Source: a virus (taxonomy: Duplodnaviria > Heunggongvirae > Uroviricota > Caudoviricetes). From it: a DNA stretch of 64,000 bases. Below, one piece after another: positions 1-64,000 of the stretch. The translations under genes were made by a program, and so were the position numbers. The DNA lies in the IMG/VR virus record IMGVR_UViG_3300031134_000639; one strand, written 5' to 3'. The notes beneath the pieces were generated by a model. The model saw only the letters and a list, made by a program, of their open reading frames with translations, was not told the origin of the DNA and did no database searches. Positions within the stretch are counted from its first letter, which is position 1. Every line of letters starts with the position of its first letter.

Positions 1-240
1 GGCCACCATTCAATGCTACGGTTTGGTACGGTGATGAATTTACGATCTTCAGGGTAGTCAAACTCGTCAGGGTAAGCAAGACCATTAGCATTACCAATTC
101 CACCGTCTTTCTCATGCGCTTGAACATTAACTGCCCCGATGTGGAAGTCTGCCCCACGTAACTCCTGGCCCCAGCGATCAAACTGTGGCACTTCTACGTT
201 TAAGACGCCATATTTTGTTGGCACGATAACATAAGTCATT
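1..240 (-). CDS. Family-A paralog (unknown function), 5'-partial in window; N-terminus MTYVIVPTKYGVLNVE...DGGIGNANG...RSIEWW
   Basis: Reverse-strand translation from ATG at 240 matches the N-terminal signature of the downstream paralog family (PTKYG..., DGG..., ...W.Y). ORF runs off the window start. Confidence 0.55.
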
Positions 241-309
241 TAGATTTCCCTAATCAGATAGCGGTTGTAGTATAGCGATTTGTTTCATTTTTTGCTGTTG
301 CAGACCTGT

Positions 310-879
310 TTAATACAGTTTCACTTCAGCAAAAGAGTTATACGACGGTGTATACTTTGTGCGTTGACGTTCAGGATACAGGAAAGAATATTTCTCTGTG
401 AACTCTTTCCCGTAAGCTTCAGAAGCTTTGGTAATTTCTTCTTCAAGTGTTTTGAGGTGCCTTATCTTCCTAATGCGGACCTGTCTCTCTTGGAACGCTT
501 CGGTAACAAGGGAGGCATCATCAGGTACTCCAGCAATTCCACTGAGGTATGCCTCTAAAACAGCTTCATCAAACTCCTGTGCTTCCACAGAATATGTTAA
601 AGACAACACAGCATGACCCTTTTTTCCATCAGTTCTCGTAGTTGCTCTCACAGGGAAGTTGTTAGCTGCCTGAGCATTACGCAGAATTATGCCACGATAA
701 ATCCACCACTCTACTGAGCGACCTTCAGTGGTGATGTATGTTCGGCCATCCGACAAGGATAAACCTCCGTCGCTTTTACGTGCCTGAACCCGCAAGAAAG
801 GTTTAGGTTCATTACCTATCTTCTCATACATCTCTATGTTCAGGATGCCATATTTTGTTGGCACGGCTACATAGGTCAT
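310..879 (-). CDS. Family-A paralog, hypothetical ~190 aa
   Basis: ORF 310..957 trimmed to the internal Met (MTYVAVPTKYGILN) at 879, which is 2 nt from the stop of the upstream paralog (881). Motifs DGGLSLSDGRTYIT and FPVRA. Confidence 0.6.
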   Translation of the reverse strand: MTYVAVPTKYGILNIEMYEKIGNEPKPFLRVQARKSDGGLSLSDGRTYITTEGRSVEWWIYRGIILRNAQAANNFPVRATTRTDGKKGHAVLSLTYSVEAQEFDEAVLEAYLSGIAGVPDDASLVTEAFQERQVRIRKIRHLKTLEEEITKASEAYGKEFTEKYSFLYPERQRTKYTPSYNSFAEVKLY

Positions 880-880
880 A

Positions 881-1498
881 TTAGTGTCCAATCTGAACTG
901 CGATGGGAAAAGCCTGTGAAGAATGGGTGCCGTATTTAGGATATAGCTCCTGCTCACGCTCGCGGTTTTTCTTGGTTAGCTCATTCTGTTCCGCAGCAAT
1001 TTCTGATTCAAGCTGCTTGAGCTTGCGTGCATGGACCATCAGCTTCCGATAAGCGTAATGTGCATCCTGGATAAGCTGGGTGTCTTCCTGATCTACGTTA
1101 AGCTGACCAGTCAAGTAGAGGTCAAGGAAGATATCGCTGAAGAATGATGCAGCCTCAGAGTAGGTTGTCTCATAGTTGCCTAAAGCTTTAGCTGACTTTC
1201 TAGCTTTCACAGGGAAAGTTGTACCCGCCTGCTTCGTAGCCGAAATACCACGGTAAAGCTCCCAAGTGATTTGACGACCGGGAACTGTCACATAAGTTTT
1301 CCCGTCAGGGAGCGTGAGTCCGCCTTCCTCAGCTAGTACCTCAAAGTAGAAAGTAGTCCTGCGCCGCGTTGTCTGAAGCCCGTTCCTGGCAGAGCGCTCT
1401 TTCTCCCTGGCATCTACGGGGTGAGTGTAATCATAATACCGGACAACACCATAGGGGGTAGAGATTGTGGTAGTCAAAGCTTCAACGTCAAGATTCAT
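881..1498 (-). CDS. Family-A paralog, hypothetical 205 aa
   Basis: Motifs TPYGVVRYY, EEGGLTLPDGKTYVT, FPVKARK; alpha-helical C-terminal half. Confidence 0.6.
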   Translation of the reverse strand: MNLDVEALTTTISTPYGVVRYYDYTHPVDAREKERSARNGLQTTRRRTTFYFEVLAEEGGLTLPDGKTYVTVPGRQITWELYRGISATKQAGTTFPVKARKSAKALGNYETTYSEAASFFSDIFLDLYLTGQLNVDQEDTQLIQDAHYAYRKLMVHARKLKQLESEIAAEQNELTKKNREREQELYPKYGTHSSQAFPIAVQIGH

Positions 1499-1538
1499 AT
1501 CATAATTCTACCACAATTTGGCTCTAAAAGCTAGTCCC

Positions 1539-2099
1539 TCACATTTTAGGAAGCTCGAAATTACTCTCCTGATTACGCTTTTTGCCTAGTTTTTCTCCGT
1601 AAGTGTCAATATTAAGTTTCTCGTGTTCAACTTTGGCTTGCAAGGCGTACTCATTAGCGAGGTCCATTGCAGCACAAGCATCACGAACAAGAACACGATG
1701 CTCTGACCTTCTCCTTTGGGAGTCTTTGATTATCTCCAAATCATCTTCAAAGTCCATGGGGAACTCAAGGTTCAGATATGCTTCCAATATAGCGTCATCA
1801 AATAATTGAGCAATTTCAGACCAGAACGAGAGGTATGGGCCATAAGTCTTTGCTGTGGGCTTTTTCCTAGGCTTAAGAGAAAAGTTTTTGATACCTTCAA
1901 TTGGAGTCCAATGGATTTCACTTATGCTGTCACACACTCTACCGTCAGGAAAAGTTAAACCACCATCTTCACGGTCAACGGCAATAACTAACCAATTTTT
2001 AGCTGAGTCATCCCAGTGATCTTTAACAATCCTATACCGGATGACACCGTACCTGGTGACGAGTTTACTCATCTCTAGCTCTTCTTCGTAATATGACAT
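1539..2099 (-). CDS. Family-A paralog, hypothetical 186 aa
   Basis: TRYGVIRYR, EDGGLTFPDGRV; same architecture. Confidence 0.55.
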   Translation of the reverse strand: MSYYEEELEMSKLVTRYGVIRYRIVKDHWDDSAKNWLVIAVDREDGGLTFPDGRVCDSISEIHWTPIEGIKNFSLKPRKKPTAKTYGPYLSFWSEIAQLFDDAILEAYLNLEFPMDFEDDLEIIKDSQRRRSEHRVLVRDACAAMDLANEYALQAKVEHEKLNIDTYGEKLGKKRNQESNFELPKM

Positions 2100-2779
2100 T
2101 AGTATCTAAGCCATTCCCTTCCATAATCAATGTTTGTGTCAAATTGTGAGTCTCTAATGTAAGGGCCTTTTTTACTTCGATGAGGATACAGAACAGAATA
2201 CTCTTCATCTAGCTCAGCATCAGTCTGCTTCTTGCCAGCAAGGACCTCTTTTCGGAGAGCTTCCAGTTGACGGACTTTACGGAAATGCTCCCAAGTTTTC
2301 TCATGGGATTTGATAACCAAGTCCACGTCTTCTCCACCTGAGCCAACTGTTTTGAGGTATGAGTTCAGGAGGATACCATCAAGCTCTTCCGCTTCCTCAG
2401 AGAAGTTGTCCACGAGTCGGCTCAACTTCTTGCTTCCAGGCTCAGCACAGCGAACAGCGAACGAATCACGGTTACCACTACGCTCAAAAGCGTTGTAAAC
2501 AAACCATCTTAAAGGCTTACCTGTGTCAGTGAAAAGTGTTCTACCGTCAGCTAGGGTGATGCCACCATCTGCTTTTGAGAGGTAGATGTACAACATGAGG
2601 TCATGCTGGTTCTGTTCATCTTTTGTTACTACTGTACGTCCAGGCTGGAACTGTTTAGTCTTCTTCCTGTAGTAAGGTTGCTTATCCAAAGGTGGCTCCA
2701 AAGTCAGCCTGAATGTACCGTTAACTGTTGACACAGCCGGGTATTTCGACAAATCAAATTCTACAGTAGCCATAGTCAC
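2099..2779 (-). CDS. Family-A paralog, hypothetical 226 aa
   Basis: ADGGITLADGRTLFT, FAVRCAEPGSKK; start overlaps stop of neighbour. Confidence 0.55.
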   Translation of the reverse strand: MTMATVEFDLSKYPAVSTVNGTFRLTLEPPLDKQPYYRKKTKQFQPGRTVVTKDEQNQHDLMLYIYLSKADGGITLADGRTLFTDTGKPLRWFVYNAFERSGNRDSFAVRCAEPGSKKLSRLVDNFSEEAEELDGILLNSYLKTVGSGGEDVDLVIKSHEKTWEHFRKVRQLEALRKEVLAGKKQTDAELDEEYSVLYPHRSKKGPYIRDSQFDTNIDYGREWLRY

Positions 2780-3378
2780 TGCCCTCCTGAAACTTTCATC
2801 TTAGGTACAACACTGGAGCCGACTTCGACCCCACGAATTTCTTTGAACTTCTGAGCAAAATTCCAGTTTTCCTCTGAAGAGAAATGCTGAATTTTGGTTT
2901 CAATATCTTTGGCCTCTCTGAGGGAAGCACGGAATACCTCGTAGCTGCTGTGTGCCCTAGTGATTAGCTCAGGGTAGGGAACTGTGAAGTCAAAACTCTG
3001 AGTCACAGCAAGGTCTAAAATAAGCTGACTAATGAAAGTAGCCTCCCAAGACCATGTGTGACAGTACTCGCCTTGTATGTCTGCACGGATAGCGAACTGG
3101 TCTTCAAATCCAGGAGAGTACTTAATGCCTCCAAGCATGTCCCAAGCAATGTCCTTCCCCGGAGGGGTAGCATAGGTTCTGCCATTCGGTAAAGTTAACC
3201 CACCATCTTTAGCAGCAGCAACAACATGGACTTTCATGTAAGACTCCTCAGCAAAACTAAGGTAGCTTGGTAGAAAGTCGTCAGGGTGGGTTCCCTGTAG
3301 AAAGAAGCGCAATGTGCCATAGGGAGTTACGATGGTGGGCAGGTCATCAATGTCTACCTTGTTTTTATTATAAGACAT
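2776..3378 (-). CDS. Family-A paralog, hypothetical 200 aa
   Basis: TPYGTLRFF, KDGGLTLPNGRTYAT, FAIRAD; 4-nt overlap with upstream gene. Confidence 0.55.
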   Translation of the reverse strand: MSYNKNKVDIDDLPTIVTPYGTLRFFLQGTHPDDFLPSYLSFAEESYMKVHVVAAAKDGGLTLPNGRTYATPPGKDIAWDMLGGIKYSPGFEDQFAIRADIQGEYCHTWSWEATFISQLILDLAVTQSFDFTVPYPELITRAHSSYEVFRASLREAKDIETKIQHFSSEENWNFAQKFKEIRGVEVGSSVVPKMKVSGGQ

Positions 3379-3380
3379 GT

Positions 3381-3983
3381 TTAACCTAACGAGACTGTTG
3401 GAACGGAGTAGGAAGGCATGAATGGGATATATCTGGCTGCACCAGGGTAGTTAGCTCGGATTTCTTCCAGAAGAGCAAGCCTTTCTTCACTACGGTTAGC
3501 AGCTTTCTGCTCAAGCTCTTTAGCTTCACGGCAAAGGTCACGTGCTGCCTCCACCGACTTGTGGGCTTTTTCTACCAGGTACTGGTCCTCGGGTGTAACC
3601 AACATGTCGCCATTGACGTAAGACTCAAGAAGAACATCAGAGATGATTTGTGCGTTCTCACTCCAACTTACCTCAAAGTTTGCAAGCTTCTTACTAGAAC
3701 CAATACGTGCTTTGACAGGGAAGTCACCTCCGGGGCTGTTCTCAATTGGAATACCACCGTAAACAGCCCATACGATAGAACGCTTAGGCGGGGTGATGTA
3801 AGTTTTACCGTCTGGAAGTGTTAGCCCACCATCATCAGGGCTGATGACAACCTCAAATGACAGAAATGTGTTAATATCTCTTTCGCTGTAGCCAAAAGTT
3901 TTAGGTAGTAGCCTTAGCATACCGTACTTCGTGGGTACAATAGGTAGAGTGCTGTAATCATAGTCTGTATAGTGGTTTCCCAT
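3381..3983 (-). CDS. Family-A paralog, hypothetical 200 aa
   Basis: VPTKYGMLRLL, DDGGLTLPDGKTYIT, FPVKAR. Confidence 0.6.
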   Translation of the reverse strand: MGNHYTDYDYSTLPIVPTKYGMLRLLPKTFGYSERDINTFLSFEVVISPDDGGLTLPDGKTYITPPKRSIVWAVYGGIPIENSPGGDFPVKARIGSSKKLANFEVSWSENAQIISDVLLESYVNGDMLVTPEDQYLVEKAHKSVEAARDLCREAKELEQKAANRSEERLALLEEIRANYPGAARYIPFMPSYSVPTVSLG

Positions 3984-4044
3984 TATTTCCTCGGGTTCTT
4001 CCTAGTAAAATGTATCTATATTATAACATGAAAACAGGCTTAAA

Positions 4045-4089
4045 GCAAGTGAGGCTTCCACCTAATCACTAGGTGGAAGCCTCACTTGC
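4045..4089. terminator. Perfect 20-bp stem hairpin (gcaagtgaggcttccaccta / taggtggaagcctcacttgc)
   Basis: Inverted repeat read directly in the sequence, between convergent or tandem minus-strand genes. Confidence 0.6.
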
Positions 4090-4101
4090 TAATGTTGCAG
4101 A

Positions 4102-4632
4102 TTAGCTCTTGTCAACTGAAATCCAGAAAGCGTTCTTTCCGCCACCAAAACCGGCTAGCCAGCTGCCCTTAGACTCATCACCGGTGAAGTTGATGTTCTT
4201 GCCATCCCACTTACCGTTCTCATCAAGGTTGACAGTGGCTTTCTTGCTACCGAACTGGACCGCTGCCTCATCATACTTCTGATTCTTGGAACGACCAACA
4301 CGGATCTTGTGACCGAACAGCTTAGCAAGTACACGAACCGAGTTGCTAGGCTCGCTGGATGAGGGAACGCTTGTATCACGCTCCTCAAAAGCTTTCTCCG
4401 CAGAGCTTCTAGCTGAAGCGTAGTTCTTCTTAGCTGTAGCAAGGTCATCCCACTTAACTGTGACAGACCAAGTACCACCGTCAGGAAGAGGAGTACTTGA
4501 AACCATTGAAAGCCCATTGCGGGAAATCTCATGGTCCCACTTAGGCGCGAAAGCGCTTGCAGTAGCTTTCTCACCTGCCGTGTTGTTAACAGGCTCAGCT
4601 GTCTCGCCAGTGTTTACGTTATTGTCAGTCAT
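4102..4632 (-). CDS. Family-B paralog, hypothetical 176 aa
   Basis: C-terminal segment LAKLFGHKIRVGRS...NLDENGKWDGKNINF aligns with the next ORF. Confidence 0.5.
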   Translation of the reverse strand: MTDNNVNTGETAEPVNNTAGEKATASAFAPKWDHEISRNGLSMVSSTPLPDGGTWSVTVKWDDLATAKKNYASARSSAEKAFEERDTSVPSSSEPSNSVRVLAKLFGHKIRVGRSKNQKYDEAAVQFGSKKATVNLDENGKWDGKNINFTGDESKGSWLAGFGGGKNAFWISVDKS

Positions 4633-4691
4633 TATTCTCCTAGATAAACTTAGTTACGATTATAGCATTGAAAAAGTAGAAATGCAAATTG

Positions 4692-5180
4692 TTAGTGCTT
4701 CTTATCCTGCTTCTTGCTTTTGGTAACACCCAGCCACAAGCTCTTCTTAGCAGAAGTAGCAAACAAGCTGGTCTTAGAAGTCTCAGGGTCACGCTTAGTG
4801 AAGTTGATGCTCTTACGGTCCCACTTGCCGTCCTCGTTGAGGTTCAGTGATGCTTCACGACCGCCCAGAGCAATCTTAGCTACCTTAGAGTCGGGTCCAC
4901 CGCTGGAGCGGCCCAAGCGAAGCTTGTAGCCGAAAAGCTCTACAACGTCTTTGACAGTAGAGCTTGAGTCCTCTGTCTCATCAAGCTTAGGGCCGATGAT
5001 CAGGTCTGCGCGCTCTTCAACACCGACTTTAGCCTGCTCTACCATCTTGTCAGCTGTTTTGCGGTCAGGCCAGCTCATGCTAACTGAATATTCACGACCT
5101 CCAGTGCTCACAGTTGAGGTAAGGGTCAAACCGTCATCACTGCGAACGTGATTCCACTTGTAGTCTGTGGTATCTGTCAT
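4692..5180 (-). CDS. Family-B paralog, hypothetical 162 aa
   Basis: VELFGYKLRLGRS...NLNEDGKWDRKSINF; paralog of 4102..4632. Confidence 0.5.
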   Translation of the reverse strand: MTDTTDYKWNHVRSDDGLTLTSTVSTGGREYSVSMSWPDRKTADKMVEQAKVGVEERADLIIGPKLDETEDSSSTVKDVVELFGYKLRLGRSSGGPDSKVAKIALGGREASLNLNEDGKWDRKSINFTKRDPETSKTSLFATSAKKSLWLGVTKSKKQDKKH

Positions 5181-5281
5181 CTTTATTCTCCAAAAATATT
5201 ATCGTACCCCTAGTATAGCATAACTAGGGGTAATTTGAAAGCTAAGTTGCAATCCGAAGGCAAAGTAGGTATACTGGTGGT

Positions 5282-5947
5282 ATGAACTCACGCGCAGACA
5301 ATGAGAAGGCTGTCCTGCATCTTTTCCTAAAGATGGATAAGCCTGAGCTTTCTGTGTCTGAATTGTCTTTACCAACAGCGTATCTGAAGGCGATGTATGC
5401 AGAGAGTTTCACTACGGAAAAAGTTTTAGAGTTCTTTGAGGAGGCATTCTCTAAACTAAATGATTCTTGCTTGTCTGAGTTCGGGGCTAAGCTTAGTTCT
5501 AACTTCAATGACGACGAAGTTCTGAAAGTACTGGCAGAGTTTGCTGAGACGGAGGACAAGAGTGAATACCCTCTGAACACCGAAGCATCAGTTTTTCAGG
5601 TAGAAGTTGAAGATGTTTGGCTCAAAGATGAAGGATGGCGTTACGAGCAGGCCTTGTCTACAGTCAATCTTTCTAACGGCTATAAGATCACTGAGACAGC
5701 TAGAAAAATCTATGCTCTACCCTATTTTTATTCTGGTAATGAATATGCACATTTTGCAGACGCTAGTGTCACTTTTGTTAGTATGCAGGCATTAACAGTT
5801 TGTATCCGCTCAGTTCTTTATATGCTGACACAGCAGGTTGATCAGGAGTCTAAACCCGAAAAGCTTCAGCAAATATATCTTGACACGCAACAGCATCACA
5901 TTAGTGCCCTAAGAAAGCTGTTCAGTCTCGCAGCGAAGCTAAGTTAA
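5282..5947 (+). CDS. Hypothetical protein 221 aa
   Basis: Long ORF on the opposite strand to its flanking genes; no recognisable motifs. Confidence 0.45.
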   Translation: MNSRADNEKAVLHLFLKMDKPELSVSELSLPTAYLKAMYAESFTTEKVLEFFEEAFSKLNDSCLSEFGAKLSSNFNDDEVLKVLAEFAETEDKSEYPLNTEASVFQVEVEDVWLKDEGWRYEQALSTVNLSNGYKITETARKIYALPYFYSGNEYAHFADASVTFVSMQALTVCIRSVLYMLTQQVDQESKPEKLQQIYLDTQQHHISALRKLFSLAAKLS

Positions 5948-5953
5948 CATACT

Positions 5954-6565
5954 TCACTCATCAAAAGCGATGCGAGCATAGTTTGCATCAGAATAGTGAA
6001 ACGGTGTGCTGTAATCGTATCCTACGGCATTTTTGTTGACATAGTTGTTAAGGTACTCTTCATCTAAAGCATCAAACTCAGCTTTGGTGGCAGCGCGAAC
6101 TTTCTCGGCTTCAACTTTCAGCTGACGTACTCTTTCAAGGTATGATCGTCTAGCTTCGTGTACTCTGAACTCAAAGTTAACATCGTATGGTGGCACACCC
6201 GGTAAACGGTTTGCAATATACTCACCAAAAATCAGGTCATGTACTTCTTGGGCTTCTATAGAGAAAGTCTCGATATAGGACCCAAAGCCTCTTCCTGATT
6301 CTTTTCTAGGCCTGAGAGGTAAGCTGCTTCCAGTTTTGTTCTCTAAACGAACATTTCTTGCGCTGTGCCAACGCATGCAACGGTTTTTTGTGGTGAAATA
6401 AGTTAGCCCATTGTTTAATGTAATACCACCGTCTTCTTCCAAAGCTACAATCATCAAGTATGCGCTCTCTAAGTTACTCCTGTAGATCTCTTTAAAGCGG
6501 AACATGCCTTTGGGTGTCGGCAGAAGCTTATAGTCTGCGTACTGTGGGTCAATGGTAGCTGTCAT
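5954..6565 (-). CDS. Family-A paralog, hypothetical 203 aa
   Basis: LPTPKGMFRF, EDGGITLNNGLTYFT, LPLRPRK. Confidence 0.55.
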   Translation of the reverse strand: MTATIDPQYADYKLLPTPKGMFRFKEIYRSNLESAYLMIVALEEDGGITLNNGLTYFTTKNRCMRWHSARNVRLENKTGSSLPLRPRKESGRGFGSYIETFSIEAQEVHDLIFGEYIANRLPGVPPYDVNFEFRVHEARRSYLERVRQLKVEAEKVRAATKAEFDALDEEYLNNYVNKNAVGYDYSTPFHYSDANYARIAFDE

Positions 6566-6737
6566 AAGTCTATTATATCACAGAACAGCAGAATCTTGAG
6601 CGTAGTGCCCGCTAGACTAGTCTGAGAAGCCTCAGGACGGCCTAGGAGCGGAGATATCCTGGTTCTTAAGCGCCTAAGTGTGCTAAGCTGTTGAGAGCTT
6701 ACAGAGCCGCACACGGCGTTATATAAGAGAGAAGAGA

Positions 6738-7355
6738 ATGGTCCAGTTCGGAGATACTAAAGTGTTCATGGAGACACTTAAAGTTATTCTCTGGCATGAG
6801 AATGACTATTCTACTTTAGATGCCCTCAAAACGTTACCTTCCGACTATGTATACTCTATGCTCCAGGACAAAGTAACTAATGAGAAAATTGAAGCAGCCA
6901 TTGTCAAACACAATAACAACTTGATTGACCTATATCTCAATACTCCCGCAGATGACCCAACTTTTGTTGAGATAGCTCGTATCCTTGAATCTCCTTTGGA
7001 CGAAAGTAAAGAAACACGTCGACTCTCAATACGAGAGATGGGGAAAACGCTGAGTGAGCAGATAAGAAATTCGTTAAACTTAGGAGGGGTTAATACAAAC
7101 GACTTGGAGTATAATGACCCTGACGGATTTTATCTCATTTCAATCTCTAATAGGAACAGTCAGCGAAGAGACATATCAGATGACATGATGATCCATTTGA
7201 CCAACCAAACGTATGCTTTTCGCCAGGGTCAAAGATACCTAAAAAATCAGGACCCACTTATGCTCTTTGACTTTTCCGACACGGAGCATAAGATGCATTT
7301 AGATAACTTTTTCCTCATACATAATCTAATGGCAGCGGGTACTAAAAATGTATGA
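6738..7355 (+). CDS. Hypothetical protein 205 aa
   Basis: ORF with 8-nt overlap to the next gene; no recognisable domain. Confidence 0.45.
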   Translation: MVQFGDTKVFMETLKVILWHENDYSTLDALKTLPSDYVYSMLQDKVTNEKIEAAIVKHNNNLIDLYLNTPADDPTFVEIARILESPLDESKETRRLSIREMGKTLSEQIRNSLNLGGVNTNDLEYNDPDGFYLISISNRNSQRRDISDDMMIHLTNQTYAFRQGQRYLKNQDPLMLFDFSDTEHKMHLDNFFLIHNLMAAGTKNV

Positions 7356-7950
7356 GCCTCATCAAGACATTCCCCAGCCCTCACACGAGGAGTTCTTCCC
7401 ACGCCTAATCAGCGACTTTGAAACATATGAGAGCATGGGAACCGAGTTATCTGAACAGTACGCTGAGATGGTATCAGCTGGACTACCTATGTCGTTTGTC
7501 CTTAACCTGCTGTTACCTAAGCCAAAACTTGCAGGCATGTTCGTGGAGCAGTTCACATATATGATGGAACAATGCTCAAAAAATCTGAAGGAAGGCACGC
7601 CCCACGATACTCAGAAGAATTTTAAGTTGCACAATTTTATGGAGGTATCTTCTGCCTATATCCCTAGGAACTTTCCCTATGAAGCAGCGTTAAGAAACCG
7701 CATGCCCAGAACAAACTTTGAGGGCCTGTTAGACAGTAGCTCTTTCTTCATGAGAGAAGCTGGCGTGCGTCTACCTAATTACAAAAGGTTTATCCTAGAC
7801 CTATTTTCTCACGTCACCAATATTGTTGAGATGAAGGATCATCCTTTGACAGTAGATGATGCATATGCTTGGAACTTCATGAATAAAGAGTACACACAGT
7901 TTCGGCATTTACATTCATTCCTAAAAAGTCAGCCGCATGTTTCTAAGTAA
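7348..7950 (+). CDS. Hypothetical protein 200 aa
   Basis: ORF; no recognisable domain. Confidence 0.45.
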   Translation: MYEPHQDIPQPSHEEFFPRLISDFETYESMGTELSEQYAEMVSAGLPMSFVLNLLLPKPKLAGMFVEQFTYMMEQCSKNLKEGTPHDTQKNFKLHNFMEVSSAYIPRNFPYEAALRNRMPRTNFEGLLDSSSFFMREAGVRLPNYKRFILDLFSHVTNIVEMKDHPLTVDDAYAWNFMNKEYTQFRHLHSFLKSQPHVSK

Positions 7951-7980
7951 TTGACTCAGCTGTAAGCACTTAACCTAAGT

Positions 7981-8018
7981 AGGTGTGGCTCCCGGCCAAA
8001 AAACCGGGAGCCACACCT
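7981..8018. terminator. Hairpin aggtgtggctcccgg-ccaaaaaa-ccgggagccacacct
   Basis: Perfect 15-bp inverted repeat between convergent genes. Confidence 0.6.
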
Positions 8019-8020
8019 AC

Positions 8021-8605
8021 TTACACCGAATTCGTTCTGATGAAGTCTGAAATCCGGGTTACATCACTTCTGCCTAAGCCAAACTTCTCGCATGGTCTAA
8101 CTACCAGATGCGGGGCCGTCATGGAAGACACATGCTCTTCTGCCCACAAGTTAACTGCTTCATCATCAACCCACACGAAAGCTGTGTCCGGGTTGCTTCT
8201 AGCAAAGTTCAGCACCCACTGGAGCTTCTGGTCAGAACGATACGTTTGAATATCCTCAACAGGCAGGAAAGGAGTTGGGGTCCAACTAATCCAACCGTCT
8301 GAGTTTATCCCAAGGAGTTCATCTACCTTTTCGGTTTCGTTAGTCCAAGTGCTAAGCCAATGCCAGACGTAAGCTGTTTCGTCTTTAAGCTTCATGAGTG
8401 TTTCCACAAGTTCATGAGACCAAGAAATATCTTGCCACTTGTAGTCGTTTTTACCCCAGCCACCTGCCACATTGCTGTTGAGCGGGACAGATGCATGTCG
8501 CAGCTGACCGAAAGAGTCAAAGTTTTTGCTGACTTCATTAGGGGAAGTAGAATACCAATTGATGACTCCATCAAAGTCCATGATAACAAAAACTTGTCTA
8601 ACCAT
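8021..8605 (-). CDS. HAD-like hydrolase/phosphatase (paralog of 20527..21060)
   Basis: N-terminal VIMDFDGVINW (DxDG motif I-like), later WLSTWTNE and VWVDDEA. Start set at the internal Met, which is preceded by AGGAAGGAGAG. Confidence 0.45.
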   Translation of the reverse strand: MVRQVFVIMDFDGVINWYSTSPNEVSKNFDSFGQLRHASVPLNSNVAGGWGKNDYKWQDISWSHELVETLMKLKDETAYVWHWLSTWTNETEKVDELLGINSDGWISWTPTPFLPVEDIQTYRSDQKLQWVLNFARSNPDTAFVWVDDEAVNLWAEEHVSSMTAPHLVVRPCEKFGLGRSDVTRISDFIRTNSV

Positions 8606-8764
8606 AGCTGGTCTCTCCTTCCTGTAAAGTAGCTGTCCATAGAGTATAGCATAGTGCTCTAGACGCTGCAAAAAACTCTCTAAAGCACTAGTTGACCTTA
8701 AACAAATTGTAAGCTACACTAGAAACGTAACTATTTGCGTAACACCATCTTAAAGAGGTAAAAA

Positions 8765-9415
8765 ATGACTAAGGCACCCGCTTTCGAACTGTCCCCTGAG
8801 TTCGTTGCTGTCCAGGCTGAGCTTGACGCGCTTGATGAGCAGCGACGGGCTATTCAGGAGCGCTACAACGTTTTCTTCCAGGAGCGTAAGGACATTAAGG
8901 ACCTCTGGTGGGAGGAGAACATCTCCGAGTTTGACCTTTTCGACTCGGAGGACTTCCGTGAGCTTGGTATTGAAGCTTGGAACGGTGGCTCTGGTGGGTC
9001 ACAGGTGATTCCTCTGTTCATTGATGAGACCCTGAAGAGCGAGGGAGTCAACCGGTTCCTCTACCGTGAAGGTCATGTTGGGCGCTCTGACAAGTCCAAG
9101 GACTATCTTTTCTCTCTGAACTCTTTCACTCTTTCACTTGAAGGCGAGATTTCAGAGGATGAGTACACAAAGCTTGCTAGTGTCCTCACGCGAATCCAGT
9201 CTGCCGCTGGTCAGTGGAAGAACGACTACTCCTTCCGTGTCAACGGTATCATCCGCGAAGACGATGACCACGGTGGTTATGCTCCTTATGTGCTGTACGT
9301 GAACAAGAAGGGTTCGTACGTGCAGTCTGAGGCTTACGGTCGTCCGTATACCTTCATTAAGCAGGGCAACCTTGTGGATGTTCTCAAGGAGATCCGTTCC
9401 TGCTCTGGCGATTAA
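8765..9415 (+). CDS. Hypothetical protein 216 aa
   Basis: ORF with RBS AAAGAGGT upstream; GC3-rich codon usage. Confidence 0.5.
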   Translation: MTKAPAFELSPEFVAVQAELDALDEQRRAIQERYNVFFQERKDIKDLWWEENISEFDLFDSEDFRELGIEAWNGGSGGSQVIPLFIDETLKSEGVNRFLYREGHVGRSDKSKDYLFSLNSFTLSLEGEISEDEYTKLASVLTRIQSAAGQWKNDYSFRVNGIIREDDDHGGYAPYVLYVNKKGSYVQSEAYGRPYTFIKQGNLVDVLKEIRSCSGD

Positions 9416-9423
9416 CATGTAGA

Positions 9424-9470
9424 AACGAGTGTGGGCCAACCAGAACTAATCTGGTTGGCCCACACTCGTT
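9424..9470. terminator. Hairpin aacgagtgtgggccaaccag-aactaat-ctggttggcccacactcgtt followed by tt
   Basis: 20-bp perfect inverted repeat between convergent genes. Confidence 0.65.
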
Positions 9471-9476
9471 TTCAGC

Positions 9477-9887
9477 TTAATTTACGCGTTTCTCTTCTTC
9501 GTCTTCCTCATCGCCGGGAATGTAAATGTCGTCAACGCGAACATTTACTTCAGTGATTTCCATTCCGACAAGTTCAGTGACAGCTTCAATAGCTGCGGAA
9601 CGTACTTTCTCGGACACAACATGAAGCTGTGTAGGGTATTCTGCTACGATAACAATGTCAGCAGCAACCTGACGTTCACCCACCTCAACACTAACACCCT
9701 GGCTCAAGTTTTTCTGGTTGACAGCTGAGCGTATACCACCGATAACACGTGATGCGTTCCCGCCTAGGTCATGTACACCAGGTACCTCACGGACAGCGAT
9801 TCCAATTAGTTTGCTGATAACTGCATCATCAATGACAGTCTTTCCGGATGTAGCAGAGTCTGTAATGTTCTTTGTGTCTGTAGCCAT
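9477..9887 (-). CDS. Asp23/Gls24-family (alkaline-shock-like) protein, ~136 aa
   Basis: Sequence MATDTKN...VIDDAVISKLIGIAVREVPGV...acidic tail resembles the Asp23 family. Start set at the internal Met preceded by AGGAGAAGGAG. Confidence 0.6.
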   Translation of the reverse strand: MATDTKNITDSATSGKTVIDDAVISKLIGIAVREVPGVHDLGGNASRVIGGIRSAVNQKNLSQGVSVEVGERQVAADIVIVAEYPTQLHVVSEKVRSAAIEAVTELVGMEITEVNVRVDDIYIPGDEEDEEEKRVN

Positions 9888-9982
9888 GTTGACCACTCCT
9901 TCTCCTAGAATGATTATTGTTTGTTGGTTATGTGTATTAGACGTAACCAACAAACAAAATGTCACGGTGTTTTTCAAAAAAA

Positions 9983-10011
9983 TTGACAAACCAGTAAGAA
10001 AAGCATATAAT
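9983..10011 (+). promoter_or_regulatory. Consensus sigma70-type promoter TTGACA-N17-TATAAT
   Basis: TTGACA at 9983..9988, 17-nt spacer, TATAAT at 10006..10011, 7 nt before an RBS and the ATG at 10018. Confidence 0.6.
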
Positions 10012-10017
10012 GAGGGC

Positions 10018-10431
10018 ATGAACTTAGACTCCGATGTGCTCGCAGGGTACGACCCGGTTGAACTCAAAGTAGGCGTTGTGCGCAGCGTTACTGTAGTAGA
10101 CAACGTCTTAGGGATAACTGTGCGAGAAGACAACGGAAAGTTCTTCTTGGACTTCAAAACAGATGAAAGCCTGGCTAAACAAAACAGTCTTTACCCAAAA
10201 GAGAACGATAACGAACTTTTCCTTATAACTCTGTATGCTACTGTTTTCTGTGAGAACAAACCTCTCACAGCTGATTCGTGGGCTGAACGAAAACTTCTGA
10301 AGTTCTGGGAGAAAAACTACCCTAGAGGATTTTTCTATTACTTTACTGAACCCGATGAAGCCTTCTTGGTTGACGACAAAGTTTACACTGTAGAAGTCGC
10401 AATGAAAAGAGTTGGAGAATTTGATGGTTAA
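10018..10431 (+). CDS. Hypothetical protein ~137 aa
   Basis: Start moved to the Met directly downstream of the consensus promoter and RBS; the longer ORF version overlaps the opposite-strand Asp23 gene. Confidence 0.5.
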   Translation: MNLDSDVLAGYDPVELKVGVVRSVTVVDNVLGITVREDNGKFFLDFKTDESLAKQNSLYPKENDNELFLITLYATVFCENKPLTADSWAERKLLKFWEKNYPRGFFYYFTEPDEAFLVDDKVYTVEVAMKRVGEFDG

Positions 10432-11041
10432 CATGAGAACCCCAAACGAAGTTCATTACGCCCTTTTTCAGCATACCGCTGATTACATTCAGGATGAGAA
10501 AGCCCTCACAATGCTAAGTGAATTAGATAGCACACCTGCGCTATACCGTGAACTTATGATTAAACCGTTTCTACGGCCTGTTTTTGTTGACAAGATGTTG
10601 GCCCATAAGTTGGATGCTATCATGGACGCATTATACTCTGACAAAGAGAACGTGGAGCTTTCTACGAAGTTTGCTAACTTTCTGGAAGATTTAGGGAACA
10701 TTAGATTCCAAAGCAGCAAACACAACTTCTATAACGGTATCAGAAGAGTCTATGAAGGTGACCTGAATAAAAGGGAACTCAGCAAGAGGATAGTCAACAC
10801 TTTTGTTGGGCACGATCTCATCCAAGATAATGCCTCCCCAGGGTTAGCAAAGCATGGCACAGCAGCTATCTCTACTGGCCTTGAATTTGTTGCAGGGATG
10901 GCAGTGCTTACAGCCTACGATGTGGTGCCGGACTACTATCTTACACCCACCCATCTTATGGACAAAACAGGTGTCCAGCTTCTGTGGGATTTCTATTTCC
11001 GACTACATTCCATGTATCGCAAAGCAACGTTTACGCCTTAA
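10412..11041 (+). CDS. Hypothetical protein 209 aa
   Basis: ORF overlapping the upstream stop; no recognisable domain. Confidence 0.45.
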   Translation: MENLMVNMRTPNEVHYALFQHTADYIQDEKALTMLSELDSTPALYRELMIKPFLRPVFVDKMLAHKLDAIMDALYSDKENVELSTKFANFLEDLGNIRFQSSKHNFYNGIRRVYEGDLNKRELSKRIVNTFVGHDLIQDNASPGLAKHGTAAISTGLEFVAGMAVLTAYDVVPDYYLTPTHLMDKTGVQLLWDFYFRLHSMYRKATFTP

Positions 11042-11088
11042 AATGGCTGTGGCCTTGAACTATTTCAGTTCAAGGCCACAGCCATTTT
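11041..11088. terminator. Perfect 20-bp stem hairpin (aaatggctgtggccttgaac / gttcaaggccacagccattt)
   Basis: Inverted repeat between convergent genes. Confidence 0.65.
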
Positions 11089-11091
11089 AAG

Positions 11092-11751
11092 CTAGAAAGC
11101 TAGTCTTATTCTTTCACCCCAATTAGATGAGATAGGTCTGTGAGGTGAGATTCCATAGTAGCCCCCACCTACAGTTTTCATCATAGCATCAGAATACATC
11201 TGTTCATGCTCAGCTGTAAGAAGACCAGCTTCATCACGGAGAGGAGAAAGAGTGTTCTCTATCTCAGCTTTCAAATCACGGATACTCTGCAACGTTTTAA
11301 GCACCAGGTCATGTACCTTGGTCTCATACTGTACATCGTAAGGCTGGACTACGGTGAAAGCCCCGCTGATGTAAGTATCAAACACAGCCTGCTCAACTTC
11401 GCCTGCGAGTTCACTCCAGGTCTCAAGAGAGGCCTCAAAGCTTTTGGCGTTCTTGCGAGCTTTAACAGGGAAGCTGCGTCCTTTAACGTTCTCTAACTCA
11501 AGTCCTACACTTCTCCAAGAAAAGTATGACTCAGGTGCGGTGAAATAAGTTTTTCCGTCACTGAGCTTAACTCCACCGTCTTCCTTAAGGATGGCTACAT
11601 GGAAGTGTCGCAGGCCATTAGGCGTTGAAAAGTAGTCACGGATACGAAGTACCCCAATGGGGCTAGGAACAATCTGGGCATCTTCCAGGAACTTCTGGAA
11701 CATCTCATTTTTTATTCTAGCAGAAGTGCTGATGTAAGGTGTTTGAGTCAT
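11092..11751 (-). CDS. Family-A paralog, hypothetical 219 aa
   Basis: EDGGVKLSDGKTYFT, FPVKARKNAKSFE. Confidence 0.6.
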   Translation of the reverse strand: MTQTPYISTSARIKNEMFQKFLEDAQIVPSPIGVLRIRDYFSTPNGLRHFHVAILKEDGGVKLSDGKTYFTAPESYFSWRSVGLELENVKGRSFPVKARKNAKSFEASLETWSELAGEVEQAVFDTYISGAFTVVQPYDVQYETKVHDLVLKTLQSIRDLKAEIENTLSPLRDEAGLLTAEHEQMYSDAMMKTVGGGYYGISPHRPISSNWGERIRLAF

Positions 11752-11778
11752 AACTCCTATTTTATCATACTTTTGAGG

Positions 11779-12396
11779 TCAGTGCCAGCTGACTTTCATT
11801 GTAATAGCAGGTTGGAGAGGTCTCGTCCAGTAAGCCCAACCCTGACCGTTATTAACCGGGAACATTCTTTCGTGCTCCTCATACAACTCAGTTGCTTTAA
11901 GCGTTAAAGCCTCAACAGCTTTTGTCATCTCGTTCTTCATCTGAAGGAACTTTTGGTTCTTTTCAACCTGTAGATCATGCACTTTTGTTTCATACACAAC
12001 ATCCCAAGGGAGGATAGAAGACATGCCTCTACTGATGTAAGCTTCAAAGATTGCTTTTTCAACTTCCTGACCCTGTTCAGACCATACTGCAAGAGCAGGT
12101 CCAAGGCTTTTACCAGAGCCTTTTCTTGCTTTCAGAGGAAAAGTATCTCCCTTAGTGTTTTCAATTATGATACCACTGCTTGTCCAACTGAAGAACCTAT
12201 CAGACGTGGTAACATATGTTTTACCATCACTCAGTTTCAATCCGCCGTCTTCAGGCAAGACAGCAACGTAGAACATGATCAAGCCATTTTCCATCATAGA
12301 CGGAATCTTACGGACACGGATGGCTCCAACGGAAGTAGGAACGAGTTCACTGTTTTCCATGAAATCAGTGAAGTATCCAGATGGGGAGTTTGTCAT
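11779..12396 (-). CDS. Family-A paralog, hypothetical ~205 aa
   Basis: EDGGLKLSDGKTYVT, FPLKARKGSGKS; start trimmed to an internal Met. Confidence 0.55.
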   Translation of the reverse strand: MTNSPSGYFTDFMENSELVPTSVGAIRVRKIPSMMENGLIMFYVAVLPEDGGLKLSDGKTYVTTSDRFFSWTSSGIIIENTKGDTFPLKARKGSGKSLGPALAVWSEQGQEVEKAIFEAYISRGMSSILPWDVVYETKVHDLQVEKNQKFLQMKNEMTKAVEALTLKATELYEEHERMFPVNNGQGWAYWTRPLQPAITMKVSWH

Positions 12397-12479
12397 ACTA
12401 GCATTATACCATAGTCGCAGTCCGACTGTCCAGCCCAAATTGTGCACAATGACATATTCAAGTCTCCCGAAACAACTGC

Positions 12480-13127
12480 TTAAAAAGCTAGTCTAATATT
12501 GTTTGCAAAGCCTGAGTGGATTGGGCGTTCAGCTGGCGTGTGGTACTTACCTGGTTGAAGCACAGGATAATTCGCTTCATGCTCCTCTGATAACTGTGAT
12601 GCTTCGTCTGCCAGGCTTTTGACGCTTGCTTCCACCTCAGCTTTGAAATAGCGAAGTGTGTTTACTTTCTTGATCACGAGATCATGAACTTTTGTTTCGT
12701 AGGCTACGTCAAAAGGCTGGCAGAAACTCACGCTGCCGCTGATGTAGCTATCAAAAATGGCTTGCTCCACCTCGCTTGCAAGAGTGCTCCAAGAGTCCAA
12801 AGAAGACTCAAAACCTTTTGTTCCCTTACGCGCTTTCACAGGAAAATTGCGTCCCTTAGCATTGTCCAGGTTGAGTCCGCTGCTCGACCATGAAAACATT
12901 GCTTCCGGCCCAGTAAAGTAAGTTTTTCCGTCACTGAGTTTTAAACCGCCATCTTCAACGAGGATGGCGACACTAAAACTGCGGCAACCATCGGTAGTAG
13001 AGTAATTGTCAGCAACTCGTATAACACCAACTGGGGTTGGGACAATTTCAGCTTCAGTCATGAACCGTCTGAAAGACTCTGACTTCCATGAGCCGAGTGA
13101 ACTAAAGGAAGGAGTATTAGAAGTCAT
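12480..13127 (-). CDS. Family-A paralog, hypothetical ~215 aa
   Basis: EDGGLKLSDGKTYFT, FPVKARKGTKGFE; close paralog of 11092..11751. Confidence 0.6.
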   Translation of the reverse strand: MTSNTPSFSSLGSWKSESFRRFMTEAEIVPTPVGVIRVADNYSTTDGCRSFSVAILVEDGGLKLSDGKTYFTGPEAMFSWSSSGLNLDNAKGRNFPVKARKGTKGFESSLDSWSTLASEVEQAIFDSYISGSVSFCQPFDVAYETKVHDLVIKKVNTLRYFKAEVEASVKSLADEASQLSEEHEANYPVLQPGKYHTPAERPIHSGFANNIRLAF

Positions 13128-13212
13128 AGCTATATGATACCAGAAAAAGGTTACCAAAGCAAGCTAACAACTGTTAGAACACAACACTAAGCAAGCATGC
13201 TACAATAGTCAA

Positions 13213-13806
13213 ATGGATTCCTACAGAGACCAAGAAGTGTACTCAACGCTATATGAGCACATCTATGGCGTGAAGCCTACCAGTGTAGATGACGAAAGTA
13301 TCATAGAACTAAGAAAACAAGAAGTACCTGATACGTACATTCGGGGTCTCACTGAAGTAAAGATTGACGGTCCTAAGCTAACCAGGATGCTTAACTCCAA
13401 AATTCGTACCGTGCTGGAGTACGCATGGAAGAACCCAACCGGTGAGCACTTTGATTCAGTAGTTAGCCTGCTTAAGAAGATAGATGAAACCAGAGATGTA
13501 CAAAGTGTATACTTGTTTGCGTATCTAATGAAGAACCTACAAGCAGAAAACATGAGTTACCATGATGGGATGACACAACAGGAGGTAGCTGACTATCTTA
13601 CCTCCATATTCTGGGAGCATTCAATCATTCGCGGCATGGTGGAGGCTTTGTTGGAGTTCCAGGTAACTATAAGGCTATCAAGGCATTTTCCAGCTTCAGA
13701 GCAGTATGACAAGCTTGGTAAATTAATGCCATCATGGACCAAATCTTGGGCGAACTATTTAGAGCTTCACCAGGTATACGAATCAATCAAACATACCTGC
13801 TCTTAA
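13213..13806 (+). CDS. Hypothetical protein 197 aa
   Basis: ORF only. Confidence 0.45.
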   Translation: MDSYRDQEVYSTLYEHIYGVKPTSVDDESIIELRKQEVPDTYIRGLTEVKIDGPKLTRMLNSKIRTVLEYAWKNPTGEHFDSVVSLLKKIDETRDVQSVYLFAYLMKNLQAENMSYHDGMTQQEVADYLTSIFWEHSIIRGMVEALLEFQVTIRLSRHFPASEQYDKLGKLMPSWTKSWANYLELHQVYESIKHTCS

Positions 13807-13814
13807 GTCTGTAT

Positions 13815-13860
13815 ATGTGGAGGAGGGTGACACACAATTGTGTGCCACCCTCCTCCACAT
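13815..13860. terminator. Hairpin atgtggaggagggtgacacac-aatt-gtgtgccaccctcctccacat
   Basis: ~20-bp inverted repeat between convergent genes. Confidence 0.65.
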
Positions 13861-13866
13861 AGTTGT

Positions 13867-14514
13867 TTAAGGCTTGACGAAAGTGTTCAAAGGGAAATCA
13901 TCCCGACCGCGCCATGCTGCGTTCTGGGTAACATGGTTAGCGCGAACATACTTCAGGACCTTCCAGGGGAAGTCATCATAGGCGATGGAGCCAGCGTCAC
14001 GGATAACGAACCCTTCTGAGGTCTCGCGGTCGTGAGAGCGACCCCAAACCTTAGTGGCCTCAGTGAAGTCTGTACCACGGTAAAGGACTGGCACCATGCT
14101 GAGTCCAAGCAGTTCGCACCACTCGGTTGCTTCATCCCACGGAAGAAGAACATCATCCTGCCAGATTCCGAACACCATGAAAACAGAGGGCATGTCATCG
14201 TAGCTGATTGCCTTGCGGGCGTACATGTTCTCACCAGAAATGCGCATGTTCGCTGGAATGTCCCAGCGAAGTTCTGACCACAGCTTTCGCATGGGAGCGT
14301 CCCACAGATTAGTGGTTGCATCCACAGAACGCCCATAACTGAATTCACGTCCAATTGTGTAGTTTGAGCCGTCCAATTTTTCTGTGACAATGAGTTCAAT
14401 ACCGCTCTGAAGGTAGGCGTGAGCCTCCGGGCTGCCCATCTTGTCATCTGAGGTCATCCCCAGGCTACCCTTCCAGTGACTGGTTCGGGGGTACTTCTTA
14501 CGCTGAGCATCCAT
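13867..14514 (-). CDS. ATP-dependent RNA ligase (minimal Rnl2/Rnl5-like nucleotidyltransferase), ~215 aa
   Basis: KYPRTSHW, motif I EKLDGSN, motif III FMVFGIW, motif IV EGFVIRD, motif V WKVLKYVRANH. Start at the internal Met, preceded by AAGGAGGTGA. Confidence 0.75.
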   Translation of the reverse strand: MDAQRKKYPRTSHWKGSLGMTSDDKMGSPEAHAYLQSGIELIVTEKLDGSNYTIGREFSYGRSVDATTNLWDAPMRKLWSELRWDIPANMRISGENMYARKAISYDDMPSVFMVFGIWQDDVLLPWDEATEWCELLGLSMVPVLYRGTDFTEATKVWGRSHDRETSEGFVIRDAGSIAYDDFPWKVLKYVRANHVTQNAAWRGRDDFPLNTFVKP

Positions 14515-14617
14515 TTGGCTCACCTCCTTAGTTGGCTGAGATTTTAGTTTATCACACAGTAAACGATGAAGCAAGCTCCGCCCTATTAAAACCTGCTGAA
14601 TGTGATACACTTGTCTC

Positions 14618-15109
14618 ATGAACAACTTCAATTTTGATTACCAAGTGTTCGTGGACGGCTCCTCCGGGTTCATAGCCTATTTGCCTATTTTAAGTCTGAT
14701 GATAGGTTTCGTCGCACTGCTATTTGGTGTAATTATGTTCTCAATGATCTCCAAGGCCTTACGTATCTTGTGTTTCTCTGTTTTTGTTGCCGCAGCAATC
14801 ACATCATGTTTTGGTTTCAGCTTTGATGCATCCGAAGAAAAACGGGCTGACGGTATCTATGCTTACAATGTTTCTAGTGTAAGCAATTGGGCTGAAAGCA
14901 ACTACGGTATTAGGATGCCACAAAGTGAAGTTGAGTATATGCTTGGTGTAAATGAGCCAGCTAGGACTCTTCTGAGGCCTCCTTCTCTAGACCCTGCTGA
15001 TGACGATGTTTTCTACTCAGCCTACGGTGTAGACAGTTCAGGTAATACAGTTGAAGTCACTTTAACAGCCATTGATGGAAACTTTAAGCTCGTTACTCTG
15101 AAGGACTAA
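14618..15109 (+). CDS. Membrane protein, family-C paralog, 163 aa
   Basis: Two N-terminal hydrophobic helices; C-terminal region aligns with 15159..15689. Confidence 0.5.
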   Translation: MNNFNFDYQVFVDGSSGFIAYLPILSLMIGFVALLFGVIMFSMISKALRILCFSVFVAAAITSCFGFSFDASEEKRADGIYAYNVSSVSNWAESNYGIRMPQSEVEYMLGVNEPARTLLRPPSLDPADDDVFYSAYGVDSSGNTVEVTLTAIDGNFKLVTLKD

Positions 15110-15158
15110 GCTGCATAAGCCCGAACCCGCTTAACCTGGCTGCCTAAACTAGAAGTTA

Positions 15159-15689
15159 ATGTGCTATACTTCCTATATGCGTAGTTTTAACTTTGAGGTC
15201 GCCCCGTTCCCAGCTGAAATACCATTTTTCTTCACCGGCCCAGGTCCTGCAATTTTTATTGTCCTCAGTCTTGTAGCCGCCTGTCTGAGCTTATGGGCAT
15301 GGACGGACTTTGGTGACTACAAGACTAGGAAAGGCCTTATCATTGCTCTGGGGCTAACATTTGCGGGTGCTGGATTAGTTGTAGGAGCAGTGTGGAACAT
15401 ATACGCTCTCGCTTCCCGCTCTGGCTCAGTAGATGCTGCATATGGGCAAACAGCACTCAACGTTTCTGAGTGGGCTAACGAAAACTATGAGATGCAGATG
15501 GATGGTCAGCAGGCGATGAACCTGGTGTACAACTATGATTTGTCAGCTGAAAGCGCCGGGTTGTTAGAGTACGGTAAGACTAAGACTCTCAACGCTGAGG
15601 GTGACGTTATTGAAGTTCAACTTGTGAAAGTAAACGGAGTCTACAAACTTCTCAGCACGGATGTAGCTGAAATTCCGTTACCTGAGTAG
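15159..15689 (+). CDS. Membrane protein, family-C paralog, 176 aa
   Basis: Hydrophobic N-terminus; ...NVSEWANENYEMQMDG...EVQLVKVNGVYKLLST parallels the neighbouring ORF. Confidence 0.5.
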   Translation: MCYTSYMRSFNFEVAPFPAEIPFFFTGPGPAIFIVLSLVAACLSLWAWTDFGDYKTRKGLIIALGLTFAGAGLVVGAVWNIYALASRSGSVDAAYGQTALNVSEWANENYEMQMDGQQAMNLVYNYDLSAESAGLLEYGKTKTLNAEGDVIEVQLVKVNGVYKLLSTDVAEIPLPE

Positions 15690-15698
15690 ACCGAGTAA

Positions 15699-15742
15699 GC
15701 AGAAGGGGTGTAACCATAATCTTGTGGTTACACCCCTTCTGC
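15699..15742. terminator. Hairpin gcagaaggggtgtaacca-taatcttg-tggttacaccccttctgc followed by ttttg
   Basis: 18-bp perfect inverted repeat plus T-tract. Confidence 0.7.
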
Positions 15743-15758
15743 TTTTGTATGCAAAGTC

Positions 15759-16076
15759 TTAGTTGAACATGGACTTAGGGAGAATAGGCTCCTCTTGTAG
15801 TCTCTTAGATTCGCCACTGGCGAGAGCAACTGGTGCTGGAGTGTTGCCGACTGCTAAGATTTCTTCAGTCTCCTTGTTTTTGAGGGTCAGCATGTTCTTA
15901 CCTAAAAGTAAGATGCTTGCTCCATATAGTGCGGTAACCCCGAAGGTGCTAACGAGAGGAAGCAATATGGGTGACGCTACAGAGATGGCAGTAATGAGAA
16001 CACCACCTAAGATAACCCCTCCAGCTGCTTTCATAGTCTGCTGAGGAGTTATCTTGCTAACATTTTTTGTGCTCAT
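15759..16076 (-). CDS. Small membrane protein 105 aa
   Basis: Two predicted TM helices. Confidence 0.4.
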   Translation of the reverse strand: MSTKNVSKITPQQTMKAAGGVILGGVLITAISVASPILLPLVSTFGVTALYGASILLLGKNMLTLKNKETEEILAVGNTPAPVALASGESKRLQEEPILPKSMFN

Positions 16077-16090
16077 AGTTCTGCCTTGTC

Positions 16091-16675
16091 TTAGTTGAAT
16101 AGGGTGCGGGGAAGAATTGTTGTTGGCGTTTTAGCCATTGCTTTTTGTGCGCGAGTGGCTGTCATCTGCTTTTTCTGAGGTAATGGCACAACTTTTCTAG
16201 TTAGAACGCCTTCACCAGTAGTGTCATACCGCATACTGAGTTTAGTCAGGTTTTGCTTGTCGGAGTAGGCAGTGCAGTTGAGCGTAAGAAGAGTTTCAGC
16301 TTGCTGGTCTGTGAGGTTTATGCCGTAAACTTTTCGGATATGACCTTGGAAGTCTGATACATATGTGTCCAGCTGCTTGTTATACTCAATGTCGCTCTTT
16401 GCTTTCTTGTGAGAAGAAAGTATTTCATAGGTTATAAACCCAGTTGCGAGTACACCAAACCCAGCTGATCCCATAGCTATGACGTTTGGTGCCATGAGGA
16501 GTAAACCAGTCAACCCAGTAGCTGCTGTCGTTGAACCCATGGTCACACTCTGTACCACGTGTGATAGCTTGGTGTTAACAACCTGTCGTGGGAGTAGGCC
16601 CTCTGGCTTTCTGTAAGCTGGTTTACCAAGGTTTCCTTCAACTGGTTTCACAGCTTTGTAGTTCATGTCAGTCAT
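16091..16675 (-). CDS. Membrane protein 194 aa
   Basis: Central hydrophobic helices. Confidence 0.4.
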   Translation of the reverse strand: MTDMNYKAVKPVEGNLGKPAYRKPEGLLPRQVVNTKLSHVVQSVTMGSTTAATGLTGLLLMAPNVIAMGSAGFGVLATGFITYEILSSHKKAKSDIEYNKQLDTYVSDFQGHIRKVYGINLTDQQAETLLTLNCTAYSDKQNLTKLSMRYDTTGEGVLTRKVVPLPQKKQMTATRAQKAMAKTPTTILPRTLFN

Positions 16676-16679
16676 TCTT

Positions 16680-17369
16680 TTACTTTACCATATCCCGGCT
16701 GTGCAGCTTTATAATTTGCTGGAAACTTACCCAGCGGTTCAACGAGTCCAAGGTATTCCGGGTTAGCCAATGAATGCCCGAATAGTCCTCTTTCAGGTTT
16801 ATACAATTGAAATCGTGAGGTAGAGGGCGGAAGATATCACTTGCCACCCTCTGAAACAGTAACTGCGATTCCATCATGAAAACACGCATCGCCTGGTTCA
16901 ACGGTTTATGGTGTGACTCTTGTTTGAAAATTGGGTGGAGCATAATCCGGTCAATGGTCTCGTAAATTTCATCCTGGCTCTTTAACTCAGGGTCATAACG
17001 TAGTTGCAGAATGTCTTTGTGCCATTCTTCATTCCTTTTCATGTTCTTTGTGAAAAAGGGGCGACTTATCACATACGGTTCGCGGAATGCATTTATAACC
17101 GGATCTGAGATAGGTTTTCCATACTCTTTGTCGTATATAATGTGTTTGACCAAGATAGTACGGTAGAAAACGTTCCAGCTAGACAGTCTTTCTTGCAGTA
17201 AGCTTAAACTGTGGTTCACAGCTGTCTCCCACCGGTCTAGCTTTATCACGTCCGGCGACAGGAGCTTCATCTGAAGCTCTTCAGGGAGACCCTGGCACTC
17301 TGTAGGCACCACATATTCTGTGACCTTAGAGACCAGCTGAAAGTAGTGATAGTTAGTGAAGATATGCAT
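16680..17369 (-). CDS. Hypothetical protein 229 aa
   Basis: ORF only. Confidence 0.4.
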   Translation of the reverse strand: MHIFTNYHYFQLVSKVTEYVVPTECQGLPEELQMKLLSPDVIKLDRWETAVNHSLSLLQERLSSWNVFYRTILVKHIIYDKEYGKPISDPVINAFREPYVISRPFFTKNMKRNEEWHKDILQLRYDPELKSQDEIYETIDRIMLHPIFKQESHHKPLNQAMRVFMMESQLLFQRVASDIFRPLPHDFNCINLKEDYSGIHWLTRNTLDSLNRWVSFQQIIKLHSRDMVK

Positions 17370-17372
17370 AGC

Positions 17373-17642
17373 TTAAAGCAGCCCAAGCTCCCAGACTTTA
17401 CGCTTTCTAGGGTCAACTATCTGAATCACTCTACCCGCAGCCTGCTCATCGTCTAGATACTTATAGACTGCTATGACTCTCCTGATAGCTTCTGTGAAAC
17501 TGATACCATGCCTGTCTGCAATATCCTTCAAAGCCATCGCAGTCTCTTCATTTAAGTTTACGCTCAAACGGACAAGGTCAGCCCGCATCTGTGGAGTCCA
17601 TGTTCTTCCACCTGAAACTGCACCTTGCTCTTGTTCGCTCAT
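17373..17642 (-). CDS. Small DNA-binding-like protein (RHH/CopG-like?), 89 aa
   Basis: MALKDIADRHGISFTEAIRRVIAVYKY resembles ribbon-helix-helix or antitoxin-like regulators. Confidence 0.35.
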   Translation of the reverse strand: MSEQEQGAVSGGRTWTPQMRADLVRLSVNLNEETAMALKDIADRHGISFTEAIRRVIAVYKYLDDEQAAGRVIQIVDPRKRKVWELGLL

Positions 17643-17731
17643 AGCTCCATCATATCATGTTTACGGGTTGACACGGTGAAGTGTTTCTGATATCTTTACA
17701 GTATCCGCTTTCCACTACTTTAGGAGACCCT

Positions 17732-18061
17732 ATGGCTGACTCTGTTGCAACTGTTATGAACATCTCCTATGTTCCCGCTCCTGGAACAACGATTTGGTTC
17801 GTCTCCCAGGATGAGTTCACAGAGGGAATGGAGATCAGCGGTGTTGTCACAAGTGTCAGCCTCACACACATCAAGGTTGATGTTACCAACGGTGGTGGCG
17901 TAGAAGGATGGACTATTCCGCTCAATGAGCCTAACAGCCCTTTCTTCTCCAGCCGCGAGGATCTTCTGGATGACCTCTCCTTCAAGCTGCACCAGGAGAA
18001 CCTGCGTCTTACTCGTGAGAACCAGTACTACCGTGCCAGGTACGGTCCTCTCCCTGAGTAA
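17732..18061 (+). CDS. Hypothetical protein ~109 aa
   Basis: Start at the Met preceded by AGGAGA; GC3-rich. Confidence 0.4.
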   Translation: MADSVATVMNISYVPAPGTTIWFVSQDEFTEGMEISGVVTSVSLTHIKVDVTNGGGVEGWTIPLNEPNSPFFSSREDLLDDLSFKLHQENLRLTRENQYYRARYGPLPE

Positions 18062-18103
18062 ATTGGCCTTAGACTAACAGCTTTTATTCTAGACCGTTGA
18101 AGT

Positions 18104-18682
18104 TTACGATGTACGAGTAAACATTTCTTTAGGAAGAACAGGATTAGCTTTCTGTGGAGTAGGAGCTTCAATGCTAGCGGAGGAAGTAGACTTAGAGTAA
18201 TCTTTCTCGGGAGTAGTAAAGTGCTCTACGTAACGCAGAATTCCGTTGCTTGAGCCGTTAACGTAGACCATCTTAAGCTCTGTATCAACACCATTCACTT
18301 CACCACGGTATTCGTTGTAGGCTAGTAGGCTCTCTGAAGCCCACATGGATAGACGCAAACCATAAACGTTATAGATGTGCTCACCGAACTCCTCAATTTG
18401 CTTTCTAGCTTTCTTATTGCGTTTACGTTCCAGGAAAGCCCAGATAGCGAAAGGTGCGGTCAGGATAGCGCCAGCAAGCAGATACACACCTAGTTCGGGA
18501 AGCAGCCCTAAAGCCAGCTGTACACCTTCACCATAAATCTCTTTGGTTTTTTGCGGGGTATTTGTGAGCGTTCCAATATATGCGCAAACAGGAAAAATGA
18601 AAGCTAGAATACCAATCAGGGTTGCTAATGTTGTTCCTGAATAACTCTGTGTAATAATTTTGGGTTTGTTATAAGTCTCCAT
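18104..18682 (-). CDS. Membrane protein 192 aa
   Basis: Multiple hydrophobic helices. Confidence 0.4.
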   Translation of the reverse strand: METYNKPKIITQSYSGTTLATLIGILAFIFPVCAYIGTLTNTPQKTKEIYGEGVQLALGLLPELGVYLLAGAILTAPFAIWAFLERKRNKKARKQIEEFGEHIYNVYGLRLSMWASESLLAYNEYRGEVNGVDTELKMVYVNGSSNGILRYVEHFTTPEKDYSKSTSSASIEAPTPQKANPVLPKEMFTRTS

Positions 18683-18729
18683 TTTTGAAGCTTACCAGAC
18701 TTTTCACTTTTTGCCCCTAAAAAGACACA

Positions 18730-18767
18730 AAAATGTGGCTCAAGCTAAGTTGCTTGAGCCACATTTT
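18730..18767. terminator. Hairpin aaaatgtggctcaagc-taagtt-gcttgagccacatttt
   Basis: 16-bp perfect inverted repeat with flanking A/T tracts on both sides. Confidence 0.65.
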
Positions 18768-18777
18768 TGCTTACAGC

Positions 18778-19686
18778 TTATTCGTCTTCAACCATCTGGA
18801 TGATCGTAATCTTTTTCCTCTTCGGGAATGCTGGGTTGAGGTAGTGAGACCCCTTTGGCCTACCATCAGGGTATGAGGATTTGAAAGTTACCTGACGTTT
18901 GCCGACAACAGTGAACTTGCTATCCCGGTTCAGTAGCACTTCGCGTTCTGCGTGGGTGACTGAACCGGAGAAATCTTCGCTTTTGTGTACAGGTACACCA
19001 TTGCGGGAGATAATTTCGTAGACAACACTTTCTTTGTCGCTGCCGTTGAAGCACAACATGAGGTCAGGGTCTAAGCTAGTGGACATGTACGACTTGTCAG
19101 TGAACGTGTCACCGACTTCAAGTTGTTTGATATCGTCATTAAGCTGTACTGTCCTGTATAGTCTGCGGGCATTATTCTCAGGGCGTTTATATGCAGCGAA
19201 GACAGCATCCATTTCCTCAACACGGTTGATTGCCATTTTTTCGTATCTACGTTTCGCAGCGGGAACATCACCGAACATGCTAACAGGGTCATTAAAGCCA
19301 GTGTCAATATAGTTGCTAATACCTTTTTCGCCATCACGTAGGTACATGTTCAAATACTCATAGTTGTTGGAGTAGAAACGTACTGTGTCAACTAAATCTT
19401 CGCTGTAGTTGTCTTTGAAGTAGTCAGCTTCAGTGTCAAGCTGTTGAAGTTCAGGTGGCTTAACTGCGGGGTCAGCGTTGAAACCAGTGAGGACAGCCTC
19501 TTTGCTTGGGGTTGCATCAGGGAAATGAGATGCAGGTACTTTGGATATAGCTTTCGCTATTGTCCTAGCTTTAGGCTCAACTAGGAGTGGCCCGAACTTT
19601 TTCTGGAGAGAATAGTAGAAGCCATGCTTTTTACATGTGGGGCCTGTGTAACATGTTGAACCGTCAGGCATTTTTGTTGCAGTCAT
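18778..19686 (-). CDS. Mono-ADP-ribosyltransferase (R-S-E/C3-like ART domain), divergent member, 302 aa
   Basis: C-terminal YRTVQL (Arg), SYMSTSL (STS) and AEREVLLNR (ExE), same catalytic signature as the 36-49 kb array. N-terminus has C-x5-C-x2-H (TCYTGPTCKKH), similar to the array leader. Confidence 0.65.
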   Translation of the reverse strand: MTATKMPDGSTCYTGPTCKKHGFYYSLQKKFGPLLVEPKARTIAKAISKVPASHFPDATPSKEAVLTGFNADPAVKPPELQQLDTEADYFKDNYSEDLVDTVRFYSNNYEYLNMYLRDGEKGISNYIDTGFNDPVSMFGDVPAAKRRYEKMAINRVEEMDAVFAAYKRPENNARRLYRTVQLNDDIKQLEVGDTFTDKSYMSTSLDPDLMLCFNGSDKESVVYEIISRNGVPVHKSEDFSGSVTHAEREVLLNRDSKFTVVGKRQVTFKSSYPDGRPKGSHYLNPAFPKRKKITIIQMVEDE

Positions 19687-19695
19687 GCCTAATAA

Positions 19696-20457
19696 CTAAC
19701 GAACTAGAACCCAACGAGTCTTAAGATATCCGTCTTCGTTCAGGCTACCCAGAAGAGGACTTTCACTACGTGTTGTCTCACGCAGATTGTCCATATCTTT
19801 TTTCAGCTGTAACCAAACTTTGAAGTCCCGGTTCTTGTTTTTCCCTTTACCTTGTTCGTCTTTCAAGATAACAGTCGGGGAATCCATCAAACCCTTGAGG
19901 GTAACTTTAACGATGAAGTATCCAAACGCTAAGAAGCGTAGTTGCACTTTCTCTAGCTCCGTCTTCGTTGGGGCAGGTTTACCTTTCTTAGTCTGCTTCT
20001 TCAGGTTTGGAGACACTGCGAAAATACTGTGTCGCAGAAGCTGATTGATCTCACTGCTGTACTTAGCTCCAGCCATATGAGTTAAGTCCCTGATAACTCC
20101 TTTTTCGCTGGCGAATGTGAGGTAGGGAACAGAGGCATACTTTTGGATCACAGAGCGAAGAAGTTTATGAGCAGGGGCAGCCCTGTCAGGTATTGTGTAT
20201 GTTTTATTAATAATGTTCTTGTACAAAACAACTTTCTGTCCCGCGTCAACACGGTCTAGCTCCTCCTGGAAAACGTCAAATAGTTCCAGGAGGGTTGGCA
20301 GAAGAACACGCCCTGGGTCCAAGATATTATCCAAGTCAAAAGCAAGCAGTTTGCTAAGGTACTCAAGTGGGAGGGTTTTGAGTTCATCAGGGTAAACATA
20401 TTCGTTGGACGACAAAACATGCTTTAGCACCTTGGGGTCTTTAAAGCCCTCTGTCAT
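19696..20457 (-). CDS. Hypothetical protein 253 aa
   Basis: ORF only. Confidence 0.4.
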   Translation of the reverse strand: MTEGFKDPKVLKHVLSSNEYVYPDELKTLPLEYLSKLLAFDLDNILDPGRVLLPTLLELFDVFQEELDRVDAGQKVVLYKNIINKTYTIPDRAAPAHKLLRSVIQKYASVPYLTFASEKGVIRDLTHMAGAKYSSEINQLLRHSIFAVSPNLKKQTKKGKPAPTKTELEKVQLRFLAFGYFIVKVTLKGLMDSPTVILKDEQGKGKNKNRDFKVWLQLKKDMDNLRETTRSESPLLGSLNEDGYLKTRWVLVR

Positions 20458-20526
20458 TTTTCCTCCATACGACTAGGTTAACAGGATATCATATGCTTTC
20501 CAAGTAATCAACTCAGCTAACCAATG

Positions 20527-21060
20527 TTATGCCTGTGTCAGTGTCCTAAGGAAGCTCTCCATAGTATCAAGGTCCTCTAGGGTTAGACCTGTGAGACTAT
20601 TTGGGGTGAGGAGGAGTCCTTCAGCGGTAGTATTGTTCTGCACTAGCTCGCCATGGTACCTGTGGGCATTGTCGTCAACCCAGATGAAAGGTAGAGGGTC
20701 CTGTGCTTGGTCTGCGATGATGGCAGCAGCTTTCCATGCTGTCCACTCAGCTTTGTCTTTAGCAGCCTTGTTCAAGGCAGCAGGTAGAACCCTGCCGTTG
20801 TCTAGACCTTCAAGATGAGCAGCAAGTTTGAGTACATGGCTAAACTCGTTCCATGTGCTTCCCCAGACAAGCTCCAGGCCGTACTTTTCTCGGAAGACTT
20901 CAATCATAGTCACAACAGTTGGTGAGTATGTGATGTGGTTCACGGGAGCCAGATGGTCGCTACCTTCGATAGGAATCTGGAAGCTTTTGATGCTCTTGTG
21001 GGTAGGCTCTTTGGCGTTAACTACTCCATCAAAATCAAAATACAGGCGAGCTTTAAACAT
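20527..21060 (-). CDS. HAD-like hydrolase/phosphatase (paralog of 8021..8605)
   Basis: YFDFDGVVNA, WGSTWNE and FIWVDDNA mirror motifs in 8021..8605. Confidence 0.45.
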   Translation of the reverse strand: MFKARLYFDFDGVVNAKEPTHKSIKSFQIPIEGSDHLAPVNHITYSPTVVTMIEVFREKYGLELVWGSTWNEFSHVLKLAAHLEGLDNGRVLPAALNKAAKDKAEWTAWKAAAIIADQAQDPLPFIWVDDNAHRYHGELVQNNTTAEGLLLTPNSLTGLTLEDLDTMESFLRTLTQA

Positions 21061-21113
21061 TGTTCATCTTTCTACTTGCTTTAAGTATAGCAGAAAGATG
21101 AGCTAGATGGTTG

Positions 21114-21575
21114 TCAAAGTCGCATGTATGTAGCCAGGAACGCTTCAGCTTCAATGATGTAGCGCTCTTCGCCTGCCTCATCAAAGTCGTTCTCAATAGC
21201 TGTAGCTATCATGCAGTTGGCTTTACCGCGTTGGATTTCTCCCCAGGGAGCATCAATTTCAATGTCTGTGTTGAAAGGGCTTGGGATAGCTCTGATTAAT
21301 CCGACAGCTTTCCACACTTGGTACTCTTGTGTTGACTCATAACGTTTGTTGAAAACGTCAGGCTTGAGAACATACTTTTCACCTGTGGGATTAGTCACAA
21401 GGTAGTCGCCAGGTTCAGCATCGTTGACAGTCTCAAGGAAGCCATCTGCGACAATGGTTTCAATTCTTGTTTTGCTGTTCATCCGCTCTGCTACCACGGT
21501 CCCAACTTTTGTGTAAACATATGAGTTGTTGAGGGCGTCAGTGATCTCTTGTGTGAGCAGGTCAACTTTGGTCAT
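21114..21575 (-). CDS. Hypothetical protein 153 aa
   Basis: ORF only. Confidence 0.4.
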   Translation of the reverse strand: MTKVDLLTQEITDALNNSYVYTKVGTVVAERMNSKTRIETIVADGFLETVNDAEPGDYLVTNPTGEKYVLKPDVFNKRYESTQEYQVWKAVGLIRAIPSPFNTDIEIDAPWGEIQRGKANCMIATAIENDFDEAGEERYIIEAEAFLATYMRL

Positions 21576-21737
21576 TCTGGGTTAGTTCTTTCTTTGGTTG
21601 TTAGAGTACACAACGTTACCATGAATTGTTCCTTGACCTCACAAAACGCTGTTCCCTAAAATTATCGGTTTCTACATCAGACAAGACTCCTAATCGTTAG
21701 GAACAACATACATTTCATCTACGGCTCGGGAGACGCA

Positions 21738-21974
21738 GTGAGCTTTCTTTTCATAGCAGGTATTGTTCTAGCACTGTACTCTTTGTTAACACTTGTAGCA
21801 ATAATTGTTTCCATCATCTACCTGCGCCAACCCAACTGGCGTTACGGTTTACATCTAGCTTCGCTTATAATTATGTGGATTCTTTACGGTGTCGGAGGGT
21901 TCTTAGCGTTCTTTACATGGGGGCTAGTTGGGACTGTTAACTCAATCTCAGAGACCCTAATGAGAATAGGTTAA
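21738..21974 (+). CDS. Small membrane protein 78 aa
   Basis: Two TM helices. Confidence 0.35.
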   Translation: MSFLFIAGIVLALYSLLTLVAIIVSIIYLRQPNWRYGLHLASLIIMWILYGVGGFLAFFTWGLVGTVNSISETLMRIG

Positions 21975-21986
21975 TGAGGGCTTAAC

Positions 21987-22181
21987 ATGAACTGGTTTAT
22001 TATTCTTGCTGTTGTCTTTTTTGCCTCACTTCTTCTCTCGGTTTGGGGCGCAGTTCTTGTATTCGCTAACCATAAAAGCATTGTATATGCCATCTTATGC
22101 ATAATATCAGCATTCATCTCTGGTTTTCTCGCTCTCGCATGCTACGTATTATCTGTACTGTCGGGCGCATCAAGCGGATAG
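21987..22181 (+). CDS. Small membrane protein 64 aa
   Basis: Two TM helices. Confidence 0.35.
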   Translation: MNWFIILAVVFFASLLLSVWGAVLVFANHKSIVYAILCIISAFISGFLALACYVLSVLSGASSG

Positions 22182-22203
22182 CAGCAATTGTTAGATATCA
22201 CAT

Positions 22204-23043
22204 ATGTCAACAGCTACTGCAACCAAGTGCTCCAAACCTGCCGGTGAGCCATGCCGTCTGCATAATCCGCAGGGAACAGGCACAGTAGGCATCTCTCGTG
22301 AAAGCTTTATTAACGCGGGAGTCAGAGAGTTAGCTACTGCACGTAAAGAGCAGGTTCTGGCTGAGATGGTGCCAGCAGTTGAAGAAAGAAAAGACTTAGG
22401 CATGATGGGCCGCAGCGCTCAAGACAAACTTGTTCTAGCTGTGTTTGACGCTAGAGAAAATATGAACTTGAAAACTGACCCTAAGACAGGCAAGCAGACA
22501 GTGTCTGTTTACAGGTCAGGTGTACCGCAGGCTCCCAAGAAACGTGGTGTTGAAGGATTGTCTTACGCTAACGCTGATGAGCATGCGCCTGAAGGTCATC
22601 AGGACCGTACAACAGCTGTCTTTGCTTCCCCAACGTTATATGGCGTAACTAGATGGGTTGCTGGTAACGAAGGAATCATTGAAGACTTGAATGTTAGAGA
22701 GCTTCGTGTTGACCCTGATGAAGTTCGTGTCTACTCTGTTAACGCTTGGCAGCGGGCTTCAGCGAACTACTTTGATGGTGTTCCAGAGGAAACACATGCA
22801 AAAAACTACTGGGCGACAGGTATGACTTTGCGTGAGTATTACAAGAGGATGCACACTGACACTAAGTTTAACCCAACAGAGTGGGAGCTACTTATCAATG
22901 AGAGTCAACTTCAGGGTGTCAAAAACGTAGTGAACAAGAAAGTTGTTGAGGCAGCAGAAGCTGAGCATGAGTGGATGCCTGAGAGGGTAGCGAATGCTCT
23001 AAAGAAAGCCCGTAAGCACCTATCAAAGAAGGCTGCTGCTTAA
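22204..23043 (+). CDS. Hypothetical protein 279 aa with N-terminal Cys-x7-Cys-x2-His motif
   Basis: N-terminus KCSKPAGEPCRLHNP has the same C...C..H spacing class as the array leader; rest unknown. Confidence 0.45.
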   Translation: MSTATATKCSKPAGEPCRLHNPQGTGTVGISRESFINAGVRELATARKEQVLAEMVPAVEERKDLGMMGRSAQDKLVLAVFDARENMNLKTDPKTGKQTVSVYRSGVPQAPKKRGVEGLSYANADEHAPEGHQDRTTAVFASPTLYGVTRWVAGNEGIIEDLNVRELRVDPDEVRVYSVNAWQRASANYFDGVPEETHAKNYWATGMTLREYYKRMHTDTKFNPTEWELLINESQLQGVKNVVNKKVVEAAEAEHEWMPERVANALKKARKHLSKKAAA

Positions 23044-23084
23044 AGCTTGGTTATTTTGCTCTGTTTTAGTGTATAGTAGATACT

Positions 23085-23954
23085 ATGGACTTTGACAGAA
23101 TAGCTTTAGAGGTGAACGCTTTTGCGAACCTACCCGCTGAGCACATCTACGAAAACTTAGTCGGATCCCCTTTCCCTGAAATTACGGTAGACGGTAGACC
23201 TATGACAGGTTTACGTAAAAACGTAATTGACATTCTTGCCTTCAAATGGCTTATCAAGAACAGGCCAGATTTTAATGGCAAAGACTTTAAGGATGCTTAC
23301 CGGTCAAGTGTTGCAGAGGCTCTTCGTTCTCCTACCAACTTAGGGGAGTTCTCTTTGTACCCTTCCAGACATGACTTAAGGTACCTTTTCCCTAAGAACT
23401 TGTTTGGTGTGAGCGAGACTCCGAATGAGCTTCAAAATCTTTTGGAGGAGTATGGGGTTGAACTGTTTGATATCAACTCGTTCTACTACCTGGCAACCAT
23501 GGAAGAGTTCTTGGGAGCTAAAGTTGATTTGCCTAGAATCATTAACGACGTAACTGAGTTGTTCCGTTCTAACCCACAAATCTATTTCACGTTGGAGGAT
23601 CTTCTTGACTTGATACGTGTAGAAGCATATTCTGTTGCGAAAACAGGCTCATATGTTGAAGATAAAGTGAATCTTCTGACTGTAATCCAGTATTACCATA
23701 GGGCACGTCAAGGCTTACCTCTGCGACCATATAAGTCATCCTCAGAGGATGTACAAAAAATTTTGACAGATAGATGGTTCCAGCCAGATCATGCGGAGAA
23801 CATTTTCTACAGCTACATGCAGTCATTAGGTGAGCCTGAGAAGGTTAAAAAGGTTGTTGTCCTTTATGCTCTAGGGTTCAGCACTGAACACGAACAAAGA
23901 GAACACGACAACACACCAACCGAATGGCTAGCCAAACTTCTTGGAGACAAATAA
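23085..23954 (+). CDS. Hypothetical protein 289 aa
   Basis: ORF only. Confidence 0.45.
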   Translation: MDFDRIALEVNAFANLPAEHIYENLVGSPFPEITVDGRPMTGLRKNVIDILAFKWLIKNRPDFNGKDFKDAYRSSVAEALRSPTNLGEFSLYPSRHDLRYLFPKNLFGVSETPNELQNLLEEYGVELFDINSFYYLATMEEFLGAKVDLPRIINDVTELFRSNPQIYFTLEDLLDLIRVEAYSVAKTGSYVEDKVNLLTVIQYYHRARQGLPLRPYKSSSEDVQKILTDRWFQPDHAENIFYSYMQSLGEPEKVKKVVVLYALGFSTEHEQREHDNTPTEWLAKLLGDK

Positions 23955-24367
23955 TGGATATTCCTATCACAGATGAGTCTTCCATGAGGGAAGATATCAA
24001 AGAGCTTTTTCAGGCTCTGTACATTCTCAACTACGGCCTTCACCCTAGGACAGGGTCAAGCTCGCTATATGATGATGACAAGGATAGGTTTAGTTTCCAA
24101 GCTATCACAGTGCATAACCTGTCACCTTTAAGTAATCATGTGCCTCGTTACCCTGATGAAGCTGCGGCCATTATTTTTGTGCAGAAAACAGTTCTCAAGT
24201 TTACGGAGAAGTACCCTGAATTTCTTCCAGATATGGGTTTCATGACCAACTTTGCTGGTCACAAAGACATTGTGATAGACGGTGACTTACAGCGTGACGC
24301 TACCTGGAAAATTAAGACACTCGAGGATGTAATTCAGAAAAGTGTTAACTCTTCAACTTCAGGGTAA
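23954..24367 (+). CDS. Hypothetical protein ~137 aa
   Basis: Start at ATG overlapping the upstream stop (TAATG). Confidence 0.4.
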   Translation: MDIPITDESSMREDIKELFQALYILNYGLHPRTGSSSLYDDDKDRFSFQAITVHNLSPLSNHVPRYPDEAAAIIFVQKTVLKFTEKYPEFLPDMGFMTNFAGHKDIVIDGDLQRDATWKIKTLEDVIQKSVNSSTSG

Positions 24368-24597
24368 CGCTTTTTGACGTACGAGGAAGGCACCCTCACA
24401 AACTTGGGGTCATCGTTGTTCTCATTCAAGTCTCGTATGGTTTCTGCTGCGAGAGAGTTGTCAGCGTAAATGTTGTCAGGGATAACAGGATAGGATGCGG
24501 GAACGAACCACATGATTCCGTCTGCGGCAGTGTGGTCCCAGAAAATCCACGAGCCTACCAAGCCTTTGATGGCGTACTCGCCAACGTAATCAGTCAT
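24334..24597 (-). CDS. Hypothetical protein ~87 aa
   Basis: Internal Met preceded by AAAGGAGT. Confidence 0.35.
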   Translation of the reverse strand: MTDYVGEYAIKGLVGSWIFWDHTAADGIMWFVPASYPVIPDNIYADNSLAAETIRDLNENNDDPKFVRVPSSYVKKRYPEVEELTLF

Positions 24598-24859
24598 GGT
24601 AACTCCTTTCGGGCAAACAAAAATAGTGGGAGTCAACTTTATCGGGCTGACTCCCACTATTCTACTTGAAAATAAAGGATAAAACAAATGTTCAACTACT
24701 TACTCTTAATCTCTAACAGTCTAATTCAGTAAACCGAACAGTTTTGTATTGTTTTCTTAGAGTAAGCTGTGCATTCTATTTGGTTTACCCCCGAATGGGT
24801 GTTTGACGATAGACTGTTACCGATACATGTTACAACAAAACTTCAGAAAGGGAGTAACC

Positions 24860-25072
24860 ATGTCCGAATCAAACTGGAAAGCAGTGTCAACTTCAGAGGC
24901 AACATTATCTGGAGAGACATACAGTAAGATAGCGGAGCAAATCAAAGAGGTGAACACAGGTGAGATTTGGACTATCCAGTTCCATGACAGCTACGACACC
25001 TGGACTGATTTGGAGAAAATGGAAGTCACTGAGGATGGTAATTTGAAGGCAATTTCAAAAAATGCGGTATAA
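24860..25072 (+). CDS. Hypothetical small protein ~70 aa
   Basis: Met preceded by AAGGGAGT. Confidence 0.4.
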   Translation: MSESNWKAVSTSEATLSGETYSKIAEQIKEVNTGEIWTIQFHDSYDTWTDLEKMEVTEDGNLKAISKNAV

Positions 25073-25089
25073 TTGATATAGAAAGTTCC

Positions 25090-25122
25090 AGCTGCCCCAC
25101 GGAGTTATTCGTGGGGCAGCTT
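25090..25122. terminator. Hairpin cagctgccccacg-gagttattc-gtggggcagcttc
   Basis: Inverted repeat followed by T-rich sequence. Confidence 0.55.
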
Positions 25123-25178
25123 CTATTTATACACCAAATCCGATATGAATACAGACAAACCAACCAAAGGAATCCCTT

Positions 25179-25832
25179 TTGAAAACTAAAATCGTACGCA
25201 CAGCCTCAGCTATGGTATTAGCAGGCGGCTTACTTGTCAGCTTAGCAGCCTGCACCACAGACAACAACTCTGATGCACCCACCTCAGCTGTGTCCGGGTC
25301 AGCAGGAACCTTAGGTAACAAGACTACAGCACCAACTGTCAGTCCAGAAGAGGAAGCAGCAGCAGTTTCCGACACTTACGAAGGATTCCTGAACGCACTG
25401 TTCACAATTGATGGCACAGAAGCCTCAGCAGTGTTCAAAGACCTAGAGAATGTCTCTACAAGTTCATCAGATGCTGACAAGCAGAAGACAATTGATGAAC
25501 TCTATGCTCTTTCACCAGAAGCTTTCGGCAGTTTTGACACTGAAGGCTTAAGTCTTGATGAAAAAGGTGCCATCTACTCTGGCTTCGCATACATTGGAGC
25601 CTACGCAGCTACCAGTGCAGCAGAGTACTCTTTTGAGCTTCCAGATTCAGCTGTTACGGTAACAGATAACACTGCAACTGTTGACCCCCTTCAGCTTGTC
25701 GTGACTGTAGATGGTCAGCCGACTGACACAGGAGCGACTGCTCAGGCTGACTTGACTTCCTTTGTGAAAAAGGATGGCAAGTGGTTGATTGTTGTTCCAG
25801 ATGAAGCACTACAGGAAGCTGGAGTCCAGTAA
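25179..25832 (+). CDS. Secreted lipoprotein, 217 aa
   Basis: Signal peptide MKTKIVRTASAMVLAGGLLVSLAAC with lipobox LAAC; Ser/Thr/Ala-rich mature region. Confidence 0.6.
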   Translation: MKTKIVRTASAMVLAGGLLVSLAACTTDNNSDAPTSAVSGSAGTLGNKTTAPTVSPEEEAAAVSDTYEGFLNALFTIDGTEASAVFKDLENVSTSSSDADKQKTIDELYALSPEAFGSFDTEGLSLDEKGAIYSGFAYIGAYAATSAAEYSFELPDSAVTVTDNTATVDPLQLVVTVDGQPTDTGATAQADLTSFVKKDGKWLIVVPDEALQEAGVQ

Positions 25833-25855
25833 GTCAACAGACAGTAATTAGTTAA

Positions 25856-25891
25856 CTGAGGGGAAGCATTTTGTACAGTGCTTCCCCTCAG
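25856..25891. terminator. Hairpin ctgaggggaagca-ttttgtacag-tgcttcccctcag
   Basis: 13-bp perfect inverted repeat, immediately followed by the CCGATAGTAAT motif. Confidence 0.6.
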
Positions 25892-25896
25892 TTACG

Positions 25897-25908
25897 CCCG
25901 ATAGTAAT
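25897..25908 (+). promoter_or_regulatory. CCCGATAGTAAT conserved intergenic motif (candidate phage promoter), 31 nt upstream of CCA-enzyme ATG
   Basis: Same 11-12-mer recurs upstream of several operon starts (35961, 39736, 45152, 61746). Confidence 0.5.
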
Positions 25909-25938
25909 CATCAAAGACATAGAAAAGAGGGTTCTCCC

Positions 25939-27411
25939 ATGTGCCAACCTCAATCAGAAGGCGGACGCCGTTGCAACGGTCACACACCATACGGTGTTGC
26001 TCGTCGTAATTTGCAAGCCCAAAAGCAATACCATGAGCACCGACTCACTGACAACCAGTTAACCGAGAAGCAGCGAGCTAAAAGTGAGAAAGGCTTAGAA
26101 GAAGCCGTTAACGGTCTCAACGAACTCTCTGAAGAGAAGAAAGCTCTAGGAACAGTCAAGCCGTACGTCATGAACTTGACTCCGAACACAGAGAAAGTAC
26201 TCAACCAGCTGGAAGCAGATGGTTTCACTCCCTACATTGTGGGAGGCTCAGTGCGTGACGTTATCATGGGCTTAGACTCAAAAGATGTTGACATTGAAGT
26301 GTACGGCGGTCAGCCTGAATCCATTGCGAAGTCTCTGAGAAAAATTGGTCACGTTGACGAGGTAGGAAAATCTTTTGGTGTGTTGAAGATTGCCATAGAC
26401 GGTGAAGACTTTGACGTTTCCCTTCCGCGAACTGATTCAAAGATTGGTGACGGGCACAAAGGGTTCTCAGTTGAGGTTAACCCTGACTTGAGTTTAGATG
26501 AAGCCACAGCTCGAAGAGATTACACAATCAACGCTTTGATGTACACTCATAGGCTAGGTTTCATCGTGGATAAGCACGGCGGACTTAAAGACCTTGAGAA
26601 TGGTCAGCTGCGTCACGTCTCGGAAGCTTTTGACGAAGACCCTCTGCGTGTTCTCCGTGGTGTTCAGATGGCATCCCGTTTTGATATGGAAATGCACCCT
26701 GACACGGTTGCTCGTGCACAGAAGCTTAAGTCATCCTTCAACGACTTAGCTACAGAGCGTGTAGCTATTGAGTTTGATAAGCTACATCTCAAAGGCAAGA
26801 ATGCCAGACGTGCATTCAAAGTTCTTCAGGCTACTGGTTGGGATTCTAACTTCCCTGGGTTAGCTGAGATTAATGATGAGAAGCTTCACACTGACTTGTC
26901 CAATGCTCACCATGTTGCTGACCGTGAGAGTCTAGACAACCAGGACAAGACTGTTCTAATCACGTCTATGATTACCTCTAAGATGAATCGCAAGGATCGT
27001 GAGAAGTTCCTAAAGTCAACTGTTATTGGTGAAAAAACACAGGGCATCATTCGTATCCTCAGTGAAACTAACTTACCAGAGAAGCAGGACTCTGCAAGCA
27101 TGCGTTTCTGGGCAGATGACCTAGGTAAAGTAAGTATCCGTAACTACAGTCACATGCTTGAAGCCCAAGGCCGAAAAGATGAAGCAAAAAGCTTGCTAGC
27201 TAAAGCTGAGGCAGTTGGTATTGCTGACCGTGCAGAAGCAGGAATGATTCAAGGTAGAGATGTTATAGCTCGCCATCCTGAAGTTAAAACAGGTCCTTGG
27301 TTAGGGAAAATGCTGAAAGCTGCGTTGCATGATCAGTACAATGAGAAGTTCAGAACACAGAAGCAGGCTGACCAGTGGTTAGCAGATAACATGCCTAAGT
27401 TCTACAACTGA
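25939..27411 (+). CDS. CCA-adding tRNA nucleotidyltransferase / poly(A) polymerase-family enzyme with N-terminal Cys/Arg-rich leader, 490 aa
   Basis: GFTPYIVGGSVRDVIMG...DVDIEVYGG (Pol-beta NT motif), RRDYTINALMY, plus HD-like C-terminal half. N-terminus MCQPQSEGGRRCNGH shares the array leader. Confidence 0.8.
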   Translation: MCQPQSEGGRRCNGHTPYGVARRNLQAQKQYHEHRLTDNQLTEKQRAKSEKGLEEAVNGLNELSEEKKALGTVKPYVMNLTPNTEKVLNQLEADGFTPYIVGGSVRDVIMGLDSKDVDIEVYGGQPESIAKSLRKIGHVDEVGKSFGVLKIAIDGEDFDVSLPRTDSKIGDGHKGFSVEVNPDLSLDEATARRDYTINALMYTHRLGFIVDKHGGLKDLENGQLRHVSEAFDEDPLRVLRGVQMASRFDMEMHPDTVARAQKLKSSFNDLATERVAIEFDKLHLKGKNARRAFKVLQATGWDSNFPGLAEINDEKLHTDLSNAHHVADRESLDNQDKTVLITSMITSKMNRKDREKFLKSTVIGEKTQGIIRILSETNLPEKQDSASMRFWADDLGKVSIRNYSHMLEAQGRKDEAKSLLAKAEAVGIADRAEAGMIQGRDVIARHPEVKTGPWLGKMLKAALHDQYNEKFRTQKQADQWLADNMPKFYN

Positions 27412-27414
27412 CTA

Positions 27415-27460
27415 ACGACTGAGCGCCCCACAGACAAGATTCTGTGGGGCGCTCAGTCGT
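27415..27460. terminator. Hairpin acgactgagcgccccacag-acaagatt-ctgtggggcgctcagtcgt
   Basis: 19-bp perfect inverted repeat. Confidence 0.65.
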
Positions 27461-27876
27461 TGTTGAGGGGCATCTACTGGCCGATACCAGCAGAGACATT
27501 AAAGCTAGGTCCAGACACCTGAATGTCGCTCTGAACAGTGTGATCTACAGGAGCGATTGAGAGTGTGGATGTAGCGATGAGTGTTGCAACACTGGCTTTA
27601 GTGAAGAAAGCAGCAATGATTTCCATGATTGTTTGTTGTCCTTTTCTGTGTTGTTGTTTGTGTTTGTGTGTGTACTCATATTGTACCACATAACACTGTC
27701 AAGAGGAAGAAAAACTTTTCTCAAAAACCTTGATTTTCCGGGGTTTTTGAGGGGATGGAATAAGTTTTTAGGTTTCCTACAACGTAACCTGGAAACTGTT
27801 GTTCAGACTAGTGATAACCACCAAATCTGAAACTAAATTAGAACCTAATCGTATCACATGTGAAAGTAAAAAGGAA

Positions 27877-28809
27877 ATGGCGACCACAAAAACTGCACCT
27901 GCGAACACGCGCAAGCGTAAACCAACTAAACCTCAGGAAGAGGTAACTGAGCTTATCAAAGCTGAGGGCACTGTAGCAGTTGGTTCCGTCATCGCTTTGA
28001 CCATCCTACTTGCATTAGGTTCCTTCACTCTATCGTTTGGCGCTCTAGAACAGTTGGCTGCTGCTTCTGCTGTGACAGCTCAAGTTACATGGATTTGGCC
28101 TGTCATTGTGGACGGCTTCATTGTCTTAGCTACCATCGCTTCATATGTTCTACGCAACCGTGACAATGGAGCCACTAGACGTTACCCCTGGTTTGCTCTG
28201 ATTCTTTTTGCTGTTGTCTCTATTGCTGGTAACGCATATCATGCATACCTTAACCTAACAGAGTTACTTGTTCCCGTCTGGGTTGCTGCTCTCGTGAACT
28301 CTGCACCAGCCATCGCACTTCTTCTCGCATCCCACCTTCTTGTCATAATGCTCCAAACCCCGAGACGCAAGAAAGAGCCTAAACTCGCTCAGGCGGTCGC
28401 TGAGGCCGTTTATCCTCCCCAGGCTCTAGCTGCTCCTCTTGCGGCTCCTGTAGCTGCTGTGCGCCCTTCTGTGGCTCCTGAGACTGCATCCCCGGCTCCT
28501 CTGAACATCGTAGGTGTGAACAATGAACTTACCGCTGATTTAGAGCCTAATGATGAGACTGTCCAACCGGTCAAACGTCCTAAACCTGCCCAGAATGATG
28601 AACTTCTGAACAGCTGGGCCTTAGCTCGTGTGGAGAACAATGAACCTCTCAACAGCACTGAAATTGTTGCATTCCTTGGAGAGGGAACATCATTGAGAAC
28701 AGGTCAAAGGAAAATGAAAACTCTACGAGAGCGTTTCCCTGAGGTGGAAGAGTACGTGAAAGCTTCTGCACCAACCTCCGCTCCAACACCAGCCGCAGTT
28801 GCAGACTAA
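27877..28809 (+). CDS. Integral membrane protein (4 TM) with Pro/Ala-rich linker and C-terminal soluble domain, ~310 aa
   Basis: Four hydrophobic helices, then PQALAAPLAAPVAAVRPSVAPETASPAP, then a charged C-terminus. Start at the Met preceded by AAAAAGGAA. Confidence 0.5.
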   Translation: MATTKTAPANTRKRKPTKPQEEVTELIKAEGTVAVGSVIALTILLALGSFTLSFGALEQLAAASAVTAQVTWIWPVIVDGFIVLATIASYVLRNRDNGATRRYPWFALILFAVVSIAGNAYHAYLNLTELLVPVWVAALVNSAPAIALLLASHLLVIMLQTPRRKKEPKLAQAVAEAVYPPQALAAPLAAPVAAVRPSVAPETASPAPLNIVGVNNELTADLEPNDETVQPVKRPKPAQNDELLNSWALARVENNEPLNSTEIVAFLGEGTSLRTGQRKMKTLRERFPEVEEYVKASAPTSAPTPAAVAD

Positions 28810-29109
28810 CAGAAAGTTTGGTATACTAGCAGGATGCAAAAAATTCTTATTAACCTAATCCGTAGCTCATTCACTATCGCTTTCATTGGATATGTGACAG
28901 TAGAAGCGTTCTTAACGCGCCACTGAGCTAATCTTTTTTGGCAGGCAACTGACAGCTTTCGTTACTTGTTTGTTATATTTGATATGATTTGATATCAGAA
29001 ACCTACACTGAAATCGTCCCCGGTATCATCCTTAAGATGTACACCGATAGATTAACCTGTCGTTCAAAACGGCCATTCCATCCTCTAACCACATTACATC
29101 TTAGAATTT

Positions 29110-29817
29110 ATGACTTCCTTTTCAAAAAAACTCTTCCTTACCTCTGCCTGCATGTTAGCTTTATCAGTGCCACTTGTAAGTGCCTCAAGTGCAACGGCCC
29201 AACCAGAAAGTATTTCCCAATACTTTGACTCTCAATCTGCTTCTTTAACTCCCCCAAAGGGGCTGAACTTAGCAGGACAAACAATTACTGTCTCACCTAC
29301 AGTTGAAGCTCCAGACATGAGCCGAGACAGTTACGGGGCGACAGACCCTGAAGAACTAGCTGCAATCCAAGCTGCTGCCGCTGAGGAAGCAAGAGTAGCT
29401 GCTGAAGCTGCTGCTGCTCAGGCTGCTGAAGCCCAGCGAGTAGCAAACATTGGTAACAAACAAGCCATCGTGAACAAAGCTATGGAGTACAACAATGTTG
29501 TTCCCTACGTGTTCGGTGGGGCAACACCAAGCGGTTGGGACTGCTCCGGTTTCGTCAAGTACGTGTACCAGCAGACTCAGGGAATCACTCTAGGCCACGA
29601 TGTGGGCGCAGAGAAAGCCGCTGGAACAATCATCCCTCAGGAACAAGCTGTACCTGGCGACCTGGTAGTGTTCAACAACGGTAGCTCAAACTACCACATT
29701 GGTATCTACATTGGGAACGACCAAATGATTCATGCTCCACGTCCCGGCAAAAACACACAAACAGTAACAATCTGGCGCACACCAGGTGAATCCGTACAGT
29801 TCGTGTCAATCTTCTAA
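29110..29817 (+). CDS. Secreted NlpC/P60-family cell-wall peptidase, 235 aa
   Basis: Signal peptide, then Ala/Glu-rich linker, then GWDCSGFVKYVYQQ (catalytic Cys)...NYHIGIYIGNDQMIHAP (His). Confidence 0.75.
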   Translation: MTSFSKKLFLTSACMLALSVPLVSASSATAQPESISQYFDSQSASLTPPKGLNLAGQTITVSPTVEAPDMSRDSYGATDPEELAAIQAAAAEEARVAAEAAAAQAAEAQRVANIGNKQAIVNKAMEYNNVVPYVFGGATPSGWDCSGFVKYVYQQTQGITLGHDVGAEKAAGTIIPQEQAVPGDLVVFNNGSSNYHIGIYIGNDQMIHAPRPGKNTQTVTIWRTPGESVQFVSIF

Positions 29818-29835
29818 AAAAGTTTGCCCAAAAAG

Positions 29836-29865
29836 TTGACAAGCCTTTTTAAGGTGTGTTATAGT
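29836..29865 (+). promoter_or_regulatory. Candidate promoter TTGACA-N18-TATAGT
   Basis: TTGACA 29836..29841 and TATAGT 29860..29865, upstream of ~300 nt without a convincing ORF. Confidence 0.4.
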
Positions 29866-30169
29866 TAACTTATCAGCAGGAACTGACAGCGGAAACATCC
29901 TCTCTGCTACAACCACTTGGTTGCAAGGTTCCAGGTTGAGACCCTAAACTAAAGAGAAACCACTGAGCGAACCTCAAACTTATTATCTAGAGATGTAGCA
30001 GGTGACATAGTTTCGTTGACTTAGTTTAGTCTATTATATGATAAGGTCGGGTAGGATGTACTCGGTCTAAACCTTAAATCGAACACCATTAAAGCCTTTC
30101 AAGGGAACAAATTAGTATTCTAGCTCTAAATTGTTGAGCAGATACTAACAAAAGACTTGGAAGGCTTTT

Positions 30170-30511
30170 TTGTACCCTTTTGCCGATAATTGCTTTGAAA
30201 TGGTCACTCTACTTATACTTCAGATTTTTATCACTCTCATAGCTTTCATGCTGGGAGGGTCAATAGCATCATTTTTAGGTGTGGTCATTGAACGCGCAGG
30301 CCGTAAGGAGCCTATCACAGGTAGAAGCCACTGTGCATGCGGACGTAAACTTGAATGGTATGAGAACATACCCGTGTTCGGCTGGCTACGTGTCGGCGGT
30401 AAAACCAAGTGCTGTAACACCAAGCTCCCTGTATGGTACCTCCTGTTTGAAATTGGCCTAGGGCTAGTCTTCGCAGCTGGAGCATGGTTCGGTCTAGCTT
30501 TACTAGGCTAA
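30170..30511 (+). CDS. Stand-alone prepilin-peptidase N-terminal (PilD/A24 N-domain, tetracysteine) membrane protein, 113 aa
   Basis: GGSIASFLGVVIERAGRKEP...SHCACGRKLEWYENIPVFGWLRVGGKTKCCNTKLPVWYLLFE matches the zinc-binding N-domain of type IV prepilin peptidases. No catalytic C-terminal domain. Confidence 0.6.
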   Translation: MYPFADNCFEMVTLLILQIFITLIAFMLGGSIASFLGVVIERAGRKEPITGRSHCACGRKLEWYENIPVFGWLRVGGKTKCCNTKLPVWYLLFEIGLGLVFAAGAWFGLALLG

Positions 30512-30575
30512 CAATTCTGTTCATCTTGCTAAAAAACTGAGATGAAAAACATTTCTGCGCTAAGCTTAAACCAAT

Positions 30576-31157
30576 ATGGAAATGCTAAACAGTTTCACAG
30601 AGGGGTCAGCAACTGCGACCCTGTTCCTCACCGTGGGGATATTAGCCACAATAGTTCTTATCTTCACTTTTGTGTTAGATGGAATTCTTGAAGCGTTCGA
30701 CATTGGTGACGGGCCGCTGAGCATCAGCGTAATGTCATCTTTCGTAGCGCTATTCGGTTTCGTGTCATTTGCCGCAATCACAGCGTATGACACGTCCGTT
30801 CTAACAGCAGTCATAGCCGGTGCTATAGCAGGGCTTCTAGCTGGAGTGTTCGCTTTCATGGTCACCCAGTTCCTGCGAAACTCTGAGCACAGCGACTCCG
30901 CTGGTGTGTCAGAGTTCATCGGACGAAAAGGAAAGCTCACATATGGTATCCGTGCTAAAGACAACGGAACCATGAGCTACGGTGAAGTTTCCTTGTACCT
31001 TAGAGGAAACAAATACGTCTTCTCTGCAACAGCAGAAGAGGAGATACCCAAAGATGCAGAAGTTGAGATAGCAGAACAACGCTCTGATACTTTGATGCTG
31101 GTCAAGCCAGTAGAAACACCAGAAACATCAGAAATAAATAACAACGTAACGAATTAG
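30576..31157 (+). CDS. NfeD-like membrane protein (SPFH-partner), 193 aa
   Basis: N-terminal multi-TM region plus C-terminal beta-rich soluble domain; immediately upstream of the SPFH/flotillin gene. Confidence 0.55.
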   Translation: MEMLNSFTEGSATATLFLTVGILATIVLIFTFVLDGILEAFDIGDGPLSISVMSSFVALFGFVSFAAITAYDTSVLTAVIAGAIAGLLAGVFAFMVTQFLRNSEHSDSAGVSEFIGRKGKLTYGIRAKDNGTMSYGEVSLYLRGNKYVFSATAEEEIPKDAEVEIAEQRSDTLMLVKPVETPETSEINNNVTN

Positions 31158-31180
31158 ACCAAGGAAAGGTAAACCTACGC

Positions 31181-32863
31181 ATGTTAGAATCCGTAACACC
31201 GGTTATCGTAGTAGTAATTGTAGCGATAATCGTACTAGCCGTCTTGGGTGGTCTCGCAAGAAACCGCTACAAGATTAGCGCACCTGATGAGGTAATCATC
31301 ATCACAGGTCGTAAGAACAAGGTCACACGCGATGCAGACGGAAACGTTCTATCAGATGTGTCCGGACAGAAAGTTGTCAAAGGTGGTGTGTTCGTCCTAC
31401 CGTTCGTACAGCAGGCCTACAAGCTTCAGCTACGTTCACGTAAACTGAACTTCCGCTCCGGTGGCGCTGTCACAAAGAACGGTATCACCATCAACGCTGA
31501 GGCTGTTGCAACAATCAAGATTGGTGACACAGATGACACTATCCGTGCCGCTGCTCAGCGATTCTTGAACCAGCAGAACGAGATTGAGCCATTCACACAG
31601 GATGTTCTCTCAGGTTCACTCCGTGCCATCATCGGTACCAAAACAGTTGAAGAGCTTCTAAGCGACCGTGAGGGTCTAGCTGCTGCTGTACGTGAAGCAG
31701 CCGAGGACGCTCTAACCAAGCAGGGTCTTCTGCTAGACAACTTCTTGATTCAGTCCATCGAATCAGAAGACGACTACATCACCAACCTTGGTCGCCCACA
31801 GCAGGCTGCTATCCTTCGTCAGGCTAAGATCGCGGAAGCCCAGGCTAACCGTGAGTCTGAGGAAGCACGCATCACAGCTGAGCAGGCTGTTGCCAACGCA
31901 CAGCGTGAGCTTTCACTTCGTCAGGCTGCTATCCAGGCTGAGACTGACCGTGCTGCCGCTGAAGCTGCTGCCGCTCGTCCTCTAGCTGAGGCAACACAGC
32001 AGCAGGGTATCGTTAAGCAGCAGGAGATCACCGCTGTTGCCAACGCAACTCTTCGTGAGCGCCAGCTTGACGCTGAAGTTCGTAAGACAGCTGATGCTGA
32101 CGCTTACCGTGTCCGCCAGCAGTCCGAAGCTGAAGCATACCGTGTCCGCCAGGCCGCTGAGGCTGACCGTGACCGTCGTATCGCAGAGGCAGACGCTCTT
32201 AAGGCTGTTGGTTTGGCTGAGGCTGAAGCCATCCGCGCTAAAGGTAACGCTGAAGCTGAAGCTACCAAAGCTAAAGCTGAGGCTCTTGCTAACCAGGCTG
32301 ATGGTGTACTCCAGCAGATGGCTATTGAGATCCTACCTCAGGTTGCACGCGAGATGGCTGCTCCCATGGGCAACATCTCCAACCTAACTGTTGTATCCTC
32401 TGACGGTGCCAGCGCTTTAAGCAAGAACGTTGCATCAGGTGTCTTGGAGACAAGCACACTCGTTAAAGGCGCAACCGGAATTGACCTGTCAGCAATGTTC
32501 AACAGTGTCATCGGTGGAGCAGCTGCGGGAGCGGCAGCGGGAAAAGCAGCCAGGAGTAACGCGGCGGCTACCAGCCCAACCGTTACTCCATCAGCCGAAC
32601 ACCACACTGAAGCTCACGAAACCCCGGTAGTTCCAGTGGTACTTCCAGGTGTTGACACCAGCAGAGTAACACAATCTGTTGATGCTAATGCAGACTGGGC
32701 TTACAGTAAAGCTGAAGAGTTCATCAGAAGAGGTGTTGACCTGAGCGATAGCTCACAGGCGGAAGTCCGTGAGTGGCAGGGGATAGCACAGGATGTTCTC
32801 AACAACGGTTCACCCGCAGCTATTGAAAAAGTAGCAAAGATTCAAAACCTTCTGCGAAAGTAG
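31181..32863 (+). CDS. Flotillin-like SPFH/band-7 protein (YqiK-like), 560 aa
   Basis: N-terminal TM, SPFH core, then long Ala/Glu-rich coiled-coil flotillin repeats (AEAYRVRQQSEAEAYRVRQAAEA). Confidence 0.75.
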   Translation: MLESVTPVIVVVIVAIIVLAVLGGLARNRYKISAPDEVIIITGRKNKVTRDADGNVLSDVSGQKVVKGGVFVLPFVQQAYKLQLRSRKLNFRSGGAVTKNGITINAEAVATIKIGDTDDTIRAAAQRFLNQQNEIEPFTQDVLSGSLRAIIGTKTVEELLSDREGLAAAVREAAEDALTKQGLLLDNFLIQSIESEDDYITNLGRPQQAAILRQAKIAEAQANRESEEARITAEQAVANAQRELSLRQAAIQAETDRAAAEAAAARPLAEATQQQGIVKQQEITAVANATLRERQLDAEVRKTADADAYRVRQQSEAEAYRVRQAAEADRDRRIAEADALKAVGLAEAEAIRAKGNAEAEATKAKAEALANQADGVLQQMAIEILPQVAREMAAPMGNISNLTVVSSDGASALSKNVASGVLETSTLVKGATGIDLSAMFNSVIGGAAAGAAAGKAARSNAAATSPTVTPSAEHHTEAHETPVVPVVLPGVDTSRVTQSVDANADWAYSKAEEFIRRGVDLSDSSQAEVREWQGIAQDVLNNGSPAAIEKVAKIQNLLRK

Positions 32864-32873
32864 AAGACAGCTA

Positions 32874-32922
32874 AATGGCTTGGTTGCCACAGGTTCAACA
32901 TCTGTGGCAACCAAGCCATTTT
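32874..32922. terminator. Perfect 20-bp stem hairpin (aaatggcttggttgccacag / ctgtggcaaccaagccattt) followed by tt
   Basis: Inverted repeat after the flotillin stop. Confidence 0.7.
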
Positions 32923-33004
32923 TGCGTTCATTTGACAATTGCAGAAAACATGTGTATTCTAAGTGTAACAACTTATTAATGTTCCACAACTTTTAGGAGA
33001 CACT

Positions 33005-33652
33005 ATGCGTAGCATGATTATTGGTGGCGACCTTGACAACACGATGCTGGCCTACACTGAGGGCCTTTCAGACTTCATCGCTAAGGACCTCGGGGTGACC
33101 GACCGTGAGGCGCACGCTCTCGCTTATGGTCCTCCTGCTGACTACGCCATGTCCAACTGGCCTGGCTTCCCTGAGGCGTTCACCGACTTCCACACCCGTG
33201 GTGTTGTAGATGGCCTCTACACCCGCCTGAAGCCTTTCGCTGACGTGAGCAAGTACCTCTGGAAGCTCTCCAACGAGGGTTGCCACATCCGCATCATCAC
33301 CTCGCGTTTCGTGAAGAACGGTCAGAACTCCATCGTCGTCCGCGACACGGGTATTTCCCTTGACGCTAACGATATCCCCTACCGTGACATTGTGTTCACG
33401 GATATCAAGGCGGATATCTTTGCAGACGTGTACCTGGATGACTCGCCCTCCAACATCGTAAAGCTCCGTGCGGCTGGCCGTAAGGTCATCATCTTTGATG
33501 CTCCCTACAACCAGGAGTTCGATGGTCTCCGTGTCCACAACTGGGAGGAAGCATACACGATGCTCCACGACATGGCGGTGAAGTTCAACCGTCGTCAGAA
33601 GCAGCTGGACACTCTCAAGCGCTTCAACCCGCTGAAGCTCATTCGCAAGTAA
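33005..33652 (+). CDS. HAD-superfamily 5'(3')-deoxyribonucleotidase-like phosphatase, 215 aa
   Basis: MIIGGDLDNTML (DxDxT motif I), later DD motif in VYLDDSPSNI; markedly GC3-rich codon usage compared with neighbours. Confidence 0.55.
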   Translation: MRSMIIGGDLDNTMLAYTEGLSDFIAKDLGVTDREAHALAYGPPADYAMSNWPGFPEAFTDFHTRGVVDGLYTRLKPFADVSKYLWKLSNEGCHIRIITSRFVKNGQNSIVVRDTGISLDANDIPYRDIVFTDIKADIFADVYLDDSPSNIVKLRAAGRKVIIFDAPYNQEFDGLRVHNWEEAYTMLHDMAVKFNRRQKQLDTLKRFNPLKLIRK

Positions 33653-33661
33653 CACAGCGGT

Positions 33662-33710
33662 AAACACTTTTGGCCTACAACTTGTTCACGGTTGTAGGCC
33701 AAAAGTGTTT
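33662..33710. terminator. Perfect 20-bp stem hairpin (aaacacttttggcctacaac / gttgtaggccaaaagtgttt)
   Basis: Inverted repeat. Confidence 0.7.
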
Positions 33711-33760
33711 CTACAACCGATTACATAGGTAAGGTTGCTAATCAAGCGAAGGAGCGAACC

Positions 33761-33991
33761 ATGTTGAATGAGTCACTGGAAGAAGAAGTAGACACTTTGA
33801 ACCCGCAAGACCTCGCAGATTTAGCTATCCGTATACTTGAAAAACTAGGGCATGAGTACGCTCCACTACAGCAAGTCCTTGGATTATCACACGGTCAAGC
33901 TCTGACCCCCAAAGAGGGTAATGGTTGCTCTGTCACAGCGCTCCCTGACTTAGACTGGAACCTCATAACGCTAGACCTGGACAACAACTAA
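33761..33991 (+). CDS. Small acidic hypothetical protein 76 aa
   Basis: ORF preceded by GAAGGAG. Confidence 0.4.
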   Translation: MLNESLEEEVDTLNPQDLADLAIRILEKLGHEYAPLQQVLGLSHGQALTPKEGNGCSVTALPDLDWNLITLDLDNN

Positions 33992-34008
33992 AACGTTAGA
34001 CATATACC

Positions 34009-34752
34009 ATGTGTAGAAATAGACCCGGCCCACGCTGTACTGACCATTCCCTTCAGAGCATGAACCGTGCCAGTAGCAAACTTGCGCGCATAAAAGAAGA
34101 AGCAATGAAGCTCATTGAGCGTTTTAACACAGCAAAGCCTGGCTCAAAGACAGCAGAGAACCTGAAAGCTCGTATTGAAGCTAAACAGGATGAGCGCAGA
34201 CAGGCAGCACGAAAGTTTGAAGAAGAGAAGCTTGACTACCAGGCAACACCAGGTGGGCAGGAAGAGCTACGCGCAAAAATTAGTGATGAAGAAACAGACC
34301 CTGAAGAAGCTGAACGTCTGAAAGTTGATTTAGCCGCAGCTGAAGCACGTAGACAATGGCAGAATGACATGAACAAGAAAATTTGTCGTGCCATCCAAGA
34401 AGGCGGTGTCATTAGTGCTGTGCTCATGGTTGAAACAGAACGCCACCTACAGCATGAGCGTCTAGCTGAGATACAAGCTAAACTAATTGAAGCTCAGAAA
34501 GAGAAAGAGCACAACGAAAAAGAGTATAAGACTCCGTTGGGACGCCAGCCTTCAAACGCTATGAGACTGCGACGTAATATTAACCGTGCTCAAAAAACCA
34601 TATACTTCTTCCGTAAGCAGGAGCTACTTATCTCTCTGATGCGTGGAGACTTAGACAGTTACCTTAAACGCCAGATGAAGAGAAAGACTACTAACATGAG
34701 CCGAAAAGCGTTCATGGGTGGAGTCAATGTAGCTACTAAGCTCATCCGCTAA
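34009..34752 (+). CDS. Coiled-coil protein with the N-terminal Cys/Arg leader (MCRNRPGPRCTDH), 247 aa
   Basis: Leader motif plus long K/E/R-rich helical region; no ART domain. Confidence 0.5.
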   Translation: MCRNRPGPRCTDHSLQSMNRASSKLARIKEEAMKLIERFNTAKPGSKTAENLKARIEAKQDERRQAARKFEEEKLDYQATPGGQEELRAKISDEETDPEEAERLKVDLAAAEARRQWQNDMNKKICRAIQEGGVISAVLMVETERHLQHERLAEIQAKLIEAQKEKEHNEKEYKTPLGRQPSNAMRLRRNINRAQKTIYFFRKQELLISLMRGDLDSYLKRQMKRKTTNMSRKAFMGGVNVATKLIR

Positions 34753-34765
34753 CTATCCGATATAG

Positions 34766-35902
34766 TTGCTAAACCAGAAGCCATTATCAGCTGGGCAAGC
34801 TCGTGTTGACACAATAGAACACGTATGCTATTATTGTGATATTAGGTTTTATTATGAAAGTAGGCACAATTTGAGTGAAAAAGATTTAGCTGCTAAGCAG
34901 CGCGGAACCATCCTTGGTCTTGCCTACGGTGACGCCTGGGGATGGATTACTGAGTTCGCTAACTACAAGGAAACTCAGCGCGTTCGACCTGCCTTCCCAG
35001 CTGAAGCTATCGTCACTGACGACACTCAAATGTCCCTCTACGCGATGAACGCCATCCTTAATGATGTGTACCTGCGTAGCTCCAAGATTAAAGCTTTCGA
35101 CGCTGACCGCAGCGAAGCAAATGGTAACGCTGTGCGAATTGAGTTCGCTGAAGCGTTTATCAACTGGTACTACGACGAGGACAACACTCGCGCTCCTGGA
35201 GTGACCTGCATGGAGGCTCTGAAGAAGATTACGCTTCTTGACCTTGAGACTGGCCTTGAGGGAACCAACGAGTGGTCTAAGGGCTGCGGTGCTAACATGC
35301 GTAACCCATGGTTCGGCCTGCTTCCCTACGATGTTGACATGATTGCTGAGTTGAGCGTTATTCAGTCTTCAGTCACCCACAATAACCCTCTGGCTCTTTC
35401 TTCCTCAGCTATCACAGCGTTGGTCGTTCGCGGCCTTGTCAGCGGTGAGGTTACTCCCGGAGACAACAACGTTATGAACTACGCTATTGATATGACTGAG
35501 TACCTGATTCAGAATCCTTTTGATACACTCAACCTTGGTTACATGGATGGTCTGCTTCAGCTTAAAGAGTTCCTTATCGTCCAGAGGGATCTGACTCACG
35601 TACTTGATGACCTCGATGAGTCAACTGATATCTGTCACCTGTTCGGTGAAGGCAAGATTGCTGAGGAAGCACTCGCCCTCGCTATTGTTGCTGTTGACCG
35701 CTACCAGGATGATGTTATGAGCGGATACCGTCGTCTGGTTCACTCCTCAGGAGACACTGACAGTATCGCAGCTATCGCAGGTTCCTTCTTTGGCGCAGCG
35801 TACGGAGATAGTGTGTTCCCCACCGAATGGTTTGACCGTCTAGAGCCTCGCTACCAGAAAGAGCTATCCCTCGTTATCGGGGATGTGCAGGACCTGATCT
35901 AG
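34766..35902 (+). CDS. ADP-ribosylglycohydrolase (ARH/DraG-family); start uncertain (TTG at 34766 or TTG near 34873 preceded by GAAAGTAGG)
   Basis: ILGLAYGDAWGWITEF near the N-terminus, TDDTQMSLY, and C-terminal SGDTDSIAAIAGSFFGAAYG, all typical ARH metal-binding motifs. Confidence 0.7.
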   Translation: MLNQKPLSAGQARVDTIEHVCYYCDIRFYYESRHNLSEKDLAAKQRGTILGLAYGDAWGWITEFANYKETQRVRPAFPAEAIVTDDTQMSLYAMNAILNDVYLRSSKIKAFDADRSEANGNAVRIEFAEAFINWYYDEDNTRAPGVTCMEALKKITLLDLETGLEGTNEWSKGCGANMRNPWFGLLPYDVDMIAELSVIQSSVTHNNPLALSSSAITALVVRGLVSGEVTPGDNNVMNYAIDMTEYLIQNPFDTLNLGYMDGLLQLKEFLIVQRDLTHVLDDLDESTDICHLFGEGKIAEEALALAIVAVDRYQDDVMSGYRRLVHSSGDTDSIAAIAGSFFGAAYGDSVFPTEWFDRLEPRYQKELSLVIGDVQDLI

Positions 35903-35910
35903 TAGATACG

Positions 35911-35958
35911 TGCAAGTAGGGAGGCCACAACAGTAGTGTTGTGGCCTCCCTACTTGCA
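35911..35958. terminator. Perfect 21-bp stem hairpin (tgcaagtagggaggccacaac / gttgtggcctccctacttgca)
   Basis: Inverted repeat directly upstream of the CCGATAGTAAT motif. Confidence 0.7.
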
Positions 35959-35960
35959 TA

Positions 35961-35974
35961 AAACCGATAGTAAT
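35961..35974 (+). promoter_or_regulatory. AAACCGATAGTAAT motif, 33 nt upstream of the first ART gene
   Basis: Recurring motif; see 25897, 39736, 45152, 61746. Confidence 0.5.
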
Positions 35975-36003
35975 TTACTGTAAGTAAAAGTTAGGGTTCC
36001 TTA

Positions 36004-36969
36004 ATGTGTCGTACTAAGAAGTCGGGTGGGCGTAGATGCCCTCAACACACGGATCCTGTAAAACATGCCGCATATAATGCTCGTAGGCGAGAACTGTACG
36101 CCGAAAAGAAAGACTCTACAAAAGTTGAGTCTGAAGAATCAATAGTTATAGTAGACCATGATGATTCCGTAGACTATGGCTTCCTCCCATTAGACAAACC
36201 TCGTAAACCGTATAAGTTCTCCTCCAAGCTCGGTAAAACCTTTGCCAAAGATGCTAATGAGTTTGCTAAAGCAATTCAACCTGACTTTGATGTCGAACGT
36301 TGGAGACTCAGAAACATCTACCACGAAAACATTGCAACAGATGACCCAATCTACAATGAAGGTAGATTCGCTTTCCTTGAGTACACAGCGTCCAATTACG
36401 CTCTCATTGGTGTACGTTTGAACGGTAGAAACTTGAGTTCAAAAAGACATGACAATTTCAAGTTGACTAAAGACCAAGAAAATGAGCTTGACCGTAAGAT
36501 TGAGACACTTGATGAGCTTTTTACTAGAATAAGGCAGCCTTCGGAACCACGAACGCTGTATCGTGGCATGCAAGTGCCTGACACCGTAGAGCAAGAGAAC
36601 GTTGACAGCTGGCTAGAGAGTAAGTTCCCTGTAGGTGGTATTGTCTCGCAGAAGAATTATATGTCAACAAGTTTGAACCCTAAGATAGCAGCAGGTTTTT
36701 CCTACAGTGACCATAGTGACCCAAGAAAAGTAGCTCGTGCAGTCATTTTTGAGATAAGAACAACTGAGGGTGCTCCTCTGGGCCATGGAACATCCTCCTA
36801 CAAAGATATTGAAGCGGAAGTCCTCCTTCCACGCGACTTAAAACTGAAAGTTGTCAAACGAGAGACAAGAGCCTCACACACCATTGGATCTTTTTTGAAC
36901 CGAAAAAACCAAGTCAGCATCTCTACAGTAATTCAGTTAGTTGACGTAACAAATGAAGGAAAAATTTAA
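36004..36969 (+). CDS. ADP-ribosyltransferase paralog 1 (leader + variable region + R-S-E ART domain), 321 aa
   Basis: MCRTKKSGGRRCPQHTDPVKHAAYNARRRELYA; LYRGMQVP; YMSTSL; EAEVLLPRD; C-terminal VIQLVDVTNEG. Confidence 0.75.
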   Translation: MCRTKKSGGRRCPQHTDPVKHAAYNARRRELYAEKKDSTKVESEESIVIVDHDDSVDYGFLPLDKPRKPYKFSSKLGKTFAKDANEFAKAIQPDFDVERWRLRNIYHENIATDDPIYNEGRFAFLEYTASNYALIGVRLNGRNLSSKRHDNFKLTKDQENELDRKIETLDELFTRIRQPSEPRTLYRGMQVPDTVEQENVDSWLESKFPVGGIVSQKNYMSTSLNPKIAAGFSYSDHSDPRKVARAVIFEIRTTEGAPLGHGTSSYKDIEAEVLLPRDLKLKVVKRETRASHTIGSFLNRKNQVSISTVIQLVDVTNEGKI

Positions 36970-37856
36970 TGTGCCGCAGCAAAGAATTAGGCGGCAGGCG
37001 CTGTCCATCTCATACAGACCCAGCAAAACAGTCAGTCTATAATGCTCGCCGCCGCGAACTATATGCACAGCGTAAGCAGGCCCACAACATATCGTTTTTG
37101 AATTACAACACCGCCAAGCCATGGCTAAACGAAGACGATGATGCATACAAAACGTTTGTAGAAGAGGCTGATGCGTTTGCACGCAAGGTGAATCCCAACA
37201 TTAATACAACTCAATGGGATGATGATGAAATGATTTATATGGAACCAGTAACTGACGAGCAGGATGCTCTTATTCAATACAGCGGCGATGGCTATGAAAA
37301 TATCAATCAGTACCTTCGTGCCGGACAACCTAAAACTGATGTAGAACAAACTTTCAAGGTCAAGTTTGACGAATATCGCTCTGCGGCAGAAAACGCCAAT
37401 TTAGTAAAAAATATTGATTCAGCGTTGCTCAAAGCAATACCATCAGAAAAACCACGAGTACTTTATCGCTCTATTCGTGTGCCTCGCGGTGTACCATCTA
37501 GCCAGGCCTCACAATGGCTTAGAGAAAACTTCTCAGTAGGATCTGTCGTCAGCAACCCTGGTTACATGTCAGTTTCTTTGAACGCAGGGCTAGCCAACAG
37601 TATCTTTGGTGAAAGTAGTACGCAACAAACGGCAATCACCATGGAAATCTTAAGTAAAAAAGGCGCTCCGCTTGGAGCAGGCATGTCCAAAACAGCTTAC
37701 AGCGAAACTGAACTTCTTTTACCGCGTGACGTTAAACTAAAAGTGGTCTCTTTAGAAGAAGACGTAGATTACACAGTGATGTTCCGAAACAAAGAGAAAA
37801 CAACCAAACGCACTGTTATACGTCTCATAGACGAAAATGATGAAGGAGAAAACTGA
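36969..37856 (+). CDS. ADP-ribosyltransferase paralog 2, 295 aa
   Basis: MCRSKELGGRRCPSHTDP...; LYRSIRVP; YMSVSL; ETELLLPRD; start overlaps upstream stop (TAATG). Confidence 0.7.
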   Translation: MCRSKELGGRRCPSHTDPAKQSVYNARRRELYAQRKQAHNISFLNYNTAKPWLNEDDDAYKTFVEEADAFARKVNPNINTTQWDDDEMIYMEPVTDEQDALIQYSGDGYENINQYLRAGQPKTDVEQTFKVKFDEYRSAAENANLVKNIDSALLKAIPSEKPRVLYRSIRVPRGVPSSQASQWLRENFSVGSVVSNPGYMSVSLNAGLANSIFGESSTQQTAITMEILSKKGAPLGAGMSKTAYSETELLLPRDVKLKVVSLEEDVDYTVMFRNKEKTTKRTVIRLIDENDEGEN

Positions 37857-38731
37857 TGTGCAGACCCAAAGAGAATGGTGGGAGACGCTGTCCTCAACAC
37901 ACTGACCCTGTAAAACACGCCGCATATAACGCACGTCGTAGAGAACTGTACGCTGCTTCCAAAAAAGCGGACTCATCTTCTGCTCTGACTAGTCTTTTCC
38001 CTGAGATGGGTGTTCCCATACAACCACTAAATGAAAACGTACGTCTTGCGTTCATTGCTGATGCTCGTAAGCTGACTAAAGCGCTCCTGCCGGATTTTGA
38101 TGAAAACACCTGGGCGCTTACAGAGAGTGTTATAACCTCAGACCATCCTAAATATGCTAACCCTGCTAGCCATGAAAGCTTGCGTTACTATACAGATATT
38201 GGCTACACTCATCTTAGAGCTAATCTAGAAGGCAGAGGTTATGCTGCTCCTGAAACACTTGAATGGGAACATCGTGTCATAGACTCTATTGACAAAGCTT
38301 TCGAACAGGCATCCCCACCTGATGAGCCTCGCCTACTATATCGTGGTATGAGAATTCCTAGTGAACATGAGCCTGACCAGTTCATTAATGAGAACTTCCC
38401 TGTTGGAGGTGTTGTCAGCCAGAAGTCTTATATGTCAACAAGTCTGCTACCTTCGGTATCTAAGTCATTCGGGGATGGATTTGGGCACGGTGAAGAGCGA
38501 ATTGCTAGGTCAGTAGTTTTCCAGATTGTTAGCAAACAGGGTATAGCTCTGGGAAAAGGAACCTCCGAAATGTCGGACAGGGAAAAGGAAGTTCTGATGC
38601 CTCGTAATGCGAGATTCAAAGTAGTTAGCGTAGATAAAGGCGTTGACTTCAGCTATACTCCGTTTGGTTACCCTAATGAGAAACTGAAGCGCACGTTAAT
38701 TCGTTTGGTTGATGCGTCAGACGAAGAATAG
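37856..38731 (+). CDS. ADP-ribosyltransferase paralog 3, 291 aa
   Basis: MCRPKENGGRRCPQHTDP...; LYRGMRIP; YMSTSL; EKEVLMPRN; TGATG overlap. Confidence 0.75.
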   Translation: MCRPKENGGRRCPQHTDPVKHAAYNARRRELYAASKKADSSSALTSLFPEMGVPIQPLNENVRLAFIADARKLTKALLPDFDENTWALTESVITSDHPKYANPASHESLRYYTDIGYTHLRANLEGRGYAAPETLEWEHRVIDSIDKAFEQASPPDEPRLLYRGMRIPSEHEPDQFINENFPVGGVVSQKSYMSTSLLPSVSKSFGDGFGHGEERIARSVVFQIVSKQGIALGKGTSEMSDREKEVLMPRNARFKVVSVDKGVDFSYTPFGYPNEKLKRTLIRLVDASDEE

Positions 38732-38760
38732 ACTAAGTTCACTCCTATCAGGTTTAAGAC

Positions 38761-38782
38761 AAAACCGATAGATATGAGTAAT
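38761..38782 (+). promoter_or_regulatory. Variant motif AAAACCGATAGATATGAGTAAT (CCGATAG...TAAT with 7-nt insertion)
   Basis: Upstream of ART paralog 4. Confidence 0.35.
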
Positions 38783-38807
38783 ACGTTGTGTGACAAGAAA
38801 GAACTTC

Positions 38808-39698
38808 ATGTGTAGACCTAAAGAGTTGGGCGGCAGACGCTGTCCTCAGCATACCGACCCAGTAAAACACGAAGCTTACAACGCCCGTCGCCGCGAACTA
38901 TACGCAGAATCCAAAAAAGTAAGCTCTTCATCTAACCCACTTGACCTCTTCCCTAAAATGGGTGCTGTCATAGGAGCCTTAGACGAAAGTGTGCGTCTAA
39001 CTTTTTTATCTGATGCCCGTAAGTTGACCAAATCACTGATGCCAGATTTTGATGAAGAGCAGTGGAAGGACACAGAAGACGTTATTAGTCCAAGTAACCC
39101 AAAATATATCAACCCCACAAATCATGACGCTCTAAGATACTACACAGAACTAGGCTTCATCACTCTCAGAAATCATTTAGAGCAAAATGATGAGGCTCCT
39201 ACTGAAAATAAAGACTGGCATGACCGCGTTGTATCAGCAATAGACAGCGCTTTTGAACAAGCGGACCCACCAGAAGAACCTCGCCTGCTTTATCGTGGTA
39301 TGAGAATCAGACAAAACCATGCAGACAAGGATAGCATCAGCAAATACGTTGCTGACAACTTCCCTGTGGGAGGAGTAATCAGTCAGAAAAACTACATGTC
39401 AACAAGTTTAAGCCCTTCAGTTTCAACTTCATTTGGTGATGGTTTTGGTGGCACTCCAGAAGAGCGTGACTCCAGGTCTGTACTCTTTCAGATTGTCAGC
39501 AAGCAGGGTATTGCTTTAGGTAAAGGAACCTCTGACATGGGCGACAGAGAGAAAGAAGTCCTGATGCCGCGCAACGCTCGTTTTAAAGTTGTTAGTGTAG
39601 ATGAAGGAGCAGATTTCAACTACAATATTTACGGTGACACACCTGTTGAGCTTAAGCGTACTATAATTCGTTTGGTTGATGTGTCGGACGAAGACTGA
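38808..39698 (+). CDS. ADP-ribosyltransferase paralog 4, ~296 aa
   Basis: Start chosen at MCRPKELGGRRCPQHTDP to match paralogs (the ORF track begins 6 codons earlier). LYRGMRIR; YMSTSL; EKEVLMPRN; close paralog of gene 3. Confidence 0.75.
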   Translation: MCRPKELGGRRCPQHTDPVKHEAYNARRRELYAESKKVSSSSNPLDLFPKMGAVIGALDESVRLTFLSDARKLTKSLMPDFDEEQWKDTEDVISPSNPKYINPTNHDALRYYTELGFITLRNHLEQNDEAPTENKDWHDRVVSAIDSAFEQADPPEEPRLLYRGMRIRQNHADKDSISKYVADNFPVGGVISQKNYMSTSLSPSVSTSFGDGFGGTPEERDSRSVLFQIVSKQGIALGKGTSDMGDREKEVLMPRNARFKVVSVDEGADFNYNIYGDTPVELKRTIIRLVDVSDED

Positions 39699-39735
39699 TA
39701 ATAGGTCCAGATAAACCGGTGTCCCCTTAAGATAG

Positions 39736-39750
39736 AAAACCGATAGTAAT
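39736..39750 (+). promoter_or_regulatory. AAAACCGATAGTAAT motif, 34 nt upstream of ART paralog 5
   Basis: Recurring motif. Confidence 0.5.
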
Positions 39751-39779
39751 AATTGGAGTAAACATCTTTTGGAGATAGC

Positions 39780-40634
39780 ATGTGCCGTAGCAAGGAGTTG
39801 GGTGGGCGTCGTTGCCCTCAATACACCGACCCTGCAAAGCGTGCCGCATATAATGCTCGTCGTAGAGAACTATACGCTAACCGGAAAAAAGGTCAGCAAG
39901 TAGACTATATCCCTCTAGACCAGCCTAGACACAAGTTCCATGAAAGCGACTCACCTGAGTGGCAGCGTTATAAGAAGGAAGCTAAAGCCTTCAAAGAAAA
40001 ACTTTCTGCTTTAGAGGGCTGGAAGACCTATAAGAAGAGGTTGCACGATTACACAGACTTTGAGTACATCAACATACGTATCTTCCTAAATGGCTATGAC
40101 GCCACCGACATTAAAGCTAGCCCTATGTCATATGACCAAAAAGAGCAGAAAACGATTGCTAAGAGCATCAAGGTTTTAGATGAGGTTCTAACTCTTGCTG
40201 ATAAACCAGATGAGCCTAGACTTCTCTACCGTGCGATGATGGTTCCTTTTAGCATCAAAGACAAGCAGATGGAAGGTTGGATGAGAGAGAACTTCCCAGT
40301 CGGTGGTGTTGTAAGTCAACTGTCTTATATGTCCACCTCTCATGACCCACACAGGCTAATCAATAACTTCGGTGGAGTACGTAACCAGCATAGAGCTATC
40401 ATGTTTGAGATAATTAGCAAACAAGGAGCCGTATTAGGCAACGGAACATCCGAGTATGGTTCTTTAGAATCAGAAGTGCTTATGCCTAGGGAGGCTAAGT
40501 TCAAAATAGTTTCAGTTGATGAAAACGTAGACTATCAAGTATTTGCTCAAGACGAGAACAACGGTGAAGGATCCATGAGTAGTGTCAAAAGAACAGTCAT
40601 CCGCCTAATGGACGTAGACGGGGAGGATAGCTAA
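39780..40634 (+). CDS. ADP-ribosyltransferase paralog 5, 284 aa
   Basis: MCRSKELGGRRCPQYTDP; LYRAMMVP; YMSTSH; ESEVLMPRE. Confidence 0.7.
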   Translation: MCRSKELGGRRCPQYTDPAKRAAYNARRRELYANRKKGQQVDYIPLDQPRHKFHESDSPEWQRYKKEAKAFKEKLSALEGWKTYKKRLHDYTDFEYINIRIFLNGYDATDIKASPMSYDQKEQKTIAKSIKVLDEVLTLADKPDEPRLLYRAMMVPFSIKDKQMEGWMRENFPVGGVVSQLSYMSTSHDPHRLINNFGGVRNQHRAIMFEIISKQGAVLGNGTSEYGSLESEVLMPREAKFKIVSVDENVDYQVFAQDENNGEGSMSSVKRTVIRLMDVDGEDS

Positions 40635-41584
40635 TGTGTCGTACTAAAGAATTGGGTGGGCGTCGTTGCCCTCAGCACACTGACCCTGTGAAACATGCTG
40701 CGTACAATGCACGTCGTAGAGAGCTATATGCAGCTCAAAAAAGCATTATCAAAAATGATGACCAAGCTTCTTTAGAGTCTCGTTTCCTTGGGCCTGACCA
40801 GAGAAGAAAACCGGCTGGTGAGCAAGAACATCTTAGCTTTGTAAAAGATACAGAAACGTACCGCGATAGTTTGGCAGAGTACGAGAAGACCACCTACTCC
40901 AACGACTATGCTGAGTGGAGAGCCAGCCCAAAGAAAACTGACCAGTGGGGTGGCTCACCTCGTGCTGCCCTCAGACACTATACGGAGATGGGCTACAGTG
41001 ATGTACGCAACTACCTGAACGGTTTCAGCATGGAAGTGTACCGTGACGAAGACGAAGCGCAGAAAGCTGGTGTGGAAGTGAAACCGCAGGACAACGCTGA
41101 CATGGCAGGCTTTGTTCGCATGATGGACAAAGTAATTTCTCTTGCCCCCAAACCTGCGGAACCACGCATGCTGTACCGTGGAATTGACCCACCTTCTACC
41201 GCTATGGGTAAAGAGGCTGAATGGCTTAAAGAGAAGTTCCCCATTGGAGGAATAGTAAGCCAGAAATCCTACATGTCTACAAGCTTAGAACCCTCTATAG
41301 CTGCTGGAAGCTTTAGCCTCACAGAGAACTCTGTTGTTATGGAAATTCTTTCTAAAGAAGGTGCAGCCCTTGGTGTAGGCCAGTCAACATGGGGTCTTCA
41401 GGAAAGTGAGGTCGTCTTACCACGCGATGCCAAACTTAAAGTTGTCGCAGTGTACCAGGACGTAAAATACGGTTACACTAAAGTCACAAGAGAAATGGAC
41501 GGCGAAGTTCTAGCAGAAAAAGATGCTGAAGACAAAAGAACAATCATCCAGGTAATCCATGTTACAGATGAGGATGAAAGCTAA
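40634..41584 (+). CDS. ADP-ribosyltransferase paralog 6, 316 aa
   Basis: MCRTKELGGRRCPQHTDP; LYRGIDPP; YMSTSL; ESEVVLPRD; TAATG overlap. Confidence 0.75.
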   Translation: MCRTKELGGRRCPQHTDPVKHAAYNARRRELYAAQKSIIKNDDQASLESRFLGPDQRRKPAGEQEHLSFVKDTETYRDSLAEYEKTTYSNDYAEWRASPKKTDQWGGSPRAALRHYTEMGYSDVRNYLNGFSMEVYRDEDEAQKAGVEVKPQDNADMAGFVRMMDKVISLAPKPAEPRMLYRGIDPPSTAMGKEAEWLKEKFPIGGIVSQKSYMSTSLEPSIAAGSFSLTENSVVMEILSKEGAALGVGQSTWGLQESEVVLPRDAKLKVVAVYQDVKYGYTKVTREMDGEVLAEKDAEDKRTIIQVIHVTDEDES

Positions 41585-42450
41585 TGTGCCGCCCTAAAGA
41601 ATTGGGCGGGCGTCGTTGCCCTCGACACACTGACCCTGTAAAGCATGCTGCATATAACGCCCGCCGCAGAGAGCTATATGCAGCATCCAAAAATACAAGT
41701 TCTCTGCCTAGCCCGGTTGAGCTTTCTTCTGCCACACAGTATGAACATTTGTTTGTACTTGAGGATAAAAACACGGTTGAAACAATTGAAAAAACGTTCA
41801 AAGGAAGACTTGGATACATAGCGGAAGGTAACGCTCTATATGATGCTCTACAGGAGCAGGATGACTCTGAGAAACTAAGAAAATCTTTGCTTTACTACAC
41901 ATCTCACGGTTATACAGACTTGCGTAAATACTTGAATGCTTCCTCTGAAGACAAAGAAGACTTTGACGATGAAGCTATGGACGACTTAGTTAATGATTTA
42001 GACAAATCAATCAGCTTAGCTGAGACCAAAAGAGAATATAGAGCAGTCTATCGTGGAATCAGAGTCGACGAAACAGTAACTGGCGAGAAAAGCTTTGACG
42101 TGTGGCTGCATGAGGCATTCCCTATTGACGGTGTAGTATCGCAGAAAAGCTATATGTCAACAAGTTTGTCTCCTGCTAAAGCAATAAACATATTCGGCTT
42201 TGGTTCTGTCACAGAGTCACTACTTTTTGAGATAGTCACAAAAAGAGGGGCCGCTTTAAATGAGAAGACCTCTGTTATGGGTACAAAAGAGTATGAGATT
42301 TTGCTACCAAGGGAAGCTAAATTTAGGGTCGTGAATGTTCAAAAAGATATTACTCTAAAACTGCATTCTTCTCCTGGCGATAACGCTTTAGTTCACCCAA
42401 TTCAAAAGACTGTTGTCCAGCTAATTGATGTAACTGATGAGGAAAGCTGA
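41584..42450 (+). CDS. ADP-ribosyltransferase paralog 7, 288 aa
   Basis: MCRPKELGGRRCPRHTDP; VYRGIRVD; YMSTSL; EYEILLPRE. Confidence 0.75.
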   Translation: MCRPKELGGRRCPRHTDPVKHAAYNARRRELYAASKNTSSLPSPVELSSATQYEHLFVLEDKNTVETIEKTFKGRLGYIAEGNALYDALQEQDDSEKLRKSLLYYTSHGYTDLRKYLNASSEDKEDFDDEAMDDLVNDLDKSISLAETKREYRAVYRGIRVDETVTGEKSFDVWLHEAFPIDGVVSQKSYMSTSLSPAKAINIFGFGSVTESLLFEIVTKRGAALNEKTSVMGTKEYEILLPREAKFRVVNVQKDITLKLHSSPGDNALVHPIQKTVVQLIDVTDEES

Positions 42451-43283
42451 TGTGTCGCACTAAAGAACTTGGTGGGCGTCGTTGCCCGTCACACAGCAAC
42501 CCTCAGCTTGTCGCTGCTCGTAATGCCCAGAGACGACAGAAGTATGCAGCCAGTAAGAAATCAGCTGTTGCGCCTGCCCAACAGTATTCGTTTCAAGTGG
42601 ACGAAGACGAACTAGTTACTTCTGTAGACATGTCAGGAGATGTGTGGGACTCATACATCTCTGATGGCGAAAAGTTTCTTACCAAAATCCAGGAGAGTGA
42701 ACAAAAAGTTGAGATGATAGATGCTCTGCTTGAATACACTCACAAAGGCTACCGCCCTCTTAGGGATCATCTAAATAGGTCTGAAGAAGAGCAGGCAGGT
42801 AACGAGTACATGGTTGGGTTAACAAAAAACTTGGATGACGCTTTACATTTAGCTGAGCCACCAAGTGAGCCAAGGACGTTGTTCAGGGGGATGGAAATAC
42901 CAACAGATGAGGTGACTGATGATGAAATAGATGGCTGGTTGGACTCGCATTTTCCTGTAGACGGAGTCTTCTCCCAGAAGAGCTTCATGTCAACAACCTT
43001 GTCAATGTACAAAGCCGCTTACGTTTTTGGTAACGCTCGGGGTCCTAAAAGATCAGTCATCTTTGAGATCATTAGTAAGCAAGGTGCACCACTTGGAACA
43101 GGAACATCCGATTTAGATACAAAAGAGTTAGAGATTCTGATGCCACGTGAAGCCCGCTTCAAAGTGGTTGGCATAAAGAAGAACATTACTTTTGACCTTG
43201 CTGCTTCCTCTCACCCTGATGCATTTCCTGATGAAATAACTAGAACTATCATCCAAATTGTCGACGCTGAAGAAAAGAGCTAA
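42450..43283 (+). CDS. ADP-ribosyltransferase paralog 8, 277 aa
   Basis: MCRTKELGGRRCPSHSNP; LFRGMEIP; FMSTTL; ELEILMPRE. Confidence 0.7.
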   Translation: MCRTKELGGRRCPSHSNPQLVAARNAQRRQKYAASKKSAVAPAQQYSFQVDEDELVTSVDMSGDVWDSYISDGEKFLTKIQESEQKVEMIDALLEYTHKGYRPLRDHLNRSEEEQAGNEYMVGLTKNLDDALHLAEPPSEPRTLFRGMEIPTDEVTDDEIDGWLDSHFPVDGVFSQKSFMSTTLSMYKAAYVFGNARGPKRSVIFEIISKQGAPLGTGTSDLDTKELEILMPREARFKVVGIKKNITFDLAASSHPDAFPDEITRTIIQIVDAEEKS

Positions 43284-43285
43284 CC

Positions 43286-44203
43286 ATGTGTAGAACCGGT
43301 GGAAGACGATGCCCATCCCACAGCGACCCCACAATGGTTGCAGCACGTAATGCCCGCAGGCGAGAGCAGTACTCAAACAGAAATCAAGGGTACAGCACCA
43401 TGGTCGATGAAGAGAACCCTGTAGCTGGTATGTTGAACCATGCCAGTATGGGTTTGTACGGCAAAAAGTCAGCTGGTTTTACACCTTTAGATGAAGGATA
43501 CGAACCCTTTGATGAGTACAGTGAAGACTGGGAAGAATACAAGGAAGACGCTAAACTGTTCCTTAGGACACTACGAGGAGAGTACGGCAAAAAGTTTTAT
43601 GACCTGCAAACGTCTTTGTACAGTTACACTGCCGGTGACTACAACGACGTGCGTGACTACTTAAATGGCTACAGAATAAGAGCCACCTCTAAAGAAGAGA
43701 TGGAAAAACCTTTTGAGAAGAGAACCATAAAGATGGTTAAACGTATCATCTCTGACTTAGACGGTGCTCTCAAGCTAACTACCCCACCAGCATCACCTCG
43801 CAAAGTCTATCGTGGAATGCAGGTGCCTGTACGAGTTCCAGCTGAAGACGCTGCCACCTGGGTTGCAGAGAATTTCACTCCAGGGAAAGTTGTCTCCCAG
43901 AAGTCCTACATGTCAACAACTTTGAACCCTGCTAAAGCAAACTTCTTCTCAGGAACAAAAAATGGAGTCATTTTTGAAATCCTAACTAAAGAAGGCGCTG
44001 TTTTAGGTCAGGGAACATCACAGTACAACGAGATGGAAACAGAAGTCCTGATGCCTCGTGAAGCTAAATTCAAAGTAGTCAGTGTAACAGTTGATGCAGA
44101 AGTCAAACTGAAGCCATCTAAAGGCTATAACAGTCTAAATGGAGTGCAAACAACTAAGAAAACAATCATCCGTATGGTGGATGCAGGAGAGGAAAACAAC
44201 TGA
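43286..44203 (+). CDS. ADP-ribosyltransferase paralog 9 (short-leader subtype MCRTGGRRCPSH), 305 aa
   Basis: VYRGMQVP; YMSTTL; ETEVLMPRE. Confidence 0.75.
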   Translation: MCRTGGRRCPSHSDPTMVAARNARRREQYSNRNQGYSTMVDEENPVAGMLNHASMGLYGKKSAGFTPLDEGYEPFDEYSEDWEEYKEDAKLFLRTLRGEYGKKFYDLQTSLYSYTAGDYNDVRDYLNGYRIRATSKEEMEKPFEKRTIKMVKRIISDLDGALKLTTPPASPRKVYRGMQVPVRVPAEDAATWVAENFTPGKVVSQKSYMSTTLNPAKANFFSGTKNGVIFEILTKEGAVLGQGTSQYNEMETEVLMPREAKFKVVSVTVDAEVKLKPSKGYNSLNGVQTTKKTIIRMVDAGEENN

Positions 44204-45135
44204 TGTGTAGAACAGGTGGAAGACGGTGCCCGTCACACAGCAACCCGGAGGCTGTAAGTGCCCGTAACGCCCGTCGTAGGGCTGCCTACGGCTCCAAGAA
44301 AGCTTCAAGCTCCACGGAGACGCCAACTGGCTCTGAGGGCGTTAGAATCGCTTCTGAGCTTCTGAAGAAGAACGCTTGGATGTTTGATGACTACTCACAG
44401 GTAAAGTATCGCTTCGATGACAGCCACGATAACTGGAGTCAATACCTTGAAGATGCAGATGAGTTCTATGAGATCTTGAAATCTAAGGCACCTGAAGGCG
44501 AATCCTCACCACACATTAGAGTGCTCAAAAACTACTACACTGGTGAAGGCTACCGTGGTATTCGTGATTACTTAAACGATTATGACGTTGCGAACGGCAA
44601 GCCGCGAGAGTTTGACCCTAAGTATGAGGAAGAAGACCGAGCAGCTGAGAAAGAAGAGATGGATGAGATTATACCGCTTCTAGATGAAGCAATTAGTCTA
44701 GCTCCAAAAAGTGAGTTCCGTCGTCAACTGTACCGTGGCATGAATTTGCCTTCAAACATAAAAAGTGAAGATGTTAGCAGTTGGATTCATGAGAACTTCC
44801 CTGTTGGTGGTGTTGTAAGTCAGAAATCGTACATGTCAACATCATTGAGTGCTGACAGGGCTGTGCTTAACTTCACTAACCGCTGGCCGCGTATGCATGA
44901 CCGGACAGTTGTCTTTGAGATCATCTCCAACGAAGGTGCAGTCTTGGGAGATGAAACTGCTTTACATGGTTCAAAGGAAGCAGAGGTGCTTATGCCTCGC
45001 AACAAGAAGTTCAGGGTCCTGTCAATTGATGAGAACGTGACATACACAACATCTGGCTTTTCTGAAGGTTTCTCCGATGCTCCAGAGGACACAAGCCCAA
45101 CACAAAAAACTGTTATCCGAATGATTGATGCTTAA
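44203..45135 (+). CDS. ADP-ribosyltransferase paralog 10 (short-leader subtype), 310 aa
   Basis: MCRTGGRRCPSHSNP; LYRGMNLP; YMSTSL; EAEVLMPRN; TGATG overlap. Confidence 0.75.
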   Translation: MCRTGGRRCPSHSNPEAVSARNARRRAAYGSKKASSSTETPTGSEGVRIASELLKKNAWMFDDYSQVKYRFDDSHDNWSQYLEDADEFYEILKSKAPEGESSPHIRVLKNYYTGEGYRGIRDYLNDYDVANGKPREFDPKYEEEDRAAEKEEMDEIIPLLDEAISLAPKSEFRRQLYRGMNLPSNIKSEDVSSWIHENFPVGGVVSQKSYMSTSLSADRAVLNFTNRWPRMHDRTVVFEIISNEGAVLGDETALHGSKEAEVLMPRNKKFRVLSIDENVTYTTSGFSEGFSDAPEDTSPTQKTVIRMIDA

Positions 45136-45151
45136 TTTGGATGGGCAGTAG

Positions 45152-45164
45152 CCCCGATAGTAAT
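45152..45164 (+). promoter_or_regulatory. CCCCGATAGTAAT motif, 31 nt upstream of ART paralog 11
   Basis: Recurring motif. Confidence 0.5.
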
Positions 45165-45190
45165 AACTGGAATTAGACTTTGGAGTTAAC

Positions 45191-46054
45191 ATGTGCCGTA
45201 CTGCTGGAAGACGCTGCCCGTCTTATACCGACCCTAAGCTTATAGCAGAACGCAATGCTCGTCGCAGGGCCGCATACAAAGTATCGCACAAAACCAAAGC
45301 TGAACCTAAAAGGCTTGACCCGACAACGTTGTTTAAACCTTTTGACGTTTACCGTGAAGAAATAATTCCGGAAACACCCGAATACAGAGAGTACATTCAA
45401 GCCGGAAAGGACTTCTCAAACAGCATCACTCCGCAGGAGTCAGACGCTGTATACGGCTATACTGACATGGACTACAGCATAATCCGAGACTACCTTAATG
45501 GGTACGAAATGGAGTCATCAACAGTCGTGCCTTTAACTCTTCAGGAATCACGTCAACAGGAAGTTGACAACACTATCGAAACAATAGACTCAGCCTTGAA
45601 GAAAGCCGATCCACCAGCGTCTCCTAGGACTCTTTACAGAGGCATGATGATACCCATGAAAGTAAAACCAGCAGACATGAAAGCATGGGTTGAAGATAAT
45701 TTCCCTATTGGCGGTGTGATAAGCCAAAAAAGTTATATGTCAACAAGTTTAAGCACGCAGAAAGCACTTGGCTTCGCTGGTTCATATGATGCTTCCCCTA
45801 GAAGTGTTCTACTAGAAATTGTTTCTTCTTCCGGCGCTGTACTCAACAGCCAGACTTCTTCATACGGCGAGATGGAGAGAGAGGTCTTGCTTCCCAGAGG
45901 TAAACGATTCCAGGTTGTGTCAGTAACCACTGATGCAGAGATTAACTATAAGATGTATGCGCACAAAAAGCACTACGAACGAACAACAACTGGAATAAAA
46001 ATTATTCAGCTGATTGATTTGGATGAACTAGAGGGAGATTCTGCTGAAGCATAA
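45191..46054 (+). CDS. ADP-ribosyltransferase paralog 11 (short-leader subtype), 287 aa
   Basis: MCRTAGRRCPSYTDP; LYRGMMIP; YMSTSL; EREVLLPRG. Confidence 0.75.
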   Translation: MCRTAGRRCPSYTDPKLIAERNARRRAAYKVSHKTKAEPKRLDPTTLFKPFDVYREEIIPETPEYREYIQAGKDFSNSITPQESDAVYGYTDMDYSIIRDYLNGYEMESSTVVPLTLQESRQQEVDNTIETIDSALKKADPPASPRTLYRGMMIPMKVKPADMKAWVEDNFPIGGVISQKSYMSTSLSTQKALGFAGSYDASPRSVLLEIVSSSGAVLNSQTSSYGEMEREVLLPRGKRFQVVSVTTDAEINYKMYAHKKHYERTTTGIKIIQLIDLDELEGDSAEA

Positions 46055-46083
46055 GTTCCGTAGAAAATAGTCTTGCAGATGCA

Positions 46084-46137
46084 GAATAAGTTATAGGCCC
46101 CAACTAAAAAATTCTAGTTGGGGCCTATAACTTATTC
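46084..46137. terminator. Perfect 23-bp stem hairpin (gaataagttataggccccaacta / tagttggggcctataacttattc)
   Basis: Longest palindrome in the window; separates the ART operon from the convergent minus-strand small gene. Confidence 0.75.
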
Positions 46138-46344
46138 TTTCAAGCTTTTAAGATACTTGTCTCCAAGCACCCAAGGACAGTTTGTGCTGTGGCAGTCGTA
46201 ACTTTCGTCACAGTAGCCATACCGGCCTTCTTTGCCGCTTCCGCCGCAAAAAACGCAACCGCCCATTTCATCCTGGTTGATTACTTCACCGACTAAGCCG
46301 TTAAGCAGGTCAATGAGTTCCTTCTTTTCTTTCTTGTTTAACAT
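46132..46344 (-). CDS. Small Cys-rich protein (putative zinc-binding), 70 aa
   Basis: GGCVFCGGSGKEGRYGYCDESYDCHSTNCPW, 7 Cys plus His in 30 residues. Confidence 0.4.
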   Translation of the reverse strand: MLNKKEKKELIDLLNGLVGEVINQDEMGGCVFCGGSGKEGRYGYCDESYDCHSTNCPWVLGDKYLKSLKE

Positions 46345-46457
46345 ATGTTCTCCTTTTTCTCTATTAATTCGTACAAGAGTTTATCTAGAGTGAGTCTCAT
46401 ATGTTGTGTTGCTTGACATCAGTTTAGCACACATAGAACATTGTTGCAACCACAAAT

Positions 46458-46498
46458 AAATGAGGCCCCAACATTCTCTGTCAGGGCCTCATTTATTC
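46458..46498. terminator. Hairpin aaataaatgaggccc-...-gggcctcatttatt
   Basis: Inverted repeat. Confidence 0.55.
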
Positions 46499-46505
46499 GC
46501 TTAGT

Positions 46506-46787
46506 CTATGTGACTGAGCTTTCGTCTTCTTCATCAATTGTTTTCAAACCTGGTTCTGGATCTACTTTGTCTTCATGTGGGGCAGGTTGTTCTAAGGTGA
46601 ACTCATCACCGTCACTAACAAAGTAGTCGCTTCGGTCGTTTTCCTTTTCGGTGGCTGCACCAAGGTCAACTTCGTTTGCGCTGTCTGCTGTTGTGTCTGT
46701 TTCTAGTACTGTGTTTGTCATAATATTTTCCTCCAAAAATGTTGACGTACTCTCCTTATATCTGCAAAACACCCAACTGTGGTACAA
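46506..46787 (-). CDS. Small highly acidic hypothetical protein 93 aa
   Basis: ORF; D/E-rich. Confidence 0.35.
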   Translation of the reverse strand: MYHSWVFCRYKESTSTFLEENIMTNTVLETDTTADSANEVDLGAATEKENDRSDYFVSDGDEFTLEQPAPHEDKVDPEPGLKTIDEEDESSVT

Positions 46788-46895
46788 AAGTTTACTGATA
46801 TAGCTGGGAAACAGTCCCCTCAGACTGGCGCTATAAGCCTAGAAAAACCTGGTCAAACCGATATACATGGTACAATAAACAGACACAAATAACCT

Positions 46896-48311
46896 GTGTA
46901 CAAGAACTTACATGAAGGACAAAAGTTGGCTAAGAGAGCGTTTCGTTGCAGTAACTGTAATAACATCACCACAAAGTGGATGGGTATCTGCGATGAGTGT
47001 GGAGCATCCGGAACAATCGATGAGGACGCATCAGCACTAGTTACACTCAACGCTCCCAAGCCTGGTGTGGCATCAGCTGCAACCCCAGGAATTCGCGCCG
47101 CACGGGCAGCTAGCGGTAAAGCTCCTCAGCGCGTCGGAGATGTGAAAGCAGACTCCTTCAAACGTTTCAGCACAGGGTTGAAAGAGTTTGACCGTGTGCT
47201 CGGTGGAGGTCTAGTACCAGGAGGTGTTCTGCTTCTAGCAGGTGTGCCAGGTGTTGGTAAGTCAAGTATCCTTCTGTCAACAGCGAAAGCTTTAGCTGAC
47301 CAAGGCAAAAAAGTACTTATCGTCTCTGGTGAGGAAACCGAAGCTCAGATTGCTTCTCGTGCCCACAGAACAAATGCTTTATCTGAAAACCTGTATCTTC
47401 TCTCCGAGTCAAGCCTGCCAAACGCAGTTGCCCACATTTACGACATGCAACCTGATATTGTTATTGTTGACTCCATCCAGACTATGGTTTCAGAAAACAG
47501 TGAAGGACGCCATGGTAGCCCAACGCAGATGAACGAAGTGGCAAGCGAACTAACTAACCTTGCTAAGAGCATGAGCATCCCAATGCTCCTCATCGGACAC
47601 GTTACCAAAGACGGTGCCATCGCTGGTCCGAGGACAGTTGAGCACCTTGTGGACGTTGTACTCTACTTTGAGGGCACAAGCGACTCTCCTCTACGTCTTC
47701 TTCGTGGAGTTAAAAACCGTTACGGTGCGGTAGATGAAATTGGGTGTTTTGAGCACACAGAAGATGGGCTTATTGAAGTCTCTGACCCCTCAGGCTTCTT
47801 CCTCAACGAACACGATGACAACGTAGCTGGTTACGCTACTTCAATCCTTGTTGAAGGTAACCGTGCGCTCCCCATTGAAATTCAGGCTTTGGTAACAACA
47901 ACTAACCTTCCGAACCCAAGAAAAATCAGCAACGGTCTAGATCATGGGCGTGTGATGATGGTGCAGGCTATTCTTGAGAAGCACGGGCACCTACGCCTAC
48001 AGGATAAAGATGTTTATGTGTCAACCTCAGGTGGTTTGCTCACTAAGGACTCCTCCATTGACCTTGCTATTGCAGCTGCCATCATCTCCTCACACGACAG
48101 CATCGCAACTCCCGACCATTCAGTATTCCTAGGTGAGACCTCTCTTACAGGTGAGATTCGCCAGCCGAGGTCCTACAACAAGCGAGTAAACGAAGCTAAG
48201 CGACTAGGGTTCAACAATATTTTTGCTCCTTCCAAAGAAGATGCTGACAGCGTAAAAAACATTGTGGCTCTGGTCAAAGCTTTGCGTCCAAGTGTTCGTG
48301 ACCGCCGCTGA
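46896..48311 (+). CDS. radA: DNA repair protein RadA/Sms
   Basis: N-terminal C4 zinc finger CSNCNNITTKWMGICDECG, Walker A GVPGVGKSSILL, KNRYG motif VKNRYGAVDEIGCFE, C-terminal Lon-like domain. Confidence 0.9.
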   Translation: MYKNLHEGQKLAKRAFRCSNCNNITTKWMGICDECGASGTIDEDASALVTLNAPKPGVASAATPGIRAARAASGKAPQRVGDVKADSFKRFSTGLKEFDRVLGGGLVPGGVLLLAGVPGVGKSSILLSTAKALADQGKKVLIVSGEETEAQIASRAHRTNALSENLYLLSESSLPNAVAHIYDMQPDIVIVDSIQTMVSENSEGRHGSPTQMNEVASELTNLAKSMSIPMLLIGHVTKDGAIAGPRTVEHLVDVVLYFEGTSDSPLRLLRGVKNRYGAVDEIGCFEHTEDGLIEVSDPSGFFLNEHDDNVAGYATSILVEGNRALPIEIQALVTTTNLPNPRKISNGLDHGRVMMVQAILEKHGHLRLQDKDVYVSTSGGLLTKDSSIDLAIAAAIISSHDSIATPDHSVFLGETSLTGEIRQPRSYNKRVNEAKRLGFNNIFAPSKEDADSVKNIVALVKALRPSVRDRR

Positions 48312-48323
48312 TAGACATATTCT

Positions 48324-49181
48324 ATGTGTAGAACCGGTGGTAGACGTTGTCCAGCTTACAGTGACCCTCAGGCTATAGCCGACCGTAATGCAAGACGCAG
48401 AAAAGCTTATGCTGCTAAGAAAAGTGTTGTTCAGCCTCCACTGGAGATGGCCTTTCCTAGCCTAAGTGAAGTACGTAAAGTTGTTGGTTCTGAAGACCGC
48501 GAGTTGCGTGGTAAGAAGCTTGAAGAAGAACTTACTAGCTCTGAAGTAGAAGCAGTCGGGTACTACACAGAATCAGGTTACATAACTGTGCGAAATGAGT
48601 TAGTGGACTGGGAGTTAATCCAGGATTTGCAAGATAATGAAGACGTAGAAGAGCCTGATGAGGACATAAACGTTATCATAGACCATCTAGATAATGTGAT
48701 AGCTAAAGCCATCCCACCCCAAAATCCTGTGCCATTATATCGTGGAATTAATGTACCTATCTCAGTGCATTTAGACGAAGTTGATAATTGGGTTGATGCG
48801 AAATTCCCTATTGGTGGAATAATTCAGCAGGATAACTTCATGTCAACTTCATCAGCGCCGCAAACTGCGGTAGGCTTCAGTCAGCCAATAGATTCTATGT
48901 TTGGCAACTACGAAGATGAAAACGAAATGCGAGACATAATGTCTCAAGAACGCAGCATTGTTATGGAAATTTTAAGTAAAAAAGGTGCTGTTATCCTACC
49001 TTCTTTAGCTGGTGGAAGTTACGATGAGCAGGAAACCTTGCTGCCAAGAAATGCACGACTCAAAATTGTTGGTGTGCACAAGAAACAATCTTATTCATAT
49101 ATGACAAGATTCAGGCCCATCGACCCAGAAATAGCCATGGTTGTAAACCGTACTGTAATACAGGTAGTTGACGCAGACTAG
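48324..49181 (+). CDS. ADP-ribosyltransferase paralog 12 (short-leader subtype), 285 aa
   Basis: MCRTGGRRCPAYSDP; LYRGINVP; FMSTSS; EQETLLPRN; RTVIQVVDAD. Confidence 0.7.
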   Translation: MCRTGGRRCPAYSDPQAIADRNARRRKAYAAKKSVVQPPLEMAFPSLSEVRKVVGSEDRELRGKKLEEELTSSEVEAVGYYTESGYITVRNELVDWELIQDLQDNEDVEEPDEDINVIIDHLDNVIAKAIPPQNPVPLYRGINVPISVHLDEVDNWVDAKFPIGGIIQQDNFMSTSSAPQTAVGFSQPIDSMFGNYEDENEMRDIMSQERSIVMEILSKKGAVILPSLAGGSYDEQETLLPRNARLKIVGVHKKQSYSYMTRFRPIDPEIAMVVNRTVIQVVDAD

Positions 49182-49234
49182 TGAGCAGTTTCTGTGGTAT
49201 CATAAGAGTATGAGTCCATCAGGAAGAAGATACG

Positions 49235-49879
49235 TTGGATAGCGAACGACGCTTGTACACGAACAGCGAAATAGCTGCTTTCAGGGAAGAGCACCCACGA
49301 ATTTACGGTGAGCCAGCATCCTACGCTGAGAACCTTACCTCCAAAGACCTCAGTAATATGAAGGGCAACTTTGGAGAGATGGTAATAGGGAACATACTCA
49401 ACCTGATAGCCTGTGAGACAGAGGAATTCTATGTGTTCCATTCTGTTGGCCTACCACTTACCTTAGCTGGTGAGACAGACCATGTTGTTGTGTACCGTGA
49501 CAAGATAATTCTTATTGAAACCAAAGCTTTCAGTGGATACAGTAGCCTTCGCACTTCTAAGGCAGGTACGCTATGGGGAACAAAGCGTGGCTCAAATAGA
49601 GTTGTCACGATTGAAGACAACCACCTAAACCAGAAGATAAGTTTGTTTCAGCAAAGGTTTGACAACAGGAATGTCACTGGTGTACTCGCAGCTGTCCGAG
49701 ATGGAATAGATACAACCTCTGCGTCAAGTGTCTACAAGGTAGCCTCTTTAGACAACTTCTTCAGCTTCATCAAGAACGAAATAGAGACAGCTAAGCCCAT
49801 TAAAGAAAGCTCATGGCCTGCCATTAAGTTTTTCGCTATGCTCTGCATTGGTAAAAGAGAGTACCCTCAAGCAAAGTAG
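49235..49879 (+). CDS. NERD-domain (nuclease-related) protein, 214 aa
   Basis: KGNFGEMVIGNIL...ETDHVVVYRDKIILIETKAFSG matches the NERD GE...DHvvi...E.K arrangement. Confidence 0.55.
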   Translation: MDSERRLYTNSEIAAFREEHPRIYGEPASYAENLTSKDLSNMKGNFGEMVIGNILNLIACETEEFYVFHSVGLPLTLAGETDHVVVYRDKIILIETKAFSGYSSLRTSKAGTLWGTKRGSNRVVTIEDNHLNQKISLFQQRFDNRNVTGVLAAVRDGIDTTSASSVYKVASLDNFFSFIKNEIETAKPIKESSWPAIKFFAMLCIGKREYPQAK

Positions 49880-49903
49880 TCTGCCCTCACCGATATCACT
49901 AGC

Positions 49904-50710
49904 ATGATTATTAAAGGCTACCTCAACGGCGTAAGTCAAGACCTGAATTTGTCGGTTACGTCAGACAAAGATTTGTATACAGCTGAGCTTGTCATCCCAT
50001 CAAAGATAATGCCCATTCGTGGTTCCGGTGCTAACCATTTTGAGGCTCTACTCCAAATTAGAAACCAGATTGAAAGTGAAGGATGGCTTCTAGGAGTCAA
50101 CGCCTCCCGTGTTGACGCTTCAGCGCCTGACTACAGTAAAGACTTCAATGATGACCAGGTTATTATTCTCACCAGTAAAGGAGACAAACATTCAATTAAC
50201 GCTACCCAGCCTGCATCCATTGAAACGCTCTCCTCAATTCGTGGGCAGAGAGAACGCTACAACCAAGTCCGAGAACTCATCGCTGAGAATCAAAAAGTTC
50301 AATCCAAAGAAGACAAGAAAAGTCAGGTAGTTGAAACGCGAGTCAACATGCCTAGAGCAACTTGGGGTATAGCTTATGCCTTTGCGTCGTACTTCTTCAT
50401 ATCTGTACTGATTTTCCTTTTTATCCCAGTTGGCGACCCGTATCTGATTGGTATAGCTACCGTTGGAAACTTTATCTTCTGGTCATTTAGCATAGTCAAG
50501 TGTATAACTGACATAGCATATAATCTGACTAATGCATCCCAGTGGGGATTACTTCTACTGCTGATACAACCTGTTATATTCGGTTTCTTAATTGTCATAA
50601 TGGTGTCACTGAGCATCTACGACTCTGGGTTAGATATCCCTAGCCTACTTCCCACTGGGATACCAACTCCAAGTGAAACTCCTTTGCCTGCTGATGTTCA
50701 GGTACCTTAA
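49904..50710 (+). CDS. Membrane protein, 268 aa
   Basis: Soluble N-terminal half, C-terminal 4 hydrophobic helices. Confidence 0.45.
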   Translation: MIIKGYLNGVSQDLNLSVTSDKDLYTAELVIPSKIMPIRGSGANHFEALLQIRNQIESEGWLLGVNASRVDASAPDYSKDFNDDQVIILTSKGDKHSINATQPASIETLSSIRGQRERYNQVRELIAENQKVQSKEDKKSQVVETRVNMPRATWGIAYAFASYFFISVLIFLFIPVGDPYLIGIATVGNFIFWSFSIVKCITDIAYNLTNASQWGLLLLLIQPVIFGFLIVIMVSLSIYDSGLDIPSLLPTGIPTPSETPLPADVQVP

Positions 50711-50759
50711 GGCATAAAGAAACCCTCCCATAGAGTTCATGGGAGGGTTTCTTTATGCC
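50711..50759. terminator. Perfect long palindrome ggcataaagaaaccctcccat-agagttc-atgggagggtttctttatgcc
   Basis: 21-bp stems between convergent genes. Confidence 0.75.
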
Positions 50760-50764
50760 TTAAA

Positions 50765-51532
50765 TCAGACGTTACGACCGTACTTGTTGAATGCCTCGTA
50801 GACGAGCGGGGTTGTCTTAGCGAAGTGTGCTTCCATCTGGTCCGCTAGGAGAGCAATCTCGTGCTGAGGGTATGACTTAACCTGAGCGTCCTCGTGGATG
50901 GTACGAAGCGACAGGAAGTGCATTAGGTTACGCATGTTCAATGTCATGTATGTCTGAGAGAACAAGTTAACGGGAAGTACTCCACGGGCAACCTCACGGG
51001 CGATACCGGCGTTGAGCATACGCTGGTACTTTGCGTAAGCAAACTCTGAAGCCTCAACGGTTGACTCGCGTACAATCTCGTACTGCTCATCTGTACCAGG
51101 TTCAAAGGTATAGTGACCTGTCTTACCAACCTGGATTAGGTTACGCTCACGGTTGGGAACGTAGAACACAGGCTCAAGCTCTTTGTAACGTCCACTGGTC
51201 TCATTGAATGAGGAAGTACGGTGACGCATAAGCTCACGCATAACAAAGATTGGTACGTTGATGTAGAAGGTGAAGGATGAGTGCTCAAAAGGTGACATGT
51301 GGCGCTCACGAAGAAGGTAGTTAATTAGCCCCTTGTCTTTCTTAGCCTGCTCAAGAGGGTCAACCTCATCTTCATTCAAACGGTCAAGGCTACGCTCACC
51401 CTGAGTTGAAACACGAGCAGCCCAGATAACGTCACTGTCTAGAGCGTTTGTTTTCACAAGCTCAACGTCAACGTCACTCTTGAACACTGCTGGTTTGATT
51501 TCTTTTTCTGTAGTATTTGTAGTGTCTGTCAT
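50765..51532 (-). CDS. thyX: Flavin-dependent thymidylate synthase ThyX
   Basis: ThyX signature RHRTSSFNETSGRY (RHRxxSxxxxSxR) and overall similarity. Confidence 0.85.
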   Translation of the reverse strand: MTDTTNTTEKEIKPAVFKSDVDVELVKTNALDSDVIWAARVSTQGERSLDRLNEDEVDPLEQAKKDKGLINYLLRERHMSPFEHSSFTFYINVPIFVMRELMRHRTSSFNETSGRYKELEPVFYVPNRERNLIQVGKTGHYTFEPGTDEQYEIVRESTVEASEFAYAKYQRMLNAGIAREVARGVLPVNLFSQTYMTLNMRNLMHFLSLRTIHEDAQVKSYPQHEIALLADQMEAHFAKTTPLVYEAFNKYGRNV

Positions 51533-51715
51533 TATATTTTTATCCTATCACTGATCGTATTTTTGTCTCATCTTTTTAGCAAACTATCAACTGGCGAGGC
51601 TGCATCGTCCTCACCTAAAATAAAGGCCAAGAAAACTATCGTCTGGTCACATCTTGTACGCAAAAAAGTATGTGCCCTAAGCCAGATAGCTTAGGACACA
51701 TACTAGTAGTTGATT

Positions 51716-52636
51716 TTAGTCTTCTTCAGGAACGCTTTCCATGAACCTATCTAAAGCACGTTCAGCCGCGTGAGAGTAAACAACCCTGTCACAGGATGCC
51801 TGAATGTTGTTCATATGATCATTAATCCTACGAGTTGTCTCTTCTTTGTCGCTACCTTTGTTAATGTCGTACCGGTCTTCAATGTATGCAAGTTCAAACT
51901 TAGCTTTCTTAGCTTCTTCTATCCCAGACTCTCTTGAAGCATGAATTTCACTTCTGATTGCTTCAGCTTCTTCTTTCAGATTATCAGCATGCTTCAGCCT
52001 TGACTTGTACTCATCCATGGTCAGTTGATACATCTGTGTTGAAGTTGACCTCGTTGAGATAAGAGCGATTCTGGAAACCTCAAAGTGAGGTTTGGCTTCG
52101 TCAGGTCTATCCCCATAACGGCGGTATGGGTCTCCTTGGTCTTCATTTTTTCCAGAAGGCCAATACTCGTAGTATCTGTCAGCTAAAGCATCACGCAAAT
52201 CAATTCTGGCATCGTAGTCGCTACTGCTATTGGACAAAGCCACATAAGTGTCAAGTACACTATCAGGGAACTTGTAATCTAGGTTTTCGTTGCCAAGTTC
52301 GTAAGGGTCAGCATCCAACATGCCGCGTGGACTGTGCTCACCAATTCTCCAGTCCATTGTCTCTCCCATGCGGCTTACCATATCTGATGACTGCTCAAAG
52401 TTACTCATGTCACGACTTTTGCGAGCGGATCCAATGTTGCCAAATGCTTGAGTGTAATCCTGTTTGTCTTGCGCAGCTAAACGGTCTAACTCAATTTCGC
52501 GTTCGATGTCTTCAAGGTTAGAGCGTTCACGGATGTAAGTACTCATATCACCGTCTTTGTAGGCCTGATCAACAAGACCTTTCAGTTCATCACGAGACGC
52601 GAAACGTCCCTGAGAGTCATGGTATGGATTAGGCAT
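51716..52636 (-). CDS. Family-D paralog, hypothetical 306 aa
   Basis: N-terminus MPNPYHDSQGRFASRDELKGLVDQAYKDGDMSTYIRER identical over 38 aa to 52753..53640. Confidence 0.5.
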   Translation of the reverse strand: MPNPYHDSQGRFASRDELKGLVDQAYKDGDMSTYIRERSNLEDIEREIELDRLAAQDKQDYTQAFGNIGSARKSRDMSNFEQSSDMVSRMGETMDWRIGEHSPRGMLDADPYELGNENLDYKFPDSVLDTYVALSNSSSDYDARIDLRDALADRYYEYWPSGKNEDQGDPYRRYGDRPDEAKPHFEVSRIALISTRSTSTQMYQLTMDEYKSRLKHADNLKEEAEAIRSEIHASRESGIEEAKKAKFELAYIEDRYDINKGSDKEETTRRINDHMNNIQASCDRVVYSHAAERALDRFMESVPEED

Positions 52637-52696
52637 AAGTTGTCCTTTTCTGTAAAGCAGGTTGCCTTATGTCTAACGGAAAAGGAGTTAATACAA

Positions 52697-52740
52697 AAAT
52701 GGGCTTTTGCCAGTAAGTTATTACTGGCAAAAGCCCATTT
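52697..52740. terminator. Perfect hairpin aaatgggcttttgccagtaa-gttat-tactggcaaaagcccattt
   Basis: Inverted repeat between the two family-D genes. Confidence 0.65.
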
Positions 52741-52752
52741 GATAGTCTTTTA

Positions 52753-53640
52753 CTATTCTTGGGAAGACATATAACGGTCAATAGCTCGCTCAGCTGCGTG
52801 AGAGTAGATAACAGAATCATGGGCAGTTTGGATATTGCACATCTGAGAATTAATTCGTGCCTCTGTTCCTCCAGCTGGGTCATCGTTAGCTAAAGTAAAC
52901 TGGTCTTCAAGATATGCAAGCTCAAATTTGGATTTCTTTAAGGTTTCCAAATTCTCAGTTCTTGAAGCACGCACTTCTTCACGAATTGCTTCTGCCTCTG
53001 TCTCAAGATTGTCAGCATGTTTTAGACGTGCTCTATACTCGCTCATTTGGTTGGCGTAATCTACTGTTGCTTCACGGCGGGCAACTACAAGACTGTTTGG
53101 GTTTATCTCAAAGCTAGGAGAATCATCCTCGGAGAAGCCAGCCTCTACCTTATCTTTTTCAATAGGCCAATACTGCAAACTGTTGTTCATAACAGAGTTA
53201 AAATCAATTGTTCGGTCGTAGTGGCTAGTGCTGTTAGACAAAGCTACGTAAGAGTCAAGTATTTCATCAGAGAATGCATATTTCTCTTCAGAGTCACCCG
53301 CACGGTAAGGATCAGCGTCTTCCATTTCATAAGGGCTTAGCTCACCTATACTCCAGTCCATTGTTGTGCCAACGCGAGAATCAGCTTCGGAGGCCCTTTC
53401 AAAAGTACTCATGTCTCTATTTTTAGGAGTAGATGCACTTGCTTTAGAGAAAATGCCAGAAGATTCTGTAGAACCAGCCGCTAGGCGCTCTCGTTCAATC
53501 TCTCGTTCAATCTCTTCAAGATTGGCGCGCTCACGGATGTAAGTGCTCATATCACCGTCTTTGTAGGCCTGATCAACAAGACCTTTCAGTTCGTCACGAG
53601 ACGCAAAACGTCCCTGAGAGTCATGGTATGGATTAGGCAT
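52753..53640 (-). CDS. Family-D paralog, hypothetical 295 aa
   Basis: See 51716..52636. Confidence 0.5.
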   Translation of the reverse strand: MPNPYHDSQGRFASRDELKGLVDQAYKDGDMSTYIRERANLEEIEREIERERLAAGSTESSGIFSKASASTPKNRDMSTFERASEADSRVGTTMDWSIGELSPYEMEDADPYRAGDSEEKYAFSDEILDSYVALSNSTSHYDRTIDFNSVMNNSLQYWPIEKDKVEAGFSEDDSPSFEINPNSLVVARREATVDYANQMSEYRARLKHADNLETEAEAIREEVRASRTENLETLKKSKFELAYLEDQFTLANDDPAGGTEARINSQMCNIQTAHDSVIYSHAAERAIDRYMSSQE

Positions 53641-53687
53641 AAGTTGTCCTTTTCTTGAAGGTAAGTTAGTTTATGTCTAACGGAGAA

Positions 53688-53915
53688 TCAGTTGATGCTT
53701 CGGATGATGATAACGTCAGTGATAGGTCCAAATGTGGGTCGGTCATGGTCCCAATTTTTGACTTCATCATAATCATATAGAGGCTGGTTGTCTTCAGTGT
53801 AACCAGCTGGCTGCGGAAAACCAGGCTGTTTGATGTTGAAGAATGTTCCGTTGAAACCCCAGTTGGTTTTGAAACCAATCTCCTCAATCGTATAAAGTTT
53901 CGGTGTAGTACTCAT
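53688..53915 (-). CDS. Small hypothetical protein ~75 aa
   Basis: Internal Met chosen as start; weak RBS. Confidence 0.3.
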   Translation of the reverse strand: MSTTPKLYTIEEIGFKTNWGFNGTFFNIKQPGFPQPAGYTEDNQPLYDYDEVKNWDHDRPTFGPITDVIIIRSIN

Positions 53916-54051
53916 ATTGCTTTCTTGTAGGGTTGAAGTAATAACTATACTACAGATATCGGAAAGACATAGAACAGTTGGTAAGGCAAAGCCAAGCTGC
54001 ACAGCAACTTCGCAGCTGGCATAACGAACACCACCGCCGATATCAAATTCT

Positions 54052-54621
54052 ATGACTGAATACACTAACTTTGACCAGATAATGCGCGATGAGAACCTTG
54101 ACGATGCTGCACGTATCGCATACACCAACGAATGGCTCCAAGGGCGCTATGGGTTGGAGATTCCCACACCTCTGGTTGCAGAGTTGACACGTGTTCACGA
54201 CCATGACAACCTAGCCAAACACTTTGGTCAGCTTAAGCTTGCTACAGCTTTCCAGAACGCCTGGTTGCAGGTAGAAAAAACATCACCAGGCACATGGTCA
54301 TTAACTTACAGTTACGCTGGCCCCGAAGCTCAGCCGTCAATTCTTCCACACAAGAATGACAAGAAGCAGGACCAAAGCAACACAGAGAAAATTCAGAAAC
54401 TCATCAACGCAATTGGAGTCATTGAATCCCAGAACACAACTGTATCCCAGCAGGTAACAATGGAGCAGAAGATTCTTCAGAGTATTGACTCCCAGATAAC
54501 TAACCCTGTGCTTGATGAGCCAGATGAGCAGGAGCAGTTCTCCACTCACAGGATGCCTTTAGCTACATACCTTGGTGACCCTAGTGCTCCGTCAATTCCT
54601 GTACCCGATTTCAAAGCTTAA
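54052..54621 (+). CDS. Hypothetical protein 189 aa
   Basis: ORF only. Confidence 0.4.
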   Translation: MTEYTNFDQIMRDENLDDAARIAYTNEWLQGRYGLEIPTPLVAELTRVHDHDNLAKHFGQLKLATAFQNAWLQVEKTSPGTWSLTYSYAGPEAQPSILPHKNDKKQDQSNTEKIQKLINAIGVIESQNTTVSQQVTMEQKILQSIDSQITNPVLDEPDEQEQFSTHRMPLATYLGDPSAPSIPVPDFKA

Positions 54622-54714
54622 ACCTGCTGAAATACAAAATATCTTAGCCCAAAAGTTGCATTAAAAGGGAAAGCATGGTAGAATTGTCTTACACGAGAAC
54701 GAAGGACAAACACT

Positions 54715-56745
54715 ATGATTGTAACCCGCGAAGATTACCTCCAGGCTGTTAACCAGGCAACCATTGCCCGTGACGTTTACTACAAGACTGGCGAGGACTC
54801 AGGCCTCACAGACACTGAGTACGACTCCCTTCTTGACGAGATTCAGCTTGTCGGTGACACCAACGGTTGGACTGAAGGTAACGCTCTCATCGGTGAGGTC
54901 GCCGGTGGTATTGAAGTGTCCGGTGACGTTCAGCACACCGTGCGAATGCTCTCCCTCGGGAAGGTCCAGAGCCTCAATGACGTTGACTCCTTCGTAGCAA
55001 CCGTCCCCGGTGGTGTTGTGCTGGAGCCTAAGCTTGATGGTATTGCCCTCAGTGTCAAGTACGTCAACGGCAAGATTGCTCAGGTCGCTACACGAGGTGA
55101 CTCCCGCTCCGGCGAGAACCTGACCGAGAAGGCCCTCATCACCAAGTTCCGTGGACTCCCCCACACTCTTCCCACCAATGAGACCATTGAGGTTCGTGGT
55201 GAGGCTTTCATCAGCGCCAGCGACTTCGTTGCCACCCAGGCTGGCCGTTTCGCCGCCACGGGTGAGAAGTTCTCCAACTCTCGTAATGCTGTCTCTGGAA
55301 TCCTCCGCACCAGCAAAGACACCAGTTACGCCACCATCACTTTCGGAGCATACGAGGTCATCGGCTACGACAATGACAGCTACTCACAGCGCATGAAGCA
55401 CCTCGCAACGCTTGGTTTCGCTCCTGCAATGACTTTCATGCCCGCTGACATTCTGACAGCCAAGATTCCTCTCAGCGAGAAGATTGAGCGTTTCGGTAAC
55501 ATCCGCGAGAAGAACGACGCACCCACTGATGGTGTTGTGGTCAAGGCTGACAGCGAGAAGACCCGTAAGAGCATGGGTGAGGGAAGCCGTCACCCCAAGT
55601 GGGCTGTTGCATTCAAGTTTGAGGCTGAGCAGGCTGCTACCGTACTCAACGGTGTCCAGCGTGAGGTTGGTAAGACCGGAAACGTTTCTTACGTTGCCCA
55701 GCTTACACCTGTTGAAGTTGACGGGTCAGTTGTCTCCAAGGCGACTCTGAACAACGCAACCTTCATCAACAAGCTTGACCTGCACATTGGTGACACTGTC
55801 ATCATCCGCAAGGCCAACGATATCATCCCCGAGATTGTTTCCGTTGACCTTGCCCTGCGACCTGAGAGCGCTGTGAAGTACGATGCTCCCACAACCTGTC
55901 CCAAGTGCGGCAACGACCTTGACACTGCCTCCTCTGTTATCTGGAAGTGCCACAACCCTGACTGTGCTGCCCTCAACAAGGTCGTCTACGCTGTGTCACG
56001 AGACATTCTTGACGTTGACAACCTCTCAACAGCCATCATTGAGCGTCTGTTCGCTGGGAACCTAATTCAGGACACAGGTGACCTTTTCATGCTCACAGAG
56101 AAGCAGCTTGCGGGCCTAGTCATGTCCTACAGCAAAGACAAGACTGGCAAGACCATCATTCCTCTGAAGGCCCAGTACCTTGGTGAAAAGATGGCCGCGA
56201 AAATTTATGGAAACCTCCAGACTTCCAAGAATCAGGATCTTAACCGAATCATCAGTGCCCTCGGTATCCGCATGACAGGCCGCACGTTCGGTCGTCGTCT
56301 TGCGAAGCACTTCGGTTCCATGCAGAAGCTTCAGGCTGCAACCATCAACGATCTACTTGAAGTTGAAGGTATCGCCATTGGCCGTGCAGAGGTAATCCAC
56401 GCTGGCATCCAGAACGCCCGACCGCTCATTACCAAGCTCTACAACGCTGGCTTCACCGCGCTCGACGAGAAGAACTCCCAGGAAACTCTAAAGAAGGCAG
56501 AAGCTTCATCCACCGATAAACTAAAGGGACTGAACGTTGTCGTCACCGGAACTGTTGAAGGTTACAGCCGTAACCAGCTGACAGAGCTAGTGGAGTCAAA
56601 CGGTGGTCACGCTTCATCCTCTGTCAGCAGCAAGACAGACCTTGTTGTTCTAGGTGAGAAAGCAGGGTCCAAGAAAGCCAAAGCTGAGTCCCTGGGAGTG
56701 AAGACCATGCCCGCAGATGCGTTCATCACATGGATTACAAAATAG
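54715..56745 (+). CDS. ligA: NAD-dependent DNA ligase LigA
   Basis: Adenylation motif EPKLDGIALSVKY, OB/Zn-finger/HhH region and C-terminal BRCT; 676 aa. Confidence 0.9.
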   Translation: MIVTREDYLQAVNQATIARDVYYKTGEDSGLTDTEYDSLLDEIQLVGDTNGWTEGNALIGEVAGGIEVSGDVQHTVRMLSLGKVQSLNDVDSFVATVPGGVVLEPKLDGIALSVKYVNGKIAQVATRGDSRSGENLTEKALITKFRGLPHTLPTNETIEVRGEAFISASDFVATQAGRFAATGEKFSNSRNAVSGILRTSKDTSYATITFGAYEVIGYDNDSYSQRMKHLATLGFAPAMTFMPADILTAKIPLSEKIERFGNIREKNDAPTDGVVVKADSEKTRKSMGEGSRHPKWAVAFKFEAEQAATVLNGVQREVGKTGNVSYVAQLTPVEVDGSVVSKATLNNATFINKLDLHIGDTVIIRKANDIIPEIVSVDLALRPESAVKYDAPTTCPKCGNDLDTASSVIWKCHNPDCAALNKVVYAVSRDILDVDNLSTAIIERLFAGNLIQDTGDLFMLTEKQLAGLVMSYSKDKTGKTIIPLKAQYLGEKMAAKIYGNLQTSKNQDLNRIISALGIRMTGRTFGRRLAKHFGSMQKLQAATINDLLEVEGIAIGRAEVIHAGIQNARPLITKLYNAGFTALDEKNSQETLKKAEASSTDKLKGLNVVVTGTVEGYSRNQLTELVESNGGHASSSVSSKTDLVVLGEKAGSKKAKAESLGVKTMPADAFITWITK

Positions 56746-56775
56746 CACCACACAAGCATTAGGAGTACCAACCGC

Positions 56776-57492
56776 ATGTCAGAAATACTAAGCAACAGCA
56801 ACTACTCACCTGATGTTGAGACCAGCTGGAACAGAATCCCAGTTGGTCTCGACGTCACCGGCGAAACACTACTGTGGGATATCCAAAGAAAAGCTGATGC
56901 GCTTATCAGCGGTAGAAACGGGGCAGGGAAGACAACGTTTCTGCTCATGCTGGAGGAACACTTCAGGAAACACCCTAACATGTGGAAATCAGAGTTAGTC
57001 ACAATTGCCCCACAGGATATCCCTGACACCTACACAGGTTCCATCACATCAGATATTGCTCAGATAGCGGAGAAGATAGAAGAAATTCGCAACCTAGTTG
57101 ACGACCGTTTAACCTCCAGTGCAAGCGGTGACGAAGGCCACCTAGCATTGATGGTAGATGAAGCCTACTACCTGTTGACAGCAACAAACTTTGTCAAAGG
57201 AAATAAGACAGTAGACAACATTACAAGGAACCTGGAAACCATCGCAGTACATGGTGATACAGTAGGGGTGCATCTTATCCTGACAACACAGAAACCAGAC
57301 GTTAACGTGTTCACGCACAAGCTACGAGATAACCTCTCGCTACGAATTGGCTTCGCTAAAATGGACAGGAAATCTTCTCTCCTTAGTATCAACAGTGCAT
57401 CTGGAACAACAACACCAGATACACCCGGAGTTGGACTCATCCTACTAAACAACAGCACCACGCTGTTCAAAGCATTCAAGCCCAAAGAATAA
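56776..57492 (+). CDS. FtsK/SpoIIIE-family P-loop ATPase (minimal motor domain), 238 aa
   Basis: Walker A ISGRNGAGKTT, Walker B LMVDEAYYL, FtsK-like GVHLILTTQKPDVNVFT. Confidence 0.6.
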   Translation: MSEILSNSNYSPDVETSWNRIPVGLDVTGETLLWDIQRKADALISGRNGAGKTTFLLMLEEHFRKHPNMWKSELVTIAPQDIPDTYTGSITSDIAQIAEKIEEIRNLVDDRLTSSASGDEGHLALMVDEAYYLLTATNFVKGNKTVDNITRNLETIAVHGDTVGVHLILTTQKPDVNVFTHKLRDNLSLRIGFAKMDRKSSLLSINSASGTTTPDTPGVGLILLNNSTTLFKAFKPKE

Positions 57493-57555
57493 AATAGAAC
57501 ACCAAACATGAACAATTCAACCTAGAACAATAAACCACTACAGAAAGCAGCAAAA

Positions 57556-57912
57556 ATGTCAACGTCAACACGATTTGATGAACTACGGAAACTTGATGGC
57601 GACTGGTCACAGTTCGTAAAGGATGCAGGCAAACTAGACCCAGCAGCTATTGATCTTGCTGAGGACGTATACAACAAAATTGTTGCACTGCGAATGCCTA
57701 ACCCTGGCGTGTTCCCTGACTCCGAAACAAAAGGTGTCCGACTGGAGTGGCTAACTGAGAACTCTCACCTTGTTCTTGCCTTTGACGGTGAAACCCCGGA
57801 GGACTCGTTCTTCTCCTACTACGATGAGGGAACCCAAGACCGCAAGTTCGTTGACCTGGTAGACACCAGAACAACTCTTGACCTTCTCATGGACAAATTC
57901 AAACGGAGTTGA
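57556..57912 (+). CDS. Hypothetical protein 118 aa
   Basis: ORF only. Confidence 0.4.
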   Translation: MSTSTRFDELRKLDGDWSQFVKDAGKLDPAAIDLAEDVYNKIVALRMPNPGVFPDSETKGVRLEWLTENSHLVLAFDGETPEDSFFSYYDEGTQDRKFVDLVDTRTTLDLLMDKFKRS

Positions 57913-57924
57913 CAATAATTTCAA

Positions 57925-57978
57925 ACTAAGATAAGCTTTACAGGTAGCGCAACAGCTGCCCGTAAAGCTTATCTTAGT
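57925..57978. terminator. Perfect 19-bp stem hairpin (aaactaagataagctttac / gtaaagcttatcttagttt) with 16-nt loop
   Basis: Inverted repeat upstream of the family-E triplet. Confidence 0.55.
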
Positions 57979-57990
57979 TTAGGAGACAAA

Positions 57991-58890
57991 ATGGCTGACC
58001 AGACTGACCACCCTGACCTCTATGAGACAGAGCACTACAGCGTACCCTTCATCAAGAAGAACGTCAGGAACATCAGGAACAAGGTCATCAGCAAGGAACC
58101 TTACACAGCTGAGGAGCTTGCCTCGGCGCATGATGGCTTCGTCCAGATCCAAGGCCTGTTTGCTGAGTTCGGTTGGGCCGACCAGGTTAGCTTTGCTCAG
58201 CCTGACACATACTCCCGCGTTGCCAACATCACCTTCAAGCCGTTCACCGAGTTCACAAACTCCCTCGCACCGCTCATCATTGAGTTCGGTCGCGCTGACG
58301 AGAAGAAGCATGACCAGAGTCAGGTATTTTCGTGGATGCGTAATGATATTGAGTACTACCGTACTATGGAAGCTGCGCGAGTCCGCAAATCTCACCTGGC
58401 TTTTGCTACCTTCCACCTTCAGCAGGGTATCATGACGGCTTTGCCCATCAAAGACCTTCCCCTGCTCAACAGTGCAATTGAAGCAGCCATCAAAGAGGAC
58501 TCAGCCCATAAGCTTGCTGGCGGTCGCACTACAGTCGACACTTTCGTGTCCATCATGCATGAGACCCACAGGTTCCTTATTAGGGAGCTTCAGGAGGGTG
58601 GCTTTGAGGTAACACCCCACAACACTCTCGCACTCATGCTGGGCCATATTGCCAACTCCAAGAACCTTCAGACGCGCGCTCAGCAGGGTGACGTAACTAT
58701 CACTCGCGCTGAGTACATGGAATTTATCACCAACGGTGTAAATATCAGCAAAGCGCTTCTCTACGTTTCACCTCTGCTATCCGCTGCTGCTCTTCCTAGT
58801 GCACAGATGGTCAAAGAAGCCGGTGACATGCCCTTCGCTTGGTTCATGAAAATCAACCAGGGATTTGACACCCCCGCAGAAATCAAGTAA
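57991..58890 (+). CDS. Family-E paralog, hypothetical 299 aa
   Basis: ETEHYSVPFIKK...EYMEFITNGVNISKALLYVSPL...MPFAWFMK shared with the next two genes. Confidence 0.5.
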   Translation: MADQTDHPDLYETEHYSVPFIKKNVRNIRNKVISKEPYTAEELASAHDGFVQIQGLFAEFGWADQVSFAQPDTYSRVANITFKPFTEFTNSLAPLIIEFGRADEKKHDQSQVFSWMRNDIEYYRTMEAARVRKSHLAFATFHLQQGIMTALPIKDLPLLNSAIEAAIKEDSAHKLAGGRTTVDTFVSIMHETHRFLIRELQEGGFEVTPHNTLALMLGHIANSKNLQTRAQQGDVTITRAEYMEFITNGVNISKALLYVSPLLSAAALPSAQMVKEAGDMPFAWFMKINQGFDTPAEIK

Positions 58891-58920
58891 GCTTACTTAA
58901 GACAAGAAAGGAACCCCGTA

Positions 58921-59784
58921 ATGTATACAGAAAATGCTATCCAGTACTTCACCACCGAACATTACAGTGTTCCCTACCTCACTAAAGCTGGGCAAGGTAG
59001 AAACGTGAACGATAGAAAAGCCAGCTACTCTGACGCTGAGCTTGAGGCAGCCCACAAAGAGTACGTCAGGCTTCTTGATGCTCTTAAGGAAATTGGGTGG
59101 AGTAACACTGTAAAGCTTGTGCAGCCTGAGCAGAAGCAGCATGCTCGTATCGCAGAGTTCCAGTTCTCTGAGTACAAGCAGTTCCTTACGGAGCTAGCTC
59201 AGGCTGCGCTGACATACGGTTTCCCTGATAAAAGAGCACAGACTGAGAATCGGGCTTACCACTACTACACGAACAGTAACTCACGGTACCAGGTAGAAGT
59301 AGCAAGTAACATTGCCCCATTCAATTTCCACCTTCAGTCAGGTCGTGTAAGCAACATGGCATTCACTATTCCTGCGGTTGGAGCAGCCTGGAGTCCCGCC
59401 GCCAGGACAAAGGCTGACAATCCTAAGCCCGCCAGTGACTGCACTGTAGACGAGTTCATTGAAGGTATCCCCACTTTCAACAAAACCCTCAGCCAGCAGC
59501 TAGAACAGCAGGGGTACGAACCCACGACCTACAACATCCTTGCCCTCTTCCTCGGACTTTTCGCCGCGAAAAGAGACCTAGCAAACGTGGGGCACACTGA
59601 CCTTGTTCCTCAGGAGAAGACTGCACCAAAAGAATACATGGAGTTCATCACCAACGGAATCCCAATCAGCAAAGCCCTCCTCTATGTTTCACCTTTGTTC
59701 CCCAAAAAAAACATGCCCACACTGGAGACCGTCCAGGGTACAGAAGGTATGCCATTTGAATGGTTCATGAAGCTTCACTACTGA
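58921..59784 (+). CDS. Family-E paralog, hypothetical 287 aa
   Basis: TTEHYSVPYLTK...EYMEFITNGIPISKALLYVSPL...MPFEWFMK. Confidence 0.5.
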   Translation: MYTENAIQYFTTEHYSVPYLTKAGQGRNVNDRKASYSDAELEAAHKEYVRLLDALKEIGWSNTVKLVQPEQKQHARIAEFQFSEYKQFLTELAQAALTYGFPDKRAQTENRAYHYYTNSNSRYQVEVASNIAPFNFHLQSGRVSNMAFTIPAVGAAWSPAARTKADNPKPASDCTVDEFIEGIPTFNKTLSQQLEQQGYEPTTYNILALFLGLFAAKRDLANVGHTDLVPQEKTAPKEYMEFITNGIPISKALLYVSPLFPKKNMPTLETVQGTEGMPFEWFMKLHY

Positions 59785-59806
59785 TACTAGACCAAAGGAA
59801 ACTAAA

Positions 59807-60667
59807 ATGGGACACGACTACACCCTAGAAAGCATGCACACAACACCGGCATACACGGTGCCGCATGCTCGCACCCTAAAGCCGGAGGAGCTAACCCAGA
59901 ATCCACTGCCGAAAGAGTTTTTCTACTCCGCTAAGCAGCTGGACACTGTATACAGCCAGTATCTGGAGCTTGTGAAAATGCTGGAAGCATCAGAGTGGGC
60001 AGGCTACGTTAAGCTTGAACAAAAAGGTAGAATGATGAACATTGTGTTCCCCGCCTATCAGAAGCTAGCTGAAGAGTTGAACAAGTCACAGCCGACCCTG
60101 GAAAGTAAAACTGTATTCGGTTACACTGCGAAGAAGAACTACCAAATTTCAAGCAGCATTCTGGGAAGCTTCCACCTGCAAAAAGGTCACCTTGTGAACA
60201 TTGCTCTCCAGGCAAACCCTTTCATTGCAGAGCACATGGATGAGAATGCAACCCGAAAAGGGATCACGACACTAGAGGGCTACAAGAAGTTCATTACCAA
60301 GTCAACACGCACCATCAAGAAGGAACTCCTTCACCGACACATCCCCGTTAATGGATACACAATCACAACACTGCTTCAAGCTAAGCTTGGATACAGCATA
60401 GGAACCATCCAGGGACGGCTTGAAGAAGGCAGAAGCCCGATTGGAAGATTGATTATCGTGAAGAACAGAAAAGACAAGGTCACTGAAAAAGTCTACGATC
60501 ATCTGAAAGCTCAGACGCCAACAGAGAAAGTCCTCAGATACTGTTCAGTCTTGTACTCCCACACTCATGCGGTAGGCCCCGAGTACATAGACATTGTAGA
60601 CGATGTGCCGCTAGATTGGTACCTTAAAATGGCTAAGCCAGAAGGCGATGCCATAGCAATGTACTAA
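59807..60667 (+). CDS. Family-E paralog (divergent), hypothetical 286 aa
   Basis: TPAYTVPHART...VLRYCSVLYS...VPLDWYLK; same length and layout. Confidence 0.45.
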   Translation: MGHDYTLESMHTTPAYTVPHARTLKPEELTQNPLPKEFFYSAKQLDTVYSQYLELVKMLEASEWAGYVKLEQKGRMMNIVFPAYQKLAEELNKSQPTLESKTVFGYTAKKNYQISSSILGSFHLQKGHLVNIALQANPFIAEHMDENATRKGITTLEGYKKFITKSTRTIKKELLHRHIPVNGYTITTLLQAKLGYSIGTIQGRLEEGRSPIGRLIIVKNRKDKVTEKVYDHLKAQTPTEKVLRYCSVLYSHTHAVGPEYIDIVDDVPLDWYLKMAKPEGDAIAMY

Positions 60668-61453
60668 TCAGCCAATAACACGTTGTTTAGCGGCAGCAAG
60701 CTCAGCTTCAGTAAGAATACCGCTTTTAAACAAACGGTCTAACCTTTCAAGCTGACCTGCAATATCATCAGACGCCCCACCAGTATTAGCTGACTGGGGT
60801 TTCTGTGTTTGTGGGACAGAGAAAAGAGGACCCTGAGAGGCAGGTTCCTTAGGAAGAGTCTCGCTAGCAGGTTGAGGCTGAGCCGGGAAGCTACCAGTCT
60901 GAGGAAAACGAGGTGGAACGAACCCTGAACTACCAGGAGCGTTACCGAACTGGTTCTGCTGCTGAGGAGCGAACCCAGAGAACCCCTGAGAAGCCGCAGG
61001 TGGCTGCTGGAAGCCCTGAGATGGCTGTGGACCTCCACCGTTACCACCCCACCCTGTACCACGCTTACCGGCGCGCTCACGGATTAAGCCAACAAGTCTT
61101 TTACCTGTGTTAGCAGGCACCTTAGTGATAGTAGCCTGGCTGCCATCGCTGAACAGCACAATGTCTCCAAACAGAATGCGAGATTGCCATTCAACACTGG
61201 AGATACTATAGAAGGGGAAATCCTGAGTGGTCTTCTTAAACCAACCGTCTTTCAGGAAGAACACGCGCTCATTAGTCAAAACGATGACGCCCCGTCCGTT
61301 GCTGTACTTGCCAGAGCAGATAGCTTCAACTTGCTCCCCACCGTGCAGGTAAGTAACCAGAAGCCTAAGCTCGCGGTTGCTACCAAAAGTAATCATCATG
61401 CGCTTCTTCGCAGCAGCGATATCTTCTCTCAGAGGAGCCATAACAACAATCAT
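60668..61453 (-). CDS. Bacterial PH-like domain + Gly/Pro/Gln-rich linker + C-terminal SHOCT-domain protein, 261 aa
   Basis: N-terminal ...GRGVIVLTNERVFFLKDGWFK... (bPH-like); linker GTGWGGNGGGPQPSQGFQQPP; C-terminal LDRLFKSGILTEAELAAAKQRVIG (SHOCT-like). Confidence 0.45.
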   Translation of the reverse strand: MIVVMAPLREDIAAAKKRMMITFGSNRELRLLVTYLHGGEQVEAICSGKYSNGRGVIVLTNERVFFLKDGWFKKTTQDFPFYSISSVEWQSRILFGDIVLFSDGSQATITKVPANTGKRLVGLIRERAGKRGTGWGGNGGGPQPSQGFQQPPAASQGFSGFAPQQQNQFGNAPGSSGFVPPRFPQTGSFPAQPQPASETLPKEPASQGPLFSVPQTQKPQSANTGGASDDIAGQLERLDRLFKSGILTEAELAAAKQRVIG

Positions 61454-61639
61454 CTTTCAACTAGAAATTATTCTTATACTCTATCGGAGAACACTGAGAA
61501 CATGAAAAACCCAGGTCAGCAAGCAACCTGAGTTCACTCAAGTCTGCCGCCGAAAAAAAGATCAAACTTTTTTGGAAAAAATTTCCACCGAAACCCAGCA
61601 ACAGCGTGTACCCCGAAAACCAAAAACACTACTAAACGC

Positions 61640-61710
61640 CCCAAAAACCGTAAAAAACACACCAAAATGCCTCCAAAATGCAATAAAATAGCAAAAACTG
61701 CTCTATACAC
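61640..61710. repeat. Phased A-tract array (6-7 A4-6 tracts at ~10-11 bp spacing) within a ~320-nt AC-rich non-coding region
   Basis: ccccaaaaaccg-taaaaaac-acaccaaaatg-cctccaaaatg-caataaaata-gcaaaaactg; A-tract centres ~61645, 61655, 61666, 61677, 61687, 61695. Confidence 0.55.
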
Positions 61711-61745
61711 GCAATAAAACGCTATACCCAATAAACTAAAACGCT

Positions 61746-61757
61746 GCCGATAGTAAT
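61746..61757 (+). promoter_or_regulatory. GCCGATAGTAAT motif upstream of nrdHIE
   Basis: Recurring motif; ~125 nt upstream of the nrdH ATG. Confidence 0.4.
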
Positions 61758-61881
61758 GATTCACGGCAACAAAAACATGTTCAACCGACGCAGACCACAA
61801 AAATGGTTATGCGTTTTTTTTGCCCCAAAACCGCCTCAGAGGCCCAAAAATTTAACCAAAACCAAGAAAAGGAACCCAAAA

Positions 61882-62121
61882 ATGACCGTAGAACTATACA
61901 CCAAGTCAAACTGCCGCCAGTGCGTACAGACAGTGAAGAACTTGGACAAAAAAGGTGTAACATACGAGTCCAAGTCCTTAGAGAACCCAGAGAACCTAGA
62001 GTTCGTCAAGTCAATCAACATGATGTCAGCACCAGTCGTAATCGTACGTGATGCTGAAGGCAACATCACCGAGTCATGGGGTGGATTCAACCCAGACATG
62101 CTCAACAAAATCGGCAACTAA
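61882..62121 (+). CDS. nrdH: Glutaredoxin-like protein NrdH, 79 aa
   Basis: MTVELYTKSNCRQCVQTVKNLDKKGVTYE: CxxC redox motif, size, position upstream of nrdI-nrdE. Start chosen at the Met preceded by AAAAGGAA. Confidence 0.7.
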   Translation: MTVELYTKSNCRQCVQTVKNLDKKGVTYESKSLENPENLEFVKSINMMSAPVVIVRDAEGNITESWGGFNPDMLNKIGN

Positions 62122-62217
62122 ACAAAATTTATACAAGGGAAGGAAGGAAACCAAAAAGTTTCCTTCCTTCCCTTAACTATCCCCGGTAAAAAGAAAAACA
62201 ATGCTACACTAACAACG

Positions 62218-62643
62218 ATGAACCACATGCCCCACATAGTCTACTTCTCAAACATAACCAACACAACCCACAGGCTTGTGCAGAAAATTGGTCTGCCAGC
62301 AACACGCATCCCAATCAAAGAAGAACTCAGCACACCCCCAACAGAAGACTACGTGCTCATCATCCCAACCTATGGTGACCACAACAAACAAGGCATGATA
62401 CCAATAGCAGTCAAAAGGTTCCTCAGCAGAAAAGAAAACAGGGAACACTGCACAGCAGTAATAGCAACCGGAAACAGCAACTTCGGAAAACAATACTGCA
62501 AAGCCGGAGACCTCATCAGCGAGAAGCTAGGCGTCCCGCTCCTCTACAAACTAGAGCTAGCAGGAGACACCGACGACATAGCAATCATACAAAACAAAAT
62601 AGCTGACCACTACCAGGAATCAAACACCACCCCAAACAGTTAA
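62218..62643 (+). CDS. nrdI: Flavodoxin-like ribonucleotide reductase stimulatory protein NrdI
   Basis: IVYFSNITNTTHRLVQKIG...IPTYGD flavodoxin-like FMN-binding fold; operon context. Confidence 0.7.
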   Translation: MNHMPHIVYFSNITNTTHRLVQKIGLPATRIPIKEELSTPPTEDYVLIIPTYGDHNKQGMIPIAVKRFLSRKENREHCTAVIATGNSNFGKQYCKAGDLISEKLGVPLLYKLELAGDTDDIAIIQNKIADHYQESNTTPNS

Positions 62644-62700
62644 CACCAAAACGAAGTTAACTCCACAAATTTTAAACCCCACAAGAAGAGAAAGAAAACA

Positions 62701-64000
62701 ATGACAGACACAAACACAGCCATAGGTGATGTTGTCTCCGCAACATTCCAAGGCAACAAAAAGCAAGGTGACTACCTTGCCCTCAACAGCCTCCTCAACA
62801 TCTGGGGACCAGACGGCAAAATCCAGTTCGACAAAGACAAAGAAGCTGTACGCGCCTACTTCTTAGAGCACGTCAACCCCTCCACAGTCTTCTTCCATGA
62901 CCTAGAAGAGAAACTGAACTTCCTCGTAGAAAACGACTACTACGAAAAAGAGTTCCTAGAGAAATACGAATTCGCATTCGTCAAAAAGCTGTTCAAAACA
63001 GTCTACGACAAGAAATTCCGCTTCCCCACCTTCGTAGGAGCCTACAAATACTACACAAGCTACACCCTCAAGACATTTGACGGGAAACGCTACCTAGAGC
63101 GCTTCGAAGACCGCGTAACCATCGCGGCCCTCTACCTCGCAGACGGTGACAAGAAGCTAGCTGAGAACATCGCAGAGGAAATCATCAGCGGACGCTTCCA
63201 GCCAGCAACACCAACCTTCCTCAACGCCGGAAAAGCACAGCGAGGCGAACTCGTATCCTGCTTCCTCCTCAACGTAGACGACGACCTCAACAGCATCCTC
63301 CGCAGCGTTAACAGCAGCGGACAGCTAAGCAAACGAGGAGGAGGAGTAGCACTAGCACTCACCAACCTCCGTGCAAAAGGCGACCCAATCAAGAAGATTG
63401 AAAACCAGGCCAGCGGTGTAGTCCCCGTCATGAAACTCCTAGAAGACACCTTCAGCTACGCAAACCAGCTAGGTGCCCGCCAGGGAGCCGGAGCAGTGTA
63501 CCTAAACGCACACCACCCCGACATTATGGAGTTCCTCGACACCAAACGAGAGAACGCCGACGAGAAAATCCGTATCAAGACACTATCCCTAGGTGTAGTC
63601 ATTCCTGATATCACCTTCGAGCTAGCCAAAAACAACGAAGACATGTACCTCTTCTCACCCTACGACGTTGAACGCGTCTACGGCAAGCAGATGGCATACG
63701 TCAACATCAGCGAGAACTACCGTGCAATGGTAGACAACCCAGACATTCGCAAGAAAAAGATCAGCCCCCGTGAATTCCTGTCAACCCTCGCAGAAATCCA
63801 GATGGAATCCGGCTACCCTTACATCATGTTCGAAGACGCCGCAAACCGTGCAAACCCAATTGACGGTAAAATCATCATGAGCAACCTCTGCTCCGAGATC
63901 CTTCAGGTGCAGGAACCATCCCACATTGAAGACGACCAGACCTACAGCACCCTAGGAAAAGATATCAGCTGTAACCTTGGTTCACTCAACGTACGTAAAG
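62701..64000 (+). CDS. nrdE: Class Ib ribonucleotide reductase alpha subunit NrdE (3'-partial, continues past the window)
   Basis: Translation [21 protein letters not shown]...[48 protein letters not shown]...NLCSEILQ is unmistakably RNR class I alpha. Open to the window end. Confidence 0.9.

Follow-up and report, generated by a model that had tools for sequence, protein, structure and literature searches.

The intergenic motif and its neighbourhood

The window analysed here, a 64-kb stretch of DNA that is part of metagenomic contigs of 625–663 kb, carries the gene for a CCA-adding enzyme, an array of ART paralogs and nrdHIE, each preceded by the 11-mer CCGATAGTAAT. Exactly five copies are present, all on the + strand, and each begins 1–4 nt away from the coordinates given in the preliminary description of this DNA (25897, 35961, 39736, 45152 and 61746). 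The recurrence itself is real, as only 0.02 copies are expected from dinucleotide-preserving shuffles and 0 of 100 shuffles reach five. The exact copies, together with a variant that carries an insertion, are as follows.

25898..25908, + strand: exact CCGATAGTAAT, 30 nt before ATG 25939 of the CCA-adding enzyme; Shine-Dalgarno (SD) sequence AGAGGG
35964..35974, + strand: exact CCGATAGTAAT, 29 nt before ATG 36004 of ART paralog 1
38765..38782, + strand: variant CCGATAG-ATATGAG-TAAT, before ART paralog 4
39740..39750, + strand: exact CCGATAGTAAT, 29 nt before ATG 39780 of ART paralog 5
45154..45164, + strand: exact CCGATAGTAAT, 26 nt before ATG 45191 of ART paralog 11
61747..61757, + strand: exact CCGATAGTAAT, 124 nt upstream of nrdH (61882-62121, called as 79 aa)

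The spacing of about 31–36 nt described earlier thus becomes 26–30 nt, counted as the gap between 11-mer and ATG, for four copies, and does not extend to the nrdH copy. The latter has TG directly 5′ of it, making TGCCGATAG. The insertion variant was correctly recognized, although it lies at 38765 rather than 38761, and the true start of ART paralog 4 is probably ATG 38808 (MCRPKE...). Within the ART array, the motif is found in all four inter-gene gaps of at least 55 nt and is missing from all seven coupled or near-coupled junctions, which bears out the proposal that copies precede the first gene of a unit.

Placement immediately after a terminator hairpin, also proposed previously, applies to the copies at 25898 and 35964 and loosely to a further site at 25140, but not to those at 38765, 39740, 45154, 46858 and 61747. 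The two hairpins concerned are the strongest, and they fill the place of a would-be −35 box.

25853..25894, + strand: hairpin with a 16-bp stem, ending 3 nt before the 25898 motif; no T-tail
35911..35958, + strand: hairpin with a 22-bp stem, ending 5 nt before the 35964 motif; no T-tail

The 11-mer is best regarded as the best-matching form of a shorter signal with the consensus (G)CCGATA-N-W-W-A-T. In the profile around CCGATA sites, where the invariance of CCGATA is by construction, strong conservation covers only 6–8 nt and is followed by a weak 4-nt extension. The base next to the core is most often G, and the GTAAT tail of the 11-mer reflects the weak N-W-W-A-T preference. Around the five exact copies, flanking sequences resemble one another no more than random 30-mers do, which makes the 11-mer an island of conservation rather than part of a duplicated block. 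No Rfam family is matched by the motif.

CCGATA occurs 23 times in the window against 11.5 expected, with approximately 17 of these occurrences falling within the ~11% of the sequence that is intergenic. All 14 CCGATA[G/T] sites are intergenic and face a downstream gene. The sites beyond those listed above are given below.

21663..21668, − strand: CCGATA(A), 87 nt before the PGDYG gene (21575..21114); weaker candidate
24820..24826, + strand: CCGATAC, core 34 nt before ATG 24860; overlaps a TGnTACAAC extended −10-like box
25140..25146, + strand: CCGATAT, core ~33 nt before the 25179 ORF; downstream of the T-tailed hairpin 25090-25121
29044..29050, + strand: CCGATAG, core 60 nt before the NlpC/P60 gene (29110)
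30182..30189, + strand: GCCGATAA, core 11 nt before ATG 30200 of a prepilin-peptidase-N-like gene, no SD; candidate leaderless promoter
34757..34763, + strand: CCGATAT, core 108 nt before the ADP-ribosylglycohydrolase start 34871
46858..46864, + strand: CCGATAT, before radA; overlaps a perfect extended −10, TGGTACAAT
49890..49896, + strand: CCGATAT, core 8 nt before ATG 49904, no SD; candidate leaderless gene
53957..53962, − strand: CCGATA(T), 69 nt before gene 53887..53666; followed by TATAGT
54037..54043, + strand: CCGATAT, core 9 nt before ATG 54052, no SD; candidate leaderless gene
61482..61487, − strand: CCGATA(G), 28–40 nt before the bPH_3/SHOCT gene (60668-61453 or 60668-61441)

Several sites stand 60–145 nt away from the start as annotated, and the position of some gene starts is uncertain. 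The called TTG start of the prepilin-peptidase-N-like gene, at 30170, is probably wrong. Looser relatives of the 11-mer had been reported previously, and those at 24820, 46858, 34757, 49890 and 54037 do exist; the coordinate 49881 given for one of them was wrong, and the site at 34757 reads CCGATATA rather than CCGATATC. A sigma-70-type site (34806-34834) stands between this last motif and the ADP-ribosylglycohydrolase start.

Conservation among relatives and spacing to gene starts

Seven relatives were compared, with CCA enzymes 38–58% identical, GC contents of 36–63%, and contigs of 35–812 kb (225 kb pooled). The motif is not equally frequent inside genes: 62 of the 86 pooled CCGATA occurrences are intergenic, though non-coding DNA makes up 12% of bases (p~5e-38), and 59 of these 62 face a gene start (p=9e-15). 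Matches in coding DNA are split evenly between sense (12) and antisense (12) and therefore look like background. Ranked by intergenic fraction, CCGATA is first among all hexamers. With the same crude ORF caller as for the clade DNA, intergenic enrichment was absent from distant CCA-carrying phages (7% versus 6.9%), GTDB loci (9% versus 7.4%) and random loci (6% versus 6.7%).

Specific orthologous regions show the same pattern. At the 30200 gene, three orthologs align from Met1 at 59–69% identity, with GCCGATAA as the only invariant upstream block, and the CCA orthologs in the relatives L216, L221 and L222 have kept CCGATA upstream while the flanks diverged. GCCGATA is present at nine of the ten sites of L222, the 63%-GC relative, where one site precedes a tRNA gene by 35 nt, a position that favours a transcriptional over a translational signal. 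Sites occur at a density of ~1 per 3.6 kb, before genes for DNA metabolism, ART and tRNA-related genes, and genes of unassigned function. The lineage has no close-range match in GTDB species genomes, IMG/VR or GenBank phages; the family consists of uncultivated phage-like elements of 0.2–0.8 Mb that are likely to be phages.

Distances from the core to the start fall into two classes, 8–12 nt and ~24–46 nt, with the 13–23 nt range nearly empty, and the single spacing class of the preliminary description was accordingly incomplete. All ten annotated starts at 8–12 nt (mode 8) are ATG and none has an SD, whereas SDs accompany 13 of the 18 annotated starts located 14–50 nt past the core. Taken by itself, the window shows no significant excess of CCGATA-N8-12-ATG (3 versus 0.92 expected; 7 of 100 shuffles reach 3).

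A probable sigma-28-like promoter element and its alternatives

With respect to function, CCGATA is probably the −10 element of an element-specific, −35-independent class of promoters with a sigma-28-like reader. The TAGTAAT part of the 11-mer had been likened to a −10 element. The information sits in CCGATA instead, as GCCGATAA recurs both in the footprints of orthologs and in L222 (63% GC), and rather than a TATAAT-like box this core matches the −10 element of sigma-28/FliA/SigD. Promoters of the group 3 factors FliA, SigD and WhiG have the form TAAA(GTTT)-N11-15-GCCGATA(A/T), the −35 element standing about 15 nt 5′ of the −10 element. The general −10 consensus is CCGATAT (PMC3720852). In the solved open complex of P. 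aeruginosa sigma-28, the −10 element of fliC is (-15)GCCGATAA(-8) (PMC12784957), which places the transcription start site (TSS) 8 nt past CCGATA. The 8–12 nt class fits leaderless mRNAs on this geometry, and its modal distance to SD-less ATGs equals the predicted 8 nt.

By analogy with sigma-28, CCGATA would span −14 to −9, with its central A as the base flipped out at −11, and the transcript would begin 8–9 nt beyond the last A of the core (predicted at ~25912 for the 25898 site). Such a signal would act in transcription initiation and be recognized by a sigma-28-like factor, either element-encoded or taken from the host. Two types of unit would result. The first, including the CCA enzyme and the heads of the ART sub-operons, would have a 5′ leader of ~15–40 nt with an SD (nrdHIE being a unit of this type with a longer leader). 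The second (30200, 49904, 54052) would yield a leaderless mRNA whose 5′ end is at the AUG or no more than a few nt from it, such that the SD-less genes would undergo leaderless translation.

The absence of a −35 box noted previously is confirmed, as the information in upstream columns never rises above 0.21 bits and TAAA is present at N14-17 in 4 of 58 sites. Neither hexamer of TTGACA-N17-TATAAT, nor an extended −10 (TGnTATAAT), appears in the profile around CCGATA sites. Sigma-70-type promoters sit in other intergenic regions of the window, mostly at 1–20 kb, where intergenic CCGATA is absent; a −10-like box does overlap three CCGATA sites (24820, 46858 and 53962), and the one before radA may be a dual promoter. 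The earlier suggestion of an element-specific, promoter-like signal is thus upheld by a motif that is intergenic, gene-facing, kept in diverged relatives, absent from controls and distinct from the sigma-70-type promoters of the window. The accompanying suggestion of a phage-encoded sigma factor or RNA polymerase (RNAP) found no counterpart, as neither the window nor the ~235 kb of clade DNA examined, in which less than 15% of the 625-kb genome is represented, yielded a sigma-family, gp55-like or RNAP gene.

Some of these features would also suit an asymmetric operator for a DNA-binding regulator. Mycobacteriophage L5 stoperators, 13–14 bp long, are oriented with transcription, occupy short stretches between genes, and act by blocking or tuning elongation instead of initiating transcription. 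Both these and the Cluster K start-associated sequences are, like the motif here, recurrent, asymmetric, intergenic and oriented with transcription in a phage genome. The short, orientation-biased site overlaps sigma-70-type −10 boxes at 46858, 53962 and 24820, as an operator might, and no cognate sigma was detected. However, neither the tight spacing to SD-less ATGs nor the empty 13–23 nt range would be expected of an operator, and SD-less genes at 8 nt leave no space for another −10 box. The core moreover has the same sequence as an established −10 element whose TSS geometry matches, and at 6–8 nt it is shorter than the 13–14 bp repressor or translation-associated sites of L5 and Cluster K, from which its promoter-like SD-less ATG spacing also sets it apart. 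We consider an operator unlikely.

A role in RNA, either as an endonuclease processing site or 5′-end determinant, or as a non-Shine-Dalgarno ribosome-recruiting element at the 8–12 nt genes, would account for the strand specificity of the signal; hairpins 5′ of the motif could protect upstream 3′ ends, and 8–12 nt resembles the spacing from SD to start. Such a role is nonetheless highly improbable given that most sites are 24–145 nt from a start with its own SD, that one site precedes a tRNA gene, that CCGAUA is not complementary to the anti-SD, and that no Rfam family is matched. As for copies without function of their own, four of the five exact copies do precede paralogous genes starting MCR..GGRRC, as hitchhiking with tandem duplication of the ART/MCR-tagged genes would produce. 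The divergent flanks, the coupled paralogs without a motif, and the nrdH copy and ~12 further sites before unrelated genes all contradict this origin, and 0.02 expected copies leave little to chance. Shuffle counts, conservation in the seven relatives and its absence from controls, together with those flanks, effectively refute duplication or chance, to which we assign almost no probability.

Comparison with known systems and significance

The sigma-28-like promoter reading is supported by an identical −10 core, CCGATA[T/A], seen as GCCGATAA where orthologs were footprinted and in the high-GC relative. It departs from canonical sigma-28 systems in lacking the TAAA −35 box, in the base past the core being mostly G, and in the wide distribution of sites before varied genes as opposed to a small motility regulon; neither a FliA-like gene nor an anti-sigma was found in the clade DNA examined here.

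Phage systems offer partial parallels. In T4 late promoters, gp55 acts together with gp33 and the sliding clamp to recognize TATAAATA at −10. These promoters share with the present motif a single short −10-region element without a −35 box that is specific to the mobile element's own genes. The sequences are unrelated (CCGATAnWWAT here), and Pfam and PHROG annotation of the loci contained no gp55- or gp33-like proteins. The late promoters of Bacillus phage SPO1, a phage-encoded sigma-family system (gp33/34), combine a CGTTAGA −35 with a GATATT −10; the latter overlaps CCGATAT(T)-type sites here, whereas the defined −35 box has no equivalent. In Actinobacteria and Deinococcus, promoters of leaderless genes place a housekeeping TANNNT −10 box ~7 nt before the AUG. 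The motif resembles these in arrangement, a −10-type box set close to, and at a constant distance from, an SD-less start that is always ATG, but differs in sequence. A promoter for a single-subunit (T7-like) RNAP, with a highly conserved block of ~17–23 bp from −17 to +6, is unlike the 6–8 strongly conserved nt with a weak 4-nt extension, and exact-copy flanks at random identity, seen here.

A broader proposal, which we regard as possible but tentative, is that this lineage relies for most non-early genes on a −35-independent promoter with the flagellar-sigma box GCCGATAA as its −10, leaderless mRNAs being frequent. If true, this would imply either a new element-encoded group-3 sigma that lost −35 reading or a host FliA/WhiG-type sigma that was captured and re-tooled, a capture perhaps aided by the element's many ADP-ribosyltransferases.

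Next to nothing is known of how huge uncultivated phages organize their transcription, since hosts and experiments are both lacking. A short, clade-wide signal allows transcription units to be drawn on these genomes, corrects gene starts such as 30200 and 38808, predicts a set of leaderless genes, and separates host-type (sigma-70-like) from element-specific promoter regions. It also leads to a prediction for metatranscriptomes, namely 5′ ends 8–9 nt past CCGATA, and provides a concrete target in the search for the responsible factor, a sigma reading GCCGATAA without a −35 box. Should this reader prove to be a captured or re-tooled flagellar-type sigma, it would represent a new route of host takeover.

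The repeated 11-mer and its CCGATA core

A scan of the window confirmed that the intergenic 11-mer CCGATAGTAAT singled out in the preliminary description occurs in five exact copies, although the coordinates originally given were 1–4 nt too low. The copies are located as follows:

25898, plus strand, exact copy of CCGATAGTAAT
35964, plus strand, exact copy of CCGATAGTAAT
39740, plus strand, exact copy of CCGATAGTAAT
45154, plus strand, exact copy of CCGATAGTAAT
61747, plus strand, exact copy of CCGATAGTAAT

Against these five, dinucleotide-preserving shuffles gave a mean of 0.02 copies, and none of 100 shuffles reached five. The 30-nt flanks of the copies resemble one another no more than random 30-mers do, which makes the 11-mer a conserved island rather than a piece of a duplicated block. 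This status is unaffected by the N-terminal MCR..GGRRC module common to four of the downstream genes. The insertion variant exists as well, at 38765 rather than 38761, and reads CCGATAG-ATATGAG-TAAT.

With respect to placement, the proposed association with the heads of transcription units was borne out in the array of ADP-ribosyltransferase (ART) genes, where the motif is present in all four gaps of at least 55 nt and missing from all seven junctions that are coupled or near-coupled. The narrow spacing to operon starts held for four copies, with 26–30 nt from the end of the 11-mer to the ATG, but not for the nrdH copy, which lies 124 nt 5′ of the nrdH start (79 aa; 61882 by metagenome gene calls). 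A Shine-Dalgarno (SD) sequence falls between 11-mer and ATG at the CCA-adding enzyme and at ART paralogs 1, 5 and 11. Similarly, the reported adjacency to hairpins applies to 25898 and 35964, where strong hairpins stop 3 and 5 nt short of the motif, and to none of the other exact copies.

The part of the motif previously regarded as resembling a −10 element, TAGTAAT, did not prove to be the key one: conservation sits in CCGATA, and the downstream extension is weak. A profile anchored on this core shows no upstream conservation (columns reach 0.21 bits at most), in agreement with the reported lack of a consistent −35 element, and only a weak N-W-W-A-T downstream; the 11-mer is the best fit to CCGATAnWWAT. 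CCGATA[G/T] occurs 14 times in the window, always intergenic and always aimed at the downstream gene, with no occurrence in the ~89% that is coding. Plain CCGATA is found 23 times (11.5 expected), and ~17 of the 23 are non-coding. Two other assignments were rejected: a −35 role for CCGATA, since positions +17 to +30 show no conservation and SD-less ATGs are too near, and an upstream GTTA/GGTT element, whose spacing varies.

Several further features were noted around these genes. The predicted 121-nt nrdH leader (61761–61881) holds a hairpin (61787–61815) followed by U8 (61814–61821) that looks like an attenuator or novel riboswitch; it has no Rfam match, and folding gave a z-score of only −1.3. 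Two copies of GCAATAAAA, at 61680 and 61711, and a variant at 61728 lie 5′ of the predicted nrdH promoter. The plus strand of 56000–64000 differs from the remainder of the window in being strongly A-rich with C exceeding G (AT skew as high as 0.35, GC skew as low as −0.21). The first-in-frame starts 30170, 38790, 34766 and 61756 are probably wrong; comparison with orthologs and with (MCR...) paralogs, together with gene calls from metagenomes, favours 30200, 38808, 34871 and 61882.

The module MCRx(2-5)GGRRCPxH[TS][DN]P...NARRR heads 13 ART paralogs, the CCA-adding enzyme and one unknown protein, encoded at:

36004–46054, MCR-module genes
18778–19686, minus strand, MCR-module gene
48324–49181, MCR-module gene
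25939–27411, MCR-module gene
34009–34752, MCR-module gene

M1, C2, R11 and C12 are invariant in the relatives' CCA homologs, and the module may form a Cys/His knuckle or serve as a tag for targeting or packaging. A metagenome scan with the 37-aa tag returned at least one locus, of 2.6 kb.

Recurrence in relatives and controls

We compared ~21 kb around the CCA gene in seven relatives (L216 to L222; contigs of 35–812 kb, CCA identity 38–58%, GC 36–63%), and the CCGATA pattern recurs in all seven. A pool of 225 kb, made up of the relatives, the window and the flank to its left, gave 86 CCGATA sites, 62 of them in the intergenic 12% of bases (binomial p=5e-38), and 59 of these 62 are aimed at the start of a gene, not its end (p=9e-15). 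The 24 coding sites are background-like, with 12 sense and 12 antisense. Among all hexamers ranked by intergenic fraction CCGATA is at the top, followed mostly by one-base shifts of itself. When one crude ORF caller was applied to all sequences, 61% of CCGATA in the window and its relatives fell within the 9.9% of DNA that is non-coding, whereas no enrichment was seen in distant CCA-carrying phages (7% versus 6.9% non-coding), 80 GTDB loci (9% versus 7.4%) or 120 random loci (6% versus 6.7%).

Alignment of individual genes gave a similar picture. In the window, L216 and L218, the prepilin-peptidase-N-like genes (59–69% identity, aligned from Met1) have GCCGATAA as their sole invariant upstream block, the CCGATA core being followed by 9–11 unconserved nt and the ATG. 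The window, L216 and L221 all keep CCGATA(G/T)T in their CCA leaders, and the flanks have diverged. A second block, GACATAGAAAA, is also kept in these three diverged genomes (window 25921–25931, L216 ~9990, L221 ~9977), 11–15 nt past the core and just 3′ of the predicted start site. The 63%-GC relative, L222, has GCCGATA at nine of ten sites. Its 812-kb contig carries 15 tRNA genes in 21 kb by the CCA enzyme (228–12830), with CCGATA sites interspersed; one lies 35 nt before tRNA-Thr, which argues for a transcriptional over a translational role. A near-identical ~50-nt repeat in annotated intergenic stretches of L221 (15281–15330 and 16698–16747; AATAATGCGTTkGGTTACACAGAmGGTAACCCGATAAC...) looks like unannotated Rhs/toxin-type coding sequence, and its CCGATA is therefore probably not a promoter. 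An IMG/VR scan with the exact 15-mer AAAACCGATAGTAAT was set aside, as it gave ~120 single matches and its dense-CCGATA[GT] loci were chance matches in coding regions.

Spacing to gene starts and likeness to sigma-28 promoters

The core is identical to the −10 element of sigma-28-family promoters (GCCGATAA / CCGATAT), for which the general consensus is TAAA-N15-CCGATAT (PMC3720852). In the P. aeruginosa sigma-28 open complex, the fliC element is (−15)GCCGATAA(−8), and its −11 A is flipped out (PMC12784957). By this geometry CCGATA would span −14 to −9, with the start site 8 nt on. Distances from the core to annotated starts in the window and its relatives are bimodal. At 8–12 nt there are ten sites, including four at 8 nt and two at 9 nt; each has ATG and none an SD-like sequence. 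The interval 13–23 nt is near-empty, and beyond it roughly two dozen sites form a broad class at 24–46 nt. An SD is present in 13 of 18 sites at 14–50 nt. Such spacing is expected of a −10 element, the mRNA being either leaderless or provided with a leader long enough for an SD. Three window genes are candidates for the leaderless class:

Start 30200, candidate leaderless gene, core 8–12 nt before an SD-less ATG
Start 49904, candidate leaderless gene, core 8–12 nt before an SD-less ATG
Start 54052, candidate leaderless gene, core 8–12 nt before an SD-less ATG

These three, against 0.92 expected, are not significant in the window alone, and the weight of the class comes from the pooled data and orthology. 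The −35 box, a defining feature of sigma-28 promoters, is another matter: TAAA stands at the right spacing in only 4 of 58 sites, and hairpins fill the −35 position at two. Its absence points to a '−10 only' architecture, as in T4 late promoters, and for this reason we describe the motif as sigma-28 −10-like in action, not as a member of that promoter family.

Other roles for CCGATA fit these data less well. Orientation and intergenic bias would also agree with a stoperator-like operator, which we consider unlikely given the fixed short spacing to SD-less ATGs and the identity of the core with a known −10 box. Action at the RNA level, with which the strand specificity agrees, is quite improbable, as the long-distance sites bear their own SD and one site precedes a tRNA gene. 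That the copies reflect chance or duplication is scarcely credible, being ruled out by the shuffles, the pooled intergenic bias, the controls and the random-like flanks. The earlier proposal of a phage-specific promoter is supported in substance, with CCGATA as its core and two spacing classes: judged from sequence, the core would most likely work like a sigma-28 −10 element in an element-specific, −35-less promoter.

The element and candidate readers of the motif

The window corresponds to ~478–542 kb of a 624,949-bp ENA contig (ERZ27247443 k141_624373; exact-protein lookup) and is also contained in a 663,129-bp JGI contig (3300031088 Ga0308157_10000032); copies of its contig from three sources are 100% identical. 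Homologs of the CCA enzyme at 40–60% identity lie on contigs of up to ~1 Mb. GTDB species genomes gave scattered matches only (~28–48%), LigA tblastn only ~30% matches, and an IMG/VR CCA scan only relatives at 45% identity or less, in which the motif is not shared. No match to 21 kb of the window was found among GenBank phages (megablast), or to the ART protein in IMG/VR, and tRNA and Rfam scans of the window found none. The genes present are of kinds that very large phages usually carry: 13 ART paralogs, ADP-ribosylglycohydrolase, CCA enzyme, RadA, LigA, ThyX, NrdHI, RNA ligase and an NlpC/P60 protein, with many proteins lacking any family match. The parts read showed neither a capsid nor a terminase gene, and we therefore describe the element as huge and phage-like. 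Weak hints of an actinobacterial-type host come from DUF2637/phrog_733, a sub-threshold 'Actinobacterial Holin-X' match, the candidate leaderless genes and the 63%-GC relative.

Families without a match include three tandem ~290-aa paralogs (57991–60667) and two ~300-aa minus-strand paralogs (51716–53640); both of these minus-strand genes are preceded by the same AAGTTGTCCTTTTCT leader. A nine-member minus-strand family (310–13157; ~190–225 aa; blocks EDGGLTLxDGxTY, FPVKAR and WSExAQE) has no Pfam or PHROG match, and its intergenic regions carry sigma-70-type promoters and hairpin terminators.

No sigma-family protein was found in ~235 kb, well under half of one genome, by Pfam annotation of every locus fetched, direct Pfam searches with the unannotated proteins of the window, and phmmer/HMM searches of 868 ORF segments with FliA, RpoE and RpoD queries. 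The 89-aa ORF at 17373–17642 is at most a weak ribbon-helix-helix, and the nine-member family has no sigma-like features. Literature searches returned no report of the CCGATA motif in phages; megaphages with their own sigma factors are known, e.g. phage G (PMC12484599). The reader of CCGATA could be an element-encoded sigma, a re-tooled host FliA/WhiG-type sigma or a non-canonical RNAP, and modification of RNAP by the element's many ARTs is conceivable, if speculative.

Sigma-70-type promoters (TTGACA-N17-TATAAT or TGn extended −10) occur in other intergenic regions and are commonest at 1–20 kb, where there is no intergenic CCGATA. At 24820–24845 and 46858–46885, which have the longer motif ACCGATA(C/TA)CATG(T/G)TACAA(C/T)AAAC in common, the core overlaps an extended −10 box (TGnTACAAT), so that each may serve as a dual promoter, read by two sigma factors. 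On the minus strand, a T-tailed hairpin has CCGATA in its loop at 24640–24645, 42 nt before the SD-led ATG 24597; this ambiguous site may be a promoter within a terminator. From its sequence, the element appears to use two promoter classes.

Follow-up and report, generated by a model that had tools for sequence, protein, structure and literature searches.

Here, we found that a single gene for an ADP-ribosylglycohydrolase (ARH) directly precedes a tandem array of 11 ADP-ribosyltransferase (ART) genes in the window, by which we mean the whole 64,000-nucleotide stretch of viral DNA that was analysed. The same layout is found in related viruses, and we are therefore probably dealing with a one-eraser, many-writers version of the known toxin/antidote pairs. 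Judging from sequence, the pairing of ARH and ARTs is not accidental, since it recurs in divergent relatives as well as in medium-sized actinophages. We speculate, with about even confidence, that ARH is a product-level enzymatic antidote, i.e. an eraser acting on the products of the element's own ARTs. The features that bear on this proposal are listed in window coordinates.

33717–33726, plus strand: promoter-like motif variant CCGATTACAT, read from the sequence, 44 nt 5' of the 76-aa gene
33761–33991, plus strand: 76-aa gene, first gene of the ARH unit
34009–34752, plus strand: 247-aa gene, second gene of the ARH unit
34757–34762, plus strand: CCGATA core of the phage promoter-like motif, 5 nt past the stop of the 247-aa gene
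34806–34834, plus strand: sigma-70-like promoter, TTGACA-17-TATTAT with TG, 11/12 matches, ARH start codon 37 nt downstream
34871–35902 including the stop codon, plus strand: ARH coding sequence, 343 aa (the mechanical open reading frame runs from 34766)
35911–35958, plus strand: hairpin 3' of ARH, arms 35911–35932 and 35937–35958 of 22 nt each, 100% complementary, 4-nt loop, without a T-run
35964–35974, plus strand: promoter-like motif CCGATAGTAAT, 30 nt 5' of the ATG of the first ART (36004)
36004–46054, plus strand: array of 11 paralogous ART genes encoding R-S-ExE ADP-ribosyltransferases
46083–46138, plus strand: 27-bp hairpin with a T-rich tail, predicted to terminate the ART array
46896–48311: RadA-like gene
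48324–49181, plus strand: 12th ART, with the N-terminal module of the array, after the RadA-like gene
18778–19686, minus strand: 13th ART, with a different N-terminal Cys module (DGSTCYTGPTCKKH)

The open reading frame 34766–35902 (plus strand) matched the Pfam family ADP_ribosyl_GH (PF03747) with E=3.7e-43 and 148.7 bits (cutoff 26.2), covering positions 1–286 of the 287 in the profile. It has the all-alpha fold of the ARH superfamily and contains both LAYGDAWGW and SSGDTDSIAAIAGSFFG, the motifs through which the original prediction had, correctly, assigned the gene to the ARH/DraG family. Translation most likely begins with the TTG at 34871, which gives a protein of 343 aa; an AGTAGG ribosome-binding site lies 6 nt 5' of it, a homologue that is 98% identical (P0001) has the same length, as do the majority of gene calls, and the Pfam domain sets in at residue 12 of the 343-aa protein, compared with residue 47 of the long frame. 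The TTG at 34766 was rejected as a start because it lacks a ribosome-binding site and because the extension, 35 aa that are absent from homologues, is not conserved and overlaps with promoter-like elements. The metal-binding residues, for which the original prediction had called for a careful alignment, are present and invariant: D21, E28, D50, D51, T52, D295, D297 and S298 are identical in 39 homologues, as are the TH-motif positions. In an alignment to DraG, the catalytic residues of which were taken from an earlier study (PMC8120803), the ARH metal ligands are the equivalents of E28, T-D-D and D-x-D-T, and all the elements by which we defined a binuclear metal site (a Glu after GDA.G, a T-D-D motif and a D-x-D-[ST] motif) are found in ARH. 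As far as its sequence tells, this is a genuine enzyme of the ARH/DraG fold with all metal-binding motifs present, and it is predicted to be a catalytically competent, metal-dependent ADP-ribosyl hydrolase.

The linkage targeted by ARH is presumably that to arginine. Comparisons of fold and sequence do not discriminate between arginine and serine: the phmmer E-values are 9e-9 for DraG, 2e-5 for ARH1 and 3e-4 for ARH3, and the order differs in the fold comparison. Two narrower identities were rejected, that of DraG (equivalog TIGR02662, 59.2 bits against a cutoff of 337) and that of Tri1 (equivalog NF041672, 38.6 bits against a cutoff of 490, over the C-terminal 33 residues only). No DraT or nif context was found within the window. 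The closest cellular relatives are actinobacterial ARHs. Among phages, a megablast of positions 34000–38000 against INPHARED returned no match and tblastn with ARH returned actinophage ARHs only, at 26–33% identity, so that no cultured relative is at hand.

The first ART gene (36004–36969), which falls wholly inside the interval 34766–36969 on which the original prediction was made, starts 101 nt past the ARH stop codon, and the other array genes start at 36969, 37856, 38808, 39780, 40634, 41584, 42450, 43286, 44203 and 45191. The R-S-ExE catalytic motifs (R, STS, ExE) are kept in 11/11 array ARTs, each of which carries an MCR..GGRRCP.H module at its N-terminus, followed by a hypervariable middle part and a catalytic core that is conserved. 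Across all 13 ARTs of the window, the mean identity is about 38% for the core and 17% for the middle part. The N-terminal tag is set apart by a disordered linker; in the 150 clusters listed out of 184 that match it, the tag stands at residue 1 in almost all cases and is carried almost exclusively by proteins with ART or toxin domains. The first ART matched a PHROG annotated as 'Alt-like' (E=5.5e-13), and in sample 3300055081, one of those that carry the element, at least 7 further ARTs are found on another contig. The ARTs of the window sit among DNA-metabolism genes and not among morphogenesis genes. Neither virion genes nor tRNA genes were identified in the window; in the absence of the former, the label 'phage' rests on gene content and on the IMG/VR relatives.

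Is ARH part of the same operon as the ARTs? Going by consensus matches, on which all promoter and terminator assignments made here are based, ARH instead closes a three-gene unit of its own (76-aa gene, 247-aa gene, ARH), which ends at the 22-bp hairpin. The putative start of this unit is CCGATTACAT, which comes after a hairpin (33662–33710) in the layout also seen at the CCGATAGTAAT sites. The 76-aa gene, which had no Pfam or PHROG match, is in relatives, too, kept 5' of the 247-aa gene and ARH, and the 247-aa gene lies immediately 5' of ARH in L001, L006, L007, L088 and L095–L101. The N-terminus of the 247-aa protein is a divergent copy of the Cys module of the ARTs (MCRNRPGPRCTDHS); beyond this module, no family match was found. 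The sigma-70-like site in front of ARH is the best match within 33.6–46.5 kb (in the window, 4 matches of at least 11/12 compare with 0.67 expected), and the divergent relative L107 carries a TTGACA-17-TATACT promoter 5' of its ARH.

On the other side of ARH, the hairpin 35911–35958 is predicted to fold, as RNA, into a stem of 23 bp with -46.1 kcal/mol (z=-11.6 relative to shuffled sequences), and we regard it as a terminator-like element that marks off the ARH unit from the ART array. A hairpin also follows ARH in L001 and L107, in the latter with a T-run. We rejected a regulatory role specific to this junction, since similar perfect hairpins, about 20 in number and with stems of 17–27 bp, are found 3' of genes throughout the intergenic regions of the window. 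The motif CCGATAGTAAT appears to be a recurrent promoter-like signal: five exact copies occur in the window, all on the plus strand and each 9–41 nt 5' of a gene start (37–41 nt at 4/5 sites), against roughly 0.03 by our own estimate of chance in 64 kb, while 13 copies with up to 2 mismatches compare with 9.5 expected. Motif copies lie inside the ART array at 38765, 39740 and 45154, and CCGATAG also follows ARH in L001 and L088. Thus, of the original prediction for this junction, the position of ARH directly 5' of the ARTs and the presence of a hairpin and a motif in between held, whereas the stem measures 22 bp and not 21 bp. By these assignments, ARH does not share an operon with the ARTs. 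The promoter function of these elements and the expression timing of ARH and ARTs that we derive from them are putative.

How far does the linkage extend beyond the window? Six divergent lineages have a context that could be read, and in these ARH lies next to arrays of 1, 3, 3, 3+, 11 and at least 18 ART genes; ARH identity between the linked lineages is only 38–55%. ARH is followed by 11 ARTs in the window, L099 and L101, by 10 in L095, L096 and L097, by one in L001, by a small gene and at least 3 ARTs in L088, by at least 18 ARTs in L107/L105 and by two genes and then 3 ARTs in L092. The order is reversed in L008, in which 3 ARTs precede ARH; downstream of the cluster lie an NAPRTase, a nicotinamidase-like isochorismatase and a Nudix-NrtR regulator, which makes this neighbourhood an NAD/ADP-ribose economy cluster. 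Among 80 ARH loci from IMG/VR, 14 have an ART-domain open reading frame that ends 0.35–1.3 kb upstream on the same strand, and no other ART matches were found in 1.3 Mb of ARH flanks, save MuF-ART genes in L028 and L030, both of which belong to these 14. In L028 (a 58-kb contig), the one ART-linked locus annotated in detail, the genes upstream of ARH encode a fusion of MuF to ART and a protein of 1692 aa that has an ART domain at its C-terminus. A metagenome scan with the ART profile gave 7 loci only; the protein-cluster route gave more.

The linkage is not a strict 1:1 pairing, as the ratio is 1:11–13 and either partner occurs without the other in view. ARH is directly followed by RadA in L006, a 193-kb contig on which no ART of the window's family was found, and in L003, L004 and L005 the 10 kb around ARH are free of ARTs; in all four, the catalytic residues of ARH are intact. 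Within the same distance, no ART was detected at 66/80 IMG/VR loci. Conversely, no ARH was found within about 8–10 kb of the ART array in L104, nor in the 10 kb downstream of that in L102, where the upstream side ends at a contig edge. An ARH that is kept with intact catalytic residues without a nearby ART is not simply an obligate antidote.

These solitary ARHs speak for the main rival explanation, an ART-independent counter-defence in which an early ARH strips ADP-ribose that host enzymes have put on macromolecules of phage or host, or destroys ADP-ribose-derived immune signals, and in which the array has merely expanded in a permissive spot between ARH and RadA. This explanation would also account for the number of ARTs between ARH and RadA, which varies (0, 1, 10 or 11) while ARH stays fixed, and for the consensus host-type promoter 5' of ARH in the window and in L107, which suggests immediate-early expression. 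Moreover, the nearest cellular relatives are actinobacterial, and ARG-centred conflict systems are described in that phylum (Iyer et al., PMC9503650). However, ARTs adjoin ARH, always within about 0.1–2 kb, in at least six divergent lineages and also in medium-sized actinophages, an independent recurrence that chance insertion does not predict. No match to PADLOC or otherwise related to defence was obtained; PADLOC was negative for ARH, the first ART, the 247-aa protein, NERD, Band_7 and the 13th ART, so that no known defence system is recognised in the region. We also know of no bacterial defence that acts via arginine ADP-ribosylation of proteins, which counts against this explanation. We consider it rather unlikely; counter-defence and antidote roles are not mutually exclusive.

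A second alternative concerns timing. The ARTs could be delivered or act first, for instance by packaging and injection as with T4 Alt, and thereby shut off host functions; newly made ARH would then clear the marks from machinery that the phage requires later, in a DraT/DraG-like cycle and not for self-protection. Consistent with such a temporal reset are the host-type promoter of ARH, the strong hairpin that would insulate it from the ARTs, and the conserved N-terminal tag of the ARTs with its disordered linker. In one relative, L028, the MuF head-protein fusion among the ARH-linked ARTs implies packaging, and phage ARTs have been argued to be often head-packaged (Iyer et al., PMC9503650). 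Nevertheless, no virion gene, MuF domain or protease site ties the ARTs of the window to a capsid, their place is among DNA-metabolism and not morphogenesis genes, and a CCGAT-type motif common to the ARH and ART units points to overlapping rather than sequential expression, which leaves this order of events doubtful and, in our view, improbable. We consider very improbable a binding-type inhibitor, which would act by occlusion as the N-terminal extension of Tri1 does, or as a catalysis-dead pseudo-hydrolase: Tri1 uses both occlusion and hydrolysis (PMC8120803) and ARH does adjoin ARTs, but the metal-binding and TH-motif positions are all invariant in the 39 homologues, the ARH domain begins at residue 12 of 343 without a Tri1-like extension, and a single binding inhibitor for 13 ARTs as diverged as these is implausible.

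Among the known systems closest to the antidote/eraser proposal is Tre1–Tri1 of the Serratia proteamaculans T6SS (PDB 6DRE/6DRH), in which an R-S-E ART lies beside a DraG-like ARH, as in the window, and Tri1 reverses the arginine ADP-ribosylation set by Tre1 as a product-level enzymatic antidote (PMC8120803). Unlike ARH, Tri1 has an occluding N-terminal extension, and the pair is 1:1 in a secretion-system context, whereas ARH is viral, faces 11–13 ARTs and also occurs without any. Lmo0066–Lmo0067 of Listeria monocytogenes (PDB 8ZA7) is labelled an 'ART-ARH type toxin effector-immunity pair', and a literature search returned no description of it; its similarity to the window is marginal (ART profile E=0.005), and it is a single bacterial pair as opposed to a viral multi-ART array. 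Zhang et al. (2012, PMC3482391) describe a strict association of Imm-ARG with R-S-E ART toxins, the modification by which it is predicted to undo, and Iyer et al. (2022, PMC9503650) predict ART-ARG pairs in phages of Aeromonas; about 5% of jumbo phages and, sporadically, phages of actinobacteria are reported to carry ARG (PMC3482391; PMC9503650). In these modules a catalytically active ARG accompanies ARTs of the R-S-E clade, to which the window, with the catalytic motifs of ARH intact, would correspond; they are, however, described as pairs, and a single ARG heading 3 to at least 18 tagged, diversified ARTs was not found in either study (PMC3482391; PMC9503650). Literature searches likewise gave no description of tandem ART arrays in jumbo or huge phages. 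DraT–DraG, by which dinitrogenase reductase is reversibly ADP-ribosylated on arginine, shares with the window the ARH fold and metal ligands (GDA.G...EF, TDDT and GD.D align) and would share the arginine writer/eraser logic, but the writers of the window are C3/VIP2-like ARTs outside any nitrogenase or DraT context. T4 uses several R-S-E ARTs (Alt, ModA and ModB) in host takeover, by which host RNA polymerase and other proteins are modified; it has three and, to our knowledge, no ARH-fold eraser, in contrast to the 13 ARTs and one eraser of the window.

In the proposed one-eraser, many-writers system, ARH would act in trans on the products of the element's R-S-ExE ARTs, most likely by removing ADP-ribosyl-arginine from proteins. 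Since its target would be the mark and not any one transferase, a single ARH could cope with diverged ARTs in open-ended number, of which the window has 13 and relatives have from 1 to at least 18. It may thus work as an enzymatic antidote like Tri1, Lmo0067 or Imm-ARG at a ratio of 1:many, and may prevent ADP-ribose from staying on phage proteins and still-needed host machinery during synthesis or action of the ARTs. Its transcription would be separate from that of the ARTs, which would lie behind the phage-specific CCGATAGTAAT; owing to the separate unit and its own sigma-70-like promoter, ARH is probably present before the ARTs or independently of them. From the immunity, timing and anti-defence roles raised in the original prediction, the evidence favours immunity by erasure, with the qualification that ARH is also conserved without nearby ARTs. 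That ARH acts on the products of these ARTs is what we infer from the arrangement as a whole.

In bacteria, ART and ARH are known to form toxin/immunity or regulatory pairs, and such pairs have been predicted for a few phages. The single eraser described here goes together with the largest viral ART arrays that we found, in genomes assembled at 0.5–0.9 Mb. We tentatively suggest, as a possibility that goes beyond the antidote role itself, that a lone product-directed eraser lets a phage-like element of more than 600 kb evolve and recombine an open-ended arsenal of arginine ARTs with a common tag and hypervariable targeting, a viral counterpart of polymorphic toxins in which one universal enzymatic immunity gene would head the array and be expressed first from a host-type promoter. 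If ARH is instead ART-independent, it would represent an early anti-defence enzyme of a new type, in phages associated with actinobacteria. If it acts on all ART products, this would account for the presence, in one virus, of twelve or more writers that are potentially toxic to the virus itself, and ARH-sensitive ADP-ribosyl-proteomes would provide a handle on the targets of the ARTs.

Directly 5' of the ART array, and separated from it by a hairpin and a short motif, the original prediction had placed an ARH, and this adjacency was confirmed: the ARH match, both quoted ARH motifs (in the reading frame 34766-35902), the hairpin, CCGATAGTAAT and the ART1 ATG (36004) were all located.

34766-35902, + strand, mechanically called ARH reading frame, full Pfam ADP_ribosyl_GH profile
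35911-35958, + strand, perfect 22-bp hairpin between ARH and ART1
36004-46054, + strand, array of 11 paralogous ART genes
48324-49181, + strand, 12th ART, 3' of the RadA-like gene
18778-19686, - strand, 13th ART, with an N-terminal Cys module of a second type
36004-36120 (ART1), the first ~40 codons of every ART and 48324-48443 (12th ART), + strand, copies of the N-terminal module
25939-26058 (PolyA_pol/CCA-adding-enzyme-like protein) and 34009-34128 (247-aa protein), divergent copies of this module

The Pfam match has E=3.7e-43 (148.7 bits versus a cutoff of 26.2), and PHROG 22100 and 6572 are matched as well. Just 14 nt separate the mechanical start, TTG 34766, from the stop codon before it. 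Starting instead at the following in-frame TTG (34871), which is preceded at 6 nt by the ribosome-binding site AGTAGG, yields a 343-aa ARH with the Pfam domain starting at residue 12; this is the length of a 98%-identical homologue (P0001) and of the ARH in most gene calls from other assemblies.

Judged by its residues, the ARH looks catalytically competent. In an alignment of 39 of the 330 homologues found (29-52% identity), D21 (GDAWG), E28, D50-D51-T52 (TDDTQM), S136-K137-G138, H170 (TH motif), D295, D297 and S298 (GDTDS) are invariant. Pairwise, the conserved residues align with GDALG..VEF, VTDDTEMS and GDADT of DraG, which form a binuclear metal site (DraG residues listed in PMC8120803). 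All metal-binding motifs are thus present. As to subfamily, and with it linkage specificity, the NCBIfam equivalogs were rejected, with scores of 59 for DraG (cutoff 337) and 39 for Tri1 (cutoff 490), and sequence and fold comparison rank the best matches in different orders. The superfamily is well known, and this ARH is an ordinary member of it.

The ARTs consist of an N-terminal module (MCR..GGRRCP.H..P...YNARRRELYA; mean paralogue identity 70%), a hypervariable helical region (17%), which a disordered linker joins to the module, and a catalytic core (38%). The module, M-C-R-x3-6-G-G-R-R-C-P-x-H/Y ... N-A-R-R-R, begins at residue 1 in 12 ARTs. A profile search returned 184 clusters (50% identity), and among the best 150 of these 184 it is extreme N-terminal in almost all. 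ARTs account for 66 of the 87 new clusters (64 ADPrib_exo_Tox, 2 ART-PolyVal) and a Zeta toxin for one. The module may serve as an address or targeting tag. The second Cys module (..DG..C-x6-C-x2-H.., e.g. MTATKMPDGSTCYTGPTCKKH), which heads the 13th ART, shares its C-x6-C-x2-H spacing with the short MCR variant; in the relatives L008 and L092 it is found on ARTs, an RNase T-like exonuclease, an HNH protein and others.

How are eraser and writers arranged for transcription? The layout was read from consensus matches.

25898, 35964 (35964-35974), 39740, 45154 and 61747, + strand, the 5 exact CCGATAGTAAT copies in the window
24820, 25140, 29044, 33717, 34757, 38765, 46858 and 49890, + strand, CCGATAGTAAT/CCGATA variants
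33717, + strand, variant CCGATTACAT, after hairpin 33662-33710 and before the 76-aa gene
4044-4090, 9423-9471, 11037-11091, 27414-27461, 46083-46138 and 50707-50763, examples of intergenic hairpins

About 20 perfect 17-27-bp hairpins lie 3' of genes in the window, so that the one after ARH (-46.1 kcal/mol as RNA, z=-11.6) is a generic unit boundary. Perfect or near-perfect hairpins of this size follow most genes or operons, many without a T-run, as a terminator-like and unusually uniform punctuation. The CCGATAGTAAT/CCGATA copies all lie on the + strand, mostly ~37-44 nt 5' of starts, with CCGATA variants outnumbering exact copies; ART1, ART4, ART5, ART11, RadA and the CCA-adding enzyme are among the genes behind them, and CCGATAG is kept 3' of ARH in the relatives L001 and L088. 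We regard this motif as a probable phage-specific promoter class. Motif and hairpin positions predict one unit of the 76-aa, 247-aa and ARH genes, closing at hairpin 35911-35958, and ART units of ART1-3, ART4, ART5-10 and ART11, ending at terminator 46083-46138. The ARH start is preceded, at 37 nt, by a sigma-70-type match (TTGACA-17-TATTAT with TG, 11/12), which scores highest in 33.6-46.5 kb and is one of only 4 that strong in the window versus 0.67 expected. ARH probably has its own host-RNA-polymerase promoter. In L107, a divergent relative, TTGACA-17-TATACT precedes ARH, a T-run terminator follows it, and each ART carries upstream a repeated motif different from the window's. The predicted separate unit and the sigma-70-like promoter, arranged alike in L107, argue that ARH is insulated from the ARTs.

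Linkage of ARH with ARTs recurs in more distant relatives:

L088: 247-aa gene, ARH, small gene, at least 3 ARTs
L092 (727-kb contig, 36% GC): ARH, two genes, 3 ARTs
L008 (IMG/VR UViG_3300045988_179014, 345 kb): 3 ARTs, ARH
L107/L105 (JGI Ga0540662_0000379, 68.7-kb contig), ~17.5-42.3 kb: ARH, then 18 or more ARTs in tandem, each about 395 aa long

The L107/L105 ARTs share the window's N-terminal module; an Arr-like and a cREC protein lie upstream there. Within 6 kb downstream of the L008 ARH (11.4-17.4 kb) lie genes for NAPRTase, a nicotinamidase-like isochorismatase protein and a Nudix-NrtR regulator, which make up an NAD/ADP-ribose recycling and sensing cluster. At 14 of 80 IMG/VR ARH loci, a same-strand ART-domain frame ends 0.35-1.3 kb 5' of ARH; in the one annotated in detail (L028, 58-kb contig), the upstream proteins are a MuF-ART fusion and a protein of 1692 aa whose C-terminal domain is an ART. 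No ARH was in view near the ART clusters L104 and L102, the latter cut at its upstream end.

We give about an even chance to the reading that ARH is a generic eraser, expressed separately from the ARTs and probably earlier, which would limit self-damage from the ART battery; we infer activity, arginine linkage, timing and targets. That an intact ARH is recurrently and tightly linked to R-S-ExE ARTs on the same strand fits the known logic of enzymatic immunity, and so many writers per eraser are plausible only for an antidote acting on the product. The main rival, a tentative possibility, is an ART-independent role in early counter-defence or ADP-ribose processing, favoured by the conservation of ARH in the absence of ARTs: none was detectable at 66 of the 80 IMG/VR loci, nor within 10 kb of ARH in L003-L005 and L006. 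It is rather doubtful that ARH provides a temporal reset, clearing marks made by injected ARTs. A non-catalytic inhibitor is very unlikely, and the occluding extension of Tri1 has no counterpart in the window ARH.

The element itself is large and variable. Window positions 34203-50000 (15.8 kb) match a 624,949-bp contig (L099, ENA ERZ27247443 k141_624373) at 100% identity, and contigs of 163, 511, 663 and about 885 kb carry the same element in other assemblies; by assembled lengths it is a candidate phage genome of >600 kb. Neither a virion gene nor a tRNA was found within the 64-kb window, so the label 'phage' rests on gene content and IMG/VR relatives. The nearest cellular and phage homologues point to a host that is probably an actinobacterium. 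The conserved order is Band_7 - NT5C - 76 aa - 247 aa - ARH - [ARTs] - RadA - [ART] - NERD - ... - ThyX, with 11 ARTs between ARH and RadA in the window, 10 in other strains, 1 in L001 and 0 in L006. Exactly one ART unit (window 37031-37839) is absent from L095/L096, and the junction falls in a 77-bp stretch of N-module coding sequence common to the 5' ends of ART2 and ART3. This sequence pattern indicates loss by unequal crossing-over via the conserved module, through which the array would grow and shrink. L102 (JGI Ga0540631_0000122, 118.6-kb contig), from the same sample as the 163-kb contig, opens with another array, of 7 N-module ARTs; this array may be part of the same genome, the ART total then being about 20. 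Multigene families abound: ~10 paralogues without a Pfam match, each roughly 200 aa long and sharing 22-54% identity, occupy 310-13157, mostly on the minus strand, and further sets lie at 4102/4692, 51716/52753 and 57991/58921/59807. The RadA-like gene of L001 (12330-14822) encodes 830 aa, versus 471 aa in the window, and its Hom_end/LAGLIDADG matches suggest an intein insertion.

ART-ARH coupling itself is a known kind of system. Tri1 reverses the action of Tre1 (PMC8120803), ART-ARG pairs (ARG being ARH) were predicted in Aeromonas phages, and about 5% of jumbo phages, along with some actinophages, are reported to carry ARG (PMC9503650). The window ARH and ART both resemble the solved pairs Tre1/Tri1 and Lmo0066/Lmo0067 at fold level; here, however, the setting is viral and one eraser faces 11-13 or more diversified writers, an architecture of which we found no earlier description in the literature searched. 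What is new is that one eraser heads very large arrays of many ARTs, and that this one-to-many architecture recurs among huge phage-like genomes.

Follow-up and report, generated by a model that had tools for sequence, protein, structure and literature searches.

Arrangement of the ART genes

Why does one locus carry a dozen genes for toxin-type mono-ADP-ribosyltransferases (ARTs), and what might they do? A preliminary description of the window, the whole stretch of 64,000 nucleotides analysed here, had proposed a translationally coupled phage operon of twelve ART genes. The open reading frames were found exactly at the coordinates that it had given. All twelve are on the plus strand and encode proteins of 277-321 aa; eleven are in tandem (36004..46054) and one stands apart (48324..49181). 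The first gene, g1 (36004..36969, 321 aa), carries the R, STS and ExE motifs and matches Pfam PF03496 with an E-value of 1.6e-11. It is followed by g2 (36969..37856, 295 aa), g3 (37856..38731, 291 aa) and g4 (38808..39698, 296 aa). The ATG start of g4 at 38808 is favoured by alignment of the leaders, while the ORF lister gives a GTG at 38790. Next are g5 (39780..40634, 284 aa), g6 (40634..41584, 316 aa), g7 (41584..42450, 288 aa), g8 (42450..43283, 277 aa), g9 (43286..44203, 305 aa), g10 (44203..45135, 310 aa) and g11 (45191..46054, 287 aa; PF03496, 4.4e-19). The separate g12 (285 aa) starts 12 nt past radA. No frameshifts or stops interrupt the ART copies.

The count of twelve holds for these genes but not for the window, which has 13 ARTs. 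The additional one (18778..19686, minus strand, 302 aa; PF03496, 9.7e-11) has the R/STS/ExE core and a divergent N-terminus (MTATKMPDGSTCYTGPTCKKH). Translational coupling is likewise only part of the picture. Start and stop codons overlap by 1 nt at six of the ten internal junctions, but not at the other four, which consist of one 2-nt gap and three spacers of 55-81 nt bearing a promoter-like motif.

Domain identity and catalytic residues

PF03496 (ADPrib_exo_Tox) scored above cut-off in each copy tested and was precomputed for all copies. Profile matches of the ART domains in the PDB were Vis, SpvB, VIP2, Certhrax, HopU1, iota and Tre1. The AlphaFold model of g11 (pLDDT 91.5), compared with PDB and BFVD by Foldseek, matched the same toxin group with E-values of 1e-11 to 1e-9, and the best matches were Certhrax, Plx2A, VIP2, CDTa, Vis and C3. 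In a 12-way alignment, R187, S221, E270 and E272 (gene-1 numbering) are invariant, which confirms the Arg, the Ser of STS and the ExE positions; the STS of g2 reads SVS. In the window and the other arrays described below, R150, S184, E229 and E231 are invariant in 44/44 ARTs. Profiles, alignment and structure model agree and support the proposed assignment of the C-terminal domains to the R-S-ExE ARTs of the C3/VIP2/iota/Alt type.

The closest relatives in sequence and structure are the PF03496 toxins C3, VIP2, iota, CDTa, Certhrax, Vis and SpvB, which share the aromatic-Arg, STS and ExE motifs, the ARTT loop and the N-terminal helical lobe. Exotoxins of the C3/VIP2 type are secreted against eukaryotic actin, Rho or vinculin, and possess signal peptides or binary-toxin adaptor domains. 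The proteins of the window differ in having neither a signal peptide nor a B-component, and in their probable mobile-element setting.

The middle region (about aa 31-130), previously called hypervariable, is indeed variable. However, it is not a separate domain; it comprises a linker and the helical lobe at the N-terminal side of the ART fold, and it contains a conserved YT..GY..R.YLN motif. The acidic tail is generally conserved as described, but g10 lacks it and in g12 it is missing or short. By the entropy profile, variation is concentrated in the helical lobe and ARTT loop, as had been noted for the ExE-flanking loop and the middle region. R-S-E ARTs read their substrate via these two elements (PMC7827354), and ExE is typical of arginine-modifying ARTs (PMC8120803). 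From these motifs, enzymatic activity and specificity for arginine are predicted.

Copy number and maintenance of the copies

The window is 100% identical to a 624,949-bp contig, which also contains two further ART arrays, L034 with 11 genes and L035 with 7. A fourth array of 13 genes (L032) is located on a collinear 511-kb relative. "A dozen" is therefore a large undercount: there are about 44 ARTs per genome. Among other relatives, a 68.7-kb contig contains at least 18 tandem ART copies, and a 727-kb contig has an ADP-ribosylhydrolase (ARH) gene and 3 ART copies. The genome, from an uncultivated source, measures at least 625 kb, and contigs range from 625 kb to about 885 kb.

Sister genes are often adjacent, as in g3/g4 (g3 being a recent duplicate, 67% identity), g7/g8 and L034_5/6 (73%), and the expansion clearly proceeded by tandem duplication. 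Such duplicates could be redundant or decaying, products of gene-dosage amplification or pseudogenisation that lack individual function, and g2, missing in three closely related strains, is dispensable in some. This reading is highly improbable, since it is contradicted by the catalytic residues retained in every copy and by the selection regime, besides the intact reading frames. The median pairwise identity of the copies is 36%, yet pN/pS between strains is 0.10-0.11 over ten ART genes; every ART copy is therefore maintained. The diversification proposed earlier thus stands as ancient divergence, but purifying selection between strains gives no sign of ongoing hypermutation. The g12 alleles of different strains share 75% aa identity (dS 1.39, dN/dS 0.10), while dS in the flanking genes is 0.03-0.08; by these values g12 is an old swapped allele.

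Promoter-like motifs and the ADP-ribosylhydrolase

An ADP-ribosylglycohydrolase gene of the DraG/ARH1/Tri1 type (34766..35902, plus strand; PF03747, E=3.7e-43) lies directly upstream of the array. It has a TTG start and encodes 378 aa; its relatives are called from a later start (343 aa). The ARH matches MJ1187, DraG, ARH1 and Tri1 in the PDB and hardly changes between strains (dN=0.001, dS=0.067). DraG, ARH1 and Tri1 are Arg-ADP-ribose hydrolases (PMC8120803).

An inverted repeat with a 20-bp stem (35912..35957, plus strand), a hairpin without a T tract, separates the ARH gene from g1. A terminator-like hairpin (46087..46134, plus strand) with a 20-bp stem and a T-rich tail closes the tandem array. 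The promoter-like motif CCGATAGTAAT is found 29 nt upstream of the g1 ATG (35964..35974, plus strand), and also before g5 (39740..39750), g11 (45154..45164) and a tagged CCA enzyme (25898..25908); a variant precedes g4 (38765..38775). Seven matches were counted against 0.94 expected, and in all four arrays the motif is located 26-35 nt upstream of the sub-operon heads. The array is thus not one operon as first described; it has at least four promoter-like heads and is flanked by hairpins.

The pairing of an R-S-E ART with an adjoining DraG-like hydrolase is also seen in Tre1-Tri1 (Serratia T6SS) and DraT-DraG, and both Tre1 (6drh_B) and Tri1 (6dre_A) were recovered as relatives. The present locus differs: there is one hydrolase per 12-44 ARTs, the surroundings show nothing of PAAR, Rhs or T6SS, and the ARH gene is set apart from the array by a hairpin and a promoter-like motif. 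With one ARH per about 44 ARTs and this intervening hairpin, tight toxin-antidote coupling is not evident, a point against the model favoured below. Another reading is a self-directed or exclusion system, in which the ARTs are toxins restrained by the ARH and kill or arrest the host cell when it is superinfected or loses the element (abortive infection or addiction). ART and ARH pairs do form toxin-antitoxin modules, including DraT/DraG-like ones in Aeromonas phages (PMC9503650), and here the ARH gene adjoins the array and NERD-domain genes are near. However, three of the four ART arrays have no adjacent ARH, one antidote for 44 diverged toxins is unlike known toxin-antitoxin or abortive-infection systems, and the PADLOC defence models match none of the tested genes, so that we regard such a system as very unlikely.

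The N-terminal tag

All 43 complete tagged ART copies begin with the same 30-aa tag, MCR..GGRRCP..NARRR; one further gene call is 5'-truncated and one copy has a different N-terminus. The leader noticed earlier is borne out by 14 positions that are invariant in the 12-way alignment (M1, C2, R3, G9, R10, R11, C12, P13, P18, N25, A26, R28, R29 and Y32), and g9 has it in a short form, MCRTGGRRCP. As a DNA pattern, the leader occurs 8 times in the window versus 0.00 in 100 shuffles. The tag has the lowest entropy in the whole protein (0.35-1.4 bits vs 2.5-3.3 in the lobe). Gene conversion was rejected as the cause of this conservation, since synonymous sites in the tag are saturated (pS 0.77) while pN is low (0.15-0.21). 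On these substitution patterns, the tag is maintained through selection on the protein.

The tag is modular. A profile search recovered 193 cluster representatives, almost all of which match from residue 1. Their cargo is mostly ART, and also includes ART-PolyVal, Zeta toxin, a family of ~280 aa without known function, and coiled-coil proteins. In the window, a nucleotidyltransferase of the CCA-adding/poly(A) polymerase family (25939..27411, plus strand) shares both the leader (MCQPQSEGGRRCNGH) and the upstream motif. A 247-aa coiled-coil protein (34009..34752, plus strand) has a degenerate leader (MCRNRPGPRCTDHS), no ART domain, and no Pfam or PHROG family. The tag is also present in replicons of Gordonia, Prescottella, Rhodococcus and Dietzia. 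A tagged protein of Gordonia/Rhodococcus has a C-terminal domain that otherwise occurs in Streptomyces and Microbacterium phages, in fusion with MuF-like minor capsid proteins. Among viral proteins, structural neighbours of the ART itself also frequently form part of fusions with MuF, portal or minor-capsid proteins (BFVD; PHROGs 595 and 16619).

The Cys/Arg-rich composition of the tag would suit the binding of metal or nucleic acid equally well. The tag could be a small module of this kind, through which the enzymes are docked to RNA, DNA or ribonucleoprotein; the ARTs would then not be delivery cargo but would act on nucleic acids or on proteins associated with these, such as the ribosome, RNA polymerase or tRNA-handling enzymes. 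Its presence on a tRNA CCA-adding/poly(A) polymerase-family enzyme, the arginine-rich NARRRELYA helix, the two invariant cysteines, and the tagged protein that adjoins dnaG, mihF and a clamp-like gene in Rhodococcus plasmids would fit, as would a weak, non-significant similarity to the zinc-binding SCA7 motif RCPQHTD (E = 1.1). R-S-E ARTs that modify DNA, tRNA or rRNA are also known (PMC7827354, PMC8120803, PMC8661411). However, the conserved residues do not make up a classical four-ligand zinc site, since only two Cys are invariant and many copies have Tyr, Ser or Leu in place of the His; nor does the tag have relatives in Pfam or the PDB. ScARP and pierisin have Q-x-E (PMC7827354), in contrast to the E-x-E of all the ARTs here, and the cargo (ART, ART-PolyVal, Zeta toxin) is of the kind found in effectors that are injected or secreted. 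We consider the docking role doubtful.

Nature of the genome

Phage origin, assumed in the preliminary description, is not demonstrated. No capsid, portal, terminase or tail genes were seen in about 190 kb of the genome, which has no match in the INPHARED or IMG/VR collections searched and encodes mostly ORFan neighbours; virion packaging is therefore without direct support. A reduced-genome cell of 625-885 kb, such as an episymbiont or parasite of Actinomycetota, is a tentative and rather unlikely alternative. The ARTs would then be secreted or contact-delivered antibacterial or host-manipulating toxins, with the tag as secretion signal and the ARH as self-immunity, as in Tre1-Tri1, both members of which are among the relatives found. 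Cell-like genes are present, including full-length RadA, which is almost absent among genuine phage records, LigA (NAD-ligase), a class II aminoacyl-tRNA synthetase, NrdHIE and ThyX, besides the CCA enzyme. Flotillin, Asp23, YceI, S26 signal peptidase and several type IV pilin-like (N_methyl) proteins are also encoded. Moreover, a constant N-terminus with variable toxin cargo follows the logic of polymorphic toxins (PMC12226406).

Several observations argue against a cell. No tRNA, rRNA or other Rfam RNA was found in the window, and no tRNA in eight further loci (about 165 kb, some overlapping). None of the GTDB species representatives has the family, even though dozens of matches to the pattern would be expected from each such genome. 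Roughly three in four neighbour genes belong to no family in Pfam or PHROGs, and the mean gene length is about 200 aa. The tag, read from its sequence, has no hydrophobic stretch and is thus not a Sec, Tat or lipoprotein signal, and the ARTs are without per-toxin immunity genes. Several multi-copy ORFan families in the vicinity also speak against a cell. The DUF2637 protein of the genome matches actinophages only (521 records), and together with the genera that have the tag, these matches link the genome to Actinomycetota. The genome is most likely that of a megaphage or other very large mobile element, and may be a phage.

A model and its relation to known systems

We favour, with a probability of roughly 0.55, the reading that the proteins are tagged effectors of a giant Actinomycetota-linked mobile element, with ~44 R-S-ExE ARTs in four arrays and one ADP-ribosylhydrolase eraser. 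Each protein consists of the almost invariant 30-aa tag (Met-Cys-Arg, a Gly-Arg-Arg-Cys-Pro knuckle and an Arg-rich helix, NARRRxxY), the variable linker and helical lobe, and an NAD-binding core with a variable ARTT loop. The tag would act as a common address that delivers effector domains of various kinds to a single partner. Most plausibly, this would allow them to be packaged with the element's DNA or to enter a new host cell along with it, in the way assumed for MuF fusions and for T4 Alt. Each paralogue may be steered to its own host protein by the variable lobe and the ARTT loop, and ADP-ribose from NAD+ would be transferred onto arginine of that protein. The single upstream hydrolase would limit or reverse the modifications, and the sub-operons would be co-regulated via the shared motif.

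T4 also has several ART paralogues with different targets, and its Alt is delivered together with DNA (PMC9503650, PMC8120803). Alt, ModA and ModB share catalytic class and fold family with the present ARTs (PHROG 802 'Alt-like', E down to 5.5e-13), and T4-type 'RNA polymerase ADP-ribosylase' models turn up as neighbours in BFVD. T4, however, has three ARTs versus about 44, and here the proteins are ~290 aa with a 30-aa Cys/Arg tag, the link is to Actinomycetota and not to a T4-like phage, and nothing points to a virion or to RNA polymerase as the target. MuF polymorphic toxins and polyvalent proteins similarly combine a constant N-terminal module with interchangeable effectors (ART, ART-PolyVal, Zeta-like), and their delivery along with DNA has been proposed (PMC5576092, PMC9503650). 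A cargo domain that occurs behind the tag is also linked to MuF in Streptomyces phages. Here, in contrast, a 30-aa peptide dissimilar to MuF serves as the constant module; it is borne by small single-cargo proteins, whose genes form arrays of dozens, not a single gene next to the portal, and are not each followed by a small immunity ORF. Massive paralogue growth inside a very large mobile genome is also seen in jumbo phages, such as Bacillus phage G with its lineage-specific expansion of a zinc ribbon to about 35 copies (PMC7824862); here, however, it is an enzyme family that has expanded, and every copy retains its active site.

The literature searched yielded no description of an ART expansion on this scale. 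With about 44 ARTs, and the same tag on every complete tagged copy, the set therefore looks like the largest described arsenal of such host-modifying enzymes found, whose paralogues may each have a distinct target and may together serve host takeover.

Identity and fold of the ADP-ribosyltransferases

The preliminary description placed eleven head-to-tail plus-strand genes at 36004-46054 and a twelfth at 48324..49181, and every coordinate was reproduced in the ORF list. The radA gene (46896..48311) directly precedes this twelfth gene, g12. The assignment of the products as R-S-E mono-ADP-ribosyltransferases (ARTs) held. Pfam ADPrib_exo_Tox (PF03496) matched every copy tested at 30-69 bits, above the cut-off of 23.4. 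Eight of the twelve genes and a thirteenth copy were scored in this way (34-69 bits); the rest are flagged in the precomputed annotation of an identical public contig, in which all twelve genes (g1-g12) carry PF03496. Matches in PHROGs were to 'Alt-like RNA polymerase ADP-ribosyltransferase' and to ART-carrying head proteins. When a 72-sequence profile was compared with the PDB, it retrieved Vis (1.2e-14), SpvB, VIP2, Certhrax, HopU1, iota-Ia, CDTa, and Tre1.

The AlphaFold model of g11, the only copy modelled (pLDDT 91.5, pTM 0.83), contains the ART fold, with a helical lobe and the split beta-sandwich of the NAD pocket. Foldseek matched this model to Certhrax, Plx2A, VIP2, CDTa, Vis, and C3 (E = 1e-11 to 1e-9), with a probability of 1.00 and a TM of ~0.65-0.68 on the target for Certhrax, Plx2A, C3, and Vis. 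Among predicted viral structures, the nearest are phage ARTs, many of them fused to MuF, portal, or minor-capsid proteins, as well as T4-type Alt. The profile and structure searches, run as a check for a non-ART fold, therefore recovered the ART fold, and refutation at this level fails. Alignment of the twelve proteins shows that R187, S221, E270, and E272 (gene-1 numbering) are invariant (12/12), and the same catalytic Arg, Ser, and both Glu residues are found in 44/44 copies across the genome. The middle residue of the STS motif is Thr in 39 of the 44 ARTs, Ala in four, and Val in one. Since ExE is typical of Arg-modifying ARTs (PMC8120803), the motif leads us to expect NAD+-dependent transfer of ADP-ribose to arginine.

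Layout and regulation of the array

The internal junctions of g1-g11 consist of six 1-nt overlaps, one 2-nt gap, and three spacers of 55-81 nt. At the 1-nt overlaps, the codons for Asp and Glu in the acidic tail also provide a Shine-Dalgarno-like GAGGA. The motif CCGATAGTAAT or a close variant is present in each spacer, before g1, and before a leader-tagged CCA enzyme (25939). It lies 26-32 nt before the ATG, with seven matches in the window against 0.94 expected, and was mapped upstream of start codons at 35964..35974, 38765..38775, 39740..39750, 45154..45164, 25898..25908, and 61747..61757. In the window, it is almost confined to the upstream regions of genes carrying the leader, an N-terminal segment of ~30 residues. 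It also heads sub-operons in the other three arrays described below and, judging from its placement, probably serves as promoter for a single temporal or regulatory class. A metagenome scan for this motif together with ATGTG gave chance matches among those listed. Hairpins bracket the array, one of 20 bp at 35912..35957 and a terminator-like one at 46087..46134. The array had been taken for one operon. Because the motif stands in the spacers and the hairpins bracket the genes, several co-regulated transcription units are indicated instead.

Copy number

A dozen ARTs, as first counted, is an undercount, and there are ~44 intact paralogues per genome. The thirteenth ART of the window, W_g13, lies on the minus strand at 18778..19686. 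It has the same R/STS/ExE core and a different N-terminus, MTATKMPDGSTCYTGPTCKKH, again with Cys..Cys..His. Two public contigs, k141_624373 of ENA ERZ27247443 (624,949 bp) and a JGI contig of 663,129 bp, match the window at 100% identity, and base 1 of the window corresponds to ~position 478,123 of k141_624373. Two further arrays are located on that contig. Locus L034 carries 11 tandem leader-tagged ARTs at 3376..13495 (~459.1-469.2 kb of the contig), and locus L035 carries seven at 4230..11038 (~377.6-384.4 kb). A collinear relative of 511,644 bp has an array of 13 ARTs with differing flanks at 396-409 kb (1055..13614 of locus L032). Related contigs extend the range: one of 68.7 kb (L037) is occupied along the whole locus by at least 18 tandem copies of ~395 aa each, and one of 727,572 bp contains an ADP-ribosylglycohydrolase (ARH) gene and three ART copies of 370-512 aa. 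Genes for a GNAT acetyltransferase and prepilin-type (N_methyl) proteins flank or interrupt the arrays of L034, L035, L032, and L037. The leader stands at the start of 42 of the 44 ARTs. The exceptions are W_g13, with its other N-terminus, and L035_6, a 5'-truncated gene call whose ortholog in locus L036 is longer.

Conservation and variation among the paralogues

The entropy profile along the protein was computed over the 44 paralogues. At 0.35-1.4 bits, the leader is more conserved than any other segment, and the catalytic strands rank second (1.0-1.6 bits). The most variable parts (2.5-3.4 bits) are the linker and helical lobe (aa 31-130), the ARTT loop (aa 221-230), and the C-terminal hairpin (aa 251-270). 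A three-part architecture had been proposed, and the leader, a poorly conserved stretch, and the catalytic core do align in this order. The view of the middle as a separate hypervariable domain did not survive. This region is predicted to form helices of the ART fold, with the Pfam domain boundary from ~residue 65-100, and in the model it is a variable lobe of that fold. The aromatic or hydrophobic residue ahead of ExE in the ARTT loop differs among the copies (Tyr, Trp, Met, Leu, or His). Substrate reading in C3, iota, and ScARP depends on the corresponding position (PMC7827354).

The family tree is star-like, with a median identity of 36%, and neighbouring genes are often sisters (g3/g4, 67%; L034_5/6, 73%); old tandem duplications are therefore the source of the copies. 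Every ART copy is under purifying selection. Pooled pN/pS is 0.10-0.11 for ten genes compared between strains at dS ~0.02-0.27, a looser constraint than that on the ARH, radA, and NERD genes (dN/dS <=0.02). The idea that the arrays are decaying duplicates draws on the repetition itself. It was ruled out as a pseudogene reading by the invariant catalytic residues (44/44) and the pN/pS of 0.10-0.11, and we give it almost no credence. Comparison with loci L026, L027, and L028 showed that g2 (36969..37856) is absent from three related strains. Between strains, g12 (48324..49181) has 75% aa identity, dS of 1.39 (saturated synonymous sites), and dN/dS of 0.10, with near-identical flanks. The presence or absence of g2 and the diverged allele of g12 point to cassette exchange among related elements.

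The leader as a modular tag

Fourteen leader positions are invariant in the 12-way alignment: M1, C2, R3, G9, R10, R11, C12, P13, P18, N25, A26, R28, R29, and Y32. A degenerate DNA pattern for the leader has eight matches in the window against 0.00 in shuffles. In its codons, pS is 0.77, meaning that synonymous sites are saturated, and pN is 0.15-0.21; the leader is therefore conserved by selection on the peptide. Gene conversion or a DNA/RNA element as the cause of this conservation is excluded by the same pS. A Sec, Tat, or lipoprotein signal was rejected because the leader contains no hydrophobic segment. The leader alone gave nothing significant against Pfam and the PDB, with an SCA7-like RCPQHTD match at E = 1.1.

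The leader is also found on proteins other than ARTs. In the window, a PolyA_pol/CCA-adding enzyme (25939..27411, plus strand) begins with the leader MCQPQSEGGRRCNGH, has CCGATAGTAAT upstream, and has its catalytic head domain from residue 99. A 247-aa protein at 34009 carries the leader in degenerate form. A word-indexed homologue search with a 44-aa leader profile gave one match, the query being too short for that tool, whereas an exhaustive HMMER search of 1.84 billion protein representatives (E <= 1e-3) found 193 proteins, nearly all matching from residue 1. The cargo of 87 new leader proteins includes 65-67 PF03496 ARTs. Other cargo includes ART-PolyVal, Zeta toxin, a ~280-aa family (GGLWTSPG...WTDW...WD.DSTVWL), and acidic coiled-coil proteins. 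One type of leader protein occurs in replicons of Gordonia, Prescottella, Rhodococcus, and Dietzia. Examples of ~340 aa from Mycobacteriales replicons are encoded at 7092..8111 of locus L013, 4840..5847 of L014, and 12001..12972 of L039, a 331-kb plasmid of Rhodococcus pyridinivorans. They adjoin dnaG, mihF, and a clamp-like gene, and the RefSeq gene call begins downstream of the leader. Their C-terminal domain otherwise occurs as the C-terminus of MuF-like minor capsid proteins in Streptomyces and Microbacterium phages.

One proposal for MuF fusions is that they bring toxins into the cell together with the DNA; ARTs make up 14% of these fusions (PMC5576092). ART-PolyVal derives from injected polyvalent proteins (PMC9503650). 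Mainly because of this parallel, we infer that the tag may be an address for delivery or packaging. As a tentative proposal, which we think possible at somewhat below even odds, MCR-GGRRCP-NARRR could be a previously unrecognised effector address tag that marks ARTs, Zeta toxins, ART-PolyVal, a tRNA nucleotidyltransferase, and enzymes of other families for delivery together with the DNA of giant elements that form an Actinomycetota-associated clade. Alternatively, the tag may dock the enzymes on RNA or DNA. The constant features of the leader are only two Cys and an Arg-rich helix, and one tagged protein is a CCA enzyme; set beside the MuF and polyvalent-protein parallel, we regard this docking role as rather improbable.

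Nature of the carrier genome

In different samples, genes of the window occur on contigs of 511,644, 624,949, 663,129, 884,011, and 885,359 bp, and the public contigs include Ga0308157_10000032 of JGI 3300031088. The two contigs of ~885 kb agree closely in size, and the genome is at least 625 kb and possibly ~885 kb. Neither Pfam nor PHROG provides a family for about three quarters of the genes; genes are short, and several ORFan families are multi-copy. RNA-repair and nucleotide-metabolism genes are typical of jumbo phages, and the genes present include RNA ligase, HAD_SAK_2, CCA enzyme, PTH2, aaRS, NrdHIE, ThyX, dCMP deaminase, and NT5C. The window yielded no tRNA or Rfam RNA, and eight further loci (~165 kb, some overlapping) likewise yielded no tRNA. 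GTDB species representatives contain no member of the ART family, and leader-like N-termini appear there only in Gordonia and Prescottella. The gene content, the lack of tRNA in these loci, and the absence of the family from GTDB representatives favour a giant phage or mobile element.

Against it, capsid, portal, terminase, and tail genes are missing from the ~190 kb read, and when 30 further proteins of the window were scanned against PHROG for virion genes, only an NlpC/P60 lysin-type domain appeared. Searches of INPHARED and IMG/VR also failed to recover the element. Among the 50,697 phage records of INPHARED, neither megablast nor tblastn matched the region or g11. In IMG/VR, a scan with the family profile gave only six distant ART matches (28-34% identity), and the three matches to the degenerate leader DNA pattern were in the wrong frame and due to chance. 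Genes for RadA, flotillin, Asp23, and pilin-like proteins are present. On these grounds the ARTs could be secreted toxins of a reduced cell, a reading that we consider unlikely given the features listed for an element.

The giant mobile element that we favour is linked to Actinomycetota because a DUF2637 protein (27799..28809, plus strand) matches only actinobacteriophages, with 521 records, and because of the distribution of the tag. Actinobacterial phages and conjugative elements typically encode DUF2637 and FtsK/SpoIIIE-like proteins. A short FtsK/SpoIIIE-like ATPase is encoded at 56776..57492 (plus strand), and the two genes are useful host clues.

Several ORFan families accompany these genes. 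Ten minus-strand ORFs in 310..13157 encode a family of ~200 aa with the motif DGGLTLPDGKTY...W...FPVKAR. Its AlphaFold model (pLDDT 80) has a beta domain and a long helix, with nothing at E < 0.7 in Foldseek against the PDB and no Pfam or PHROG family. Two minus-strand paralogues of ~300 aa (51716..52636 and 52753..53640), without a Pfam or PHROG match, are identical in their first 38 residues (MPNPYHDSQGRFASRDELKGLVDQAYKDGDMSTYIRER) and diverged in the rest; this segment may represent another type of N-terminal module common to several proteins. Three tandem ORFan paralogues of ~290 aa at 57991..60667 (plus strand) share the motifs EHYSVP and YMEFITNG..ISKALLYVSPL.

Proposed mechanism and comparison with known systems

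In the proposed mechanism, the genes would encode tagged effectors, and a shared partner would recognise the tag. The variable lobe and the ARTT loop would choose the substrate, and the ExE chemistry would place ADP-ribose on arginine. The upstream DraG/ARH1/Tri1-like hydrolase may then erase or limit the marks. Its gene (34766..35902, plus strand) ends 101 nt before g1, and this order is kept in the strains and in the 727-kb relative.

As in Tre1-Tri1 and DraT-DraG, an ARH-family hydrolase gene adjoins an ART gene. Unlike in those systems, there is no 1:1 pairing: a single ARH gene stands with the 12 ARTs here, and the other three arrays have none next to them. An exclusion or addiction system would make use of the adjoining hydrolase; with this lack of pairing, and with no defence-system model matched in PADLOC, we hold it to be very improbable. 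The tagged effectors also differ from Tre1 in that Pfam found no PAAR or Rhs domains. They share with MuF and polyvalent proteins a constant N-terminal module and interchangeable toxin domains. However, they lack the MuF (SPP1 gp7) domain of MuF polymorphic toxins, with matches to PHROG 595 and 16619 covering the ART part only, and, unlike polyvalent proteins, they are single-effector proteins of ~290 aa. T4 has three ART enzymes (PMC8120803), compared with ~44 intact paralogues here. Alt and Mod of T4 are phage-encoded, enter with the DNA or are made early, and modify RNA polymerase or translation factors of the host. The genome carrying the present genes has phage-like content, being rich in ORFans and in RNA-repair and nucleotide-metabolism genes, and some of its genes match only actinophages; no structural or packaging gene was found in ~190 kb.

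Significance

In conflicts between phage and host and among bacteria, ADP-ribosylation serves as a first-line weapon; in the textbook case, T4, three enzymes are used. The enzyme class itself is familiar; the copy number (~44), the 30-aa tag with its modular use, and the carrier genome appear to be new, and no description of ART expansions in huge phages or Saccharibacteria was found in the literature searched. The carrier genome is of interest in itself, being at least 625 kb, ORFan-rich, and missing from the collections of phages, viral contigs, and genomes that were searched. The largest phage genome was still given as 735 kb in a June 2026 review (PMC13282480); if the element is a phage, ~885 kb would exceed it. 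The ~44 diverged copies, with purifying selection and intact active sites, imply dozens of distinct substrates. If this is true and the element is a phage, ~44 target-specialised arginine ARTs per genome would be by far the largest viral arsenal for post-translational modification known. For Gram-positive or actinobacterial cells, the paralogue set would be a ready panel with which to find both new targets of ADP-ribosylation and the rules of its specificity. As a sequence handle, the shared 30-residue tag makes it simple to find effectors in metagenomes, and it may define a new route of delivery or docking.
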